DNA from: Psammoneis japonica
Lineage: Eukaryota
Direction: 5' to 3'
DNA: 64,000 nt
Assembly (NCBI GenBank): GCA_008632985.1
Contig: QPGO01000222.1
Location: 1 to 64,000 of the forward strand
Part shown: positions 1 through 64,000 of the stretch, piece after piece
Position numbering within the stretch: the first letter of the stretch is position 1
How the letters are laid out: each line of letters starts with the position of its first letter
Made by a program: the position numbers and the translations under genes
The notes under the pieces: generated by a model
What the model was told of the DNA's origin: nothing
Seen by the model: only the letters and a program-made list of their open reading frames with translations
Database searches by the model: none

Positions 1-1408
1 TTGCACTGAGAAAGTGTGTGCCATCAAGGCCAAAAGACAACACTGCAATCAACATTTAGATTGGGTGTGTGGTGGTGTCATGTGCCAGTGTGCACTTTCT
101 GATGAAGAGCCAAGTTGAGAGAAAATGACAACCAAGTTGTGCTGCAAGCTGCAAGAGCTGTCACAAGTGGTGCAGCTCTGCATGACTGCAATTTTGCCTG
201 TGGTTTGTGCTTGAAACTTAATGTGAGAAACATGGGCAGGACACCTGTGGTGAGCTGCAAAAGCCTGAGTGCAGCATTTGTGGATGGCCTCCTGCATTGT
301 CAAGGCAAACAATGGCAGGAGCTGCAGCAAGAGTTTTCAAGCAGGTGCCATGTTTGCAGCAAACCAAGGAAAGCTGTGTGACATGTTGGCAGTGGAGAAG
401 ATGCAAAAGGCCTGTGTGAAGCACAACAACCTTCAATTCATGGCTGTGCCTGGCAACAATGGGAGTGTGCAGAGCAATGGCAAGTGTTTTGAAGAAAAAC
501 ATTTTGAACCAAATGCATGATGGCAGCAAGTGGGTGCTCTGCTGGCATGTCATGAGCTGCAGAAGCTGTCTGTGCAAGTGCAGCAGAACCAACCATGTCA
601 ACATTGAGCAACTGAAATGGCAGTCAGCTGATGGCCAACATTGAGAAGATTGAAAGAGCAGAAAATGACATCACACACACCCCAAGGGTGCTTGACACAC
701 ACAGAATCAGCACACCAAGACTCTGCAGAGCTGGCATGCTGCCTGGCAGTTTGGAAGGATGAGTGTGAGTGCATGTGCATGGGGTCTGCACCTGAGGCAC
801 AAAAATGCCAAGGCTGGCAAGAAGATGCTGAAGAAAGGTGGCGCAACACAGCTTCTCTCTTGCTTTGCAGCAGTGGCATCAGCTGACAATCATTGCCTCA
901 AAGAAGCTCCAAAGCAAAGTGCGCATCATGCCAGTCAGACATCTTTGCATCAACCAAAAGATGACAGTTTTCTGTGAACATTTTCACTTGGCAAAACTCC
1001 TCTTGCATTTCCCAAGAAGTGATGCCCATGTCTCACAACCAAAGCTGCCAAGAAGTGATGCCCACATTGCAAATTGTTTGCAAGCATGTGTTGCCCCACA
1101 ATCATGCTTTCAATCTGTCTGACAGACTGGCAACAAGGGTCACAAGAATGTTGGATGGAGGACAATCATTGGGGGGTGTGGTCATTGAGCTGGAGACAAT
1201 TTTGGCATGACTGTCAAGATGACAACTGGCTGAGGAATCAATGCATTGCACATGTGTGAGGGCCAGCAGACTGTGCACTGCATCTTGCACAAATGCATTT
1301 TCACATGATCAAGTGCCCACGTTGGTGATTTGTTTTCCCAGCTCTTCTTTGTTGCTGTTTTTGCGGCATGTGCTGATGCCGGATCCGGTGCATGTCTTCT
1401 GTGATGCT
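1..1408. repeat. TpA- and CpG-depleted degenerate tract (hypermutated repeat/TE DNA), ending at an N gap
   Basis: Almost no TA or CG by eye, with an excess of TG/CA. ORFs in all six frames are Cys/His/Gln/Trp-rich nonsense. Confidence 0.75.
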
Positions 1409-2135
1409 NNNNNNNNNNNNNNNNNNNNNNNNNNNNNNNNNNNNNNNNNNNNNNNNNNNNNNNNNNNNNNNNNNNNNNNNNNNNNNNNNNNNNNNNNNNN
1501 NNNNNNNNNNNNNNNNNNNNNNNNNNNNNNNNNNNNNNNNNNNNNNNNNNNNNNNNNNNNNNNNNNNNNNNNNNNNNNNNNNNNNNNNNNNNNNNNNNNN
1601 NNNNNNNNNNNNNNNNNNNNNNNNNNNNNNNNNNNNNNNNNNNNNNNNNNNNNNNNNNNNNNNNNNNNNNNNNNNNNNNNNNNNNNNNNNNNNNNNNNNN
1701 NNNNNNNNNNNNNNNNNNNNNNNNNNNNNNNNNNNNNNNNNNNNNNNNNNNNNNNNNNNNNNNNNNNNNNNNNNNNNNNNNNNNNNNNNNNNNNNNNNNN
1801 NNNNNNNNNNNNNNNNNNNNNNNNNNNNNNNNNNNNNNNNNNNNNNNNNNNNNNNNNNNNNNNNNNNNNNNNNNNNNNNNNNNNNNNNNNNNNNNNNNNN
1901 NNNNNNNNNNNNNNNNNNNNNNNNNNNNNNNNCATCGAGCGAAAATCGAAAATCGTAGCGGGACTCCGTCGGATTTTCTACGGGCTTCTCTGGTACAGTT
2001 TCTACGCATTCACGAATGGGCCAGCCGCAACAACGAGCGACCGTCGTCACGCACGCTCACCACACAATTTCAAGTTTTGCTTGCATTGAAACACTCTGAT
2101 ACCAATCTATCTTTATTGATACTACTACCCCCATT

Positions 2136-3981
2136 ATGATTGCATACATTGCACTACTCATTCAATTTATCAACCTCCTGCTACGCGTATTTCACGGTAA
2201 GCAGAACCACGGCCGAATCGTTGGCGGTTTCCTTTCGGAAGTGTGGGACAAATTTCGCTACACGATTCACGCTGTCGTGTCCTTTGTCGTTGCGATCTGG
2301 CAAGTTCTCCTCGCCTTGTATGCTGGATTATTCATACACTCCTCGTTGAAGTTGATTGGTGATAAGGTCGATTTCTTGTACTACCGGATTATGGAAATCG
2401 ACGACCTTACCACTCTTCTTTGGGATCGAGCGTGCGATGCTGTTGCGGCTGCTCTCGCGGTTGCTGTGGTTGTATGGACCATGTATTATGCCATATATGT
2501 TCCCTTGCGGTTTGTATCCCCTTGGCTGCTGTTGTTGAAGCATAAATTGTTTGGTCGCGGACGTGTCAGTTGGAAACCTGACCCGATAATGCTTCAACAC
2601 CATGGCGTTGGCGACGCTCCTCCAGTCCCAACCGGCGTGGCCGCTCCACGAAGTCTTCGGATACCTCGATACACCCGTGTCATTCCCCTCTTGAATGATC
2701 AGCAATTGGCTGCTGTGCTGCTTGAGTTTGACTGGAAGCAAGACCGATACATTCGTGAGTATCAAACGGATCCAAGGTACGATCACTGGCGTGGCTGGGT
2801 GCGGACTCCAGCAGCAATTGAAACGGCCAAGGTTGTTGCAGCGGTTGACGAACCCATTGCTGATGCTCCTCCAGTTCCTACCGGCGTGGCCGCTCCACGA
2901 TGTCTTCGGATCCCTCGATACACCCGTGTCATTCCTGTCCTGAATGATCAGCAATTGGTTGCTGCGCTGCTTGAGTTTGACTGGAAGCAAGACCGATACA
3001 TTCGTGAGCATCGTACGGATCAAGGTATGATCACTGGCGTGGCTGGGTGCGGACTCCAGCGGCCATGGAACCGGCCGAGGCTCTTGCTGATCCAGTAGAA
3101 AGGCATGTCAGGTGGAAACCCGACCGTGATGACTCAAGATTATCACGTTGGTGACATTCCTCCAGTCCCAACCCGTGTGCCTGCCAAACGCGTTCTTCGA
3201 CGTGCACGTTACACCCGTGTGATACCCGTATTGAATGATGAGCAGTTGGCTGTGGCAATGCTTGAATTTGATGCGGGTCAAGAAGAAAGTATTCATTACT
3301 GGGACTCTGATCTTTCGTGTGATCACTGGTGTGGCTGGGTGCGGACTCTAGCTGCCATTGGACCCGCTGATGCTACGGACAACAGCCCCATTGCTGACGA
3401 TGCCTCGGATATTTTGGATATGGAACCGGCTGAGGATACGGACAACAATCTAAATGCTGTGGAGGAAGCAGTTCCTGATGTTGTTGAAGAGCCTTGGGAA
3501 GCCTTGAACGAGCCTGCTGCGACTGTTGACGACGCACCAGACGATGCGGAGGTGGGCGTTACTGTTGCTGTAGTAGAGGAACCTGTCGTTGAAGCCGTGG
3601 ACCATCCTGCTGTGGCTATTGACGATGCTCCAGTCGATGCGGAGGTGGGCGTTCCCGTTGCTGACGTTGAGGAACCTGCTGTTGCTGACGCTACGGACGA
3701 TCCCGTGATTGCTGTACACGACGAGGAAGTTGTTCTTGGAGCTGTAGCCGAAGAGCCTGACGATACTTTCGACGTTCACGATATGGCTGCCGACAACACA
3801 TCCAGTGGCAGAGGAGGATGCTGTTCCTGATGCTGTACTTGTGAGAAACAAGGAAAAGCAAGCCCACACTGGCCAATTGAGACGCTCGCCTAGGCTCCGT
3901 CAAGCCGCTGGCAGTGTCTTTCTTTCGTCTAATACTGGGCGTGTCGTGCGTAGATCCGCAAGGATCATGAGTCGCCGCTAG
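2136..3981 (+). CDS. Hypothetical protein: hydrophobic N-terminus, three ~80-aa internal repeats, acidic region and C-terminal double RRSxR motif; 3 single-base frameshifts (pseudogene or assembly error)
   Basis: ORFs 2136-3098 and 3105-3830 plus a shifted tail are joined by 1-nt indels near 3018, 3125 and 3800. The repeat DAPPVPT..PRYTRVIP.LND.QL..LEFD..DHW.GWVRT occurs three times. The tail reads LRRSPRLRQAAGSVFLSSNTGRVVRRSARIMSRR-stop (TAG 3979-3981). Confidence 0.6.
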
Positions 3982-4769
3982 ACTCATTATCTGCTTCTTT
4001 TGTATCCTTGGAACTCGAGCATGCATGGGGGCATCTCTTGATTCCATTTCACGGTACAATACAACTTTTATGCGCATCAAAGACTCGCCATCATTGCACG
4101 AGTTTGTCGTGCAATTCATAAAACCATGGGGTGCACTCGTTATATCACGTTACATTCGAATGCACCCCCAATGTAAGTAAAGTTCGTGCCTCCTCTCCAT
4201 TTTCCATTGAGACTTGTTTTCTAACCTTGCTTTTTGTTTTCATTTCACAACATAGAAATACACCCTTTACCCGGTTCGACCACTCGACTTGAAACGATAC
4301 GACAGACAGTCTTTGTTGAAATACAAGGGTTCAAGTAACCGTGGGTCCCGCCCCGCAACTTACGTTTTTTCAAACAAAATGTGTACCAGGCATGATTGGT
4401 CTTTCAACATAAAGAATACTCTGTTCGTATCGGCTCGAGACCCGTGGAGGTCAATGGACCAAACCTATAACTTTGAATGTCGGATGCTGAGAAATACGAA
4501 TTAAAATAAGGTAGTAGTGACAAAACGGAATCGGACGCCAAGGATAGCGGCTCCATTGTTGTTACGTATTCCGTGGCGTCTAGTAATAATTAGTAGGGCC
4601 TGGGTTTAACTGTGTAGTGGTACTTTTATTTGGTATTCCCGTCCTGTGTAGTCAGATATTGTGTAAAGCTTGCGTACGAAGTATGTCTATAAGTTGCCAT
4701 GAAGAATTACTAGGTCTACACGAAGGAAATCAGACGTTTTTCCGCGTTCTCATAGGTCCAACACGGTAG

Positions 4770-6380
4770 CTACAAGCCTTTTCGAATCATGGCCAGAGCC
4801 ATGTCTTCTTGCACCTTGATGTCAATGCTGCCGCCAGTATCCTGGTCACCGCTACTTGATGACGACGACGACGATTCTGAATCGCTCTCTTCGTCGCTGC
4901 TGCTGCTGCTACTACTAGAAGTAGAAGACACCTCGTCGTCACTATGTCCACCAAGAGTCACCATCATGCCAGTATCCTGCTGCTGCTCATCCAAAGCACC
5001 CTTTGCTTTGATTCGTTTCTGTTTGTGCATTTCCCGTACTCGCCTCGTTTTCCTGTCGACGATCCTGCTTCATATTATCCTCCAACCGCTGACGCGCCTT
5101 GTCGACATAAGCATCCGCCAATGAGTCCCGTTCCTCATGCATAGTGTCCGTATTTTTCAAAGAAAGCATGGTAGGATCCTGTTCCTGCCCATCGTCATCA
5201 AAGACGATTCGAGTATTCTTGATATCTGAGCCTCCATCGACCTTGATTCTCGTGGCCTTTCGAGATTTGTTAACTTCATGAATGCCACCCTCGGTTGCGT
5301 CTACCGGTACATCCTCATGGCTCACTCGTGCCGTTGCTTTACAACCAACAGGTCGTCCTCTTCTTTTTCCTCCTTGTTTGTGCTTTCCAGCGGACGCTTC
5401 TTGTAGTGGAGCTTAGCAATCTTTTTCGCCAACTTTTCCGCCTTGGCTCGCTCTTTGAGCTTTTGAAGCTTGTGATCGACGTTTTTGGATTAGCGCACTT
5501 GCGTTCAATCCTTGATTTCAAAGCGTAGTCCCAGAGAAGGGGCAAACTCGTCCACGGTCAAGTCATTCACCTTGAAGATGTCCTTGTTTGGCATTATATG
5601 AATCGATCGTTGATAAGACTGAAATGCATTTTTGGCGAGCGATTGTGGCTTAGGATTCGACGCGACAAGCGAGGCTGCATGTTGGGTAAAAAGAACCGTC
5701 TTGGATGGGTTCATGGCCAGCTTTTTCAACGGCACGAGAGACTTGCTCAGCAATTCCAAGATGCCGGCTTATTCCTGTGGCGTGACACGCAACAACGACT
5801 TTCCACCACAATTGTACCGTGTTGTTCGTCCGACACGTTGAATATACATGTCTTGTTCTTTGGGCGCATCCACTTGAACCACCCAATCGACGCTTACAAA
5901 GTCTACCGGTAGCCCGCGCGCCACGACATCTGTGGCAATTAAGATGGCGTTTGGTCGATGTACAAAGTCAAAATAAATAGAGGTTCGTTTGGTTTGCACC
6001 AGCTTGCCATGCAACGCCATGACGGGAGTACCGGGATGAAGCACACAAAAGAGCTATCACGCAAAGCGTACTTGGGAACATGACGCCAAGAATATAATCG
6101 ATTTTTTTTTTTTGACTTGAGATGTGACTTGATAAAGGAATACACCATGTTGAGCTTGTGCTCGAGGAGAACCACAACGAAAGACTGAACCAGATTGGAT
6201 GGAGTAGATGTTGACTCCTTGTAGTGTACACCAAGGTATTTAGGCGTTTTCAACGACAAGGCAGCCAAATCAGAAACTCGTTTCGTCTGCGTTGCAGAAA
6301 ACAACAAAGTTTGTCGTTCGCTCGGCAGATTATACATCATGTTTCTCATCGCCCCGCTTCTTTTGGGGATAGCGGTGCTT
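4770..6380 (-). pseudogene. DBP4: DEAD-box RNA helicase DBP4/DDX10 pseudogene, copy 1 (most of the first RecA domain deleted)
   Basis: Motifs LLFSATQTKRVSDLAALSL, KLNMVYSFIKSHLKSK, LHGKLVQTKR, ATDVVARGL and YIQRVGRTTRY are spread over several frames. No GKT or DEAD motif is present. Confidence 0.85.
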
Positions 6381-6820
6381 ATAATAAGTTTCTAGAGAAA
6401 CAAGATGTGCTGACGAAAACATCATCCAGACAACGTACCGTCCATGTACATGATCATTCCGCTTCCCCCATGCCCATACCGTGGACGCAAAAGGGTCTCA
6501 ACGATTACTGGGATTGCGTTGCAGCAGATCCTGATTTCTTCGGCGTCGCGGGCCAGGACAACTCTCCATCTAATGGATTCTACCATCACAACTGGAAGGC
6601 TTTGAGAGATCCGTCTTACCTGTACGGATCAGATTCGTTATTTCAGTAATTTTACAAAGAGTTTGAGAGAAAAACATAGAAATGCATGGTGGGCACAAGG
6701 AGAAGCGCTCAAAGTAACAAATAATCTTTCGCTTTGCAAAACGACTGAGTGAAATGCATAGAGATGTTAGATATTATCATTTGCAAAAGCCAGACCCCAA
6801 CGATAAGATATACGTACTGA

Positions 6821-7015
6821 TCAAATTATAAACACAGACATTGCATGAGTTGCAATGCTTGGATCTTGGTGGTTTGCAAATGTTGCACGTTGAACAATAT
6901 CAGTATCCCGAAAGAAACAGAATAAGTGCCGGACCGCTAACGTCTTTTGGAAACACACCAACCACGAGCCGCGACGTCCAGAGCTCGTCTCAAACACTCC
7001 AAAGGTGCCCCACAC
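6821..7015 (-). pseudogene. Possible degenerate globin-like fragment
   Basis: HLFCFFRDTD...PSIATHAMSVF resembles the CD-corner/E-helix of hexacoordinate globins (LFSFLRDS...HAMSVF). The match is short and unsupported elsewhere. Confidence 0.2.
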
Positions 7016-7465
7016 ATCAGCGCCTTTTATCTATATTTATTATGAAACGAATGAGGCACAGGTAAAGGGATGAGAGGAGGGAAATAATAACAAACTCGAC
7101 GAAACATACCGGAACGACGACAACAGCAGCAGACTCACAGACTCACACACCACCCCGAAGGAGTCGAAACCGATTTTCTTGCGTGGAGTGGCACTTGTCA
7201 AAATCGATCCAACACGCAATGGTGCTAAAGATAAATGACGACAACATCACGAGTGACTCACCTTGTGAAAAACGGTGGCAACGACGGTGGACGCGACGCA
7301 AATTCGCCATGGTGGCTACGCAAATTCTGCGTGGAATTTTTAATTTTTCGTTTTCCTCTTCCGTACCACTGACAGACCTCCCGAATTTCTCCGGGCGCGC
7401 GGGCCGGCTAGCTGTTTCTCAAAATGTCTCCTTAAGTCACGTATACCAGTATATTTTAAACTTGA

Positions 7466-10250
7466 TGTTGTTTTTGGCGATCGGACATTTTGGAAACAGT
7501 TCTGTGGTATGATATTCTCGTATATTTCTACGATGAACCTGATGTCACAAAAAATCAAACCCACTCGTGTTTCAAACAAGATGATGATCTCTTCTTCACG
7601 CAAAAACCACACAATCTCACGATGCTTTCAAGCACATCCACAATGTCCAAACAAACAATGAGATACAACCTTTCTTCCGTACCGTTCCAATGGAGAGCAT
7701 GGGGCGTGCTCGCATGAGCGTCGGCGACAAACGCAGCAGGCTGTTGACCGAAGACGAGGTTTCCCGCGACATGAAGCTTTCGACAAGCGGACGTCCTTCG
7801 AAACGTCTCCAATGGCAGTCATCGGTTCAGTTGAGCGTCATTCCAAGCAAACACGATACCTCCAACGTGTACTTGCTGGACGAATCGACGGGCATCAATG
7901 CATCCTCAACAACATCCGAGCAGGAATCACGACAAGGCATTTCGAAACCATCTCGTCTGGAAGTTCAGCCGGAGCTTTCAGATTGGTCACCGATATACTT
8001 GGGTTCAGACGAGTCATCGCTACTCCGATGTATAATGAGAGCTCCCAGCACGATCACTTTGCAAGTGTTGTGCAACAGATTGCTGGCCAGTCTTCGAGCG
8101 AATGCTTGTTTGTCGATCCGAGTTGTGGTCACAAGAGGTGGTTTCGGCACACATGCAGTACGGAACTTGGTTCACGCAAACGTCGTCGGACTTCCTACAA
8201 GCAAGTTGGTGACAGCGTTCTTGTTGGTTCCATTCACAAGGAGAGCAGTGACAATGGAAACAACCATCTGGCATTCGGCTGGGGACGTCCAAAGCCTTGT
8301 TCATGTGTGAACGACACTTGCTTTCCTCGCACGCGTCGAGACCTCCACCCAAAGACTATCCGTGCCCCGAGGAAACGCCGTATGGATGAGCACTCCAAGC
8401 CTGACCATTCATTGTACGTTATGGAGAAGCTGTCTGTTCAAGAATCATCGAATGAATGTTTCATGGACACCTTCTCCGGCGACAAAAGGAAGTATCAGCG
8501 CAGAGCATTGGGTTCTCGGAAACGACGCCATTATCACACCGTGATCAAGATGATGTATGCGGTGGCATTATCGGTAGACTCAGCGCTAGTCCTGAGGAGA
8601 GCAGTCAGAGTGTAAGTCATTTTGTCGTTTGTATTATCGCTCCTTTTCGTTGACAATTGACTAAAACCTATTTCTACTTCTACTTTACTCTCTACAATCA
8701 CAGCTTGCACCTGATACATCGAGTCAACACGAGACATCTTCCATTGCATCTGTTGCGGCAGAGAATCCTCTCGATGCGATTCTTTTAGATGATGATCACG
8801 TCCAAGAGGTGACGGTTCCTGCAGCGGCGAGTACGGTGCAAGATGACCCTTCCGATTTCGATGCGTTTGGTCCAGATCATCACAATGACTTGCACGAAGT
8901 GTTGATTGGTGAACAACAATTGGAAGGGTCTCACTTGCCTGCTCCGGACAAGGATGGTCCCTTCCACAATATGGCATCAGCAATGGCGGTGCCTTCAGCG
9001 TGCGAGGTTCCGTCCGACGATGAGGCTTCCGTTCCAAATCAACACAATGGCTTGCCTGAAGTCTTGGGAGAAGATCGAGAAGAAGAAGGGCGTGTCGAAG
9101 TGCGGGAATCCCTCATTACGGATCACCGTGCTTCTGACAGCGACGATCCTATCCACGAGACGGCGTCAGCAGTGGTGGTACCTTCGGCACAAGAGATCCC
9201 TGCCGACGAAGGCAATGAGAACCTTCCAGACCAGCATGGTGGAGACGAAGTTGTTGGTGGAGACGGAACAGGCAGAAGGTCAACACGTTCAAGCACCTAC
9301 ATCCCTCATTACGGATTCAATCATTCCAAGGCGGTCTGCTCGGCTTAGAGCAGCTTTGGGAAGCGTGTATGTCCTCTCTGCCGATGGGAGAACTGTTCGA
9401 AGGTCCGCTAGAATCTTGAACCGGCGACATGACGCCGTTGGGTAGTTCGAGTGCATGCGGGAAAGAAGAAAAACACGGGAAGAGAGAAGAGCGGGAATTA
9501 GAGATAGCGAGAAAGGAGCTGGAGTTAGAGACAAGGAGTGGAGCATTTGTAGAAGAGAGAAAAAGAATCGGGGAAATGGCGAGGCGGGAAGAAGACTGGG
9601 TTCGGAAAGGACTGCAGGTAGTAACACTCACACTTGCCTTTGCTTGCTTTACAAGTTCCCGAATGGAAGAATTGAGTCTGGCAGCGGCTTTTCTGACCAT
9701 ACTCTGGATCCGTGTGTATGAATAAGCATGGTGCAGTTGCTTTTGTGATCGTATCGATCGGTAAGTTTCGGGTGAGCAGCGATATTCTATCCAACAGAAT
9801 CTTCGTGGCGCCTGCAGTTCGGCACATATAACGCACAGCACGTACCTGCATATTCAACATTTTGGATTCAGCTTTATGGCGATGGAAAGCTCAATGCCTG
9901 ATTCAATGATTCCTTCTTGGGACTGAAAAAGCAAGATTGGCCGTGGACAGTCAGTGTGTTGCTTGCACCGTGGACGGATCCAGACTTGTTTCTGCAATGG
10001 AGTACTTGATGATTTTAATACCTTTACTAGTCGGAAAGATTTCTGTGGGGTTTCAAAGAAACAAAAAAATAGTATGGTTGTGTTAGCAAATTCGGTAGGC
10101 GTACGGAGAGTTTTGAAGCCGCACGTTCAAATGCACATGCGTAAAGCTCATACCTTCTACAATCGCAACGTAGGCTTTGTTAACTCAGTGTGTAGTTCTT
10201 CAAGCATCGATACGATGTCCTTCGAGCATCGACTTTGTCTTGTAAGTATC
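7466..10250 (+). mobile_element. Dispersed gene-carrying repeat 'R', copy 1 (retains most TpA)
   Basis: Aligns by eye with 34867-37627 and 59456-62002. All three copies start at ATGT(T/A)GTTTTTGGCGATCGGACATTTTGG with unrelated upstream flanks. Confidence 0.8.
7622..9445 (+). CDS. Two-exon hypothetical Ser/acidic-rich protein with C-terminal double RRSAR motif (copy 1, several 1-nt frameshifts)
   Basis: Homologous to the intact copies at 35013 and 59611. Intron GTAAGT(8612)...CACAG(8703). Ends IPRRSARLRAALGSVYVLSADGRTVRRSARILNRR. Confidence 0.55.
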
Positions 10251-10759
10251 GTCCATCGCAATGCTTGCCGTTCGATCTTGTCGGACTCGATGAATCCCTT
10301 TTGAGACTGAAAAAGCACCATTGGCCGTGGACAGTACGGTACGGTGCAAACCTATTTTATTGAAAGGTCTTTTTTCTTTTTGGACTGACGGCGGTAGCAT
10401 CTTTTGTGTTATCAACCAGAAGCGCAAAAAACGCCAATGGTGACGCTCTTCTTCAAAAGTCGCTTCGAGAGGGGACGTCCTTGAGTGGATGCTTGTAGCT
10501 AATGTTCTTGAATCGTTTGCAGTTGCAATCGCCTACATGGTATGGAATGCTTGTACTCGTAGTTGTTTTCTGCTGTTTGTGTCTTTCCAGAGAGCATGCG
10601 CATGGACTATCTAGAGATGTCTCAGGACGCCCTCATGCGTCAATCTCAAGGGACGATAAAGCAGTTCAAGACGACGCCCTACCTGGTACTATTGAACGTT
10701 GCTTTAGAGGCGCTGCCACGAGTAATAGCGCCGTATATCAGAGTAGCTCGCTGCCTGTA

Positions 10760-12524
10760 TCCTTGTCATCACTACTTGATGATGATGAAGACGATCCTGA
10801 ATCGCTCTCTTCGTCGCTGCGGCTGCTGCTACTACTAGAAGATACCTCGTCATCACTATGTCCACCAAGTCACCATCATGCCAGTATCCTGCTGCTGCTC
10901 ATCCAATGCACCCTTTGCTTTGATTCGTTTCCGTTTGTGCATTTCCCATACTCGCTCCTTTTCCTGTTCACGATCCTGTTTCATGCCATCCTCCAACCGC
11001 TGACGCACCTTGTCGACATAGGATTGATTTGCATCCGCCAACGAGTCCCGTTCCTCATGCATAGTGTCGGTATTTTTCAAAGAAAGCTTGGTAGGATCCT
11101 GTTCCCGCCCTTCGTCATCAAAGACGATTCGTTTATTCTTGGCATCTAAGCCTCCCTCGACCTTGATTCTCTTTGCCTTTCGAGTTTTGGTAACCTCATG
11201 AATGCCACCCTCGGTGCGTCTACATCCTCCTGGCTCTACTCGTGCCGTTGCTTTAAAACCAACAATTCGTCCACTTCTTTCTCCTCCACGTTTGTACTTT
11301 CCAGCGGACGCTTCTTGTTGTCGAGTTCAGCAATCTTTTTCGTCAACTTTTCCGCCTTGATTTGCTCCTTAAGCTTTTGTAGCTTGTGATTGACGTTTTT
11401 TGGATTTGCGCACCTGCGTTCGATCCTTGATTATTTGTAGAAAGCGAAGGTTGGGAGTGAAGGGCAGTCCCAGAGAAGTGGCAAACTCGTCTACGGCCAA
11501 GTAATCCAACTTGAAGATATCCTTGTTTGGCGTTAAATGAATCGATCGTAGATAGGAATGAAACGCCTTTTTGGCGAGCGATTGTAGTTTAGGATTTGAC
11601 GCGACAAGCGAGGCTGCACGTTGGGTAACAAGAACCGTCTTGGTTGGGTTCATGGCCATCTTTTTCAACGGCACGCGAGACTTGCTCAGCAATTCCATTA
11701 TGCCGGCTTCTTCCTGTGGCGTGACACATATTAACGACTTTCCACCAAGATTGTACCGTGTCGTTCGTATCACACGATGGGGAGCACCCACTTGAACGAC
11801 CGAATCGACACTTGCAAAGTCCAACCCACGTGCCACAACGTCTGTCGCAAACAAGACGGCGTTGGGTCGATGGACAAAGTCAAAATAAATAGAGGTTCGT
11901 TTGGTTTGTACCAGCTTGCCGTGCAATGCCATGACGGGAATTCCGGGTAGGTTGAAGCGCACAAGAGAGCTGCCACGCAAAGCGTACTTGGGAACATGAC
12001 GCCAAGAATATAATCGATTTTGATTTGAGATGTGACTTGATAAAGGAATACACCATGTTGAGCTGGTGCTCGAGAGGAACCACAACAACAGACTGAGCCA
12101 GATTGGATGGAAAAGATGTTGATTCCTTATCATGTACAGTACACCAAGGTATTCGGGCTTTTTCAGCGACAACGCAGCCAAATCAGAAACTCGTTTCGTC
12201 TGCGTTGCAGAAAACAAACAAAGTTTGTCGTTCACTCGGGCCGCACCCAAAATGTCTCTTCCACATAGATCATGAGGGATACAAGCGTTTTGTATTTCAG
12301 TCATGGTGACAAAGTTAGCTCCATCCAATCCACGCAACGTTGCTTCTGACGAAGGGCAAAGCTCGAAACGAAACGTGCTGACCAAGCGTAGGAGTATCCT
12401 CGACCAGGAGCTTCTGCAGCAACCCGCTGTTGAAGACTCTCAATCTCCTGCTCTCATTTTACAACATGTCTCTCATCGCCCTGCTTCTTTTGGGGATAGC
12501 GGCGCTTGTACGGTACTTGGCCAT
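10760..12524 (-). pseudogene. DBP4: DEAD-box RNA helicase DBP4/DDX10 pseudogene, copy 2 (Q-motif kept, Walker A to DEAD deleted)
   Basis: MTEIQNACIP..GRDILGAAR is fused directly to LFSATQTKRVSDLAALSL, followed by LFATDVVARGLDF. Frameshifts and stops are present. ATG near 12524. Confidence 0.85.
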
Positions 12525-12599
12525 GGTGTTTGTTTCTGCGAACAGCTCAGCACCTATTAATAGTTGACTCCATCGACTAAAAATCTACAGCACAACTTC

Positions 12600-15500
12600 G
12601 TCGTTGAATCTGCGACCCCAGTCATCTTCGATGGACTGGACCTTTCATGCTGGAACCAAAAACTGCATTGTTTCCTTTCTCTGCACTTGACTGGAGGCAG
12701 TCAATCTGGTGGAGCAAGATGATGACATGCTGGACATAGATGGTCATGGTGAAAACTCACTCCTCTCTTGTGGATGTTTGCACAATGCAGATGTGTTTTC
12801 ATCCCAGGTGAGAAACGCGCATGCGGAGGTGAGACGTTTCGTCTGTCCCTTTTCCGTCGCCGTGCTTTTTGTGCGAGCAAATCTGACTGGACTTTCCCCC
12901 GATTTTTCGTTTCTTCTTTCCACAGCCATGTTTGTTTTGAAAAGCCAGCCGTTGTTCTCATTGGTTGAAGGGTGCGCACAAGAAAAGCGCTGTCTCGAAA
13001 GCGGCATTTTTTGGAGTGAAGCTGACAGCTGTCTGCTCGTTGTTGTCATTCTGGTGCATTTGAGAGACCACTCTGCTGTTTCTTTCACCGAATCTGGCTG
13101 CTTTGAAAGAATGTGCGCATTGTTCATTGTACAAAGAGCTCATGCCAAAAAAGAACGGCATTCTAACTCTGTTGTTTGCACAAGAAAAATCGGGGGAACT
13201 GACTTCGCACATGATTTTTTTGCGCGATCGGCCATTTCAAAGATCGACTGATTTGTCGACCTGTGTGGGATGCTTGAGTGAACAAAACAACAGGATTGAA
13301 ACAGCAGCATCAAAGTTCAATGTGTGTCCAGATGTCATGTGATTTGATGTGCCCAAGCAGAGTTAAAGATGAAATGTTGACAAAATTTCACCGCTCAAAA
13401 TGACTGGTTCTATCTTAGAATAAAACAAAATGGCCGCAACACTGAGATTTCTGCTTTACAATGATGAAACTGTCACACTTGCATCTGAGATTCTTCACCC
13501 TTGCACACCCTCAAAACCAAACACATGACGATTCTCTTGTCGGCAGCGAAATCTGATGTTGTCGCGCGACCCAAAAGCATCATCCATGACGACTCAAAGT
13601 GCGGACGACACATCACAAGAATCACAGCAACGTGCCACAGAAACATTCTTCGTTGTCAGCATCCAGTGTCAAGCAGATGGAGCAGCGCGTTGATGAGAAT
13701 CCTGCTTCGCAAGCTGAGGAAGAGAGAAAGAGGCATCAAAAATGTCATGAGTCAAAAGGCCATCCACAAGGCACAACAAAAAACAAAGATCAAATTTTCA
13801 ACCACATCATCGCACTGAGCGTTGTCTCATTAACCTGTCTCGGCATTCTTGCCTTCTCAGTCACAACATCCGTTGGTGTGAGAATGGACGAGTTCATGGC
13901 GACGGCATGGTGCCATTTTCGGTTTGCGCGAATTGTGGTTTGTGGTTCGCGACATGGAAAAATACATTTTTACTGTCATGGAGCTCGTTTTTTACTGAGA
14001 TTTTTGGCACTAAATGTACGTCTCATGTAGAAACACGTAGAAAACCTCGTGATGTGTCCAAAAGTTTCTCACAGGGACACAACCATGTCCCTGGTTTCTC
14101 ACCTGGGATGAAAACACATCTGCAACATGTGTGTGAAAAATCAAAAGATGCACTTTCAGCTTAAATTTGCTTCATTCCAGATCCCCTTTCTGGCTCCCGG
14201 CATCATGAAAAGGCCCACACAATCAACAGGAGAAAAATGCTCCTGCTGCATCTTTGGCCTTTCTGTGACATCACAAAATCATTGCAGACATGTTGATGTT
14301 GCTGCGCTGTCTCCAACATTTTCACACTTGTTAAAATTCAGCAGATGAGTTCACAATTGTTGTTTTGTGCGAGACTGATGAGACCTGTCTAAGAGCTGAG
14401 TCCATCTGAAGCAAGGCCATTGTGTGGGACTTGTTTCCGCACAATTGTGCAAGACTTTTTGTTTTTTGTTTTGCAGCCAGTTTCCCATGAAACACTTCTT
14501 GTTGCAAGCATTTGTGAGCAAGATGTTCCAAATGCATCTGGAACAAAACAGTCACAACTTTCACTGAGCAATCATTTGACCCACCAAACTGTCTCTCCTG
14601 TGGCCCCAATTGTCTTGAATTGTCAGGCTGACAGCTCAAAAAGACACAAACACACACACAGGAGGAAGAAACAAAGGGGGGGAGCAACATCTTTGCAGCA
14701 TTTGGTTGAAAACAGCAGTGACAACATCAGGCAATTTGCATGGTGACAGAGTGATGACAACAGGAATCAGGAACCATGCATCACTGGGGTTGTTGCTGGC
14801 AGCAGGGAAAGCCAGGGATGACACAAAACAGATGAGCGTGCATTGCCAGCAGCGTGTCAGCAACAAGTTTGGGGGGAACTGGACCCAGCAACAAGAGGGC
14901 AGTTGCTCCAGCAGCAAGCAGTGTGCGACACTCAGGCAGAACTGCTTCTTTGTGCCAGCAACAACTGGTGTGCTGGGGCATCAGCAGCATGGGTGCAGGC
15001 ATGCTCAGACACATTGCCAGAGTTGCAAGGAATGTGACTGCCCAAAATTTGCACCAGCAAACTTGCACAACTGCTGGTGTTCTCACAAGCTTTGCACTGG
15101 CTGCCTCCAGCTGCTCCTTGTGCAGTGTGCTGGCATCCCACAGAACCTGGGTTGTTTGTCAAATGACCAGACTGGACTTGCACAGGTGCTTTTTAACTCT
15201 CAATGAAAAAGAAAGCACTGTGTTGAGGTGGTTTGGACAATGTGCACAAAATGGGTGCCCACATGTGCCTCAAGCCCCCCCCGCTGTGCTGGCAATGCAC
15301 ATCATGGCTTCATTGCTTCGCTCACATCTGTTTCATTTCAGGATTGTGGGCATGACATCAGTGTTCATTGTGTCCCATGTCTCAACAATGGTTGAGCCTC
15401 TGCAAGATTTTCCACAAAGTCACCACACCAAAAGGTGTGGGCATGCACAGCTGTCTTGTGTGGAGTGAAACATTTTCTGAGTGTGCATGACCAATGCAAT

Positions 15501-18500
15501 TGCTGCACAGTGCCACCAGGTGCACACTCTCCTGTTTCAACTGGCCCAGAAAATGAGATGCAGACAAGTGCCACATGTTTGTGAAGCAACAAGTTTCTTT
15601 TTTGAGGCACTGTTTGCTCCCAATGCCATGGCTCTAACAAGAGCATACAGAGATGCAAAAAGGCACTCACAATGGGAGATGCAATGGTGGTGGGTGTCAC
15701 AAGTTGCCACACAACTGGTGCATGCATTGCAATCATGGCCATTGCAGCTGCAATGGCATGCTGGCATTTAGGATTTGACACAAATTCTGGAAACTGGAAG
15801 CTGACTTGACTTTTTCATCCTCAATTGTGCGCGTCAATCTCAAATTTGTTTTTGGAAGTGCTGCAGTGGTGACAATGTGTCATCTGACACTTGGTTCCTT
15901 TTCTAAATTGTTGTGCAATGCCCAATGAGTTTGCATTGTGCAGTGGACTCCTCTGTCCTCTTTGGTGTCCTCAGACTCATTTTTTAGACACAAGACACCA
16001 CCACTCAGGTTCATCACACATGCAACCCTCCACCATGATCAACACAACACCTCCTGGTCTTGTTCCAGCTTTGCAGACTTGTTAAAAGCACATGTCACGA
16101 GTGAACAGATGAGCCATTGAGCACTTGATGGAAGGCATTTGAGGATTGAAAAAAACACCAAAAGTCTGGTTTTTAAGTGCTGCTGTGCTTCCACCCCACA
16201 ACTCTGACAACAAGCTGACCCACACCCCCAGCACACAAACAGTGCAGCAGGAGCATGAGAGACAACTTGCCAGATTTGGCATCACCAGTGGGCAGTGCAC
16301 TGAAACAACTTGCAATTGTCCTTGTGCATCTGGCAGCCAAACATTTGGCTTCTTTGATGCCAGACTTGAACATGGGTTTGACCATGGCCAACCAACTGCA
16401 AAGACAGTGAGCAGAGTGGTTGCTGTGTTTTTCAACCAAATCCATGAGATGCACTCTGTCCTTTGCCAGGCAGTCATCCATTTGTGAATGAAAAGCTTTC
16501 ACTTCCACCTCTGCATCATGATGCTGCAAAGACTTCCTCATTTCAGAATCATGGCCATGTGCAGCACAGTCATGGGAATCCCACAACTCCCGCCAATGCT
16601 CCCAAGTGCAATTGCCCACAGTGGCAGTGGCAGCATGCATTTCTTGTGGATTCAGTGTGTGCATCTGTGTTGGCATTGCCAGAGGTCAATCACAACCAGT
16701 TGCAAGCACAACCAACCTTGTCACTTGCTTTGAATGACTCCTCTTTGTCCAAATCCTCAGTGCCCAACAACAGATTGGACAAACCAAACTGGGCTTTCTT
16801 TTGCACCATGGAGCCAGATGCCAATGGCAACATGTCAAGAAAGAAAAAGAAGAAAAGTCACCGCTGTGACACTTGCTCCCAATGTCTTGGATTGCTGTCC
16901 CAAGAGTCAAGATGATGTGGGCCGGAGCTCCCAAAGCACATTCATTCTTTTTGCTTTCCAAATGAATGCAATGAGTCTCCAGACAAAATGTTGCAAGCAT
17001 TGTGGACCATGGTGTTGACGTTGAGCAAGGAGCATCACTTGTGTGCGCTGCCATTCTTGCAAGAACATGGAGGTGCAAGCCATGCATCACAGTCACATGA
17101 CAAGAAGTGTCTGATGAAAAAGCCAAAACAAGGCACTGTGCATTGGCCAAAATGTCTGGTGTGACACTTTTGCATTGCTCACACTTTCATGGTTTTTGAG
17201 TGTGTTTTTGCAGCAACTGCACAACCTGGCTGCAAGAAATGAAGAGTCACCACTTCCATTGGAATGGCACATTGCATGCTTCTTTTGTCAAGACATTCTG
17301 CCCCCATCTCTTGCCACACATGCAGAATGCCTTCAGGTGCCACTCAAGAACAATGCAGTGGCTTCATTGTGGCTGCTGTTTTCTGCTGTTTTGAGCTTGT
17401 CAAACATCTTGGCAATTTGGGGGACACTGCTTCAAGAAGAATGCATTGGCTTGTGCTCACAGTGTTGATCTTCACTCCTCCCACCCATGACCAAAGCCTT
17501 GTCAAGTCTGCTTGCCCCATTTGAGTTGCAAGGATTGCACATCCCAGTGTTGCCATCACAAATGAAATTGGGTGGTCTTTCTTGATGCAGCTGCTCCACG
17601 CATGGCAGGCATTGATGGTTGATGGGGTGATGCACCTTTTCTGGTTTTTTGCACAAGACAATGAGACATGGTTGCACACTGTCTTTTGGGGTTGTTCTTG
17701 TTGCTGTTTGCACCCCACAAGACACATGTGGGAGCCAATGGAGAATTTGATTTAGGAGGCTTTGACAAGTCAATGCCAAGTCTCTCAAAAGCAGGTGTGC
17801 AGCTCTTGCCAGCAAAGCCAGAAACTCCATCATTCAAAGGCTTCCTCATTGCAATGGGGTCAAATGAGCCAAATGGAGCAGCCTGTTTGTTTGACCAACA
17901 CACTGGTTTTCAAAAGGAAAATGACACATTGTTCAACTCGTTGGCAAGAAAATGCACTGAGAAACCATCCCTGCATTGCCCTTGCTTTGTGGAGCAGGGA
18001 CAGGCTAAATGCATCACTGTGCAAGCTGGACATTGCAGCTGAGGGGTTTGCAGTGGAAGCCCCTGTCACCACACAAATGGCTTTCTCTTGGCACATTGAA
18101 ACAAGATGAATCACTGCACAGCAGTCTAAGAGCTTGTGGCCCTGTCAATGCCAAAGACATCTCACTTTGCTTGGTGCTTCATTGTGCTGGTCAACAAGCC
18201 CACAATGCATGTCTGCCAATGTGCAACATGGGGAAAGTGCACTGAATGTTTCGTGCATCAGTGGTGAGGGGAGTGGGCTCTGTGGAAGCAATGCTGAATT
18301 CCATTGTGGAGAATGGCTCCAAAAAAGACAATGTTCATTGTGAACAAACCCAACATCAGTTTTGGCCTCTGATGTTTCCACCAGGATGGAGCCAAACACT
18401 CTGTGAGCAGCCAAATGAAAGAGCATGCAAACATTTTGTGAAGTCAAAAATGATGAGTTGGGCTCATTGGATTTTCTGTGAGATTCTCTGGCACAGTTTT

Positions 18501-19350
18501 TGCACATTGATGAATGATGCCTGATGCAACAACAAGTGGCCATCATCTTGCTTGCCACACAATTTCAAGTTTTGTTGCAACAAACACTGTTGTTGCCAAG
18601 AATCTGTCCTCGTTGATGCTGCCCCCCCCCCCCCCCCCACCCCCTGACAGGCCCCAGTGTGTGNNNNNNNNNNNNNNNNNNNNNNNNNNNNNNNNNNNNN
18701 NNNNNNNNNNNNNNNNNNNNNNNNNNNNNNTGATTGATGAAAGGAGCAAGCTCTTGCCACTTGCTTTTGTCTCCCATGACAGCAATCTTCAGAAGATTCA
18801 CATGTTGGTCCACAATTTTTCAAAAGCTTTTCCATGAAGCCTTGTGGCTTTTGTTGCCTTGCAAGGTCACCACCGCTGCATGCCAAATTTCCCTCTTGCT
18901 GGGAATTTTGGATGCTTCAGAGAAAAAATGAGCAGAATCTGAAGGACGTGTCAATTTGGCCAATGAGATGCACAGGGACACAAAACAGAAGAGGTGATGA
19001 GCATTGGAGACAAGGTCAATTTTTTTAAAATCTTGGTGCTTTTGGTGGCACTGGCAACATGATGAACTTCGGCTCCATGTGTTGCATCTTGCATCTTGTT
19101 TCAGCAGGTGAGGGCTGTGTTTGGAATGTTTCTTCAACTGTTCATTTGTTTCACCATGACATCTTTGCTCATGCCCATGATCTGCAGTTCAGTCAGCCAA
19201 GCATCAGCACTTGCCCAATGCCTGATGAGAGACGATGTGTTGCACCTGGTTGTCACGTCGTTGAAGAGTGCTTGGTGAATGGTGCATTGTTTTGGTGCCA
19301 TTTTATGAAATCCACTGCATGCAATGCACAAACCTGTTTATTGGCATACA
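12600..19350. repeat. TpA-depleted tract; CpG retained to ~14100 and also depleted beyond
   Basis: Dinucleotide composition by eye; dense spurious Cys/His-rich ORFs. Confidence 0.8.
12788..14122. mobile_element. Non-autonomous Tc1/mariner-like TIR element (~1.34 kb)
   Basis: Perfect 29-bp TIRs: CAGATGTGTTTTCATCCCAGGTGAGAAAC (12788-12816) and its reverse complement (14094-14122). Ends are CAG...CTG, flanked by TG (left) and CA (right), the expected mutation products of a TA target-site duplication. Confidence 0.8.
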
Positions 19351-19599
19351 TGTAAAGCCAAAGAACCAGTTACATGTTGCAAATGTGCTGGCTAGAGCAC
19401 AAGTTGTTTACGTTTTAATGTGTCATCGTCGCTTTGGCGGCAATCTTTTTCCGCGGTGCACCGTTGTCACAATTCATCGGTGAATCACGAATGTTTCGCG
19501 CAGGCGGGACTGACAACTTCATGAGAAGTGATAAGTGAGAAGTGAGAAGAAGCGAGAGGCGCCGAGAGGCAGATTGAAGCTGATGAGAAGATTGTCACC

Positions 19600-20205
19600 A
19601 TGAGAAGCGTAAAAGCGGCCTTCGTATCGGGTCCATTCCTACTTAACGCCGCGCCAAGGTCACTTCTATTCGCCAACAAAAGGAATATAGCAATGAAAGC
19701 CTCAGAGGACATTGTCGACATTCTAGGCTTCGACAAAAAGCAGCGACCGAGAGCGGTCTTCTTTTATGATGGAGGATGCGGTGTGTGAAAGTACTGTGTG
19801 GCGTTTGTCTCCGACAGGGACACTTCTGATCATCTTCGATTTAGTCCTATTCAAACCGACTTTGCGCAGGATGTCTGCAAGGCATATGACATGCCTGCTG
19901 ACTTGTCGACCGCGGTGTTGATTGATGAGAAAGGCGCCCACTCAAATTCTGATTCCGTCCTCCGTATGTTCCCCTTTATGGGATTTCCGTATTCCTTGCT
20001 GGGTCCTGCTGCGCTACTGCTCGTTCCAGCATTTATTCGAGACTTTTGCTATCGCACATTTGCCCAGAATAGAGGCAAAATATGGAGAAACGTAAAAAAA
20101 ATTACTGGAATTGGGGACACCGAACTTGACAAGTACAAGGACCGCATCGTTGGTGTGCAAGACCCAGTGGACCCTAGTTGGGGCTTTCGAACAAGAATGG
20201 AGTAG
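19600..20205 (+). CDS. DCC1-like (DUF393) thiol-disulfide oxidoreductase with in-frame TGA at the CxxC position; candidate selenoprotein, 201 aa
   Basis: ORFs 19600-19788 and 19798-20205 share a frame. Read through, they give FFYDGGCGV-(TGA)-KYCVAFVSDRD..LRFSPIQ..STAVLID..SDSVLR..LVPAFIRDFCYRTFAQNRGKIW, the DUF393 pattern. Confidence 0.85.
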
Positions 20206-20481
20206 TCTGCTTCGCGGCTTTTGAGTAAAGTTCTGATATGAGAATGAATTTCGCGTTTCGTGATGTGATTGCACATGTGGACACGAGATGACATCATACA
20301 GGATCCTAGTAGTACAATAGCTTGAAGCGGCTAGTAGAGAGCAGATCTGACAAATGTCCGCCCTGGGTTCATTGAAAAGCAACCGTCTTTAAACTAGCAT
20401 TGTTTTTTCGTCGTAGGATTGTGATTGTCCGGGTTCATGATAAGCATCAATGCTGTCCGACGCTTTAGAAATCATGAGAGC

Positions 20482-21506
20482 CTATCTGTGCTTATCCAGT
20501 ACTCCCTTGTTTCCCATAATGTCACTGAGACGGCCCCGCCTTTGCTCCTGTGGCTGCTCGATTGGCAGGTTTCGTCCTGAACCATATCCACCGTGATGGT
20601 CGGTTGGGTCAAGCTCGTGCGCAAGAGCACCTTGTGCCTTCTCCAAGCGATGTTTCTCTCTGTTGGCCTCCATCTCTTTACGCAGCCACGCTTCGGCAAT
20701 GGCCAACATTTTAGCAGGGTGTTTCTTCTCCACAAGCTCCTGGTAAAGCTTCAAGTCTTTCATCTTGCCGTTCCAGCCACAACGACCTTCTGATGTCAAG
20801 AAAAACAAATCGGTAGCCCAGTCATCGAGACCATCAAAGATATGCGTGGCATACAAATCGTGGCTCCTCGAACATCCGACTCACGAACGAGCCAACGCAA
20901 CAAATCCTGTCGAACGCAAACATCCATGCTTGTCGTAACTTCATCCAAAAGAAGGATTTTAAAGGGGCGAATCAAGCCAAGCAGCAGCTGAACACGCCGC
21001 CTTTGTCCATCGCTTAGTTGGTGCATGCGCCAATGCAAGTCTATTCCAAGCATTTCCACCAACTCGTCTCGGCGTTCCGGATAGGACTCTTGGAGGCGCT
21101 GCATCATTTCGCAAACAGCAATATCGGCCTGCAACGGAACGGCTGCGCCGGCAAAAGCAACAGTGCGCATACCCCAATCACAATCTAAGTAGGCACGGTG
21201 GAAATTGAGCTTTGTGTCACGAAACGCGTTCAATCCCAAGACGCGAACGTCGCTGGTTGGAGGAAACAAGTGTCGACCACTGAGAATGCGCAAAAGAGTC
21301 GACTTGCCACTGCCGTTTGCTCCAATCAATAAACAACGAGATCCTGTCGGAAGATCAAGGTTCAAGTCGTCCAAAATCGTTTCACCTTTTTGAGATTGAG
21401 ATACATCATACGAAAACGTCAAGTTTTTCACTTCAATCGCATTGGGTCCGTAGGGTTCGATCTTTGGAAGGGGCTTAGGGGGCGGGAACTTTCTTTGATT
21501 CGTCAT
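20482..21506 (-). CDS. Soluble ABC ATPase, CAF16/ABCI-like (1-nt frameshift near 20855)
   Basis: Walker A GANGSGKST, signature LSDGQRRR, Walker B LLLDE and YATHIFDGL. The frameshift is in a T run (ATT-TG-TAT). Confidence 0.88.
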
Positions 21507-22076
21507 GGCTTTTCTTTTGTGTCGATAGTGTGGATTGTGGTGAGTGGTGAGAGATTTTGTGTGGTCAATTCAGTCATGAGTGAGTCAGAAATCCAGCACT
21601 CTGCTTTGAGTCATGCCTATGGCACGTTCTCGTGATTTCGATACATCATTCTACATACAGTTGTATCCATAATGATTCTACATACCTGATGGAACATGTG
21701 CACTTGTACGTCATAACACGGTCATAATGACGTTGTGGGTTAGGCTGTGGTCGCGCTGGTGGCGGGGGTGGCGGGCTTTTTTAGTTCCATCCTGCTTTCA
21801 TTTTCTTCTTATCTTCCGCCCCTTATTACCTTCCCTCATGCCTTGACAGCATCCACGCCACGTCGTTCACTTGCATCTCAACTTCTTCTGGGGGTAAGTA
21901 GGGAGAATGATCGAGCGATAGATCCATCTAAAGGAGCAACAAACAATTCTGATTGATTGCAAACTAAAGACGACAAAGGACGTTGCGTCTTCACCACGAG
22001 AAATCGCTTTCAGCGATCGTATCGCTCAAGAGCTCGATTGAGGTATAGAGAGATCGAGGGAGTGTGTCTAAGAGAG

Positions 22077-23567
22077 ATGAAGCTCACTTCTTTGCTCGAG
22101 CTCCTGTTCGTTGGGGCTTTTACAGCAGCACGGGGTGAATGCCAGGAGCCTACCTGCGATACTTTGCCTCAAATCAATGCCTCCATCGATGTTCAGTCCG
22201 TCTGTGCAGAGATAGAATACGCTGTTTTGGAAGATTTGTTTTCTGATGAGATTGAAGAAGACTCTGATCTGTGTAGAGAAGCACAGCAAGTCTACCATAA
22301 GTGCTTCTGGTGCGCTGAGAATGTGACGGATGAATTTTGCTTTTTCTCGCAGTGTAGCCCGCCTGACACACCGGATGCAAGTGTCAATGTCACAAAGACG
22401 TGCGCCGAGCTTGAGGAGTTGTTCTTGAGAGACGAATGGCCAGCTACAATTGACTTATGCTACCGTGCTGAGCAAGCCTTGTCGAACTGTCCTGATTATT
22501 TAGGTTGCTTTGGCGAATCATATTTGGGCGCAGACACAACTGCAAAGAAGCGAGCACTCATATGGCTTTCCCGCTCGGCTGCAATCCTTTCTTTTTTCGG
22601 GGCATCGTACATTATTTTTCATGTGCTTTCTTCGAAAAAGAACCGCCAAAGCACGTATCATGAAATACTTGGATTCATGGCATGTTTTGATTTGTCCACA
22701 GCTGTTGCCTGGAGTTTTGCCACGGCGCCCATTCCGAAGGGCGATGGAGGCGATCATATCTATGGTGTCAGCGGAAGCGAAGCAACTTGCAAGGCTCAAG
22801 CGTTTTTTGTACAACTGGGACTTACATCAGTATTCTACAATGTATCTCTATCGGCATACTATATCCTTGTGATTTGCCGTCGTTGGAGCGAACACGACCT
22901 AAAAAGAATCAGGATAGTCCTACACGGAATACCGCTTTGTGTCGGCATTGGCTTGGCGTTAGGAGCTCTTTCTCAATACGATTGGGTCGAATATGGGTGT
23001 CACTTCCGACCATACCCAGATGGCAAATTCTGGGTGTCGTTTGTTTTTTTCGTTCTACCGATTTCACTTTCCATTATAACAATCACGGTGAATATGGTGT
23101 TTGTGTATTGCACGGTCCGGGGTCAAGCTCGAGCGACGAGACGTTGGCTTTTCGGTGTGGGTCGCAGTGGAACGTTAGAGCGAGAAGTGTTCTGGCAATG
23201 CCTCTGGTATGTCGTGGCGTTTTACATCACCTGGCCGATACAATTTGCCGTCTACCTGGGTTCGTTAGATTGGGAAAGTTATGCGGTCGCAGCGATCATG
23301 TCTTTTGTTGCTCCGCTACAGGGTTTCAACAACTTTCTGGTGTATGTTCGTCCGCATGTTCGAAACTACAGAAAGAAAAGGAGACGAGCACGCGGGCAGA
23401 GAAGGTCGTCCTCGGAGAGCGGCGAAGCCTCTCGTTTTTGGAAACGAATGCTGTCGATGGTCACGTCACCACCCACAGAAACATCGTCCAATAGCCTGTC
23501 GGAGGCGGGGTCTTCATCTGCATTTCCTGATGATCCATCTGCACAAGTTGCGATTCAAAATGCATGA
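22077..23567 (+). CDS. 7TM GPCR-like receptor (cAMP-receptor/Git3-like) with signal peptide and Cys-rich ectodomain
   Basis: Signal-like MKLTSLLELLFVGAFTAARG, seven hydrophobic segments, and motifs S..GAS.II, CKAQAFF.Q, YN.SLS.YY, Y..AFYITW and PLQGF.NFLVY.RP. Confidence 0.82.
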   Translation: MKLTSLLELLFVGAFTAARGECQEPTCDTLPQINASIDVQSVCAEIEYAVLEDLFSDEIEEDSDLCREAQQVYHKCFWCAENVTDEFCFFSQCSPPDTPDASVNVTKTCAELEELFLRDEWPATIDLCYRAEQALSNCPDYLGCFGESYLGADTTAKKRALIWLSRSAAILSFFGASYIIFHVLSSKKNRQSTYHEILGFMACFDLSTAVAWSFATAPIPKGDGGDHIYGVSGSEATCKAQAFFVQLGLTSVFYNVSLSAYYILVICRRWSEHDLKRIRIVLHGIPLCVGIGLALGALSQYDWVEYGCHFRPYPDGKFWVSFVFFVLPISLSIITITVNMVFVYCTVRGQARATRRWLFGVGRSGTLEREVFWQCLWYVVAFYITWPIQFAVYLGSLDWESYAVAAIMSFVAPLQGFNNFLVYVRPHVRNYRKKRRRARGQRRSSSESGEASRFWKRMLSMVTSPPTETSSNSLSEAGSSSAFPDDPSAQVAIQNA

Positions 23568-23881
23568 AGGACCCTAAAGAAAACGGTGCAACGCCGACAG
23601 TTTCAGGAGGACTTTCGCGGAGAACGACTACCTTCGAGTGCGTTGAAACATATCATGACATTTTAAGAATGTTAAGAGATGAAATACCAAAGGACCCAGC
23701 TTGTCTAAAAAGCAAGGTCGAACAATGAAGATCAAATTGACTTGATCTTTCGAGGCGTGGTCAAGCACATGCAAACTCTGCCTTAGCTAGAACATATCTG
23801 ACTTTATATATTCTGAAGACACCGTATGTATGGATGACACCTCACACTGTCACAACACTGAAGGGTACCTAGCAGTAGGTT

Positions 23882-24577
23882 TTAAGCCTTTAGAGAAGAC
23901 AAACCCATTGTCTCCTCCAACACGACAACGCGATCCACTATCGAAGAGTCGGGCGTGGGAACCAATCCAAGCTGTTTCTCAAAATATTCGATGCGTTCAA
24001 AGAGTAAACTTTCTTTGGAAACAGAGAGCCCTGATTCTTTCTCAATACGATCAAGCCGCTGTTTGATGGAACGCTGAACCGGAGTGACTTTCGGTAACTT
24101 AGCGGAGGTAAGGTTAGTATGCTTTTCCTCGACGGCTGATGCCCTATCGACTTTTGAATTTGGATTCCTGCCACTCCGTTCAAGAATGCGCTCCACTGTG
24201 TGTCCATCTCTTTCAAACTGCTCATACATATCTTTGTAGGAGGTGAACATGTTGACGTTTACAACTTCATCTTTTTTGGTAACACCTGGGGCACGATAAA
24301 CATAGCCATCACCTCGCCTCTGCCACTTCCAACCTGCCGGCTGTAGATCCCCTAACCAGATGTTGGTTCCTTTTTGCTCTTTTTCGATATCCAACTCTTC
24401 CTTTGCGTTCCTCTTCACGTATCCCGGTTGCCAAAGACCAAAACACTCGTTCTTACACACTTCGACAAAGTCAGGCTTGTTCGAGGCGCGGCCACTACGA
24501 CGGGGCATTTTGAAATTTTGATTACCGGTAACGGCGTCACCGGAGCGCTTCTTGGAATTCGCAGGAAAGGGAGGCAT
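23882..24577 (-). CDS. Hypothetical protein, 231 aa (GWKW..Y.Y.APG domain; C-terminal R(L/I)xx(I/F/L)E..G repeats)
   Basis: Uninterrupted ATG-initiated ORF with normal composition. Confidence 0.6.
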   Translation of the reverse strand: MPPFPANSKKRSGDAVTGNQNFKMPRRSGRASNKPDFVEVCKNECFGLWQPGYVKRNAKEELDIEKEQKGTNIWLGDLQPAGWKWQRRGDGYVYRAPGVTKKDEVVNVNMFTSYKDMYEQFERDGHTVERILERSGRNPNSKVDRASAVEEKHTNLTSAKLPKVTPVQRSIKQRLDRIEKESGLSVSKESLLFERIEYFEKQLGLVPTPDSSIVDRVVVLEETMGLSSLKA

Positions 24578-25249
24578 TAGGGCCTAGTTATTTGAATAGG
24601 AGGATGGGGACGTGAAACACAATTTTTACGGTAATAAAAAGAACATAGCCGTAAACAGCGAGGAGCGAGGCATCGTTGTGTATTATTATTATTTGTGTTC
24701 GATGCGCTCGCTCTGCAGATACTTTTACGTAGGTTCCAAGTAGAAGTGATACCGGCATATCTCTCCCCAGCGTTTGAATTTTCTGACATAGTCTGACATG
24801 TCTGACAGAATCTGACATTTTTGCTTGTCAGACCTCGCACAAAATACACGCAAAAATTCGTTTGAAACGCTGTGAAACGCTGTGAAACGCCGTGAAACAT
24901 TTGGTTGAGAATTATGTTCGCTGAGGAGTTTCTTTTGAGTTTTGTAGTCTACCTGCTACCTGCACCAGTGCGCTATTTTTGCTCGAAGCATCACAACACA
25001 CACATTCAACAGGAGGTCGAACCAAACGACAAGCACCAAGCACAGTAAGGTTACAAGGCTGAAAGGAAAGCCAGGAACAGAGGGTACCAAAAGAAGTCTC
25101 GGGAAAAGAAGAAGGAAGCGGCAGCAGCGGCAGCAACGGCAGAAGCAGCAGCAGCAGCAGCAGCAGCAGCGAGGCGGAGCAAGCAAGACGCAACCAACGA
25201 ACGAGTTCGGAAGCACCGACTAGCCAAACAGGAAGCTCAAGCCACCAAA

Positions 25250-26617
25250 ATGAACCAACAACACCAAACGCCTCGCCGTGCTTCGACGAGTCATCCGAGG
25301 TCGGCGAACACGACGACGACGACTCCGCACGCGCGACCTCCGTTGGTAAACAGAACGCCACAATCTCTCAATCGCCGCGAAGCAACGCCTCTCCCGTCGA
25401 CTGTCGGAGTGCAAACTCCGGCGGGCGGTTGCCCACAATCACTCAGTGGAAACCAACAGTTTCGATTGGCGTTGTATGACAGAGCGATTGCCAGGCAGAA
25501 CCAGTGCGAGGAGACCGTGAAGGAGACCGTGATGGAGACCGTGGCGGGGAGCCTTACAGAAGCAGGTAGCATGAGTCGTGAAATCGTTGCTCACCTCTTG
25601 CAACAAAGCGGCATTGCCGAACCGTAAGTGGTCTCGCATTCTACACATTCTTCTCGCTCTTCGCTAATTCCTTTTTACCTCGAGTGTGTCGCACTGATCA
25701 ATGTCTTTGTCTTTCTCTTATATTATTTATATAGCAATGACGCGGAATCGCCCCCTAGCCGCACCTTATTTCACAACTTTGGCGACGAGCGCAATTACGA
25801 TCAAGCGGGGGAGATACAAAACAGTGGTTTTGATCAGTGAGTCTTCTTGACATTATATATGCTACAAATTCTGTTTACTTTCAGAGAATTTCTCACCCAC
25901 GATTTTTATTTTTTGCTGTTTCTAGACATCCGACGTCGGATTCCCACAACGTAAGGGACAGTCTTATGCAAGAGTAAGTTGTCTAGCATTCTAAAGATTC
26001 TGCGTTACCTCGTGCGTTTTACTCAATGAAGCTCTTTGATTTTCTACTATTTCTAGATATCCTACGAGTACGTCGGACGCCCTCTACGACGGAGACAATG
26101 GAAGCAACAAGCCGGCGGCTACAACCCCTTCTGCCTCTGGAGGAGCACATTCGAGACGTATTGAACAGTAAGTTGTCTAGCATTTTACAGATTATGTGTT
26201 GCCTCATGCTTCTTTTACTCACTGGAGCTCTTTTGTTTTTACCATTTATAGACATCCGAAGTCGGATGCCGTCCATGACGGAGACACTGGATGCAGTTAC
26301 TATGACAAGCCGGCGGCTACAGCCCCTTCTGCGTCTGGAGGAGCAGGTTCGAGACGTATCGAACAGTAGGTTTTCTCTAGTGTTTCAAAGATTCTGTGTT
26401 GCCTCATGCGTTTTACTCACTGGAGCTTTTTACCATTTCTAGATATCCGACGTCGAATGCCCTCCTTCTCAAGGAACTGCATCAGATGCGCATCAACGGT
26501 GTCAGCGACGAGGATTGGAATTATGCTCAAGACATGGATTCTGAATACCCAGGAGCAATCGTTGTACGCAATATTGCCGAACAAGCCCCCTTTCTCATCG
26601 AAGCTAGCTTGATCTAG
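25250..26617 (+). CDS. Putative multi-exon hypothetical gene built partly from tandemly duplicated exon-intron units
   Basis: Donor GT at 25624, 25837, 25974, 26168 and 26366. Acceptor AG at ~25734, 25925, 26056, 26251 and 26442. Exons repeat the peptide (H/Y)PxSDA..DGD..KPAAT.PSASGGA.SRRIEQ. Confidence 0.5.
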
Positions 26618-26787
26618 AGAGAGCCGAGTCACGGAGAAACGAGAAGAAGAATAGTCTTCGGTCTCAAGTCATCCAATGGCGTCACACGTGACAACCCAAA
26701 CACTCGCGGGTTCTGGTTACCGACGCGAGTTTTTGCTCCTCCGAAACGTCAAAGAAAATAACTTTAAAAAATAATGATTTCCACGTT

Positions 26788-28113
26788 CTAATGATCGTGC
26801 TTGCCATCGACATTCACCTTGGTGACTCGGATCAACTCCTCCGCAACTGGCGCTCGAATGCCGCCATCAATCAACATGGCGCAGAGCAGCTTGGAGGTGG
26901 CTGCGAACGATTCAAGGGTCATGCCCAACACTGCCATATCGTCCAATGCCTGAATTTTTGTATCCATAAGAGAGCAACATAGCTCTTGGCTCCGTAACAA
27001 ATCTCGAACGACAAAGATATCACTATTTGATGCTTCAGCCATGGATGGTGGTACGGATGGCGGCGTTTCGTCCCCACTGCTAACCTTACTTGTTGTCATG
27101 TTGGGTGTGGCCTGTAAGTCTCCATTCTCACTCAAAGCGGGATCATCCACTGAAAACATTACATCGGTTCGCAAGATGTACTTTGTCCCAAACTTGAGTG
27201 GTATGCTTGCGTGGTACAAATCGTGTTCAAAGACAACCACCCGACCAGTTTGAGGAGTAACCATTGTGCAGCAACAAGAGTGATTGTTCCTTGATTTACA
27301 CTTGCCACCAACGCATGCTGATGACGATGAAGTACTCGAAACGTGATGGTTCAAGTATTGGGTTTCGCCACCATCAAAATCGACGCCGTTTCCATCATTC
27401 AGGTAAAGCAACACCGTCAAGAGGGACTGCGTCTTGTCGGGTAGAAATAATGTAGTTGCATCAAAATGTGGCTCAAATCGATCGTCCTTGTCCGCATCAT
27501 ACTTGAGTACCCGTAACTTTGGATTCAGACCGCAAGGCTTCTTTCCAAATCGTTTCGTCAGTACAGCATCCAGATGCTCAAGATTCTTGAGTTTCTGCCA
27601 CAGCAAATTGAGCATGGATGGGTTGTAAAAGACTGCCAATTGATGGGGATTCGGATTCTGAATCTTTACAGTATACTTGGACCCATCCATGGCTGTATGA
27701 GTAGCCTCCGTCACGTACTGAAAACCGGCTTTCGATGCCAACGTCATTAGTTCTCTGCATGTTTCCGCTGACACAAAACGACTCACAGAAAAAGCAATCG
27801 AGTCACTAGGGTCCTTCAAATATCTCGAGCATCTTGCTGGAAGCCGTATACGATCCCAACCATGTACTGTTTCTCCTTCTTTGTGTTCTTCCGTTTGATC
27901 TTGAGTAGAAGTCAGCGGACACGTTAAATTCAGCAGCTTCATCAAGGCGTCATTGGTGTTCACCGACGTGGCACTGCTGATTGTACTTGACGATTCCTCG
28001 CCAGTCAACGATGACCTATCCTTTAAATTCTCTCTATCTCCATCGACCACTCTTATATTTTCAACCACAACGCAATCTCTTCTTGCGCTTTCGAGACGGT
28101 TCTCCACCACCAT
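26788..28113 (-). CDS. 2OG-Fe(II) oxygenase, prolyl 4-hydroxylase-like
   Basis: GLNPKLRVLKY, F.PHFD (HxD), LTVLLYLND, FDGGET, G.VVVFEHDLYH and KYILRTDVMF. Likely ATG at 28113. Confidence 0.85.
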   Translation of the reverse strand: MVVENRLESARRDCVVVENIRVVDGDRENLKDRSSLTGEESSSTISSATSVNTNDALMKLLNLTCPLTSTQDQTEEHKEGETVHGWDRIRLPARCSRYLKDPSDSIAFSVSRFVSAETCRELMTLASKAGFQYVTEATHTAMDGSKYTVKIQNPNPHQLAVFYNPSMLNLLWQKLKNLEHLDAVLTKRFGKKPCGLNPKLRVLKYDADKDDRFEPHFDATTLFLPDKTQSLLTVLLYLNDGNGVDFDGGETQYLNHHVSSTSSSSACVGGKCKSRNNHSCCCTMVTPQTGRVVVFEHDLYHASIPLKFGTKYILRTDVMFSVDDPALSENGDLQATPNMTTSKVSSGDETPPSVPPSMAEASNSDIFVVRDLLRSQELCCSLMDTKIQALDDMAVLGMTLESFAATSKLLCAMLIDGGIRAPVAEELIRVTKVNVDGKHDH

Positions 28114-28632
28114 GGTTGATCTCCAGAATAAATTGTGTGAAGAAATGAGTGGAAGCAGAAAGCAGAAACGAGCGAGCGAATGAAATACTACTCCGAGTAT
28201 AATACCGGTAATAGGCGAGGCGGGTGGACGGACCGTGAAAGCACGCGAACCTATGAATGGCACGCATTGCAATGGCACCCCTGCGATTGCGAGTGCGAAC
28301 GTGGTCCTCTTCTTCCCGTCCACTCTAGCTCTAGAGTAGCAGCCAGCAGTAGAGACTTTTCAGAAGTTCTACTGGCTTCAGCACATTCATTAACGAATCT
28401 GATTCACGATGATTCACAGGGATGTGAAGAGGAATCACCACACAATTTGCATCTTTGGAGCATCTTGTTCTTGTCCCCTGCCGCACCTGTCCTCCTCTGT
28501 GCTGCTGTGTTGTGCAACCTCAAGAGAGGTGCCAGCACCCTTCGTCTTCCATGTGATTTGAAGCTAGAACTGAGGCAGAGGGTCGAGTACCTTTGCATAA
28601 AAAAAAAAATAAAGATAAGACGACCTAAAGGG

Positions 28633-30447
28633 TTAGCACCTGTTGCTAAAGCATAATCGAACGCCTCCTGAAGGAAGTACTGTAAAGCCTGCTTGCATAT
28701 CCTTGAGGAGAAGCCGCGGATCACTATTCTCCGTTGCTCGAGGATCACTCCATTGGTATTGATGAATCATCCTTGACAGCATAATCCTCAAAATGACGTG
28801 AGCCATGGGTTGTCCCACGCAGTTCCGAGGACCAGCTGCAAAAGGCATGTAGGATGCTGTACAAGTCGTCTCGCTCTTCTTGTTTTCTTCGCTAGTAGTA
28901 CTTTGCAGCCATCGTTCGGGAACAAAATCATTTGGTCGGTCCCATATGGATTCGTTCCTATGCAAGGCATAAATCCAAATGCAAGCCAAGGCACCACTTG
29001 GCAAGACTACTTTTCCGGACGTTGCACCGTCACCATCATTGGATACAGTCACATCATGAGGCAGCTTCCGAACAACAAATGGTGCTACGGGATAGAGCCG
29101 CATCGACTCTTTAACGACAGTATCCAAATATGGCATCCTGGCAATGTGCTTTTTGGTAATGTACACATCGCCATTGTCGGTTTCCGACACAACGGATCTA
29201 ATTTCTGCTGCCAATTTCTCTTGAACCAATGGGTACAAGCTCAACAAGTGCAACGTCCATGAGAGAGTTGCTGCACTCGTGTCTTGGCCAGCAAACAAGA
29301 GTGTAATGGCCTCGTCCAAAACGTCAGTATCATTCTTGGAATGACTCGATCGCTTCTTGAGTCGAGCCAGCGGGGAAGTGGGTTTGGCGTGTTGAATTGC
29401 CATTTTGGCAAAGACACGAATCGAAACCATGGTTTCTTCCTCTTGTCGGTACATGGTGGAGAACATTTTGTAAAACCATCGGGGCAACAAGAACCATAAG
29501 GAACGTGACTGCGCCAAGACAATCATTCGGATGTTGGTAACCGCATCCAGATAGGATTGTAGCAAGGAAGGAAAGGATGTGGCGGTAGACGTGCCGTCTT
29601 CTGTTCGTGTTGATGAAAAAGAGTCTCTCTTGGGAGATTGCGCCGCCTCATGAGTGCAACTGCTGCTAGAACGTGACGCATCTTCTGATGATGGGTCAGT
29701 ATCATTCTGATAGATTCGTGTGTCCATGTCGTCGTCATGGGTAATGTACCTGTACACTAGACCCACTGTAGCTCTCTGCAAGATCGGAACAATGTTATCC
29801 ACTACTTGCAATGCACAAGTATCAGTCTGGGTGTGCCTGGATACATCCTGCAAGAAACCATCTGCGGCATGGTTTGTCTCCTTTTCCAAGTCCCGGTCAT
29901 GATTTCGAAGCAAGACATGAAGTAGAGATGTACGTTTTGCTTTCCATTCAGTTCCGTCTGAGGTGAAGACACCGTTTCCACTAAAATTTTTAAAATGGTC
30001 GTATGCGGGTGCCTTGATCGCTCCGTTGAATGCAGCAAGCTTATTGTTTGCGTCCTCCTTTGCGTTGCTCGTTCCAGCCAATACTTGTCGAGCGGGGATA
30101 GGGTGTGCCACGTGAACAACCGCAGTGGATACTCCATAGACAGTCCCGTACATCCCATAAGGACCTTCTAGTCGTTTCATTCGGGGCAGAATACCCGTGA
30201 TGGAAGAGGATGCCAACTTTTGATGATCGTTGAGCGAGAAAGATACGAACTTGGGTCTCCAGAATACCGTCGGCAGTCCTGAGCTGAGCAACAAGTGCTG
30301 AGTTTTTCGTCGCTTCCACATTACATAGAGAACAAGGGTACCTATAAATGCAATCGTAGTGGGAATTAGAGTCACCCATGGGTTGTTGATTCTGCTGCTG
30401 CCCATCATCATGCCCATGACAAATTGATGCGGCGACGTAGTTCTCAT
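28633..30447 (-). CDS. Cytochrome P450
   Basis: N-terminal TM anchor, I-helix AGQDTS, ESMR (ExxR), PERW and heme motif FAAGPRNCVG. Confidence 0.95.
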   Translation of the reverse strand: MRTTSPHQFVMGMMMGSSRINNPWVTLIPTTIAFIGTLVLYVMWKRRKTQHLLLSSGLPTVFWRPKFVSFSLNDHQKLASSSITGILPRMKRLEGPYGMYGTVYGVSTAVVHVAHPIPARQVLAGTSNAKEDANNKLAAFNGAIKAPAYDHFKNFSGNGVFTSDGTEWKAKRTSLLHVLLRNHDRDLEKETNHAADGFLQDVSRHTQTDTCALQVVDNIVPILQRATVGLVYRYITHDDDMDTRIYQNDTDPSSEDASRSSSSCTHEAAQSPKRDSFSSTRTEDGTSTATSFPSLLQSYLDAVTNIRMIVLAQSRSLWFLLPRWFYKMFSTMYRQEEETMVSIRVFAKMAIQHAKPTSPLARLKKRSSHSKNDTDVLDEAITLLFAGQDTSAATLSWTLHLLSLYPLVQEKLAAEIRSVVSETDNGDVYITKKHIARMPYLDTVVKESMRLYPVAPFVVRKLPHDVTVSNDGDGATSGKVVLPSGALACIWIYALHRNESIWDRPNDFVPERWLQSTTSEENKKSETTCTASYMPFAAGPRNCVGQPMAHVILRIMLSRMIHQYQWSDPRATENSDPRLLLKDMQAGFTVLPSGGVRLCFSNRC

Positions 30448-31039
30448 TTTGTGTATCTTTGAATGTGATTTCAGAACGGTCCCCAACTTTTTTCTTTTCT
30501 CATGTCATTCGAATATGCAAGGGTATTGCTTGTATGCTCTGCTTCTTTCGTGGCCAATCTCGTGTTTTACTCGCCGTCTACTAGCACTCCATTTCGCCTA
30601 TCGTCATGCCCATTTTGATGAATCCGACGATGTCAATCCATCAAATCGGGCGGATGACGTGCGCGAAGCAACGCTAAAGCGAACCCCAAGTTCTGTGATT
30701 CCAGATTCCTATAATCCATTCATTCGCCTGTGATCCATTCAATTGCTCATCGTAGCCGCTACGTAAAAATCATACCAGAACTTCTTCCCGCACCACGGAG
30801 TGGAAGATTCAATGATCTGATTGGTCAGGACGCAAGAATTCTTTCTTGTAGAATCCTACAGGCGATTGCTACTGGGAATAGCCGCCAATGAAAGATCTGC
30901 ATTGGCGCTAGTAGGTGGATCTTTCTTCCATCGCATCTGCTTTCTCGTTCTTGCTGGCTTTGTCGTCGTCGTTGTTTTCAAAAGAGTCTTTTTCATTCTC
31001 GTTACTTCTTGTACGTACACGACGAGACTTGGAGCAACC

Positions 31040-32795
31040 ATGGCGCCCAAAGGAGAGACGCAACCTCTCGTCAAGAGGACAGAAGAGGAGGAAGAGCACT
31101 TTCAGAGGCTCAAGAGTTACCAGCCGTAAGTTGCGATCTTGTGATGCTGCCTAAACCCGTTTGTCCTACTCGTATGCCTGGCTAGCTGTACATGTATTCT
31201 ATCTGTGTGCTGACCTTTGTGCGTGGTTCTTTTCTTGTTTTCTAGATGGGCCTTTTTTGTGACCTTTGGTGGTTACTTCATGTCGCACTTTTCGCGCAAG
31301 TGCTACTCGACTGTTAAGCAGCAGCTCCAATCTGAAGCCGGCTACACGTCGGTTACCTTGAGTGCTATGGATACCACCTTTATGGGTACTTATGCGATTG
31401 GTAACATTGTGAGCGGTAAACTCGGTGATACCTTTTCGCCCAGCGTCGTGCTTGCCATTGGTTTGTTTGGGTCTGGAGCTTGTCTCTTCTTGATCAATGT
31501 CTCGCTTTGGTTTGATTTCGTGGGATTCTCGGCGGCTCTTGGAAACTTTTTTATTCTTGCAGTCTACTTTCTCTTTGGATTCTTTCAGTCGACGGGAGGA
31601 CCTGTAAGTATCGATGCAACGTGAACAAAATACTGTTTGTTTTCTTGATCGACCAACTCATATTCATGTATACCCACTCTTCTTCTCTCTTCAACTCAGG
31701 TCGGTACTGCCGTCATGGGAAACTGGTTTGTTGACGAAAGCTCCGTCAAGAACCGCGGTTTGATCTTTGGTTGCTGGACTTGTCACCAGTACTGCGGTGA
31801 TATTACGGCTGCTCTCTGCACGGCTTGGGTTCTAGGTATTGGCTTGCCCTACTGGTGGGCTTTGCTTATTCCTTCCCTTACGAATCTCGGTTGGGGTTTC
31901 ATCACCATTCGTCTCATTGCCGACCCATACGACATTGGTATCATTACTCCTGAAGTAAGGATTCGTCAAGCCAAGCTGGAGGAGAAGCGTGCTCAGTTGG
32001 CCGCCGGGGAAACCTTGGATGATACGGGACCCGCCCCGATTACCTATGTTGCTGCCTTGCAGATTCCCATGGTTGCCCAGTACGCATTCGCGTTTGGATT
32101 CTTCAAACTCGTCAACTACGTCTTGTTCTTTTGGCTCCCGTACTTTCTGGGCAAAAACTTTGATCCCGTCACGGCCAACTTGATTGCCGCACTCTACTCT
32201 GTGGGAATGATGCCCGGTGGAATCATTGTCGGGGTCGTGTCGGATTTGTTTGGTGGTCGCCGTGCTGTCGTTATCGGTACCTTCATGTCGGCACTCATTG
32301 TCTTTTTGGCCGTTTTTGCTAAATTCTCCGAAGAGCTTTCCGCCTTTGTCCTCCTGCCCATGTTGGCAACCATGGGAATCCTTGTCGGAGGGTAAGTTGT
32401 ATCTACCGTATTGGTTTTTGCTCATGTCGTTTTTGTTCATTGCGCCAAGTCTCAAATCTCACTCATCCATTGCTCATGTCAATATTATAATATGTAGACC
32501 AAACAACATTATCACTTCAGCTGTTGCAGCCGATTTGGCGTCTCACCCGTCGGTCCGTGGAAACAACAAGTCTTTGGGTACCGTGACTGGATTGATCAAT
32601 GGCTGTGGATCCATTACGGCGTCGATTGGGCTCTTGGCCGTGGGTCCTCTCCAAGAGGCCTTTGGTTGGGGATCGGTGTGGTTCTTTTTGATTGGATGTA
32701 CAGCTACAGGCACCCTACTAATGGCTACCAAGATTTACTCGGAACTCTTTCCGCCTGTCATTGATGAGAACGGAACGAATGGCATTAGCGTCTAA
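31040..32795 (+). CDS. MFS sugar-phosphate/glycerol-3-phosphate exchanger (SLC37/GlpT family), 4 exons
   Basis: Exons approximately 31040-31125, 31246-31603, 31700-32391 and 32498-32795 with GT-AG introns. Motifs HFSRK.YS.VK, MGNWF..RGLIFG.W, FFKLVNYVLFFWLP and TVTGLING.GS. Confidence 0.92.
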
Positions 32796-32829
32796 GCCGG
32801 AGGAGAGAGAAACGATTTGTTAAAAGGCG

Positions 32830-33430
32830 GATATAGTTTTGTTTGAGATTATAAGAGTGGCGTGTGGTTCAAAAGTATCCAGTATTTGGTGCGGATTTTG
32901 TTGTGGTTTGGACGTATACCGACCTGGTGTGTATAGATAATGCGAGGAGATCTAGTGTTTACCCGTGTTATATCGTTCATACGCCTAGCTAGTATACATA
33001 CTGGAAAGCTTTGAAACACTTTGGACATCCTTTTAGGGCTGTTATCTAGCTTCGAGAGTCCTCTGGCGCAAGCGGTCTAGTATCCCGTATCCCGTTTCTT
33101 TGGTCGTTGCTTTATCGCCTTGAAGTTCAACTTTTTCGACTTTTCCTTTTTGTTCTCTTTGGAAACTGGAGGGTCAGAACGCTTGTTCCGTGGTTCCTTT
33201 GCCTCTTCGGCTTCCTTTAGGTAATCGCGTTTCTTCTTTCCGCTCTTGTCCTTCTAATATAATTGTTTTTGATTGTAGGGGTTGCGTGTGGTTCACAAGT
33301 CTCCAGTATTTGGTGCGGATTTTGTTGTGACCTGTTTTGTAAAATAGATAATGCGATTCTTTATATTATCTACCGTAGTGTGTACCCGTGTAGCTATATC
33401 GTTCATACACCTACAATAGCTAGTATGCAT
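32830..33430. repeat. Degenerate duplicate of the NOP2 3' end and downstream region (matches 53480-53960)
   Basis: Shared strings GAAAGCTTTGAAAC.CTTTGGAC, ACTGGAGGG.CAGAACGCTTGTTCC and GTTGCGTGTGGTTCACAAGTCTCCAGT. Confidence 0.8.
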
Positions 33431-34238
33431 TATTGGAAGCTCTTTCTTGATTTAGCTGGCAATTTTTTTGTGGAGCACTGTGTTCACGCTGTTGGTGGCG
33501 CATCACGGCGGCGCCAGTTGCTGCGGAACCCTTTGCGGCGGCTTTCGCATCAGTGCCAGCCCAAAAGGAAAAAGATAAAGGGTCCACTCAAGTGGCAAGA
33601 GGAATTGCTAAACAACGTGTGGGAGAGCGGTGGAAAACCGCAGCTACACAAGTTTGTGTCGTTGTTGATCATGTCTGTAGTTTGTGCACCGGATCTTCGA
33701 AAAACCTTGATGGACCGAGCTCGGCATGATGCGAATCAGTTTAGATGATAGGCTTGTTGTCCCGTGTTCTAACCTGCTGGAATCGTGCTGAATTCATAAT
33801 GGATCTCATTTTTTCTATTCTTTTTTACTGTGACTCTTTATCGCAGGGAAACGCTCTGGTTATGCCGACCCAACCTGGTAGTCCAGGCTCTACAGATGCC
33901 CTGTTGCCGATTCATGCTCGTCTCGACCCCAAGAAAGAGATACACAAGGACTGGTGCGCACTTGCTTCTTCCTGTAGAAATCGTTTCTTCTCCTCGCGAA
34001 GCCGGTCGTACACTCCTCAGACAGCTTTTCACTGTGTAGAGGCCAGATTGACGTCAAGGCAACCTTGAACCTGACCGGCATGTCTCGAAGCACCAACTGA
34101 AATGCAGCCTTTTAGTTCTGCGCGTGTCTCGTTGGCTCCTTCCCTTGCCAAGCGCCCGTACGGACCCGACTGCAAGTGCGACAATTACGAGGTAAGTTCA
34201 GTCCTTCTCATTCGCGCCTTTGACTTGTCGGTAATCAT

Positions 34239-34780
34239 ATGGCTTGGTCCTCAAAGTTCTATATGGATGTCCTTTCCGATTTCGTCTCGAAGTATCTTGA
34301 TGTCCTATGTGCTTCTGGAATAATCTGGAAGCGTTCTGATTTCAAGAGAGCATCAGTAGCGAAGAAGCACCATTTGGAGCTTCCTAAGCAATGCCACTTT
34401 GTCAGCTCATACTTTTTGCCAAAACTTGTACAGGATGGGCGCGTCAAGAACGGCAACGTTCGTTGTCAACTGAAGAAATTACCGGGCAAGCAGGGGGTGT
34501 TCGAATACGACCGCATGTTGGTGCCGATCAGCAAGAGCAATGTCCACTGGGCTCTGTTGGTTGTCGATTTCGAAGCTCACGCAATCGCAGGGTATGATTC
34601 ATGCGGAAATCCATGCAAGTCGTACGTCAAGAAGCTGTTGGAGTTCCTCGAGCAGGAACATCGTTTCCAATACAACAACGAGAGCCTTCCGTCCGACTGG
34701 TCTATTGTCGAGAGTCGTCACATCCCCAGGCTAAGGTTACCTTAACACGGATTTGATTGCGATGTGTTCGTCGCATGATG
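34239..34780 (+). pseudogene. Ulp1/C48 SUMO-protease catalytic-domain fragment
   Basis: SYF.PKL, LVPI..SNVHWALLVVD and YDSCG. The catalytic Q..NG.DCGVF segment is degenerate (stop, then HGFDCDVFV). Confidence 0.75.
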
Positions 34781-34866
34781 TATGTATGCCTGCTATTCTG
34801 TCCTCAGGACAAGATTCTGGGTCCATGCAGTCACGAATAACGGTATACTGTATTTCATTGCTTAAA

Positions 34867-37800
34867 TGTAGTTTTTGGCGATCGGACATTTTGGCAACAG
34901 TTGTCTAGTATGATATTCTCGTATGTTTCTACGATGAACCCGATGTCACAAAAAATCAAACCCACTCGTTTTCAAACAAGGTCTCTTCACGCAAAAACCA
35001 CACAATCTCACGATGCTTTCAATCACATCCACAATGTCCAAACAAACAATGAGATACAACCTTTCTTCCCGCACCGTTCCAATGGAGAGCATGGGGCGTG
35101 CTTGCATGAGCGTCGGCGACAAACGCAGCAGGCTGTTGACCGAAGACGAGGTTTCCCGCGACATGAAGCTTTCGACAAGCGGACGTCCTTCGAAACGTCT
35201 CCAATGGCAGTCATCGGTTCAGTTGAGCGTCATTCCAAGCAAACACGATACCTCCGATGTGCACTTGCTAGACGAATTGACAAGCATTGATGCATCCTCA
35301 ACAACATCCGAGCATGAATCACGACAAGGCATTTCGAAACCATCTCGTCTGGAAGTTCAGCCGGAGCTTTCAGACTGGTCACCGACACACTTGGGTTCAG
35401 ACGAGTCGTCATCGCTGCTCCGATGTTACAATGAGCACTCTCAGCACAATCACTTTGCAAGCATTGTGCAACAGATTGCCAGCCAGTCTTCAAGCGAATG
35501 CCTGTTCATCGATCCGAGTTCTGGTCACAAGAGGATGTTGCGGCACACATACAGTACGGAACTTGGTTCACGCAAACGTCGTCGGACTTCCTACAAGCAA
35601 GATGATGAGGTTGTTCTTGTTGGTTCCAGTCACGAGGAGACTTGTGACAACGGAAACAATCATCTGGCATTCGGCTGGGGTCGCCCAAAGCCTTGCTCAT
35701 GTGTGAACCACACTTGCTTTCCTCGCACGCGTCGAGACCTCCACCCAAAGACTATCCGTGCCCCGAGGAAACGCCGCATGGATGAGCACTCCAAGCCTGA
35801 CCATTCATTGTACGTCATGGAGAAGCTGTCTGTTCAAGAATCATCGAATGAATGTTTCACAGACACCTTCTCCGGCGACAAAAGGAAGTGTCAGCGCAGA
35901 GCATTGGGTTCTCGGAAACGACGCATTATCACACGTGATCAAGATGATGTATGCGGTGGCATTGCCGGTAGACTCAGCACTAGTCCTGAGGAGAGAAGTC
36001 AGAGTGTAAGTCATTTTGTCGTTTGCATTATCACTCCTTTTCATTGACAATTGACTAAAACCCATTTCTACTTCTAATTTACTCTCTACAATCACAGCTT
36101 GCACCTGATGCATCGAGTCAACACGAGACATCTTCCATTGCGTCCATTGCGGCAAAGAATCCTCTCGATGCGATTCTTTTTGATGATGATCACGTCCAAG
36201 ACGTGACGGTTCCTGCAGTGGCGAGTGCGGTGCAAGATGACCCTTCCGATTTCGATGCGTTTGGTCCAGATCATCACAATGACTTGCACGAAGTGTTGAT
36301 TGGTGAACAACAATTGGAAGGGTCTCACTTACCTGCTTCGGATAAGGATGGTCCCTTCCACAATGTGGCATCAGCAATGGCGGTGCCTTCGGCGTGCGAG
36401 GTTCCGTCTGACGATGAGGCTTCCGTTCCAAATCAACACAATGGCGTGCCTGAAGCCTTGGGAGACGATCGAGAAGAAGAAGGGCGTGTCGAAGTGCGGG
36501 AATCCCTCATTGCGGATCACCGTGCTTCTGACAGCGACGATCCTGTCCACGAGACGGCGTCAGCAGTGGCAGCACCTTCGCCACAAGAGATCCCTTCCGA
36601 CGAAGGCAATGAGCGCATTCCAGACCAGCACGTTGGTGGAGACGGGTTGATGGTGGAGACGGAACAGGCAGAAGGTCAACACGTTCAAGCACCCACATCC
36701 CTCATTGCGGATTCCGTCATTCCAAGGCGGTCTGCTCGGCTTAGAGAAGCTTTGGGAAGCGTGCATGTCCTCTCTGCTGATGGGAGAACTGTTCGAAGGT
36801 CCGCTAGAATCTTGAACCGGCGATGTGGCACCGTGGGGTAGTTCGAGTGCTTGAGGGAACGAAGAAATACATGGGAAGAGAGAAAAGTGGTAATTGGAGA
36901 TAGAGAGAAAGGAGCGGGAGTTAGAGAAAGGGAGTGGAGCATTTAGAAAAGAGAGAAAAGGAATCAGGGAAATGGCGAGGCGGGACGAAGACTGGGTTCG
37001 GAAAGGACTGTAGGCAGCGACACTCACACTTGCTTTTGTTTGCTTTGCCAGTTCCAAAGGGAAGAATTGAGTCTGGCGGCGGGTTTTCTGACCACATGCT
37101 GGATCCGTGTGTATGAATCATCATGGTGCAGTTGCTTTTGTGATCGTGTCGATCGGCAAGTCTCGGGTGAGCAGCGACATTCTATCGAGTACAGAATCTT
37201 CGTGGCGCCTGCAGTTCGGCACACATTACACACAACACGTACCTTTACATTCAACATTACGGATTCAGCTTTGTGGGGGATTGAAAACTCAATGCCCGAT
37301 TCGATGATTCCTTTTTGGGCCTGAACAAGCACCATTGGCCGTGGACAGTGTGGTGCTTGCACCGTGGACGGATTCAGCCTTGGTTTTGCGTGAAGCACTT
37401 GATAACTTTGAATAACTCTACTAGTCGGGAAGTTTTCTGCTGTGGTTTCAAGCAGTCTGTGAAGGTGTTAGGACATTGGGCACATGGCGAGTTTTGAAGC
37501 TAATTGTTTTTCAAATACACGATGAAAGCTCGTACCTTTATACTCATTCTGTAGGGTTTGTTTATTCAGCGTGTAGTCCAACAAGCATCAACTTTGTCCA
37601 ACAGTTCTCGCCTTTTGTAGTTTATGTNNNNNNNNNNNNNNNNNNNNNNNNNNNNNNNNNNNNNNNNNNNNNNNNNNNNNNNNNNNNNNNNNNNNNNNNN
37701 NNNNNNNNNNNNNNNNNNNNNNNNNNNNNNNNNNNNNNNNNNNNNNNNNNNNNNNNNNNNNNNNNNNNNNNNNNNNNNNNNNNNNNNNNNNNNNNNNNNN

Positions 37801-39060
37801 NNNNNNNNNNNNNNNNNNNNNNNNNNNNNNNNNNNNNNNNNNNNNNNNNNNNNNNNNNNNNNNNNNNNNNNNNNNNNNNNNNNNNNNNNNNNNNNNNNNN
37901 NNNNNNNNNNNNNNNNNNNNNNNNNNNNNNNNNNNNNNNNNNNNNNNNNNNNNNNNNNNNNNNNNNNNNNNNNNNNNNNNNNNNNNNAGCAAACCCGAAA
38001 CCTTTCCACTGCGCCCCTGCTGACGACAGAAATGGACAAACTCCTGGTTGATTCCAGCTGCCTCATGAATCATCTCGTGAGCTTCTCACAACTACGAATG
38101 GTCCATCCCAAAGAAAAAGGATCCTCTTCGTAGCAGACATGTGTAAGGTTTGGGTGCATCCAGGGCGACTCGGCTGGTTCTCCAACACTGGCTTGTGCGC
38201 CAAGGGGGTCGGTAGTCGGCAACCATCATTTCAGCTTGCTGAAACATTCATCTTAATTTTTTTTAGGCTGAAAGATCTCGATTGGTGTAACCGGCAAAGA
38301 GGGTGCTTCAGAGGGATCGACAACATACGACAGCACTGGAGAGCAAAAAAAAAAGAAGCATGATCGAACCGATGGTGCCGCCTATGAGACATAAGAAACG
38401 TGCAGGCAAATCATGGGAATGAGTCAACAAGCGGGGAGCACCGATGGTAGTTCCGGCACATGTCGAGCACATGCCGGTTGGGCATTGATTTCTTTATCTC
38501 AAAGTAAGATTTCAACGGAAATTTTGGGAACACTAACAGGTGGGTAGGAGATAACAGCTTCTGCGCCATCAACGTCGTCCACAGGGTGCTCTTCACCTTT
38601 TCCTTTCTTCTCTTCCTCCTCCTCCTCTGAAGGATGCATGAACATGAAAATGATGACACCAAACTTAAGAGCCCCGTCCAGGCGCCCAGAAAGGACGGCA
38701 CACAAGCTGTCGTCCACAGCACTAACCCAAGACGCCAAATCGGCGTAACGGGCGAGAGGCATTTTTCATCGATTACTCTTTGAATGCTACCGAGTACGCC
38801 TTTCAACTTTCCTCCGACCAAGAAGGTTCAGCGCAATGTTCACAGGCTCGGAAGAGCTTTTCCACGAGATCCTCAAATTCAGCGATTCAGTCCATTCCGC
38901 AATGTCCATGGCATCCCATCTCACACGGCGACTTTTGCTGAGGATTTTGAGCGATCGAACTGCAGATCTTCATGATGACATTTCCAGCCCGAGCATGATG
39001 CACCGTAAGGCATTTCTTGCATTCATGGTAAGTAGTGCTCACCTGGTATGGCACGGGCAA
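34867..39060 (+). mobile_element. Dispersed repeat 'R', copy 2 (>=4.2 kb including N gap)
   Basis: Near-identical to 59456-64000 on both sides of the gaps (37988-39060 matches 62941-64000). Confidence 0.85.
35013..36841 (+). CDS. Two-exon hypothetical protein (~578 aa) with C-terminal double RRSAR motif (copy 2, open)
   Basis: Exon 35013-36005, intron GTAAGT..CACAG 36006-36097 and exon 36098-36841 join in frame. Confidence 0.65.
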
Positions 39061-39879
39061 CACTGATAAAACATAACGCATCTTGGAACTTTGCAGGTCG
39101 ACCCCAGACGCATTTTTCACCACATCATAACTGTCGTTCTGTCATTTGCATTGGTTCGCATGGTTCGGTGCGCAAGTGAATGTAAAGGCAAACAGGCAAG
39201 AGGCGCGCAGGGGTGGCTTGCGGCGTTATTGTTTTCCCATCCACACAAGATGAGCTCCATCGATTCTTCTTCTCTGTTTCTCTCTCCGTCCAAATTTCAT
39301 CAATTCCTCCACAACAGTTCATTGTCGGTCGCCAGCAACCGGGATGCTTGCGCAAATAGCACCTACAGCATATGTGGGTGCAAATTCTGGTAGATACAAA
39401 CGACTCGTTGGAAATTATTTTGGCTTGGGAAACAAAGCCGCACTTCTCGCATAGCATCCTTGCCATCAGCGCTCAAGTCGTATCGATCGTCACGTTAGTG
39501 CGGGTGTTCTATCTACACGGCATCATTGTCGCTTCTTGGACCGTACAGCACCGTAGGACATTCGATCAGAACATCCAACGACGACACCATGCAATGATAA
39601 CTTACCGACTACAGTGTGCTTGCCGATCACCGATCATTCAGCAGACGATCTTTTCTTCGATTTTTGCTCGCAGCAAAAATAACACGGGATTTTGCCGTGT
39701 GAAAAAGAGCCAACAATGGATGCACAGACAGACGATCCTCGAATTTTGCTCGCATCAAAAATAACACGGGATTTTGCCGTGTAAAAATGGATGCACAGAC
39801 AGACGATCTTCTAGTTTGACTCGCATCGCTCGCGCAACGCTTTGCCCCGCCATCCGCCATGCTTTACTGTAGGTAGAGC

Positions 39880-40935
39880 CTGATGCCATGATAAAACCCG
39901 AAGGCTTTGAAACCTGCGTGAGGAGCAATGACGGCGGCTCTCGTGATGAAAAGCTCTTTTCTCTAATTGGTTCTCGTACTAATGCCCATTCGGGTTCGTA
40001 CTGACCCACGTATGGACGATATTGTGGATTGGGTCCGTTCAGAGGGAGGCTTCTTCAACGAGAGTATTGTAGAGATGGGAAGAAGCAAGTGGTAAAGAGT
40101 CTGAAGATCCTCGCTACTATGATAATGTGTGCCGCTTGGCAGGCAAGTTGATGCAACCCTTATGTTACCTTTTTAAAGACTCAAAAGCATGGTCAGTTGC
40201 CGGCAACATGGTCGAAAGCGGGAAAAGAAATGCTGCGAAAAGTACTGACTCCAGAAAGTGACGTTGTGGATTTCATCGATTGGCACTATGGTGAATGTGT
40301 GCAAGGCAACGTTGAAAAAGAGCACGCGGTGGCAATGGCCGTTCAGCGGGGCTATGATACAGCACTCATTCACTCATTCCAATATGGGATATGGTATATG
40401 GTGAACCATCACAATGGAATACTCAGCACAGAACATAACCCTCTTTATGAGAATGGTAAGGACGGAATTCTCGGCGTTAGATATTCCAAAACGATCCGTT
40501 AAGGCGAAGAAATATACGCAACCTACGATCTATGCATTGACTGTGGAGATATAGTGAGTATTGGGGTATGGCTGAAATCCTCCGAGACTTTGGATTTGTG
40601 GAGGGAGATCCCCAGCGCTGGATCTTTCCCGATCACGGTATTTACTTCGAAGTGGAAGGGTACTACGACGAAAGCGAAGAATTCGAACTTGACGTTTGGT
40701 TGGAAGTGGAGCCCGAGTACCCAGGAAACGACGTTTTTGGATTGCCAGAAAAGAAAGGAGTCTGTTTTCTTCAGCAGCATCTCAAGGAATTTGAAGAAAT
40801 GAGGGATTCAGACCTCAAGGCTAGAGGATCTGTGCCAAAAATGAATGGGATATTATAATGCAGTTCTTCAATGTGAAATCAGACGCAATAGAGGCTGCGC
40901 TTGAGTCTTTAGAGGAACACGACAACGAGCTGTAA
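39880..40935 (+). pseudogene. SET-domain methyltransferase (LSMT-like) pseudogene
   Basis: VDWVRSEGGFFN, GQLPATWS.AGK, MVNHHNG, (stop)GEEIYATYD.C.DCG and EILRDFGFVE..PQRW. In-frame stop at 40500 plus frameshifts. Confidence 0.7.
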
Positions 40936-40971
40936 GGTGTTTTAAAGCTCCGCCTTACTACAACTTATCTC

Positions 40972-41530
40972 TTGAGGAGATACGCGAGCAGAAGGAATTT
41001 CTGGATCCCTGTGGTATGGAATGCTCAGACGAGATTGTCGAACGACTTGTCGGTGAACAAGTCGATAAGGTCGGAGTCTGTCTTTGTTGACGGAAGCATT
41101 GGAGCTGGCCTAGTGGCTCGTCGTGCCCTGGATAAGTCGGGACTCGTTTGCATGTATCTTGACGTCAACGATACGGTCGAGACGAAGAACAAGAAGATTG
41201 CGTGGTATCAACTAGGGGATGCCACAAACGAAGAAAAACAAAGGCCTCATGTGTTAGTGCTTCACTTTGAGCATGCAGCTGGACTAAACCTTCAGACGGA
41301 ATGCTATGAAATGATTCTATTTTCGCCCCTTTACTTTGGAGAGGGAGGCGCAACCAGCGATGCTGTCTCGGACGCCAGCGCGGAACAGCAGGCCATTGGG
41401 AGAGTGTTTAGACCCGGACAGAGCAGCCCGGTTGTTAATCTCTTCAGGATTGAAGTTCGTGGTCCCAACGATGGTGCCTTGATGGTCAGCTAATTCGCCG
41501 AAACACTGACGAGGAGACGATCGCAATGGC
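40972..41530 (+). pseudogene. SNF2-family (Rad5/16-like) helicase C-terminal fragment
   Basis: VLVLHFEHAAGLNLQ and EQQAIGRVFRPGQ (helicase motifs V/VI). No N-terminal ATPase domain or clear start. Confidence 0.7.
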
Positions 41531-41599
41531 AATCAATGCTGGGGATGAATGAAGATTATGTGGTGCTTGCTGTAATCGTTCTTAGTGTTGATATATTTA

Positions 41600-44500
41600 G
41601 CGCTTGCTTGTTCCTCCTTCTGACACTTCAGATGAGCTCCTTCCTCAAATTCTTGTTGTCCAAGTTGACTCTGCCCAGCCTTGTTGCCTGTAGCCACACA
41701 CAAAGAGAACATCATTTGAGAAACATCCAGACTTGTTTGGTCTGCTGCAACTTAGAAATGGCTGGCTGCATCAGCACTGCATCCATTGTGTGCAAAGTGT
41801 TGATCTTGACAACAAACTGGGTTTCACAGAAATGGTGCTGGGAGAAGAATGTGCCCAAAGCCATTAACTCCAGCTGCTGTGGTGTGCATTCAGAGTCAAA
41901 AGAGCAGACAGCTGAGGGGGGGGGGGGTTGTCAAAAATCTAGCTGCAGCAGGGCCTCCACATCTTGCAGCTTGATCTGCAAACATCCAATGGCCTCCCAC
42001 TGCAGAAATCCCCTTCACACACTTTGGAGGATTGCATGCTGGCACGCCAATGGTTCAGATTTGCTCAAGCACAGGCTTTCCCCCAGAGAGCCACCTGCTG
42101 CCAGCATTGTCACATTTTGAAGAGTTTTTGCCACACCATTGGTCAAGTGCCAAAAGAGTGAAGAGAAAAGAAAATCTCCAATGCAAAGGATTGGGCAACA
42201 CATTTTCAGGCACCCCCTGGCAGATGACTTGATGCACCCAGACATGACTTGCCCATGAGATTTTTCATTTTGTTGCAAAGGCCACACGCATCATTGCTCA
42301 GCAAGCCATGCCCTCTGCTTGCAAAAGAAAAACATCCCTGCACACACCAGTGCAAAACCAAATGCAATGGATTTGACATGCAGGTGCGAACAGCGCACAA
42401 TCAAGCAATCACAATTCATTGAAGAAGTCAACTGTTTTTTTGTTCTGCAGCATGTCGAGACTCACAATCAAGGCCTCTGTTCTTGGTGCAATTGCCACAC
42501 CAAGCACAGAGACAGGATGGCCCCCATTGTCAGCATGCAGAGCTGCACTCTCCCGCATTGGAGCCATGTTCTCCCACACAACAATGAAGGGAATTGAGAA
42601 AGACAGACACCATGTGCTTCTTTGAGAGTGTGCTGACATGAGCTTTGTGAACAAACCGCTGCAGGGGATGCTCAGAAAAACACCCCTCTGTCTGACAGAT
42701 TGGCTTGTGTCTGTCACAGATCAAGCCAAAAATGGGAGTCCACAACTTAAACATCATGCGCCACTTTGCCAGCTCTGCATCCTTGCATTTTCAGAGCAAA
42801 CAGTGTTGCAGCACGGTCAGGGTTGGTGGAGTTTCAAATTTGGGTCAGGGGACAGAGAGTCAAAATTTTGTGGCAAACTTAAAGCAGGTGTGTGACAAAG
42901 CAGAATTCCATCTAAAAAGTCAGTCTGTGACCTGACCAAGTTAATCTGTGAGGAGCCAGCACCCAAAACACCTGTGGCTGTCAGGCAGGCCTGACAGATT
43001 GGCTTGTGTCTGTCACAGATCAAGCCAAAAATGGGAGTCCACAACTTAAACATCATGTGCCACTTTGCCAGCTCTGCATCCTCCTTGCATTTTCAGAGCA
43101 AACAGTGTTGCAGCATGGTCAGGGTTGGCAGGGTTTCAAGTTTGGGTCAGGGGGCAGAGAGTGGAAATTTTGTGGCAAAACTTAAAAAGCAGGTGTGTGA
43201 CCAAGCAAGATTCCATCTAAAAAGTCAGTCTGTGAGATGACCAAGTTAATCTGTGATGAGCCAGCACCCAAAATGCTTGCCACAGGTGGCACACAGCTGT
43301 TGGTGCCAACAAGATTAACAATGCCATCAACACAGGCTTTCATGCCAAGAAATGTTGTTTCTTTTGCTCAGAACACTGCTTCAATGCTGTTTTTCATCAC
43401 TCCCATTGATTGCACGACAACTCCTCTGAAACACAAGAGCTTCCTTTCTCCAAAACAATGCAGCCATTTGAGTTGATGCACTCATGCCCAGTGCCATGGT
43501 TGCTGCAAGTGCCTGCCCCTCCAATGACTCCCTGTCATGTTCCCATTGACTGAATGATCATGGCCACTCCAACACACAACAGCTTCCTGCCTCTGAAACA
43601 ATGTTGCAGCTGCCAGAGCTGAAGCACTCATGCCTCCCACAGATGCCACCATGGCATTGGCGCCTGTCCACTGCAGCTCAAAGGTGGTTGAAAACATTCC
43701 AAGAAAGACACACAACATGCATCACAAGGAGCAAGAACCTCATGCTGAGCTCCAGCCATCAAGCTGTCTTCACCCATCTTGACATTCAAAGTCCAGCCAG
43801 TGCTGCATGCTGTGAGCTGAGTGAACCACCATTGCTGATGCCCCACTGGCAATCAACAAACTGCACCCAAGACTCAACTGGCAGCTGGAACATCATGATT
43901 CAGCAGTGTGGTTGTTCAAATCTTCTTTGTGCAATGAACAGATTTCTTGCTTTTAGCTCATTCATTGGATCATCTCATGCTCTCTCTCTCCAATGGAGAA
44001 AGCCATTTGTCATCTTTTGACTCCTCTGCTGCATTTTTCACTCTTTCTTCTGTGCCACAGGGCATCTGCCATTGACCAATTCCAACAACAAAAGGATGAA
44101 ACTTGCATTGTTTGGCAAGCTGAACTCTCAATCTGTCTGTGCCACAAGGCATTTGCCATTGACTGGTTCCAACAACAAAAAAGGATGAACTTTGCAGTTG
44201 CTTCCATTCTTCCAAGAAGAGGAATTGCAACTCATTTCTCTGTTGCATTCTCTGTCTGCAGTCACTGTTTGACAGGTCTTGTTCAGATGTCCCAGCTCCT
44301 TGAGACTTGTTTTTTTACAAGCTTGGCATGCTTTGGTAAAATGCAGGCAATGTCTGTTGCAACAGCTCTCTCTTGAAGACAGGGGAGCAGCTTCAGCTTT
44401 CAACATGACATCATGGAGTGAGGGGAAGGTGACGTGAACTCTTTGACTGCATGAGCCAAGTGTTTTGTCTTTCAGCTCATTTCACAACAGACTCCACCGC

Positions 44501-47500
44501 CATGAACGCTGAGTGTCAACCTTGCTGCAATCAGATCAACAGATTGTGCAATGGCCAGCACTTTTGTCAGAAATGTGCAGCCAGTGACTCACTCAGTCAA
44601 CCCCTCGTTTTGTGTGGAACTTGGCAACAAAGTCTTTTTCATTGTCTTGATCCATCAAGTGTGGCTTTGCAGTCCTTTCCCAAAGATGCCTCCCAGAGAG
44701 AAGGATGCCAACGCTTCACCAACCTGTTGTCTGAGTCTGTTCCATGTCATGTGCAAGTTTGTTGACTCCTCCCAGCAGCTGATGACAAACAATTGCTTTG
44801 TTCCCAGCAAGACTGTTTCACACTGCTTGTTGTGATCATGCTGTGCAGATGTGACTGGTGCTGTCAGCACCATTCTTGCAAAGTCAAGACAATTCTCTCA
44901 GTCTTTGCCAGGCAAGTCAGAGCACAGCAATCTGGTTGCAGATGGCATGACAATGTTTTTGTTGTGTCATCACCACTTGTGAACAAAGGGGAAGTTGGCA
45001 GCAGACATCCTGCATCAATTTGATGATGGGAAGCTTCTGGCAAAAACAGGCAGGCAGGTCTAAAAAGGTCTGTCTTGGGAGCCTGAGGCACTTGGCACCC
45101 ACTTGGACCAGCTTTCTTGCTTCAAACTCACCTCTGGAATTCAAAAACATGAAGCATTGCTCAACTTGCTCAAGAGATGAGCTGAGAAATCTACATTGAA
45201 ATGAGAGAAAGTCTCTCCAAGCTGCAAGAGCACCATGGCTCCACTTTCTTAAATCATCTTGGGACTCTGAGGCCTCCAAGGGGAGCACTTGCAATTTGAG
45301 GAGAAGCTTTTCAAGCATCAGGCACAGTGCACAAGCCATCTTGGCCTTGGGGAATGCCCCCCCCTCTTGTGCGTGAAGCTTTCTGGCGGGAGCTTGGGCC
45401 AAAGCTTCACAAACGTCTGCTCCAGCTGTTCTCAATCAAGCAATCTGGACCAACAACATGTTTTGCAACATTTGAAAAGAAAGAATCAGCACAACAAGAT
45501 TTGGCCATGCTCAGTGTCAATGAAGACAAGCAGAAGCCTTGAGCATTTTTAAAATGAACTGCTCACTTGTCTGCAGTCTGCTTTGGTCTGCCAGCATTTC
45601 CACCCCCCTCATGGTTGAAAAGACACCTTGGCACATGAACACTGTGCAGATCGTCCACCAGCCAAACCCTGTTGCAACATTTCAGACCATGAAGAGACAA
45701 TTGTGCATCTTGTTTGATGTCAAGATGCTTCATCTTGAAACGGAAGTGACCGGGAATCAAAAAAAGACTGCACAACTGCAAATCACTCTTTCTTCTGCAT
45801 TCTGCAGCAGGATGACTTTTCTTTTGAGTCGTCCAAATTGCAGGATCTCAGACACATGCATTGCAGACAAAGCAGTGCCAGTTGAACATGCCACAACGTC
45901 TGTGTTGTCATTGGCTTTCTTCCCCATCCTCCTCACTGATCTCATCCTTGCCCAAAATGTTGTGCAAAACAGGATTGGTCTCACTGGGGGTGAGTCCTGG
46001 GGGTGATGTCTTCCTCTTGGATGCCTTTTTTGGGTGGCAAATTGGGCTTCAAATTTTTGGGAAGGGATTTGGAAGTCTTGGCAATCCTGTCAATGTCCAC
46101 ATTGACCTGGGAGAACAATGCAAAATTCTCTCCAGGACTCAAATGCAAACAGCATGCTAAAGACAGATCTCACACCATGAAAGTTTGGGAGCTGCACTTG
46201 AAAGTCATGCAGGTCTTGAAGGAAAGTCACAAGAGCACGCTTTGTTTTCTTTGGCTTTTTTCAAGGTTTGTCCTGACTGTTTTGCTTGTGTCTTTCACAC
46301 AAGGCCACCAACAAGAGTGGCTGCGTTGTTCTCACTGCTCACTTGAGAAACACAACAGTTTCATCATCGCAGTTGTCCCAACAGCATGAAGAGTTGTGAG
46401 CTGCTTTTTTGGTGGAAGCCCCTTTTTAGCATGACCCCAAAACTCTGTCACAAGAGCATGGTTCTCTGGCTGTGGAACTGAAGGGGGCGAAAAGAGGGAA
46501 GAGGGATGCCAAAGTTTTGTTTGCTGAAGCTGCTGCTGCCATGTGCAGTTTTTGGCAGAGCTGTGGCTGCAACAGCTCTCACCATGCAGGGGCCATTTGC
46601 TGCTGGTAAGATGCTCACGAAGATGAGTCGTCACTGATCCACCATGCAACACCTGACACTGGAAGCATGGTGTCAGCTGCCCCCGTGGCGATTGTTGGCA
46701 AATGCAACTCACTTCAAATCAAGATCAGCAGGGCCCCAATGCCAGCTAGATTGCTGTGGTGCCAGTGGCACAGGCTTCAGCCCAAAGCACTTTCCACTTT
46801 TGGTTTGGACAACAGCTTGCTGGTGATGAATTTGACACCTGCCACAGCTCTGCAAACATGGCTCATGGGATGGAAACAAGCATGCCAAGCAAAAAACTGA
46901 GTCAGGGTGGATGCACAATCGTCCAGTGCAATGGACTTGACCAAACTGCTGCCACTGGCAGATCATTGTCTTCCAAAAACTTGATTGCATGTTCATGGTG
47001 TTGGTGTGTGTTGAGAGCTGAGTTGTTCCCACAGCAAAGCAATGAATGTCTGCAGAATTCAATTGCCACAAAAATGCTCTCTCTGACAAACCGAGATGAT
47101 GCAAGTCATGTCTCATTTGCCGGATGGCATGTTAAAATGCATTTGATTGCAGCAATTCAATGGCAAAGAATCACGTGATGTGTGCAATGCCCCCTTTGAG
47201 AAATTTTGGTCCATCCAATCAAATGAACGCACCCAGAATTGAAAATGCCATCCAACCACGTGCTGCTGTCACTGCCACCATGACAAATGCAGACTGGCTT
47301 GAGAGAAGCTCACCACTCATGAGATTTGTTCAAAGCAGAAGGCAGAAGGTGCCATTGATGCTGACTGCCTCAGTCTTGCTGCACGTGCTCTTTCGTGATC
47401 ATTTGCGAGGATCCCTTTGTCTTTGAAAAATGATCCACAGGCCTTTGGACACACCACAGTGGGGCACGCCCCCCCCAATTTTCCATTGATCCTGCCACAT

Positions 47501-50500
47501 GGGCTCTGTGTGAAATGCAGCATGTTGCAAACCAAGTGGTCCAAAAGCACAATCGTCCACTCACAATGTTGTGCCGCACACACAGCACATGGAAAACACG
47601 CGCAAATGTTGTCTTGTTTCTTCAAATCACCCTGCTGTGTCCAAAGGCCCAATGATCTGCATTTTTCAATCAATCTTTCTTGGAAACAGAAACGGCAGCA
47701 CACCTCAAAGAAGAAGGGCTCTCACCTCCTCCACAAGAAGAGCCTCATCTGCCAGTGGACAGACTGGCCACACCTCTTCTTGAAGAAATTCAACTGGAAA
47801 TCATGTGCCTGAAGAACACAAACAAGTCATTGCAAATCAACGGGGCAAACAATGAATCCAAGCAACCCCAGGAGGAAGAGGATCAGCGGAGTTGGCACCC
47901 GCACAATGATGGTCACATCAGCAACAGCCACCACTTGCTTCTGCCCACTCAACGGTCTTGCAGCGGGCCCTTTGATGGCAGGACCTTCGACTTTGGGAGA
48001 GCCAGTTGCCACTGGTTTGACCAAATTTGGTGCCTGAACACGCTGCAGTGCTGAAGAGGAAACACAGTGCTGACTGATCATTTTTTCCACCCTGTTGAAG
48101 CCAAAGGTTTCTTTTGTGGCTTGGATGAGGAGGAGGAGGAAGAGGAAGCTGTCAATGCAGCACGCGATTGCAAGCAAACAAAGAGGGATCTCTCACTCTT
48201 TGATGCGACAAATGCCATGCAAAGGCCGCAAACAGTTTTGCACCAAGTTGGTCGCCCAAGCAACATCTGGGCAGGGAGATCATCACACGCATGACAGGCA
48301 TGGGTCTGAAATGAGGAAGAGAGTTGCCAACTCCGCACCACAGACTTCTGCGCACCAAATCCGCACCAAATCCACACCAAATCCTCACCACGGCATTTTC
48401 ATTGAATGTTTGACATCACCATCCATTGATGCATGTGCGCTGCCACATCACCAAATCAAACCAATTAAATTCCCCCCCCCCCCCCCCCCCCATCACCACA
48501 TGGAAAACAACAGACACAACTCTCACCGTTGTTGCATCATTGTGCCACACCAGTGCAAAAGTTGGAGTCAAAAGCACTGCCATGCCAGCCATTTGGTGCC
48601 ATCACACCACACATTGTTGGTGCATTGTCAGGTTCATGGTGCACCAGACCGGCAAAAGCACTGACACACCAGCCATCAGCCGTGCAAGCTGCAGCGCCAC
48701 TGGCTGGCACACCATGCAGTGCACAGCACCTCGTTGGCTTCACAGCATGCAGCACGGCAAAAGCATCAGGAACCTGCCACAGCAGCCATTGGCCATGCGA
48801 GCTGCAGCACTGGCATGCCACACATTGTCACCTTCATCACAACGGCAAAACTGCTGCCAGATCACCAGCGCAGCGTGTGGTGCCGGCAAAACCACTGCCA
48901 TGCTGGCCATTGTCGACACCAGCTGTGGTGCTGTCATGCCATGCACTGTCAGGTTCACAGCATGAGAACCCTGCCCAGAGAGTTGGTGTGCCACTGCTCA
49001 AACAGCGCAGGGAAATGTGTGACGGCGTCTCTGCCAGTGCTGCGCATCTTCCTGATTGGCTTGATCAGCGTGGTGCGGCCAACACTGCAGAGGAAGAGCC
49101 AAAGAAACAAAGCATGGAGCTGAAAGCAAAAGATTGGATCACACCGCGAGATGTGAAATCATGCACCAACTCCAGCTGACGTTTGCAGAGAGCCAAACAT
49201 TGAACAATGCAAGGCATCTTTTGAGCAAAAGGCTGATCAGCTCTTCCCTGTGGGCCAAGCATTTGCAAGTTGTGCCCAACTGGCAAAGGCTGCAAAGCTT
49301 TTTTTGGACATGTGGGGTGTCATGAGTTGTCACAAGCAAAAACGAGTAAATTGTTTCCACTCTGTGAGCACCAAGAAAAGCAAAAGAAAGGCTCAGCCGC
49401 TTGCTGAGAACTCCAGCAGTCGCAATGTGGGCCCATCCTTGAAAAAGCAATGCAAATGCCCACTTCACATTGAGCACAGTTTTGTGAGGAAAGTCAAGGA
49501 TCCATTCACAGGAAAGGTTTGGCCTGACATGTTTTGCAATGTCAAGATGACAGGTGCCGTGTACAAACACACGTGTGACCTCCACACGGTTTCCCATCGA
49601 GTGGCAAAGCAAGCAAGTGGCTCAATTCAACCGAGCTCAGAGGGGCTCCAAAGCACCATTGATGATCTCAGGCTTGAACCTTGCATGAAAGCCGAGGATC
49701 TGCGTCCAAAGCTCCTCAAGCATTTGCCGTTGCACATCGGATGCAAAATTCATCAGAACGCAAAATTCATCAGCAACTTTCGCAGCCTTGTCAGCAAATG
49801 GACATTGCAGCATGAGGAAGACAAAGAGGGTGTTGTGTGAAGATCTGCAGCAACTTGCATCAAAGCACCCCATTGCATCAGATGAACTTGTTGTGCCAAC
49901 CTTTGGCATCAGATGGTGTCAGCATGCATGCTGTGCAAGCCCCGTTTGGCACCTTCAACATTCCATGGGTGGAGAAGTGGCAGTTCCAGCAGCAGCAGGT
50001 GCAGTGCAAAGTGCCTTTCTCACAGCCTGACTGGTGCTGTGTCCCCTTCTTGTCACCCGACTGTAGAAATTGCAGTGGCAGCAGCAGAGGCTCTTGCAGC
50101 AGCAGCAGCCAGTGGCAGTTGTTGCCCCACCAGAGTGGCAAGTGACAACAGCCACAACTGCAGTTGCAGCAGCATTCACAGCGGGAGTGCCGCAGTGATG
50201 CCCTGTCCCCTTCTCATCACCCAGCTGGTGCCGCACCCCCTTCCAGCCACACAACAATCTGAGTGGCCATGGGGACAGATGTCAATGCAAAACAAATGGG
50301 TTGAGAAAACAAAGAAAGAGAGTCAGCGCTGAGAATGTGTGTGAGATGTCCACCACAGCACTGCACCTTGTCCCCTTGTTGTCCTCAACCAACCAAAGGA
50401 ATCCCTGTCCACAGCAGTTGCAGCTGCAGCAGCAGTCACATCAACAGCAGTCACAGCAACAGTTTTCGCCCCCCCACAAGAGTCGCAAGTAAAAACAGCC

Positions 50501-51100
50501 ACAGCAGCAGCTGTGGCAGCAGTTGCAGCAGCAGTTGCAGTGGCAGCACCACATCCCCTTCTTGTCACCCAAGAGTTGATGCAGAGAGTGCGTGCTGGAT
50601 GTGCTCACCATGGAGCATGAGATGGAGATTCAGAGACAACAAGCAACAAGCTGGGTGCGCGCACAAATTCTGCCTCTGCAAGAAGCCATTGAGAAATGCA
50701 GCAGTGCTGGAAGAGAGAAACAGCATCAAAGACAGCACACTCACTCACCAGAACTCGCCAGTTCAACAACATTGTCGGCAGCAGCAGGGAAAAACACTCC
50801 AAACACACCAGCCAGCCAAAAGGAGTGAAAACACCAGAAACTCCGGAGGTGCAAACAAACAAACACCAACATCTCACTCAGCGTGCATTGGCTCCCACCC
50901 ACACAGTGTCATCCCAGTGACATTCAATTTATGAACGGGGCCAAGTCTCCACAATGCTGCAGTGCTGTTCTCAGCGAGCGATGACTTGGACGACGCTTCC
51001 AACTGCCGTGTGTGCTGTGTGCCGGGCATGCGCTTGTGTTGACGCGTGTTTTTTTTTTGTTCTTTTCGCGGTGCTCGACAACACTGCATTATTATGGCAT
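41600..51100. repeat. Large TpA- and CpG-depleted tract of degenerate TE/repeat DNA
   Basis: Composition by eye; contains tandem duplications and a MULE relic. Confidence 0.8.
42692..43271. repeat. ~300-bp direct tandem duplication
   Basis: CTGACAGAT(T)GGCTTGTGTCTGTCACAGATCAAGCC...GAGCCAGCACCCAAAA occurs at ~42692 and ~42991. Confidence 0.9.
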
Positions 51101-51337
51101 ACAAGCACAGTTACGTCTCGTACACATGATGCGATTTATGCTTTTATATAATTCTGAAAATGTCAGGTAATGATGATGTCGTTTGCAATCTTCAGGACCT
51201 CATAAATCTGAATGCATAATGCACTGACCAAGCGTCTGGCCGTGGGGAGTTTGGGGCGGGAAAATTCGAGAACCTGATGGACGACAGACGTGGTGCGGAT
51301 TTGGTGCGCGCGCGCGGAAGTCCGTGGTGCGGAGTTA
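48330..51337 (+). mobile_element. Truncated Mutator-like (MULE) element with imperfect TIRs
   Basis: Left end AACTCCGCACCACAGACTTC..GCGCACCAAATCCGCACCA is inverted at 51291-51337 (TGGTGCGGATTTGGTGCGC..GAAGTCCGTGGTGCGGAGTT). Internal ORF ~49240-49840 (LFPVGQAFAS..QL..WG..C...CP.......HTC) resembles the FAR1/WRKY-type Zn-finger N-terminus of MULE transposases. Confidence 0.6.
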
Positions 51338-52264
51338 GACTCTACCGGTACTCTCTACTCTATCTCTAGCTAGTAGCTACAAGGAGTACGGTAGAGAGTA
51401 GCTAGCTAGAGAGAGTAGAGAATATAGAGAGTAGCTAGCTCTAGCTAGAGTAGAGAGTAACTCTCATGAGGAGCCAAGGTTTCGTTCCGGCGCACCAAGA
51501 TGCCCGGAGAAAGATGCGAGCTGACAACCAACGACGCAAGGATTTTGCACATCTCTGAAGGGAAGACAGAGCATTGTCGTTCAGACCTGAGCTGGGTCCA
51601 GAGGATGAGGGTGGTCCCAAACATTGTGCTGGCACATGACATCGGAGAGTTTCTCAATGCTTCGGTCAACACCTGTGCCGGCATGCAGCGGTGAACTCAC
51701 TGTGCCGCTTGTCCGTCCTGAGAACCCAAGCATTGACATTCCCCTCAAGGAATGATGGTTTTCCGGTCTTTGTGGGGACCCACGCGGAACTTGACAGTGA
51801 AGCTTCTTTTGATCGTCATGATTGCTTTCATTGGATGCTGGGCAGGCTGTGCGACGGCTTCGCGATAATGACACTGTCGTTGACCTGTGGCGAGCCCAGC
51901 TTTTCGCATGTTGTTTCCCAAGATTGACTTCGTTTTTCTTGCACGATGTCGCGCTTGTTGCAAGGTATCTTGGATTCAATGCCGACGCATCGGAAGCACG
52001 GCCTTGCCTTCCAGTTGAAACAGTTGGTGACACTCCCCCGAAGTGGGACGACACGACTCCAATCTATCTACGCGCAACCATTCTTTGTTTTCGAGACACT
52101 GTTGAGTACGGTAATTTCATCCCGGTGAATGTCTACGTCACATTCGAACTCGTGATATGCTTGTATCATCTTTCTAGTTAACCTTTTCCAAGATATGTAT
52201 CACACGAAGATCGACACTCGAGCTGTTGCACCAAGTAATTCACTCATAACGTCAAAAGAAAACA

Positions 52265-53196
52265 ATGGCAAAGACATCAACTGAGTGCTCGAGGGAGTGG
52301 AGGGCCCGCCTAATCGAAGCGAAAGGACTCGAAGGGTACCAGAAAGAACGTCAGCTTGAAGTCAAAGAGTGTCGCAAGAAGATAGAGGAGGAACAAGAAA
52401 ACGGGACTTCAGAATTCCTTTCTGCAGTCAAGGTGCATCTAAAGGACCATGGGAAGGAGCGTGGACACCTTCTGGGTAGCCAAGCGGAGGAGCGCAAGCC
52501 TTATGCGAGATTGATTGGTGCGAAACCGACCGCAACAGAGAGCCACGAACGTCATCACGACGAGGACTTGTCGGATGGTGAGATACTCGAGCAGGAGCAC
52601 GAACCCGCCTTGGTGGACGAAGAGGAATGCTCTGACGACGAGGAAACTAGTGTCGGAAACCTTCGTGGACCCAACAAGCACTGGAAAAAGGGCGACAGGA
52701 TAGTTTTACCCTTTACCACGGAGCGTCGAGAGGTCTGCCCTGACTTGAACAATCATGCCTAAATCTCCACGGTTGGATCGAGGCTTTTCCATGAAGCGTT
52801 TGAAACCTACGTGCCGGTAGAGAAAAAGAAGAGTCTCGGTTTGATCTTAGGACAAGTCGCAGATGACTTGGACAGTAGGGCTCTTCAGAGCCTGCGGTAC
52901 ATTCTAAATCACCGCAACAGTGTTCAGCATAAAAGTGGTCGTACCGGTTGAACAACCGTGAGTTGTACGGTAAGGAGTTGGTATTTGTCCTGGATAAACT
53001 CTGTCCGGAGTGGGAATTGATACCCGACAACCCCGAAGCGCAACGCGTCTACGAAAACAACGCGATGACGCATACGCAGAGCTTGATGATGCAAATGCAG
53101 AGATTAGGCGGCTTGGGCGAGAGCTGTCCAGCCGCCAACATGATGCCGACTACCACCGACCGACAAAGCGCCCCCGCCGAGATGACTATTGAATAA
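52265..53196 (+). pseudogene. Interrupted hypothetical gene with possible HEPN-like Rx4H motif
   Basis: ORF 52265-52762 continues in frame past TAA as ...KSLGLILGQVADDLDSRALQSLRYILNHRNSVQH, then frameshifts into 52948-53196. Confidence 0.35.
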
Positions 53197-53781
53197 TAGA
53201 TTGCCAGCATTATCGCGCATCAGATGGGATACTACTTCTGTTGTAATTAACTTCTATAACTAACGTCTCTGGAATCAGTTGTAACACATCATGTACGGTA
53301 TGTATAGCAATACTGCACGAGTGTGATTTTAACGAATCGACTACTTTTTTGAGGCGTCCGGTTGGACACTAGGATAACACCATTCTCGAGCCACGGCTTT
53401 ACCTACCGTTACTGGATCGGTGGGAAGGAGAGACTTGCGCTGAGAAAAGCCTCCTCAATAAATTTCCCAATAATCAAAAGCAAAGACTGGATGGACAGAA
53501 CGCTTGTTCCTTGGTTTGTTTGCCTCTTGCGATTCTCCTGACGGTTTTCGCCTTTCTTCTTTCCGCGCTTGTCCTTCTGATATAGTTTTGTTTGTGATTA
53601 TAAGAGTTGCGTGTGGTTCACAAGTCTCCAGTGTCGGTGCGGATTCGCTCTTTAGATGTAGTGTTAACATGTGCTATATCTTGCATAAACCTAGTACCAT
53701 ATGCATTATTGGAAGCTTTGAAACGCTTTGGACTTTCTTAGGGCTGTTATATAGTTTCGAGTGTACTCTGTCAAAGGCACT

Positions 53782-55724
53782 CTAGTTTCCCGTATCCTGC
53801 TTCTTTGGTCTTCTCGGTTTCATCGTCTTGGCGTTCAACTTCTTCAACTTTTTCTTTTTGTTTTCAGTGGAGACTGGAGGGACAGAACGCTTGTTCCTTG
53901 GTTTCTTTTCCTCTTGGGCTTCCTGTTGGTGTTCGGCTTTCTTCTTTCCGCGCTTGTCCTTGTTTGAATGTTCCTTGCTAGACTTTTTCTTGTCCTTGTC
54001 ATTGGCTACTGTTTCGCTTGGTAGTGCCTCATCGACATTGGTCTCTTCCTGTACGGTATCCTGAGGCTGACGAGGGCCATTTAGCTTTTGAATTCGTGCA
54101 ACAAAGAATCCATCCATATTGTGAACATGAGGGTAGAAACGCCGTGTCAAAGCCAAGGATGGGTGAAAACGTTTGTTCTGGTATCGCGTGAAACCAGGTT
54201 TGCCTGTGCGACGCAATAACAAAAGTATGTGAGACGGCTATTGTTGAATAGCAACATGGACTTGCTAAACACAACACAACACTATTTGGTCCCCGTACCA
54301 AATTCCAATTCCGCTGGAACAATCTTAATGTTGCGTTTCGTCAAGGCATATTGGACTACTTCTTCGTTTTCTGCCACTGCAACACTACAAGTCGAGTATA
54401 CCATGAATCCACCTCCTTTGGCCTTGGGGTTGAGCGCGTCAATAGCACTCAGCAACAATTCCTTTTGCAAATGCGCCGTGCGGTTAATATCCGCCATGGT
54501 GCGCTGCACCTTGACGCTGGAATCTCTGGAAATGACACCCAATCCGGAGCATGGAGCGTCGAGCAAGACCCGATCAAACTTGTTTTTAAACATGCTACCG
54601 AGTTTGCGTCCATCCACGACGGACGTTACTACATTTTTGACTCCTAGGCGGTGCATATTGGCAACCGTTGCTTTTTGTCGGTCTGCCTTGAGATCATTGG
54701 CAACAATGTAGCCCGTGTTTGCCATGAGCTGAGCAATATAGGACGTTTTTCCACCCGGCGCCGCAGACATGTCCAAGACCTTTTGATTCCGCTGTGGATC
54801 TAGAGCCAAGACGGGGCACATGCTGGCGGCACTCTGCAACATGTACTGGCCACTCAAAATACTCGGGAGTAGCACCAATCGGAATATTGGAAGCCTGAAT
54901 CAACAATCCCACTTTGGACCAGGATGCCAATGGATCAAGCGTAACGCCACGTTTCATGAGAGACGCCGCTAGATCCTTACGTCGAACCTTGAGTGTGTTG
55001 GTCCTTACGACAAGAGGCGAGTGACATCCGAAGCCATGACAAACTCCCATGCTTCCGACGGCCCAAGCATGCTGACAATGTACTCCATCAACTCTGGCAA
55101 GTATCCATAGAGTTCCGCCATGTCAGCAATCAACTGATCCATGTATTCACTCCGAGACCGGTGTGTCTGACGACGTGTTTTAAAGTCGGCCAACACTTCT
55201 AAAATTCCTTCAATCCGCTCGCGCAATTCCGAAGGCGGTACGACTCTGTCTTGTTCTTCTTCCAACTCTTGCGCCGTTGGTAAACGAAATTTGGCTGTCG
55301 ACTGATTAATCATTCTCTGGTATTCGTCGTGTGCCTCCTTTTCCTCTAATTCCATTTCTTCGTCTACCTGTTGCGCTTGACGTTCCACTTCCAAGAGTTC
55401 ATCATCATCTTTGTCACTATGTTCCTCGTCCGAGGACAACAACAATTGCGACTTGTTTTTGCTGCCTTTTGGCTTGAGCCATGATGCGTTTTCATCCGTA
55501 TAGAAGTTTCCCTCCTTTTCATCGCTACTGCTGCTTTCATCGTCACTGCTACTTTTCTCGTCCGCCGTTTTGGTTTTTGGTTTTTTGACTTGTGGCTCAT
55601 CCTCGCTGGACGTTTCGTCGTCACTGCTGCTGTTTTCTTCTTCTTCTTCTGACGACGACGAAGACGAGTCTGTTTCCTCGTCCGAGCGCTCGTGATCGAC
55701 CTTCATGGTACGCTTTTTCTTCAT
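53782..55724 (-). CDS. NOP2: 25S/28S rRNA cytosine-C5 methyltransferase NOP2/NSUN1 (one intron, two 1-nt frameshifts)
   Basis: [51 protein letters not shown] and [13 protein letters not shown]. Intron ~54204-54285. Confidence 0.95.
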
Positions 55725-56086
55725 GGAACAATTGCAGAAACTGAGTGTTACTTTGGCGAGCTTGGGCAACGACATGTACACAAAAATGAGGAACAGCTCT
55801 TGGCTCTTGGCGGCATTTTTTGATGGCTCTGCAGCGGCCACATGGGGAGACGGACAGGCCAAAAAATCTTTATATCATCTACGTTCACAGTGATCTTTCA
55901 TTGGAATCTAATGCGTAGAATTCTACAAGAAGATCCAGTACTGAGCGCCATGGTGGGCTTTGCCCCATCCGAAAAACACACTCGTGCTGTTGTCATGATG
56001 CGGTCATTGTATGCCGCGCCGTCCACATCCGACATGATATCACCTTGCCAACAGTTTGTAGCTATTACACCAAATTACACGCAACA

Positions 56087-57750
56087 ATGATGCTTCAGCC
56101 ACGACGAAGCAACATTGTACTTGCCCTTATTCCAATGATGCCACCAGCGTTGTTGTTGGCTCGGCAGCTACCGGCGAATCCCTTGCCGATTTTCGTCGGG
56201 TGGATTCGCTTTTTCATGAGCAGCTCTTCTCGTGTGGGAAACGACAAGGATGCCATTCCACCCGTAGAGTCACAGCTCTTGGCATACCTCACCATGGCTG
56301 TACTCGGATACATTGCTACAAACAACTTGGTACCGAAAATAAAGGTAAGAGGCTGATTGAGTACTCTACTGTTTTTTTTTGTTTGCTCTGACCTGAAGCA
56401 AAGCGCAAAAACTGAACTTTGTTTTGTTCCAACTTGAACTACTTAGGCCTATACATTACGAAAGGGTATATCAGGAAGGGATTTGGGGAAAACGTGGGAC
56501 TTCCATTGCAGATAAGGAAATGTAAGGGCAACATCCAGACATGGGATCTTACTCGGTTGTTGTCTCGTTCTCCATCGCGAAACGTATTTTTTGCTCAGAG
56601 CTTTGCCTCTTTTGTTTTCAACAGACCGGAAGCTCTTGGCATTGTCCCTGGTGCAATATTTCTTATTTGTCTAATTGTCTGCCTTGTTGGATATGCCACA
56701 TCTCATCCCGACAAGGTAAGCATACGAAAGAAAAAGCAAAGGCCGTTGTCCTTTTTCTTGAAAGAATATCTGATGTAACGTCTCTTTTTGTAGTTGCTGG
56801 ACTGTAATTCAGCACTGCTCTCCATTTGCTTTATGCTATTCCTGGGCTTTACAGACGACGTCTTGGAATGGCCTTGGCGATACAAGTTGCTCTTGCCCTT
56901 TTTTGCATCGCTGCCTCTCCTTTGTTGCTATGACGGTAGCACCACAATTGTCATTCCCATTCCACTCCGTCAATTGCTGGCAAGTGATGGAAACTTTACC
57001 TTACTCGGTGCAATTCTAAGAGACCACTTTTACATGCCAGCCGATGGGTCCAATATTGATTTGGGACTCTTGTATAAGCTTTACATGTTGGCGCTTTCTG
57101 TCTTTTGCACCAATGCAATCAATATTTACGCCGGCATTAATGGATTGGAAGCTGGTCAATCGTTTGTCATTGGTTGCGCCGTGCTTGTACATAACTTGAT
57201 GGAGATATCGTTGCACGACCGAAACGATCGAATCCGGGAGAACCACTTGTTTTCTTGCATGACCATGCTGTCCTTTGTGGGAGTCACATTGGGATTGTTG
57301 CGACACAATTGGTATCCGGCCTCCGTCTTTGTGGGGGATACGTACTGCTACTTTGCAGGCATGACCTTTGCGGTGGTGGGGATATTGGGGCACTTCAGCA
57401 AGACTCTGCTCTTGTTTTTCATTCCGCAAGTACTCAATTTTGTATGGTCGGTTCCTCAACTCTTTCGATTTGTACCGTGTCCAAGACATCGATTGCCCCG
57501 TTTGAATGAAGAGACGGGTCTCATGGAAGCGTCAACGTTTCCTTGTGAACCACATCAATACAAGCTACTCAAGAAGAAACCGGACGACACGGCAGTTCCA
57601 AACATGACTGTGATTAATCTATGTTTACAACTATTTGGGCCAATGAATGAACGAACACTTTGCATTGTGCTCTTGGGATTTCAAATATTATGTTGTGCCT
57701 TTGGGCTCTTCCTGAGATATCGCATTGCACAGTACGTATTTGAAGAGTAA
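56087..57750 (+). CDS. ALG7: UDP-GlcNAc:dolichyl-phosphate GlcNAc-1-phosphate transferase (DPAGT1/ALG7), multi-exon
   Basis: [53 protein letters not shown] and NMTVINL. Confidence 0.95.
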
Positions 57751-57807
57751 AAGAAAAGCTAAACAAAATGGAATGGGAATATTTTTACATTGACCACAGC
57801 ATTACGG

Positions 57808-58191
57808 GACGGAAGCAGCGTCTCGCAGCAGATATACCGGACAGCCCTATGGTACCTAGCTAGCTATATTGTAGTAGAGATCTGGCATTCTACCCCGCTA
57901 AAGTGAATTCTGTTTCCACCACACAACCTAACAAACAAAGCATACATGCCACCAATCGTTGGTCATCTTTCTGCTTAACTGCTTCTCCAGTTCATTACGA
58001 GACGGAAGCAGCGTCTCGCTGCAGATGTTCCGGACAGACCCTACCTATGGTACCTACTAGCTAGCTACATAGTAGTAGAGTTCTGGCATTCTTCTTCACT
58101 AAAGTGAGTTCTGTTTCCACCGCACAACCTAATACAAAAAGCATAGATAGCACCAATCGTTGCTTATTTTTCTTCTAAACTGCTTCTCTAG
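57808..58191. repeat. ~190-bp tandem duplication between the convergent ALG7 and GRX3 3' ends
   Basis: GACGGAAGCAGCGTCTCGC...TTCTGTTTCCACC.CACAACCTAA...AACTGCTTCTC occurs twice (~57808 and ~58001). Confidence 0.85.
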
Positions 58192-59294
58192 TACTTTCTC
58201 GATTTCGTTGCTGTACCCCACTGCTTGAGCAACTCCTCCAGTTCTCCGTTTTCTTCCATTTCCTTGAGGATATCTAAACCACCAATCAAGTCTCCCTCGA
58301 CGTAAAGTTGCGGGGTAGGTTGGCCAATCAGAGTACTTCTTAAGCCCTTGGCGTACTTCTTCATCCTCCAAGATATTGAAAGAATCGTAACTGGCACCGT
58401 GCTTGTCCAACAACTCAACGGCCTGTCGCGAGAAACCACATTGAGGCGCAGACGGCAGGCCCTTGAGAAAAAGCATGATACGATGCCGCTTTACGAGTTT
58501 GCTCAAGCGTTCGTCCAGTGATTCCTCCTCTTGCTGACTTGGTGCACCACTAGAGCCACCTGCTTGTTCATCAACTCCAAGCTGAGCAGCTAGATTACCG
58601 CTCTCGGAATCCTCCATCATTTCCTTGACGATATCCAATCCACCAATCAACTCGCCATTGACATAAAGCTGCGGATACGTCGGCCAATCTGAAAACTTCT
58701 TTAACCCTTGACGGACCTCTTCATCTTGCAATATATCAAAAGATCCAAACTCGACCTGGTTTTCTTGCAACAACTCACAATTTGCCGTGAAAAGCCACAA
58801 CGAGGAGCCGTTGGATTGCCCTTCATGAAAAGCATCACGGTTGTACTAGTCGTCAAGCGCTTCAACTTGTCATTCAGATCCTCTTTTTCTTCAGTCAGAG
58901 CAGCAGCTGGTGCAGCATTTGAAGGTGCGGCCATGCTGTTTGTGCTGCCGTTCTTGATTCTTTCCTCCAATGCCTTGACTGCTTGCGTGACGAGCGCGAC
59001 ATCTTCGACCCCATCTAGTTTCTGTACTAGCGTATTTGTAGACGAATCCAAAAGACACACGGTAGGAATCACAGTGACGCCCAGTTCTTGAACCAAGTCA
59101 GGACACGCTTCAGCCTCGACACGGCCGAATTGAATGCCGGATGACGAAATGGATGCGAGCGCCTGCATCACACTGTAGATATCGCCGCCCTCAACCGATC
59201 CGTCGTGCCATGATGCGCCAAAGAGTAGCACAAGACCACCGGTGACAGGTGGTGGTAGCTCTGAAATGTCAACGAGACGAGACGAAGAAGACAT
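58188..59294 (-). CDS. GRX3: Multidomain monothiol glutaredoxin (GRX3/PICOT type: Trx domain plus 2 CGFS Grx domains); two 1-nt frameshifts
   Basis: LFMKG.P..PRCGFS twice and [25 protein letters not shown] twice. Frameshifts fall in G/C runs near 58778 and 58312. Confidence 0.92.
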
Positions 59295-59455
59295 AATGAT
59301 GTTGTGCTCTCTTTGGGGTTGACGATGGATTCGTTCTTCCTTTATTCTTTATTTTGTCTTTGTCTTGTTTTGTCTCACGCTTGCTCTTGCTCTCACGCGA
59401 GAGAAATCGAAATAAATTTTCGCCTGCCCATCGCCCGCTTCGGGTTGTTTCATAA

Positions 59456-62400
59456 TGTTGTTTTTGGCGATCGGACATTTTGGCAACAGTTGTCTAGTAT
59501 GATATTCTCGTATGTTTCTACGATGAACCCGATGTCACAAAAAATCAAACCCACTCGTGTTTGAAACTTGAAAACAAGGTCTCTTCACGCAAAAACCACA
59601 CAATCTCACGATGCTTTCAATCACATCCACAATGTCCAAACAAACAATGAGATACAACCTTTCTTCCCGCACCGTTCCAATGGAGAGCATGGGGCGTGCT
59701 CGCATGAGCGTCGGCGACAAACGCAGCAGGCTGTTGACCGAAGACGAGGTTTCCCGCGACATGAAGCTTTCGACAAGCGGACGTCCTTCGAAACGTCTCC
59801 AATGGCAGTCATCGGTTCAGTTGAGCGTCATTCCAAGCAAACACGATGCCTCCGATGTGTGCTTGCTGGACGAATTGACAAGCATTGATGCATCCTCAAC
59901 AACATCCGAGCATGAATCACGACAAGGCATTTCGAAACCATCTCGTCTGGAAGTTCAGCCGGAGCTTTCAGACTGGTCACCGACATGCTTGGGTTCAGAC
60001 GAGTCGTCATCGCTACTCCGATGTTACAATGAGCACTCTCAGCACGATCACTTTGCAAGCATTGTGCAACAGATTGCCAGCCAGTCTTCAAGCGAATGCC
60101 TGTTCATCGATCCGAGTTCTGGTCACAAGAGGATGTTGCGGCACACATGCAGTGCGGAACTTGGTTCACGCAAACGTCGTCGGACTTCCAACAAGCAAGA
60201 TGATGAGGTCGTTCTTGTTGGTTCCAGTCACGAGGAGACTTGTGACAACGGAAACAATCATCTGGCATTCGGCTGGGGTCGCCCAAAGCCTTGCTCATGT
60301 GTGAACCACATCTGCTTTCCTCGCACGCGTCGAGACCTCCACCCAAAGACTGTCCGTGCCCCGAGGAAACGCCGCATGGATGAGCACTCCAAGCCTGACC
60401 ATTCATTGCACGTCATGGAGAAGCTGTCTGTTCAAGAATCATCGAATGAACGTTTCACAGACACCTTCTCCGGTGACAAAAGGAAGCATCAGCGCAGAGG
60501 GTTGGGTTCTCGGAAACGACGCATTGTCACACGTGATCAAGATGACGCATGCGGTGGCATTGCCGGCAGACTCAGCGCTGGTCCTGAGGAGAGCAGTCAG
60601 AGGGTGAGTCATTTTGTCGTTTGCATTGTCACTCCTTTTCGTTGACAATTGACCAAAACCTGTTTCTACTTCTACTTTACTCTCTACAATCACAGCTTGC
60701 ACCTGACACATCGAGTCAACACGAGACATCTTCCGTTGCGTCTGTTGCGGCAGAGAATCCTCTCGATGCGATTCTTTTAGATGATGATCACGTCCAAGAG
60801 GTGACGGTTCCTGCAGCGGCGAGTGCGGTGCAAGATGACCCTTCCGATTTCGATGCGTTTGGTCCAGATCATCACAATGACTTGCACGAAGTGTTGATTG
60901 GTGAACAACAATTGGAAGGGTCTCACTTGCCTGCTTCGGACAAGGATGGTCCCTTCCACAATGTGGCATCAGCAATGGCGGTGCCTTCGGCGTGCGAGGT
61001 TCCGTCTGACGATGAGGCTTCCGTTCCAAACCAACACAATGGCGTGCCTGAAGCCTTGGGAGAAGATCGAGAAGAAGAAGAAGAAGAAGGGCATGTCGAA
61101 GTGCGGGAATCCCTCACTGCGGATCACCGTGCTTTTAACAGCGACGATCCTATCCACGAGACGGCGTCAGCAGTGGTGGCACCTTCGCCACAAGAGATCC
61201 CTTCCGACGAAGGCAATGAGCGCATTCCAGACCAGCACGTTGGTGGAGACGGGTTGATGGTGGAGACGGAACAGGCAGAAGATCAGCACGCTGTTTCACC
61301 CACATCCCTCATTACGGATTCCGTCATTCCAAGGCGGTCTGCTTGGCTCAAAGAAGCTGTGGGAAGCGTGCATGTCCTCTCTGCTCATGGGAGAACTGTT
61401 CGAAGGTCCGCTAGAATCTTGAACCGGCGACATGGCACCGTGGGGTAGTTCGAGTGCTTGAGGGAACGAAGAAATACATGGGAAGAGAGAAAAGTGGTAA
61501 TTAGAGATAGAGAGAAAGGAGCGGGAGTTAGAGAAAGGGAGTGGAGCATTTAGAAAAGAGAGAAAAGGAATCGGGGAAATGGCGAGGCGGGACGAAGACT
61601 GGGTTCGGAAAGGACTGTAGGCAGCAACACTCACACTTGCTTTTGTTTGCTTCACCAGTTCCAAAGGGAAGAATTGAGTCTGGCGGCGGGTTTTCTGACC
61701 ATGTGCTGGATCCGTGTGCATGAATCATCATGGTGCAGTTGCTTTTGTGATCGTGTCGATCGGCAAGTCTCGGGTGAGCAGCGACATTCTATCGAGTACA
61801 GAATCTTCGTGGCGCCTGCAGTTCGGCCCACATTACACACAACACGTACCTTTACATTCAACACTACGGATTCAGCTTTGTGGGGGATTGAAAACTCAAA
61901 GCCCGATTCGATGATTCCTTTTTGGGCCTGAACAAGCACCATTGGCCGTGGACAGTGTGCTGCTTGCACCGTAGACGGATTCAGCATTGGTTTTGCGTGA
62001 AGNNNNNNNNNNNNNNNNNNNNNNNNNNNNNNNNNNNNNNNNNNNNNNNNNNNNNNNNNNNNNNNNNNNNNNNNNNNNNNNNNNNNNNNNNNNNNNNNNN
62101 NNNNNNNNNNNNNNNNNNNNNNNNNNNNNNNNNNNNNNNNNNNNNNNNNNNNNNNNNNNNNNNNNNNNNNNNNNNNNNNNNNNNNNNNNNNNNNNNNNNN
62201 NNNNNNNNNNNNNNNNNNNNNNNNNNNNNNNNNNNNNNNNNNNNNNNNNNNNNNNNNNNNNNNNNNNNNNNNNNNNNNNNNNNNNNNNNNNNNNNNNNNN
62301 NNNNNNNNNNNNNNNNNNNNNNNNNNNNNNNNNNNNNNNNNNNNNNNNNNNNNNNNNNNNNNNNNNNNNNNNNNNNNNNNNNNNNNNNNNNNNNNNNNNN

Positions 62401-64000
62401 NNNNNNNNNNNNNNNNNNNNNNNNNNNNNNNNNNNNNNNNNNNNNNNNNNNNNNNNNNNNNNNNNNNNNNNNNNNNNNNNNNNNNNNNNNNNNNNNNNNN
62501 NNNNNNNNNNNNNNNNNNNNNNNNNNNNNNNNNNNNNNNNNNNNNNNNNNNNNNNNNNNNNNNNNNNNNNNNNNNNNNNNNNNNNNNNNNNNNNNNNNNN
62601 NNNNNNNNNNNNNNNNNNNNNNNNNNNNNNNNNNNNNNNNNNNNNNNNNNNNNNNNNNNNNNNNNNNNNNNNNNNNNNNNNNNNNNNNNNNNNNNNNNNN
62701 NNNNNNNNNNNNNNNNNNNNNNNNNNNNNNNNNNNNNNNNNNNNNNNNNNNNNNNNNNNNNNNNNNNNNNNNNNNNNNNNNNNNNNNNNNNNNNNNNNNN
62801 NNNNNNNNNNNNNNNNNNNNNNNNNNNNNNNNNNNNNNNNNNNNNNNNNNNNNNNNNNNNNNNNNNNNNNNNNNNNNNNNNNNNNNNNNNNNNNNNNNNN
62901 NNNNNNNNNNNNNNNNNNNNNNNNNNNNNNNNNNNNNNNNAGCAAACCCGAAACCTTTCCACTGCGCCCCTGCTGACGACAGAAATGGACAAACTCCTGG
63001 TTGATTCCAGCTGCCTCATGAATCATCTCGTGAGCTTCTCACAACTACGAATGGTCCATCCCAAAGAAAAAGGATCCTCTTCGTAGCAGACATGTGTAAG
63101 GTTTGGGTGTATCCAGGGCGACTCGGCTGGTTCTCCAACACTGGTTTGTGTGCCAAGGGGGTCGGCAACCATCATTTCTGCAATTGCCGAAACATTCATC
63201 TTTTTTCTTTTAGGCTGAAAGATCTCGATTGGTGCAACCGGCAAAGAGGGTGCTTCAGAGGGATCGACAACATACGACAGCACTGGAGAGCAAAAAAAAA
63301 AAGAAGCATGATCGAACAGATGGCACCGCCTGTGAGACATAGGAAACGTGCAGGCAAATCATGGGAACAAGAAGTCAACAAGCGGGGAGCACGGACGGCA
63401 GTTCCGGCACATGTCGAGTACGTACCGGTTGGACATTGATTTCTTTATCTCAAAGTAAGATTTCAACGGAAATTTTGGGAACAGTTGCAGGTGGGTAGGA
63501 GATGACAGCTTCTGCGCCATTAACGTCGTCCACAGGGTGCTCTTCACCTTTTCCTTTCTTCTCTTCCTACACCTCTGCAGGATGCATGAACATGAAAAGA
63601 ATGACACCAAACTTAAGAGCCCCGTCCAGGCGCCCAGAAAGGACGGCACACAAGCTGTCGTCCACAGCACTAACCCAAGACGCCAAATCGGCGTAACCGG
63701 CGAGAGACATTTTTCATCGATTGCTCTTTGAATGCTGCCGAGTACGCCTTTCAACTTTCCTCCGACCAAGAAGGTTCAGCGCAATGTTCACAGGCTCGGA
63801 AGAGCTATTCCACGAGATCCTCAAATTCAGCGATTCAGTCCATTCCGCAATGTCCTTGGCATCCCATCTCACACGGCGACTTTTGCTGAGGATTTTGAGC
63901 GATCGTACTGTAGATCTTCATGATGACATTTCCAGCCCGAGCATGATGTACCGTAAAGCATTTCTTGCATTCATTGTAAGTAGTGCTCACCTGGTATGGC
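59456..64000 (+). mobile_element. Dispersed repeat 'R', copy 3 (appears most TpA-eroded in the gene; runs off the window)
   Basis: Near-identical to 34867-39060. Starts ~160 bp upstream of the GRX3 ATG. Confidence 0.85.
59611..61448 (+). CDS. Two-exon hypothetical protein (~581 aa) with C-terminal RRSAR motif (copy 3, open)
   Basis: Exon 59611-60603, intron GTGAGT..CACAG 60604-60695 and exon 60696-61448 join in frame. Confidence 0.65.

Follow-up and report, generated by a model that had tools for sequence, protein, structure and literature searches.

Fungal RIP, which is set off by duplication and involves a RID-type methyltransferase, changes C to T (CpA>TpA), raising TpA and lowering G+C content. 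To our knowledge, the first natural mutator known to edit adenine of genomic DNA in a dinucleotide context was that of a 2026 preprint on a chlorarachniophyte. The main text of that preprint (Mettrop et al., bioRxiv 10.64898/2026.01.13.699255) describes mutation-accumulation lines of Bigelowiella natans in which, within two viral insertions, 230 of the 231 new mutations were A>G or T>C changes, always at TpA, with new mutation ongoing at about 1000 times the background. It reports viral and transposon targets, the main one being single copy, gives a Rho of 0.45 for an NCLDV region and proposes ADAT2. In diatoms, according to the relevant parts of PMC9998398, transposons are CpG-methylated through DNMT5a; our search of the literature for comparable hypermutation in diatoms found none. 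The initial annotation of the locus presented here had stated that no such system was described, a remark now out of date because the preprint reports TpA-only A>G hypermutation in B. natans. That is the one earlier report, from an unrelated alga, and the case in a diatom-like genome would add a second.

The window, that is, the whole stretch of 64,000 nucleotides analysed in this work, contains predicted P450 and ALG7 genes which place it in a diatom or diatom-like genome: among the matches listed, every homologue with an organism name came from a diatom, both for P450 (10 of 10) and for ALG7 (7 of 7). It also carries three copies of a 2.5-kb repeat unit, differing mainly at TA, TG, and CA sites, and listed here with no strand assigned (O/E, observed over expected):

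7465..10208, repeat copy 1, with 83 TA (TA O/E 0.46), the least mutated copy, used as outgroup
34865..37627, repeat copy 2, with 59 TA (TA O/E 0.33, CG O/E 0.95)
37988..39052, second part of the unit of copy 2, past an N run (TA O/E 0.38)
59454..62002, repeat copy 3, with 32 TA (TA O/E 0.21, CG O/E 0.95), the most mutated copy
62941..64000, second part of the unit of copy 3, past an N run and leaving the window at its end (TA O/E 0.38)

Copy 1 is 89.8% identical to copy 2 and 90.8% to copy 3, and copies 2 and 3 are 95.8% identical to each other, or 98.5% alike in purine/pyrimidine coding. The two second parts are 94.4% identical, with 52 CG in each, and 12 of their 26 transitions exchange TA with TG or CA, six each way, just as the initial annotation had described a pattern running in both directions. 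An open two-exon orphan ORF is found in copy 2, and the frame of copy 1 is shifted with respect to copies 2 and 3. Homologues of this ORF were sought in order to polarise the changes at the protein level; exon 1 gave no homologue at E<=1e-3 among 5.8 billion proteins, and exon 2 a single weak match, to a repetitive protein of 4307 residues, among 1.84 billion representatives.

A three-way alignment of 2520 columns, with copy 1 as outgroup, contains all five examples originally quoted, each at the coordinates given for it; the sites read as follows, the splice donor said to have changed in copy 3 among them (positions and states in the order copy 1/copy 2/copy 3, no strand assigned):

7870/35262/59860, TA/CA/TG, one of seven discordant double-hit sites
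7994 (numbering of copy 1), TA/CA/CA
7996 (numbering of copy 1), TA/CA/TG
8493/35889/60487, TA/TG/CA
8613/36007/60605, splice donor, GTAAGT/GTAAGT/GTGAGT
8669/36063/60661, TA/CA/TG

Copy 3 shows 51 specific changes, among which A>G or T>C account for 30, against 9 C>T or G>A, and 20 of these 30 fall in TpA. The 38 changes specific to copy 2 comprise 16 A>G or T>C (12 of them in TpA), against 15 C>T or G>A. Expressed per target since the split of copies 2 and 3, T[A>G] reached 20/99 in copy 3 and 11/99 in copy 2, compared with 19/2388 on either branch for all other transition classes pooled, a 14- to 25-fold enrichment that agrees with the proposed excess of A>G at TpA over other transitions. 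The difference between TA and other A contexts is strong in both copies (Fisher p = 3e-16 for copy 3 and 5e-10 for copy 2), A>G after C, A, or G pooled amounting to 10/1137 in copy 3 and 4/1137 in copy 2 (per branch, A[A>G] 0–5/345, G[A>G] 0–1/393, and C[A>G] 4/399). T[A>G] also exceeds the reverse change T[G>A], with 20/99 vs. 2/398 in copy 3 (p = 3e-13) and 11/99 vs. 7/398 in copy 2 (p = 1e-4). The data show a process active after the latest duplication, independently in copies 2 and 3.

The same differences could be read in reverse, as a RIP-like C>T process (CpA>TpA) with TG and CA ancestral and with copy 1, and partly copy 2, as the mutated ones. Exchange between TA and TG or CA is exactly the RIP dinucleotide class, copy 1 has the most TA (83 vs. 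59 and 32), and some diatoms possess DNMT4 enzymes related to fungal RID, according to the relevant parts of PMC9998398. However, this polarity would need 13 TA gains shared by copies 1 and 2 (1.59 expected, p = 7e-12) and four shared by copies 1 and 3 (0.43 expected). The discordant sites, seven in which TA in copy 1 is CA in one of the other copies and TG in the remaining one, would each have to derive from CG in four steps, and there are no sites of the CG/CA/TG type. Furthermore, RIP raises TA, but the blocks described below are nearly devoid of it at unchanged G+C. We give the reverse reading almost no chance, and the view that TG and CA are not ancestral stands. As only three copies can be aligned, polarity rests on parsimony plus composition, and on these grounds TA is the older state at the variable sites of the repeats.

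Apart from the repeats, TA is depleted in several other parts of the window (no strand assigned):

1..1408, block A, TA O/E 0.02 (2 TA, 94.6 expected), CG O/E 0.07, TG+CA O/E 2.07
12590..14400, zone to the left of block B, TA O/E about 0.18, CpG largely kept (0.74)
14401..19300, block B, TA O/E 0.02–0.04, CG O/E 0.07–0.21, TG+CA O/E 1.8–2.0
41600..51089, block C, TA O/E 0.06 (37 TA, 617 expected), TG+CA O/E 1.79
51460..52060, short TA-depleted zone, TA O/E 0.07, CpG normal (0.87)

Block A is cut by the start of the window and by an N run; the sequence of block B is complex, with no microsatellite, and a TA-rich stretch of 370 bp lies between block C and the short zone. Altogether, about 17 kb of the window are nearly TA-free (TA O/E 0.02–0.06, with TG/CA near 2). 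Blocks A, B, and C contain 50 TA where about 1005 are expected, compared with a TA O/E of 0.61 in 22.8 kb of genes. The balance is nearly even, TA+CG being down by 8.37 percentage points and TG+CA up by 9.01, with a G+C of 0.46–0.51, unchanged. Bins of 500 bp with TA O/E <=0.25 (40 of 124) cluster in the three blocks, the repeats, and two short zones. As a control, we examined 26 diatom-like metagenome loci (181 kb) around relatives of the P450, in which no 1-kb window had a TA O/E <=0.25; these contigs are gene-rich, so they are silent on whether other diatoms have the system and serve as a control only. Only a directional process of TA loss can attain the TA-free end state.

Stop codons in the blocks are strongly skewed (40 TAA+TAG vs. 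369 TGA). TA-free DNA retains only TGA stops and hence contains long spurious ORFs, and annotation misses transposons and viral insertions in it. In the TA-free zones, 36 ORFs of 130 residues or more were scanned against Pfam and none had a credible domain, the best hit being a DUF at E 0.0014. Within the window the three blocks are not alike, and recoding to purines and pyrimidines recovered the known repeats plus one short pair (1942-2132 matching 18440-18629). Given that the blocks have no recognisable domains and no mutual similarity in the window, their repeated or foreign nature is an assumption.

The edges of the affected domains are sharp. In copies 2 and 3 the density of TA is normal until about 65 bp inside the start of the repeat, and the flanks have a TA O/E of 0.57–0.65, a pattern consistent with a mechanism directed at repeats or silent DNA. 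Duplication alone is not enough, since TA is unbiased (9 vs. 11) in an older duplicate pair (4830-6325 and 10750-12239, 84% identical). A non-targeted force has also been considered, either counter-selection of UpA or of rare NTA codons, or gene conversion between copies with a bias to GC. TpA is indeed under-represented in ordinary genes too, and the changes go from weak to strong, as biased conversion favours. However, TA was lost not only in the exons of the repeat (27/29) but also in the intron (5/9) and the 3' non-coding part (11/16), the blocks have no recognisable genes, the older pair is unbiased, and biased conversion predicts raised A>G elsewhere, while A after A, G, or C is not raised. 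Such a force therefore seems very improbable as the source of the pattern.

An artefact of sequencing or assembly, e.g., base modifications read as transitions and carried into the consensus, has hardly any chance of being the cause. Modified adenine or cytosine can be miscalled as G or T on some platforms, and the reads were compared with copy 1 only, in the one public sample that contains the stretch, a run that may be the assembly's own sample and is thus not independent support. Nevertheless, stretches of copy 1 (383 and 332 bases) are reproduced exactly by contigs of this run, and letters and indels of the copy 2/copy 3 type are found in separate ones. Symmetric miscalls on two strands would put TA at former CG sites, whereas both dinucleotides are absent; a single assembly contains copies that differ at TA, with domain edges sharp to within tens of bases. 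In the same comparison, 43 of 129 read-derived pieces were <90% alike to copy 1, indicating further variants of the family. Gene conversion from such unseen variants could accordingly have played a part, a point against the explanation we favour.

That explanation, based on patterns in the sequence, is that selected segments have quite probably undergone directional, context-specific A>G hypermutation at TpA on either strand. An A following a T would become G on one strand or the other (TA>TG or TA>CA), and repeated rounds would strip nearly all TpA and accumulate TpG and CpA. Both strands are marked equally (25 TG and 27 CA), which points to a process at the DNA level, and the order of TG and CA outcomes along copy 3 (10 runs by hand count, about 10.9 expected) gave no sign of processive single-strand events. 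The context extends beyond the dinucleotide, since we found a preference for TAY over TAR (TAC 24/43, TAT 19/39, TAA 4/16, and TAG 5/22 among targets; chi-square p = 0.027) and the survival of YTAR sites, which make up 34 of 45 residual TA in the blocks vs. 160 of 952 in genes.

The enzyme may be of the ADAT2/TadA type and deaminate adenine in DNA to inosine, by analogy with the proposal for B. natans; presumably it would be directed to silenced, foreign, or repeated DNA and serve in genome defence. An unlikely variant keeps the TpA>TpG process and replaces the deaminase, itself only a candidate here, by polymerase eta-type repair synthesis or a TpA-specific adenine-modification lesion. Polymerase eta errs A>G at WA motifs. 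Yet WA includes AA, which was not hit like TA (A[A>G] 0/345 and 5/345 vs. T[A>G] 11–20/99), and polymerase eta hypermutation errors are strand-biased, but here the two outcomes are balanced. The U or T before the target A suits the U33-A34 geometry of TadA/ADAT substrates. ADAT2 is also what the authors of the B. natans preprint propose in its main text (bioRxiv 10.64898/2026.01.13.699255).

CpG has also been lost in most of the TA-free DNA and kept in the repeats, where, as previously suggested, CG is largely preserved (conserved in all three copies at 127 sites, TA at 16). Loss of CG to TG/CA with a matching gain is confined to blocks A to C (CG O/E 0.07–0.22). Block C has 0.22 overall, its left part 0.03–0.19 and the part from about 47000 0.3–0.4. 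There is no such loss in copies 1 to 3, nor in 7 of the 40 TA-depleted bins. Loss of CpG in the older blocks may correspond to a second, slower process, in which 5-methylcytosine is deaminated in dead, methylated elements. One could speculate, tentatively, that TpA adenine hypermutation is an ancient defence of SAR (Rhizaria and stramenopiles) that in diatoms is the mirror image of RIP, triggered or bounded by duplication and acting on duplicated cellular-looking genes plus dead elements, upstream of CpG methylation. If so, TA loss would mark newly targeted DNA and CpG loss would come later. Diatoms include genetically tractable models, so a knockout could reveal the enzyme and its targeting, and a naturally occurring deaminase of adenine in DNA would be of interest for base editing.

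Among the known systems, decay of CpG by 5-methylcytosine resembles blocks A to C in the loss of CG to TG/CA, but it cannot account for the loss of TA. ADAR and APOBEC editing likewise gives clusters of deaminase-type transitions in parasitic sequences, and ADAR favours U before the edited A. However, RNA or single-stranded intermediates leave one-strand marks, while here both strands are equal and DNA-level segmental copies are among the targets. ADAR-type RNA editing fixed via retrotransposition, which would mark the transcribed strand only, does not fit the 25 TG and 27 CA or the run count. Fungal RIP shares transition hypermutation in the same dinucleotide class (TA/TG/CA), confined to repeats or dead elements, which it degrades. 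In contrast, RIP makes TpA by C>T and G+C falls, whereas here A>G destroys TpA, G+C is unchanged, and the host is not a fungus. Membership in RIP is rejected by the polarity tests, the TA O/E of 0.02–0.06 in the blocks, and the diatom homologues. The process in B. natans, as its preprint's main text describes it, is alike in that A>G/T>C changes are restricted to TpA, affect both strands, and lie in discrete domains, leaving DNA depleted in TpA and enriched in CpA+TpG, with many affected sequences unannotatable. The lineages differ, a chlorarachniophyte vs. a diatom-like stramenopile, as does the evidence, mutation-accumulation lines there vs. comparative here (per target, a 14- to 25-fold excess after copies 2 and 3 split). 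Depletion has gone much further here, reaching saturation with almost no TA left (O/E 0.02–0.06 vs. Rho 0.45 in the NCLDV region). Three copies of a duplicated unit have been hit here, in a domain starting from the repeat edge, whereas the main target in B. natans is single copy. New with respect to the main text of the preprint, in which the words "CpG," "context," "trinucleotide," and "diatom" do not occur, are the TAY preference with survival of YTAR, the activity on recent duplicates with its limit at the repeat edge, and the CpG decay of the oldest blocks, nested within TA-free domains. The same signature, carried further in a diatom-like genome, suggests a wide distribution of the system among marine protists rather than an oddity of one species.

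The window is nuclear eukaryotic DNA with four N runs and ordinary, mostly uninterrupted genes (P450, MFS transporter, ABC ATPase, 2OG oxygenase, ALG7, and glutaredoxin). Its lineage looks diatom-like: in the protein homology search, among the matches listed, 10 of the 10 organism-named relatives of the P450 ORF are diatoms, and so are all of those of the ALG7 ORF. The window's own protein did not come up for either ORF, so the species is not represented among the annotated or MMETSP proteomes of the collection searched, and this speaks against Bigelowiella natans. A tandem duplication of ~200 bp is found near the glutaredoxin gene (57800-57991 and 57993-58192). BLAST of the window against itself gave the repeat pairs, including three copies (c1, c2, and c3) of a ~2.5-kb unit.

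Genes and repeat pairs in the window
28633-30504, minus strand: P450 ORF, best matches 43-53% identity
56794-57750: ALG7 ORF, up to 74% identity to relatives
7465-10208 (c1) and 34865-37627 (c2): 89.8% identity
7465-10208 (c1) and 59454-62002 (c3): 90.8% identity
34865-37627 (c2) and 59454-62002 (c3): 95.8% identity
37988-39052 and 62941-64000, both past N runs: 94.4% identity
4830-6325 and 10750-12239, flanking c1, HAS1/DDX18-like helicase remnant: 84.1% identity

The initial annotation had proposed that TpA in these copies undergoes A>G change on either strand (TA>TG or TA>CA), and the five example sites it quoted were all found in place in the three-way alignment. Over its 2520 columns, c1 has 157 differences of its own, c2 has 38, and c3 has 51. 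Rates per target were obtained by taking the letter common to two of the three copies as the node state.

Transitions per target on the two branches
c3 branch: T[A>G] 20/99; seven other transition classes pooled 19/2388; reverse T[G>A] 2/398
c2 branch: T[A>G] 11/99; seven other transition classes pooled 19/2388; reverse T[G>A] 7/398

Among the 61 c1 TA sites with a pyrimidine-purine step in both other copies, TA has been lost in c2 and/or c3 at 45 (27/29 in exons, 5/9 in the intron, 11/16 in 3' non-coding, and 2/7 in 5' non-coding sequence). The CpG preservation also claimed earlier holds between the copies, with 127 CG sites conserved in all three vs 16 TA sites. Outcomes are balanced between strands (25 TG vs 27 CA, counting shared, c2-specific, c3-specific, and discordant events), and a hand count of their order along c3 gave no runs. 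The base 3' of the target A matters, the mutated fraction being 24/43 for TAC, 19/39 for TAT, 4/16 for TAA, and 5/22 for TAG (chi-square p=0.027). The edges of the depleted domains are sharp: TA density is normal until ~65 bp inside the repeat start and then collapses, the last dense TA lying at 34930 in c2 and 59519 in c3, and the unique flanks of both copies have a TA observed/expected ratio (O/E) of 0.57-0.65.

Direction is decisive, since fungal repeat-induced point mutation, which turns CpA into TpA by C>T, amounts to the proposed change run backwards. By transversions, indels, and purine/pyrimidine alignment c2 and c3 are sisters (purine/pyrimidine-coded identity 98.5%, with 95-96% for either against c1). 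With TG/CA as the ancestral state, TA would have to be gained in parallel by c1 and c2 at 13 sites, where their separate frequencies predict 1.59 (Fisher p=7e-12), and by c1 and c3 at 4 sites, where 0.43 are expected. TA counts fall from 83 in c1 to 59 in c2 and 32 in c3, with CG at 158-163 in each copy. At seven discordant sites c1 has TA, one later copy CA, and the other TG. We rejected an origin of these by C>T alone, which needs a CG ancestor and four steps per site; the much likelier intermediate, a CG/CA/TG pattern, was seen 0 times. Four lines of polarity agree on the direction TA to TG/CA, the strongest being the TA-free end state found in the same window, in three nearly TA-free stretches (blocks A, B, and C).

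TA-free blocks and genes
1-1408 (block A): TA O/E 0.02, TG+CA O/E 2.07
14401-19300 (block B): TA O/E 0.02-0.04, TG+CA O/E 1.8-2.0
41600-51089 (block C): TA O/E 0.06, TG+CA O/E 1.79
Genes, 22.8 kb, for comparison: TA O/E 0.61, TG+CA O/E about 1.15

The earlier observation and the core of the earlier proposal, a directional A>G hypermutation at TpA aimed at particular DNA, are upheld. The blocks consist of complex rather than microsatellite sequence (G+C 0.46-0.51), and relative to genes TA+CG is down 8.37 percentage points and TG+CA up 9.01. Their surviving TA sits in YTAR in 34 of 45 cases (TTAA 17, CTAA/TTAG 15, CTAG 2) vs 160/952 in genes; as YTAR reads TA plus purine on both strands, the survivors agree with the following-base preference. 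Very few TAA and TAG triplets remain (40 in total vs 369 TGA), which leaves many long ORFs in all frames, and a Pfam scan of 36 block ORFs of at least 130 residues gave no credible domain. Gene finders would over-call in such blocks.

Several other features accompany the blocks. Where blocks A and B each end beside an N run, they have a 190-bp segment in common (1942-2132 and 18440-18629; 72% alike in letters, 88% in purine/pyrimidine coding), a sequence likeness that hints at both blocks ending in one element family. Block C contains a tandem duplication of ~290 bp (42690-42975 and 42989-43280), and its left edge adjoins an ORF (40936-41493) ending in QAIGRVFRPGQ, which by eye we take to be an SNF2-type helicase motif. 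A TA-rich stretch at 51090-51460 (O/E 1.05) separates block C from another TA-free zone and includes low-complexity sequence rich in CTAG/GTAG (51330-51460); the stretch was either spared by the mutator or inserted later.

CpG loss is nested within TA loss. Among 124 bins of 500 bp, 40 are TA-poor (TA O/E <=0.25), of which 30 are also CpG-poor (CG O/E <=0.4) and seven keep CG O/E >=0.8 (in c2, c3, 12501-13000, 13501-14000, and 51501-52000); of the 31 CpG-poor bins 30 are TA-poor, the sole exception lying at the edge of block C. We read this as two processes differing in reach or speed: the TpA mutator would act first, or over wider DNA, and CpG decay would follow on long-silenced DNA. Diatom transposons are described as CpG-methylated through DNMT5a (PMC9998398), which would give this decay a ready cause.

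In a control of 26 diatom-like metagenome loci (181 kb) whole-locus TA O/E was 0.58-0.94, and no 1-kb window had TA O/E <=0.25. Within the window, the older 84% pair is untouched by the TpA process, with T[A/G] differences at 9 vs 11 among 91 transitions and no TA bias. These are direct duplicates on either side of c1. On the minus strand of the right copy is an ORF (11369-12439) for a DEAD-box helicase like HAS1/DDX18; its motif VI is degenerate (HRVIRTTR vs HRVGRTAR of the yeast protein), and it is probably a decaying paralogue.

The region was found in one public sample, possibly the source of the assembly, in which some contigs are identical to c1 over 383 and 332 bases and others have c2/c3-type letters and indels. 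When reads of run X1 were compared over c1 (7465-10340), 43 of 129 contig pieces were under 90% alike to c1 and several joints skipped or replaced 60-216 bases, which points to further, more diverged family members or alleles beyond the window.

The repeat encodes an orphan ORF of ~560 residues in two exons (intron GTAAGT...CAG), open in c2 and c3 and frame-shifted in c1 relative to them. Exon 1 had no homologue at E<=1e-3 among 5.8 billion proteins, and exon 2 a single weak match, to a 4307-residue repetitive protein, among 1.84 billion representatives. A>G at TpA only removes TAA/TAG or turns TAA into TGA; as it cannot make stop codons, the open frame in c2 and c3 is no evidence of function. 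The protein has several basic runs of KRKRR type, and an 81-bp duplication within exon 2 (8940-9020 and 9129-9209, with equivalent sites in c2 and c3) encodes an acidic Ser/Pro/Asp-rich repeat.

The initial annotation knew of no description of such a process, but one exists: a full-text literature search returned a single account, and none for diatoms. Of the 302 new point mutations in mutation-accumulation lines of the chlorarachniophyte Bigelowiella natans, 231 were located in two viral insertions. All but one of these (230) changed A>G or T>C, every time at TpA and at a rate of about 6e-7 per site per generation, with an ADAT2-like deaminase proposed (Mettrop et al., bioRxiv 10.64898/2026.01.13.699255). 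For the window, we infer rather than show which enzyme acts, whether homology, foreignness, or chromatin state triggers it, and that the process is active today. The window belongs to another major lineage and its TA depletion is at saturation; the main target in B. natans is single copy (bioRxiv 10.64898/2026.01.13.699255), whereas here recent duplicates are mutated too. The main text of Mettrop et al. (bioRxiv 10.64898/2026.01.13.699255) does not contain the words CpG, trinucleotide, context, diatom, or stramenopile, and three features described here go beyond that main text: the flanking-base preference, the repeat-bounded action on recent duplicates, and the nested CpG decay.
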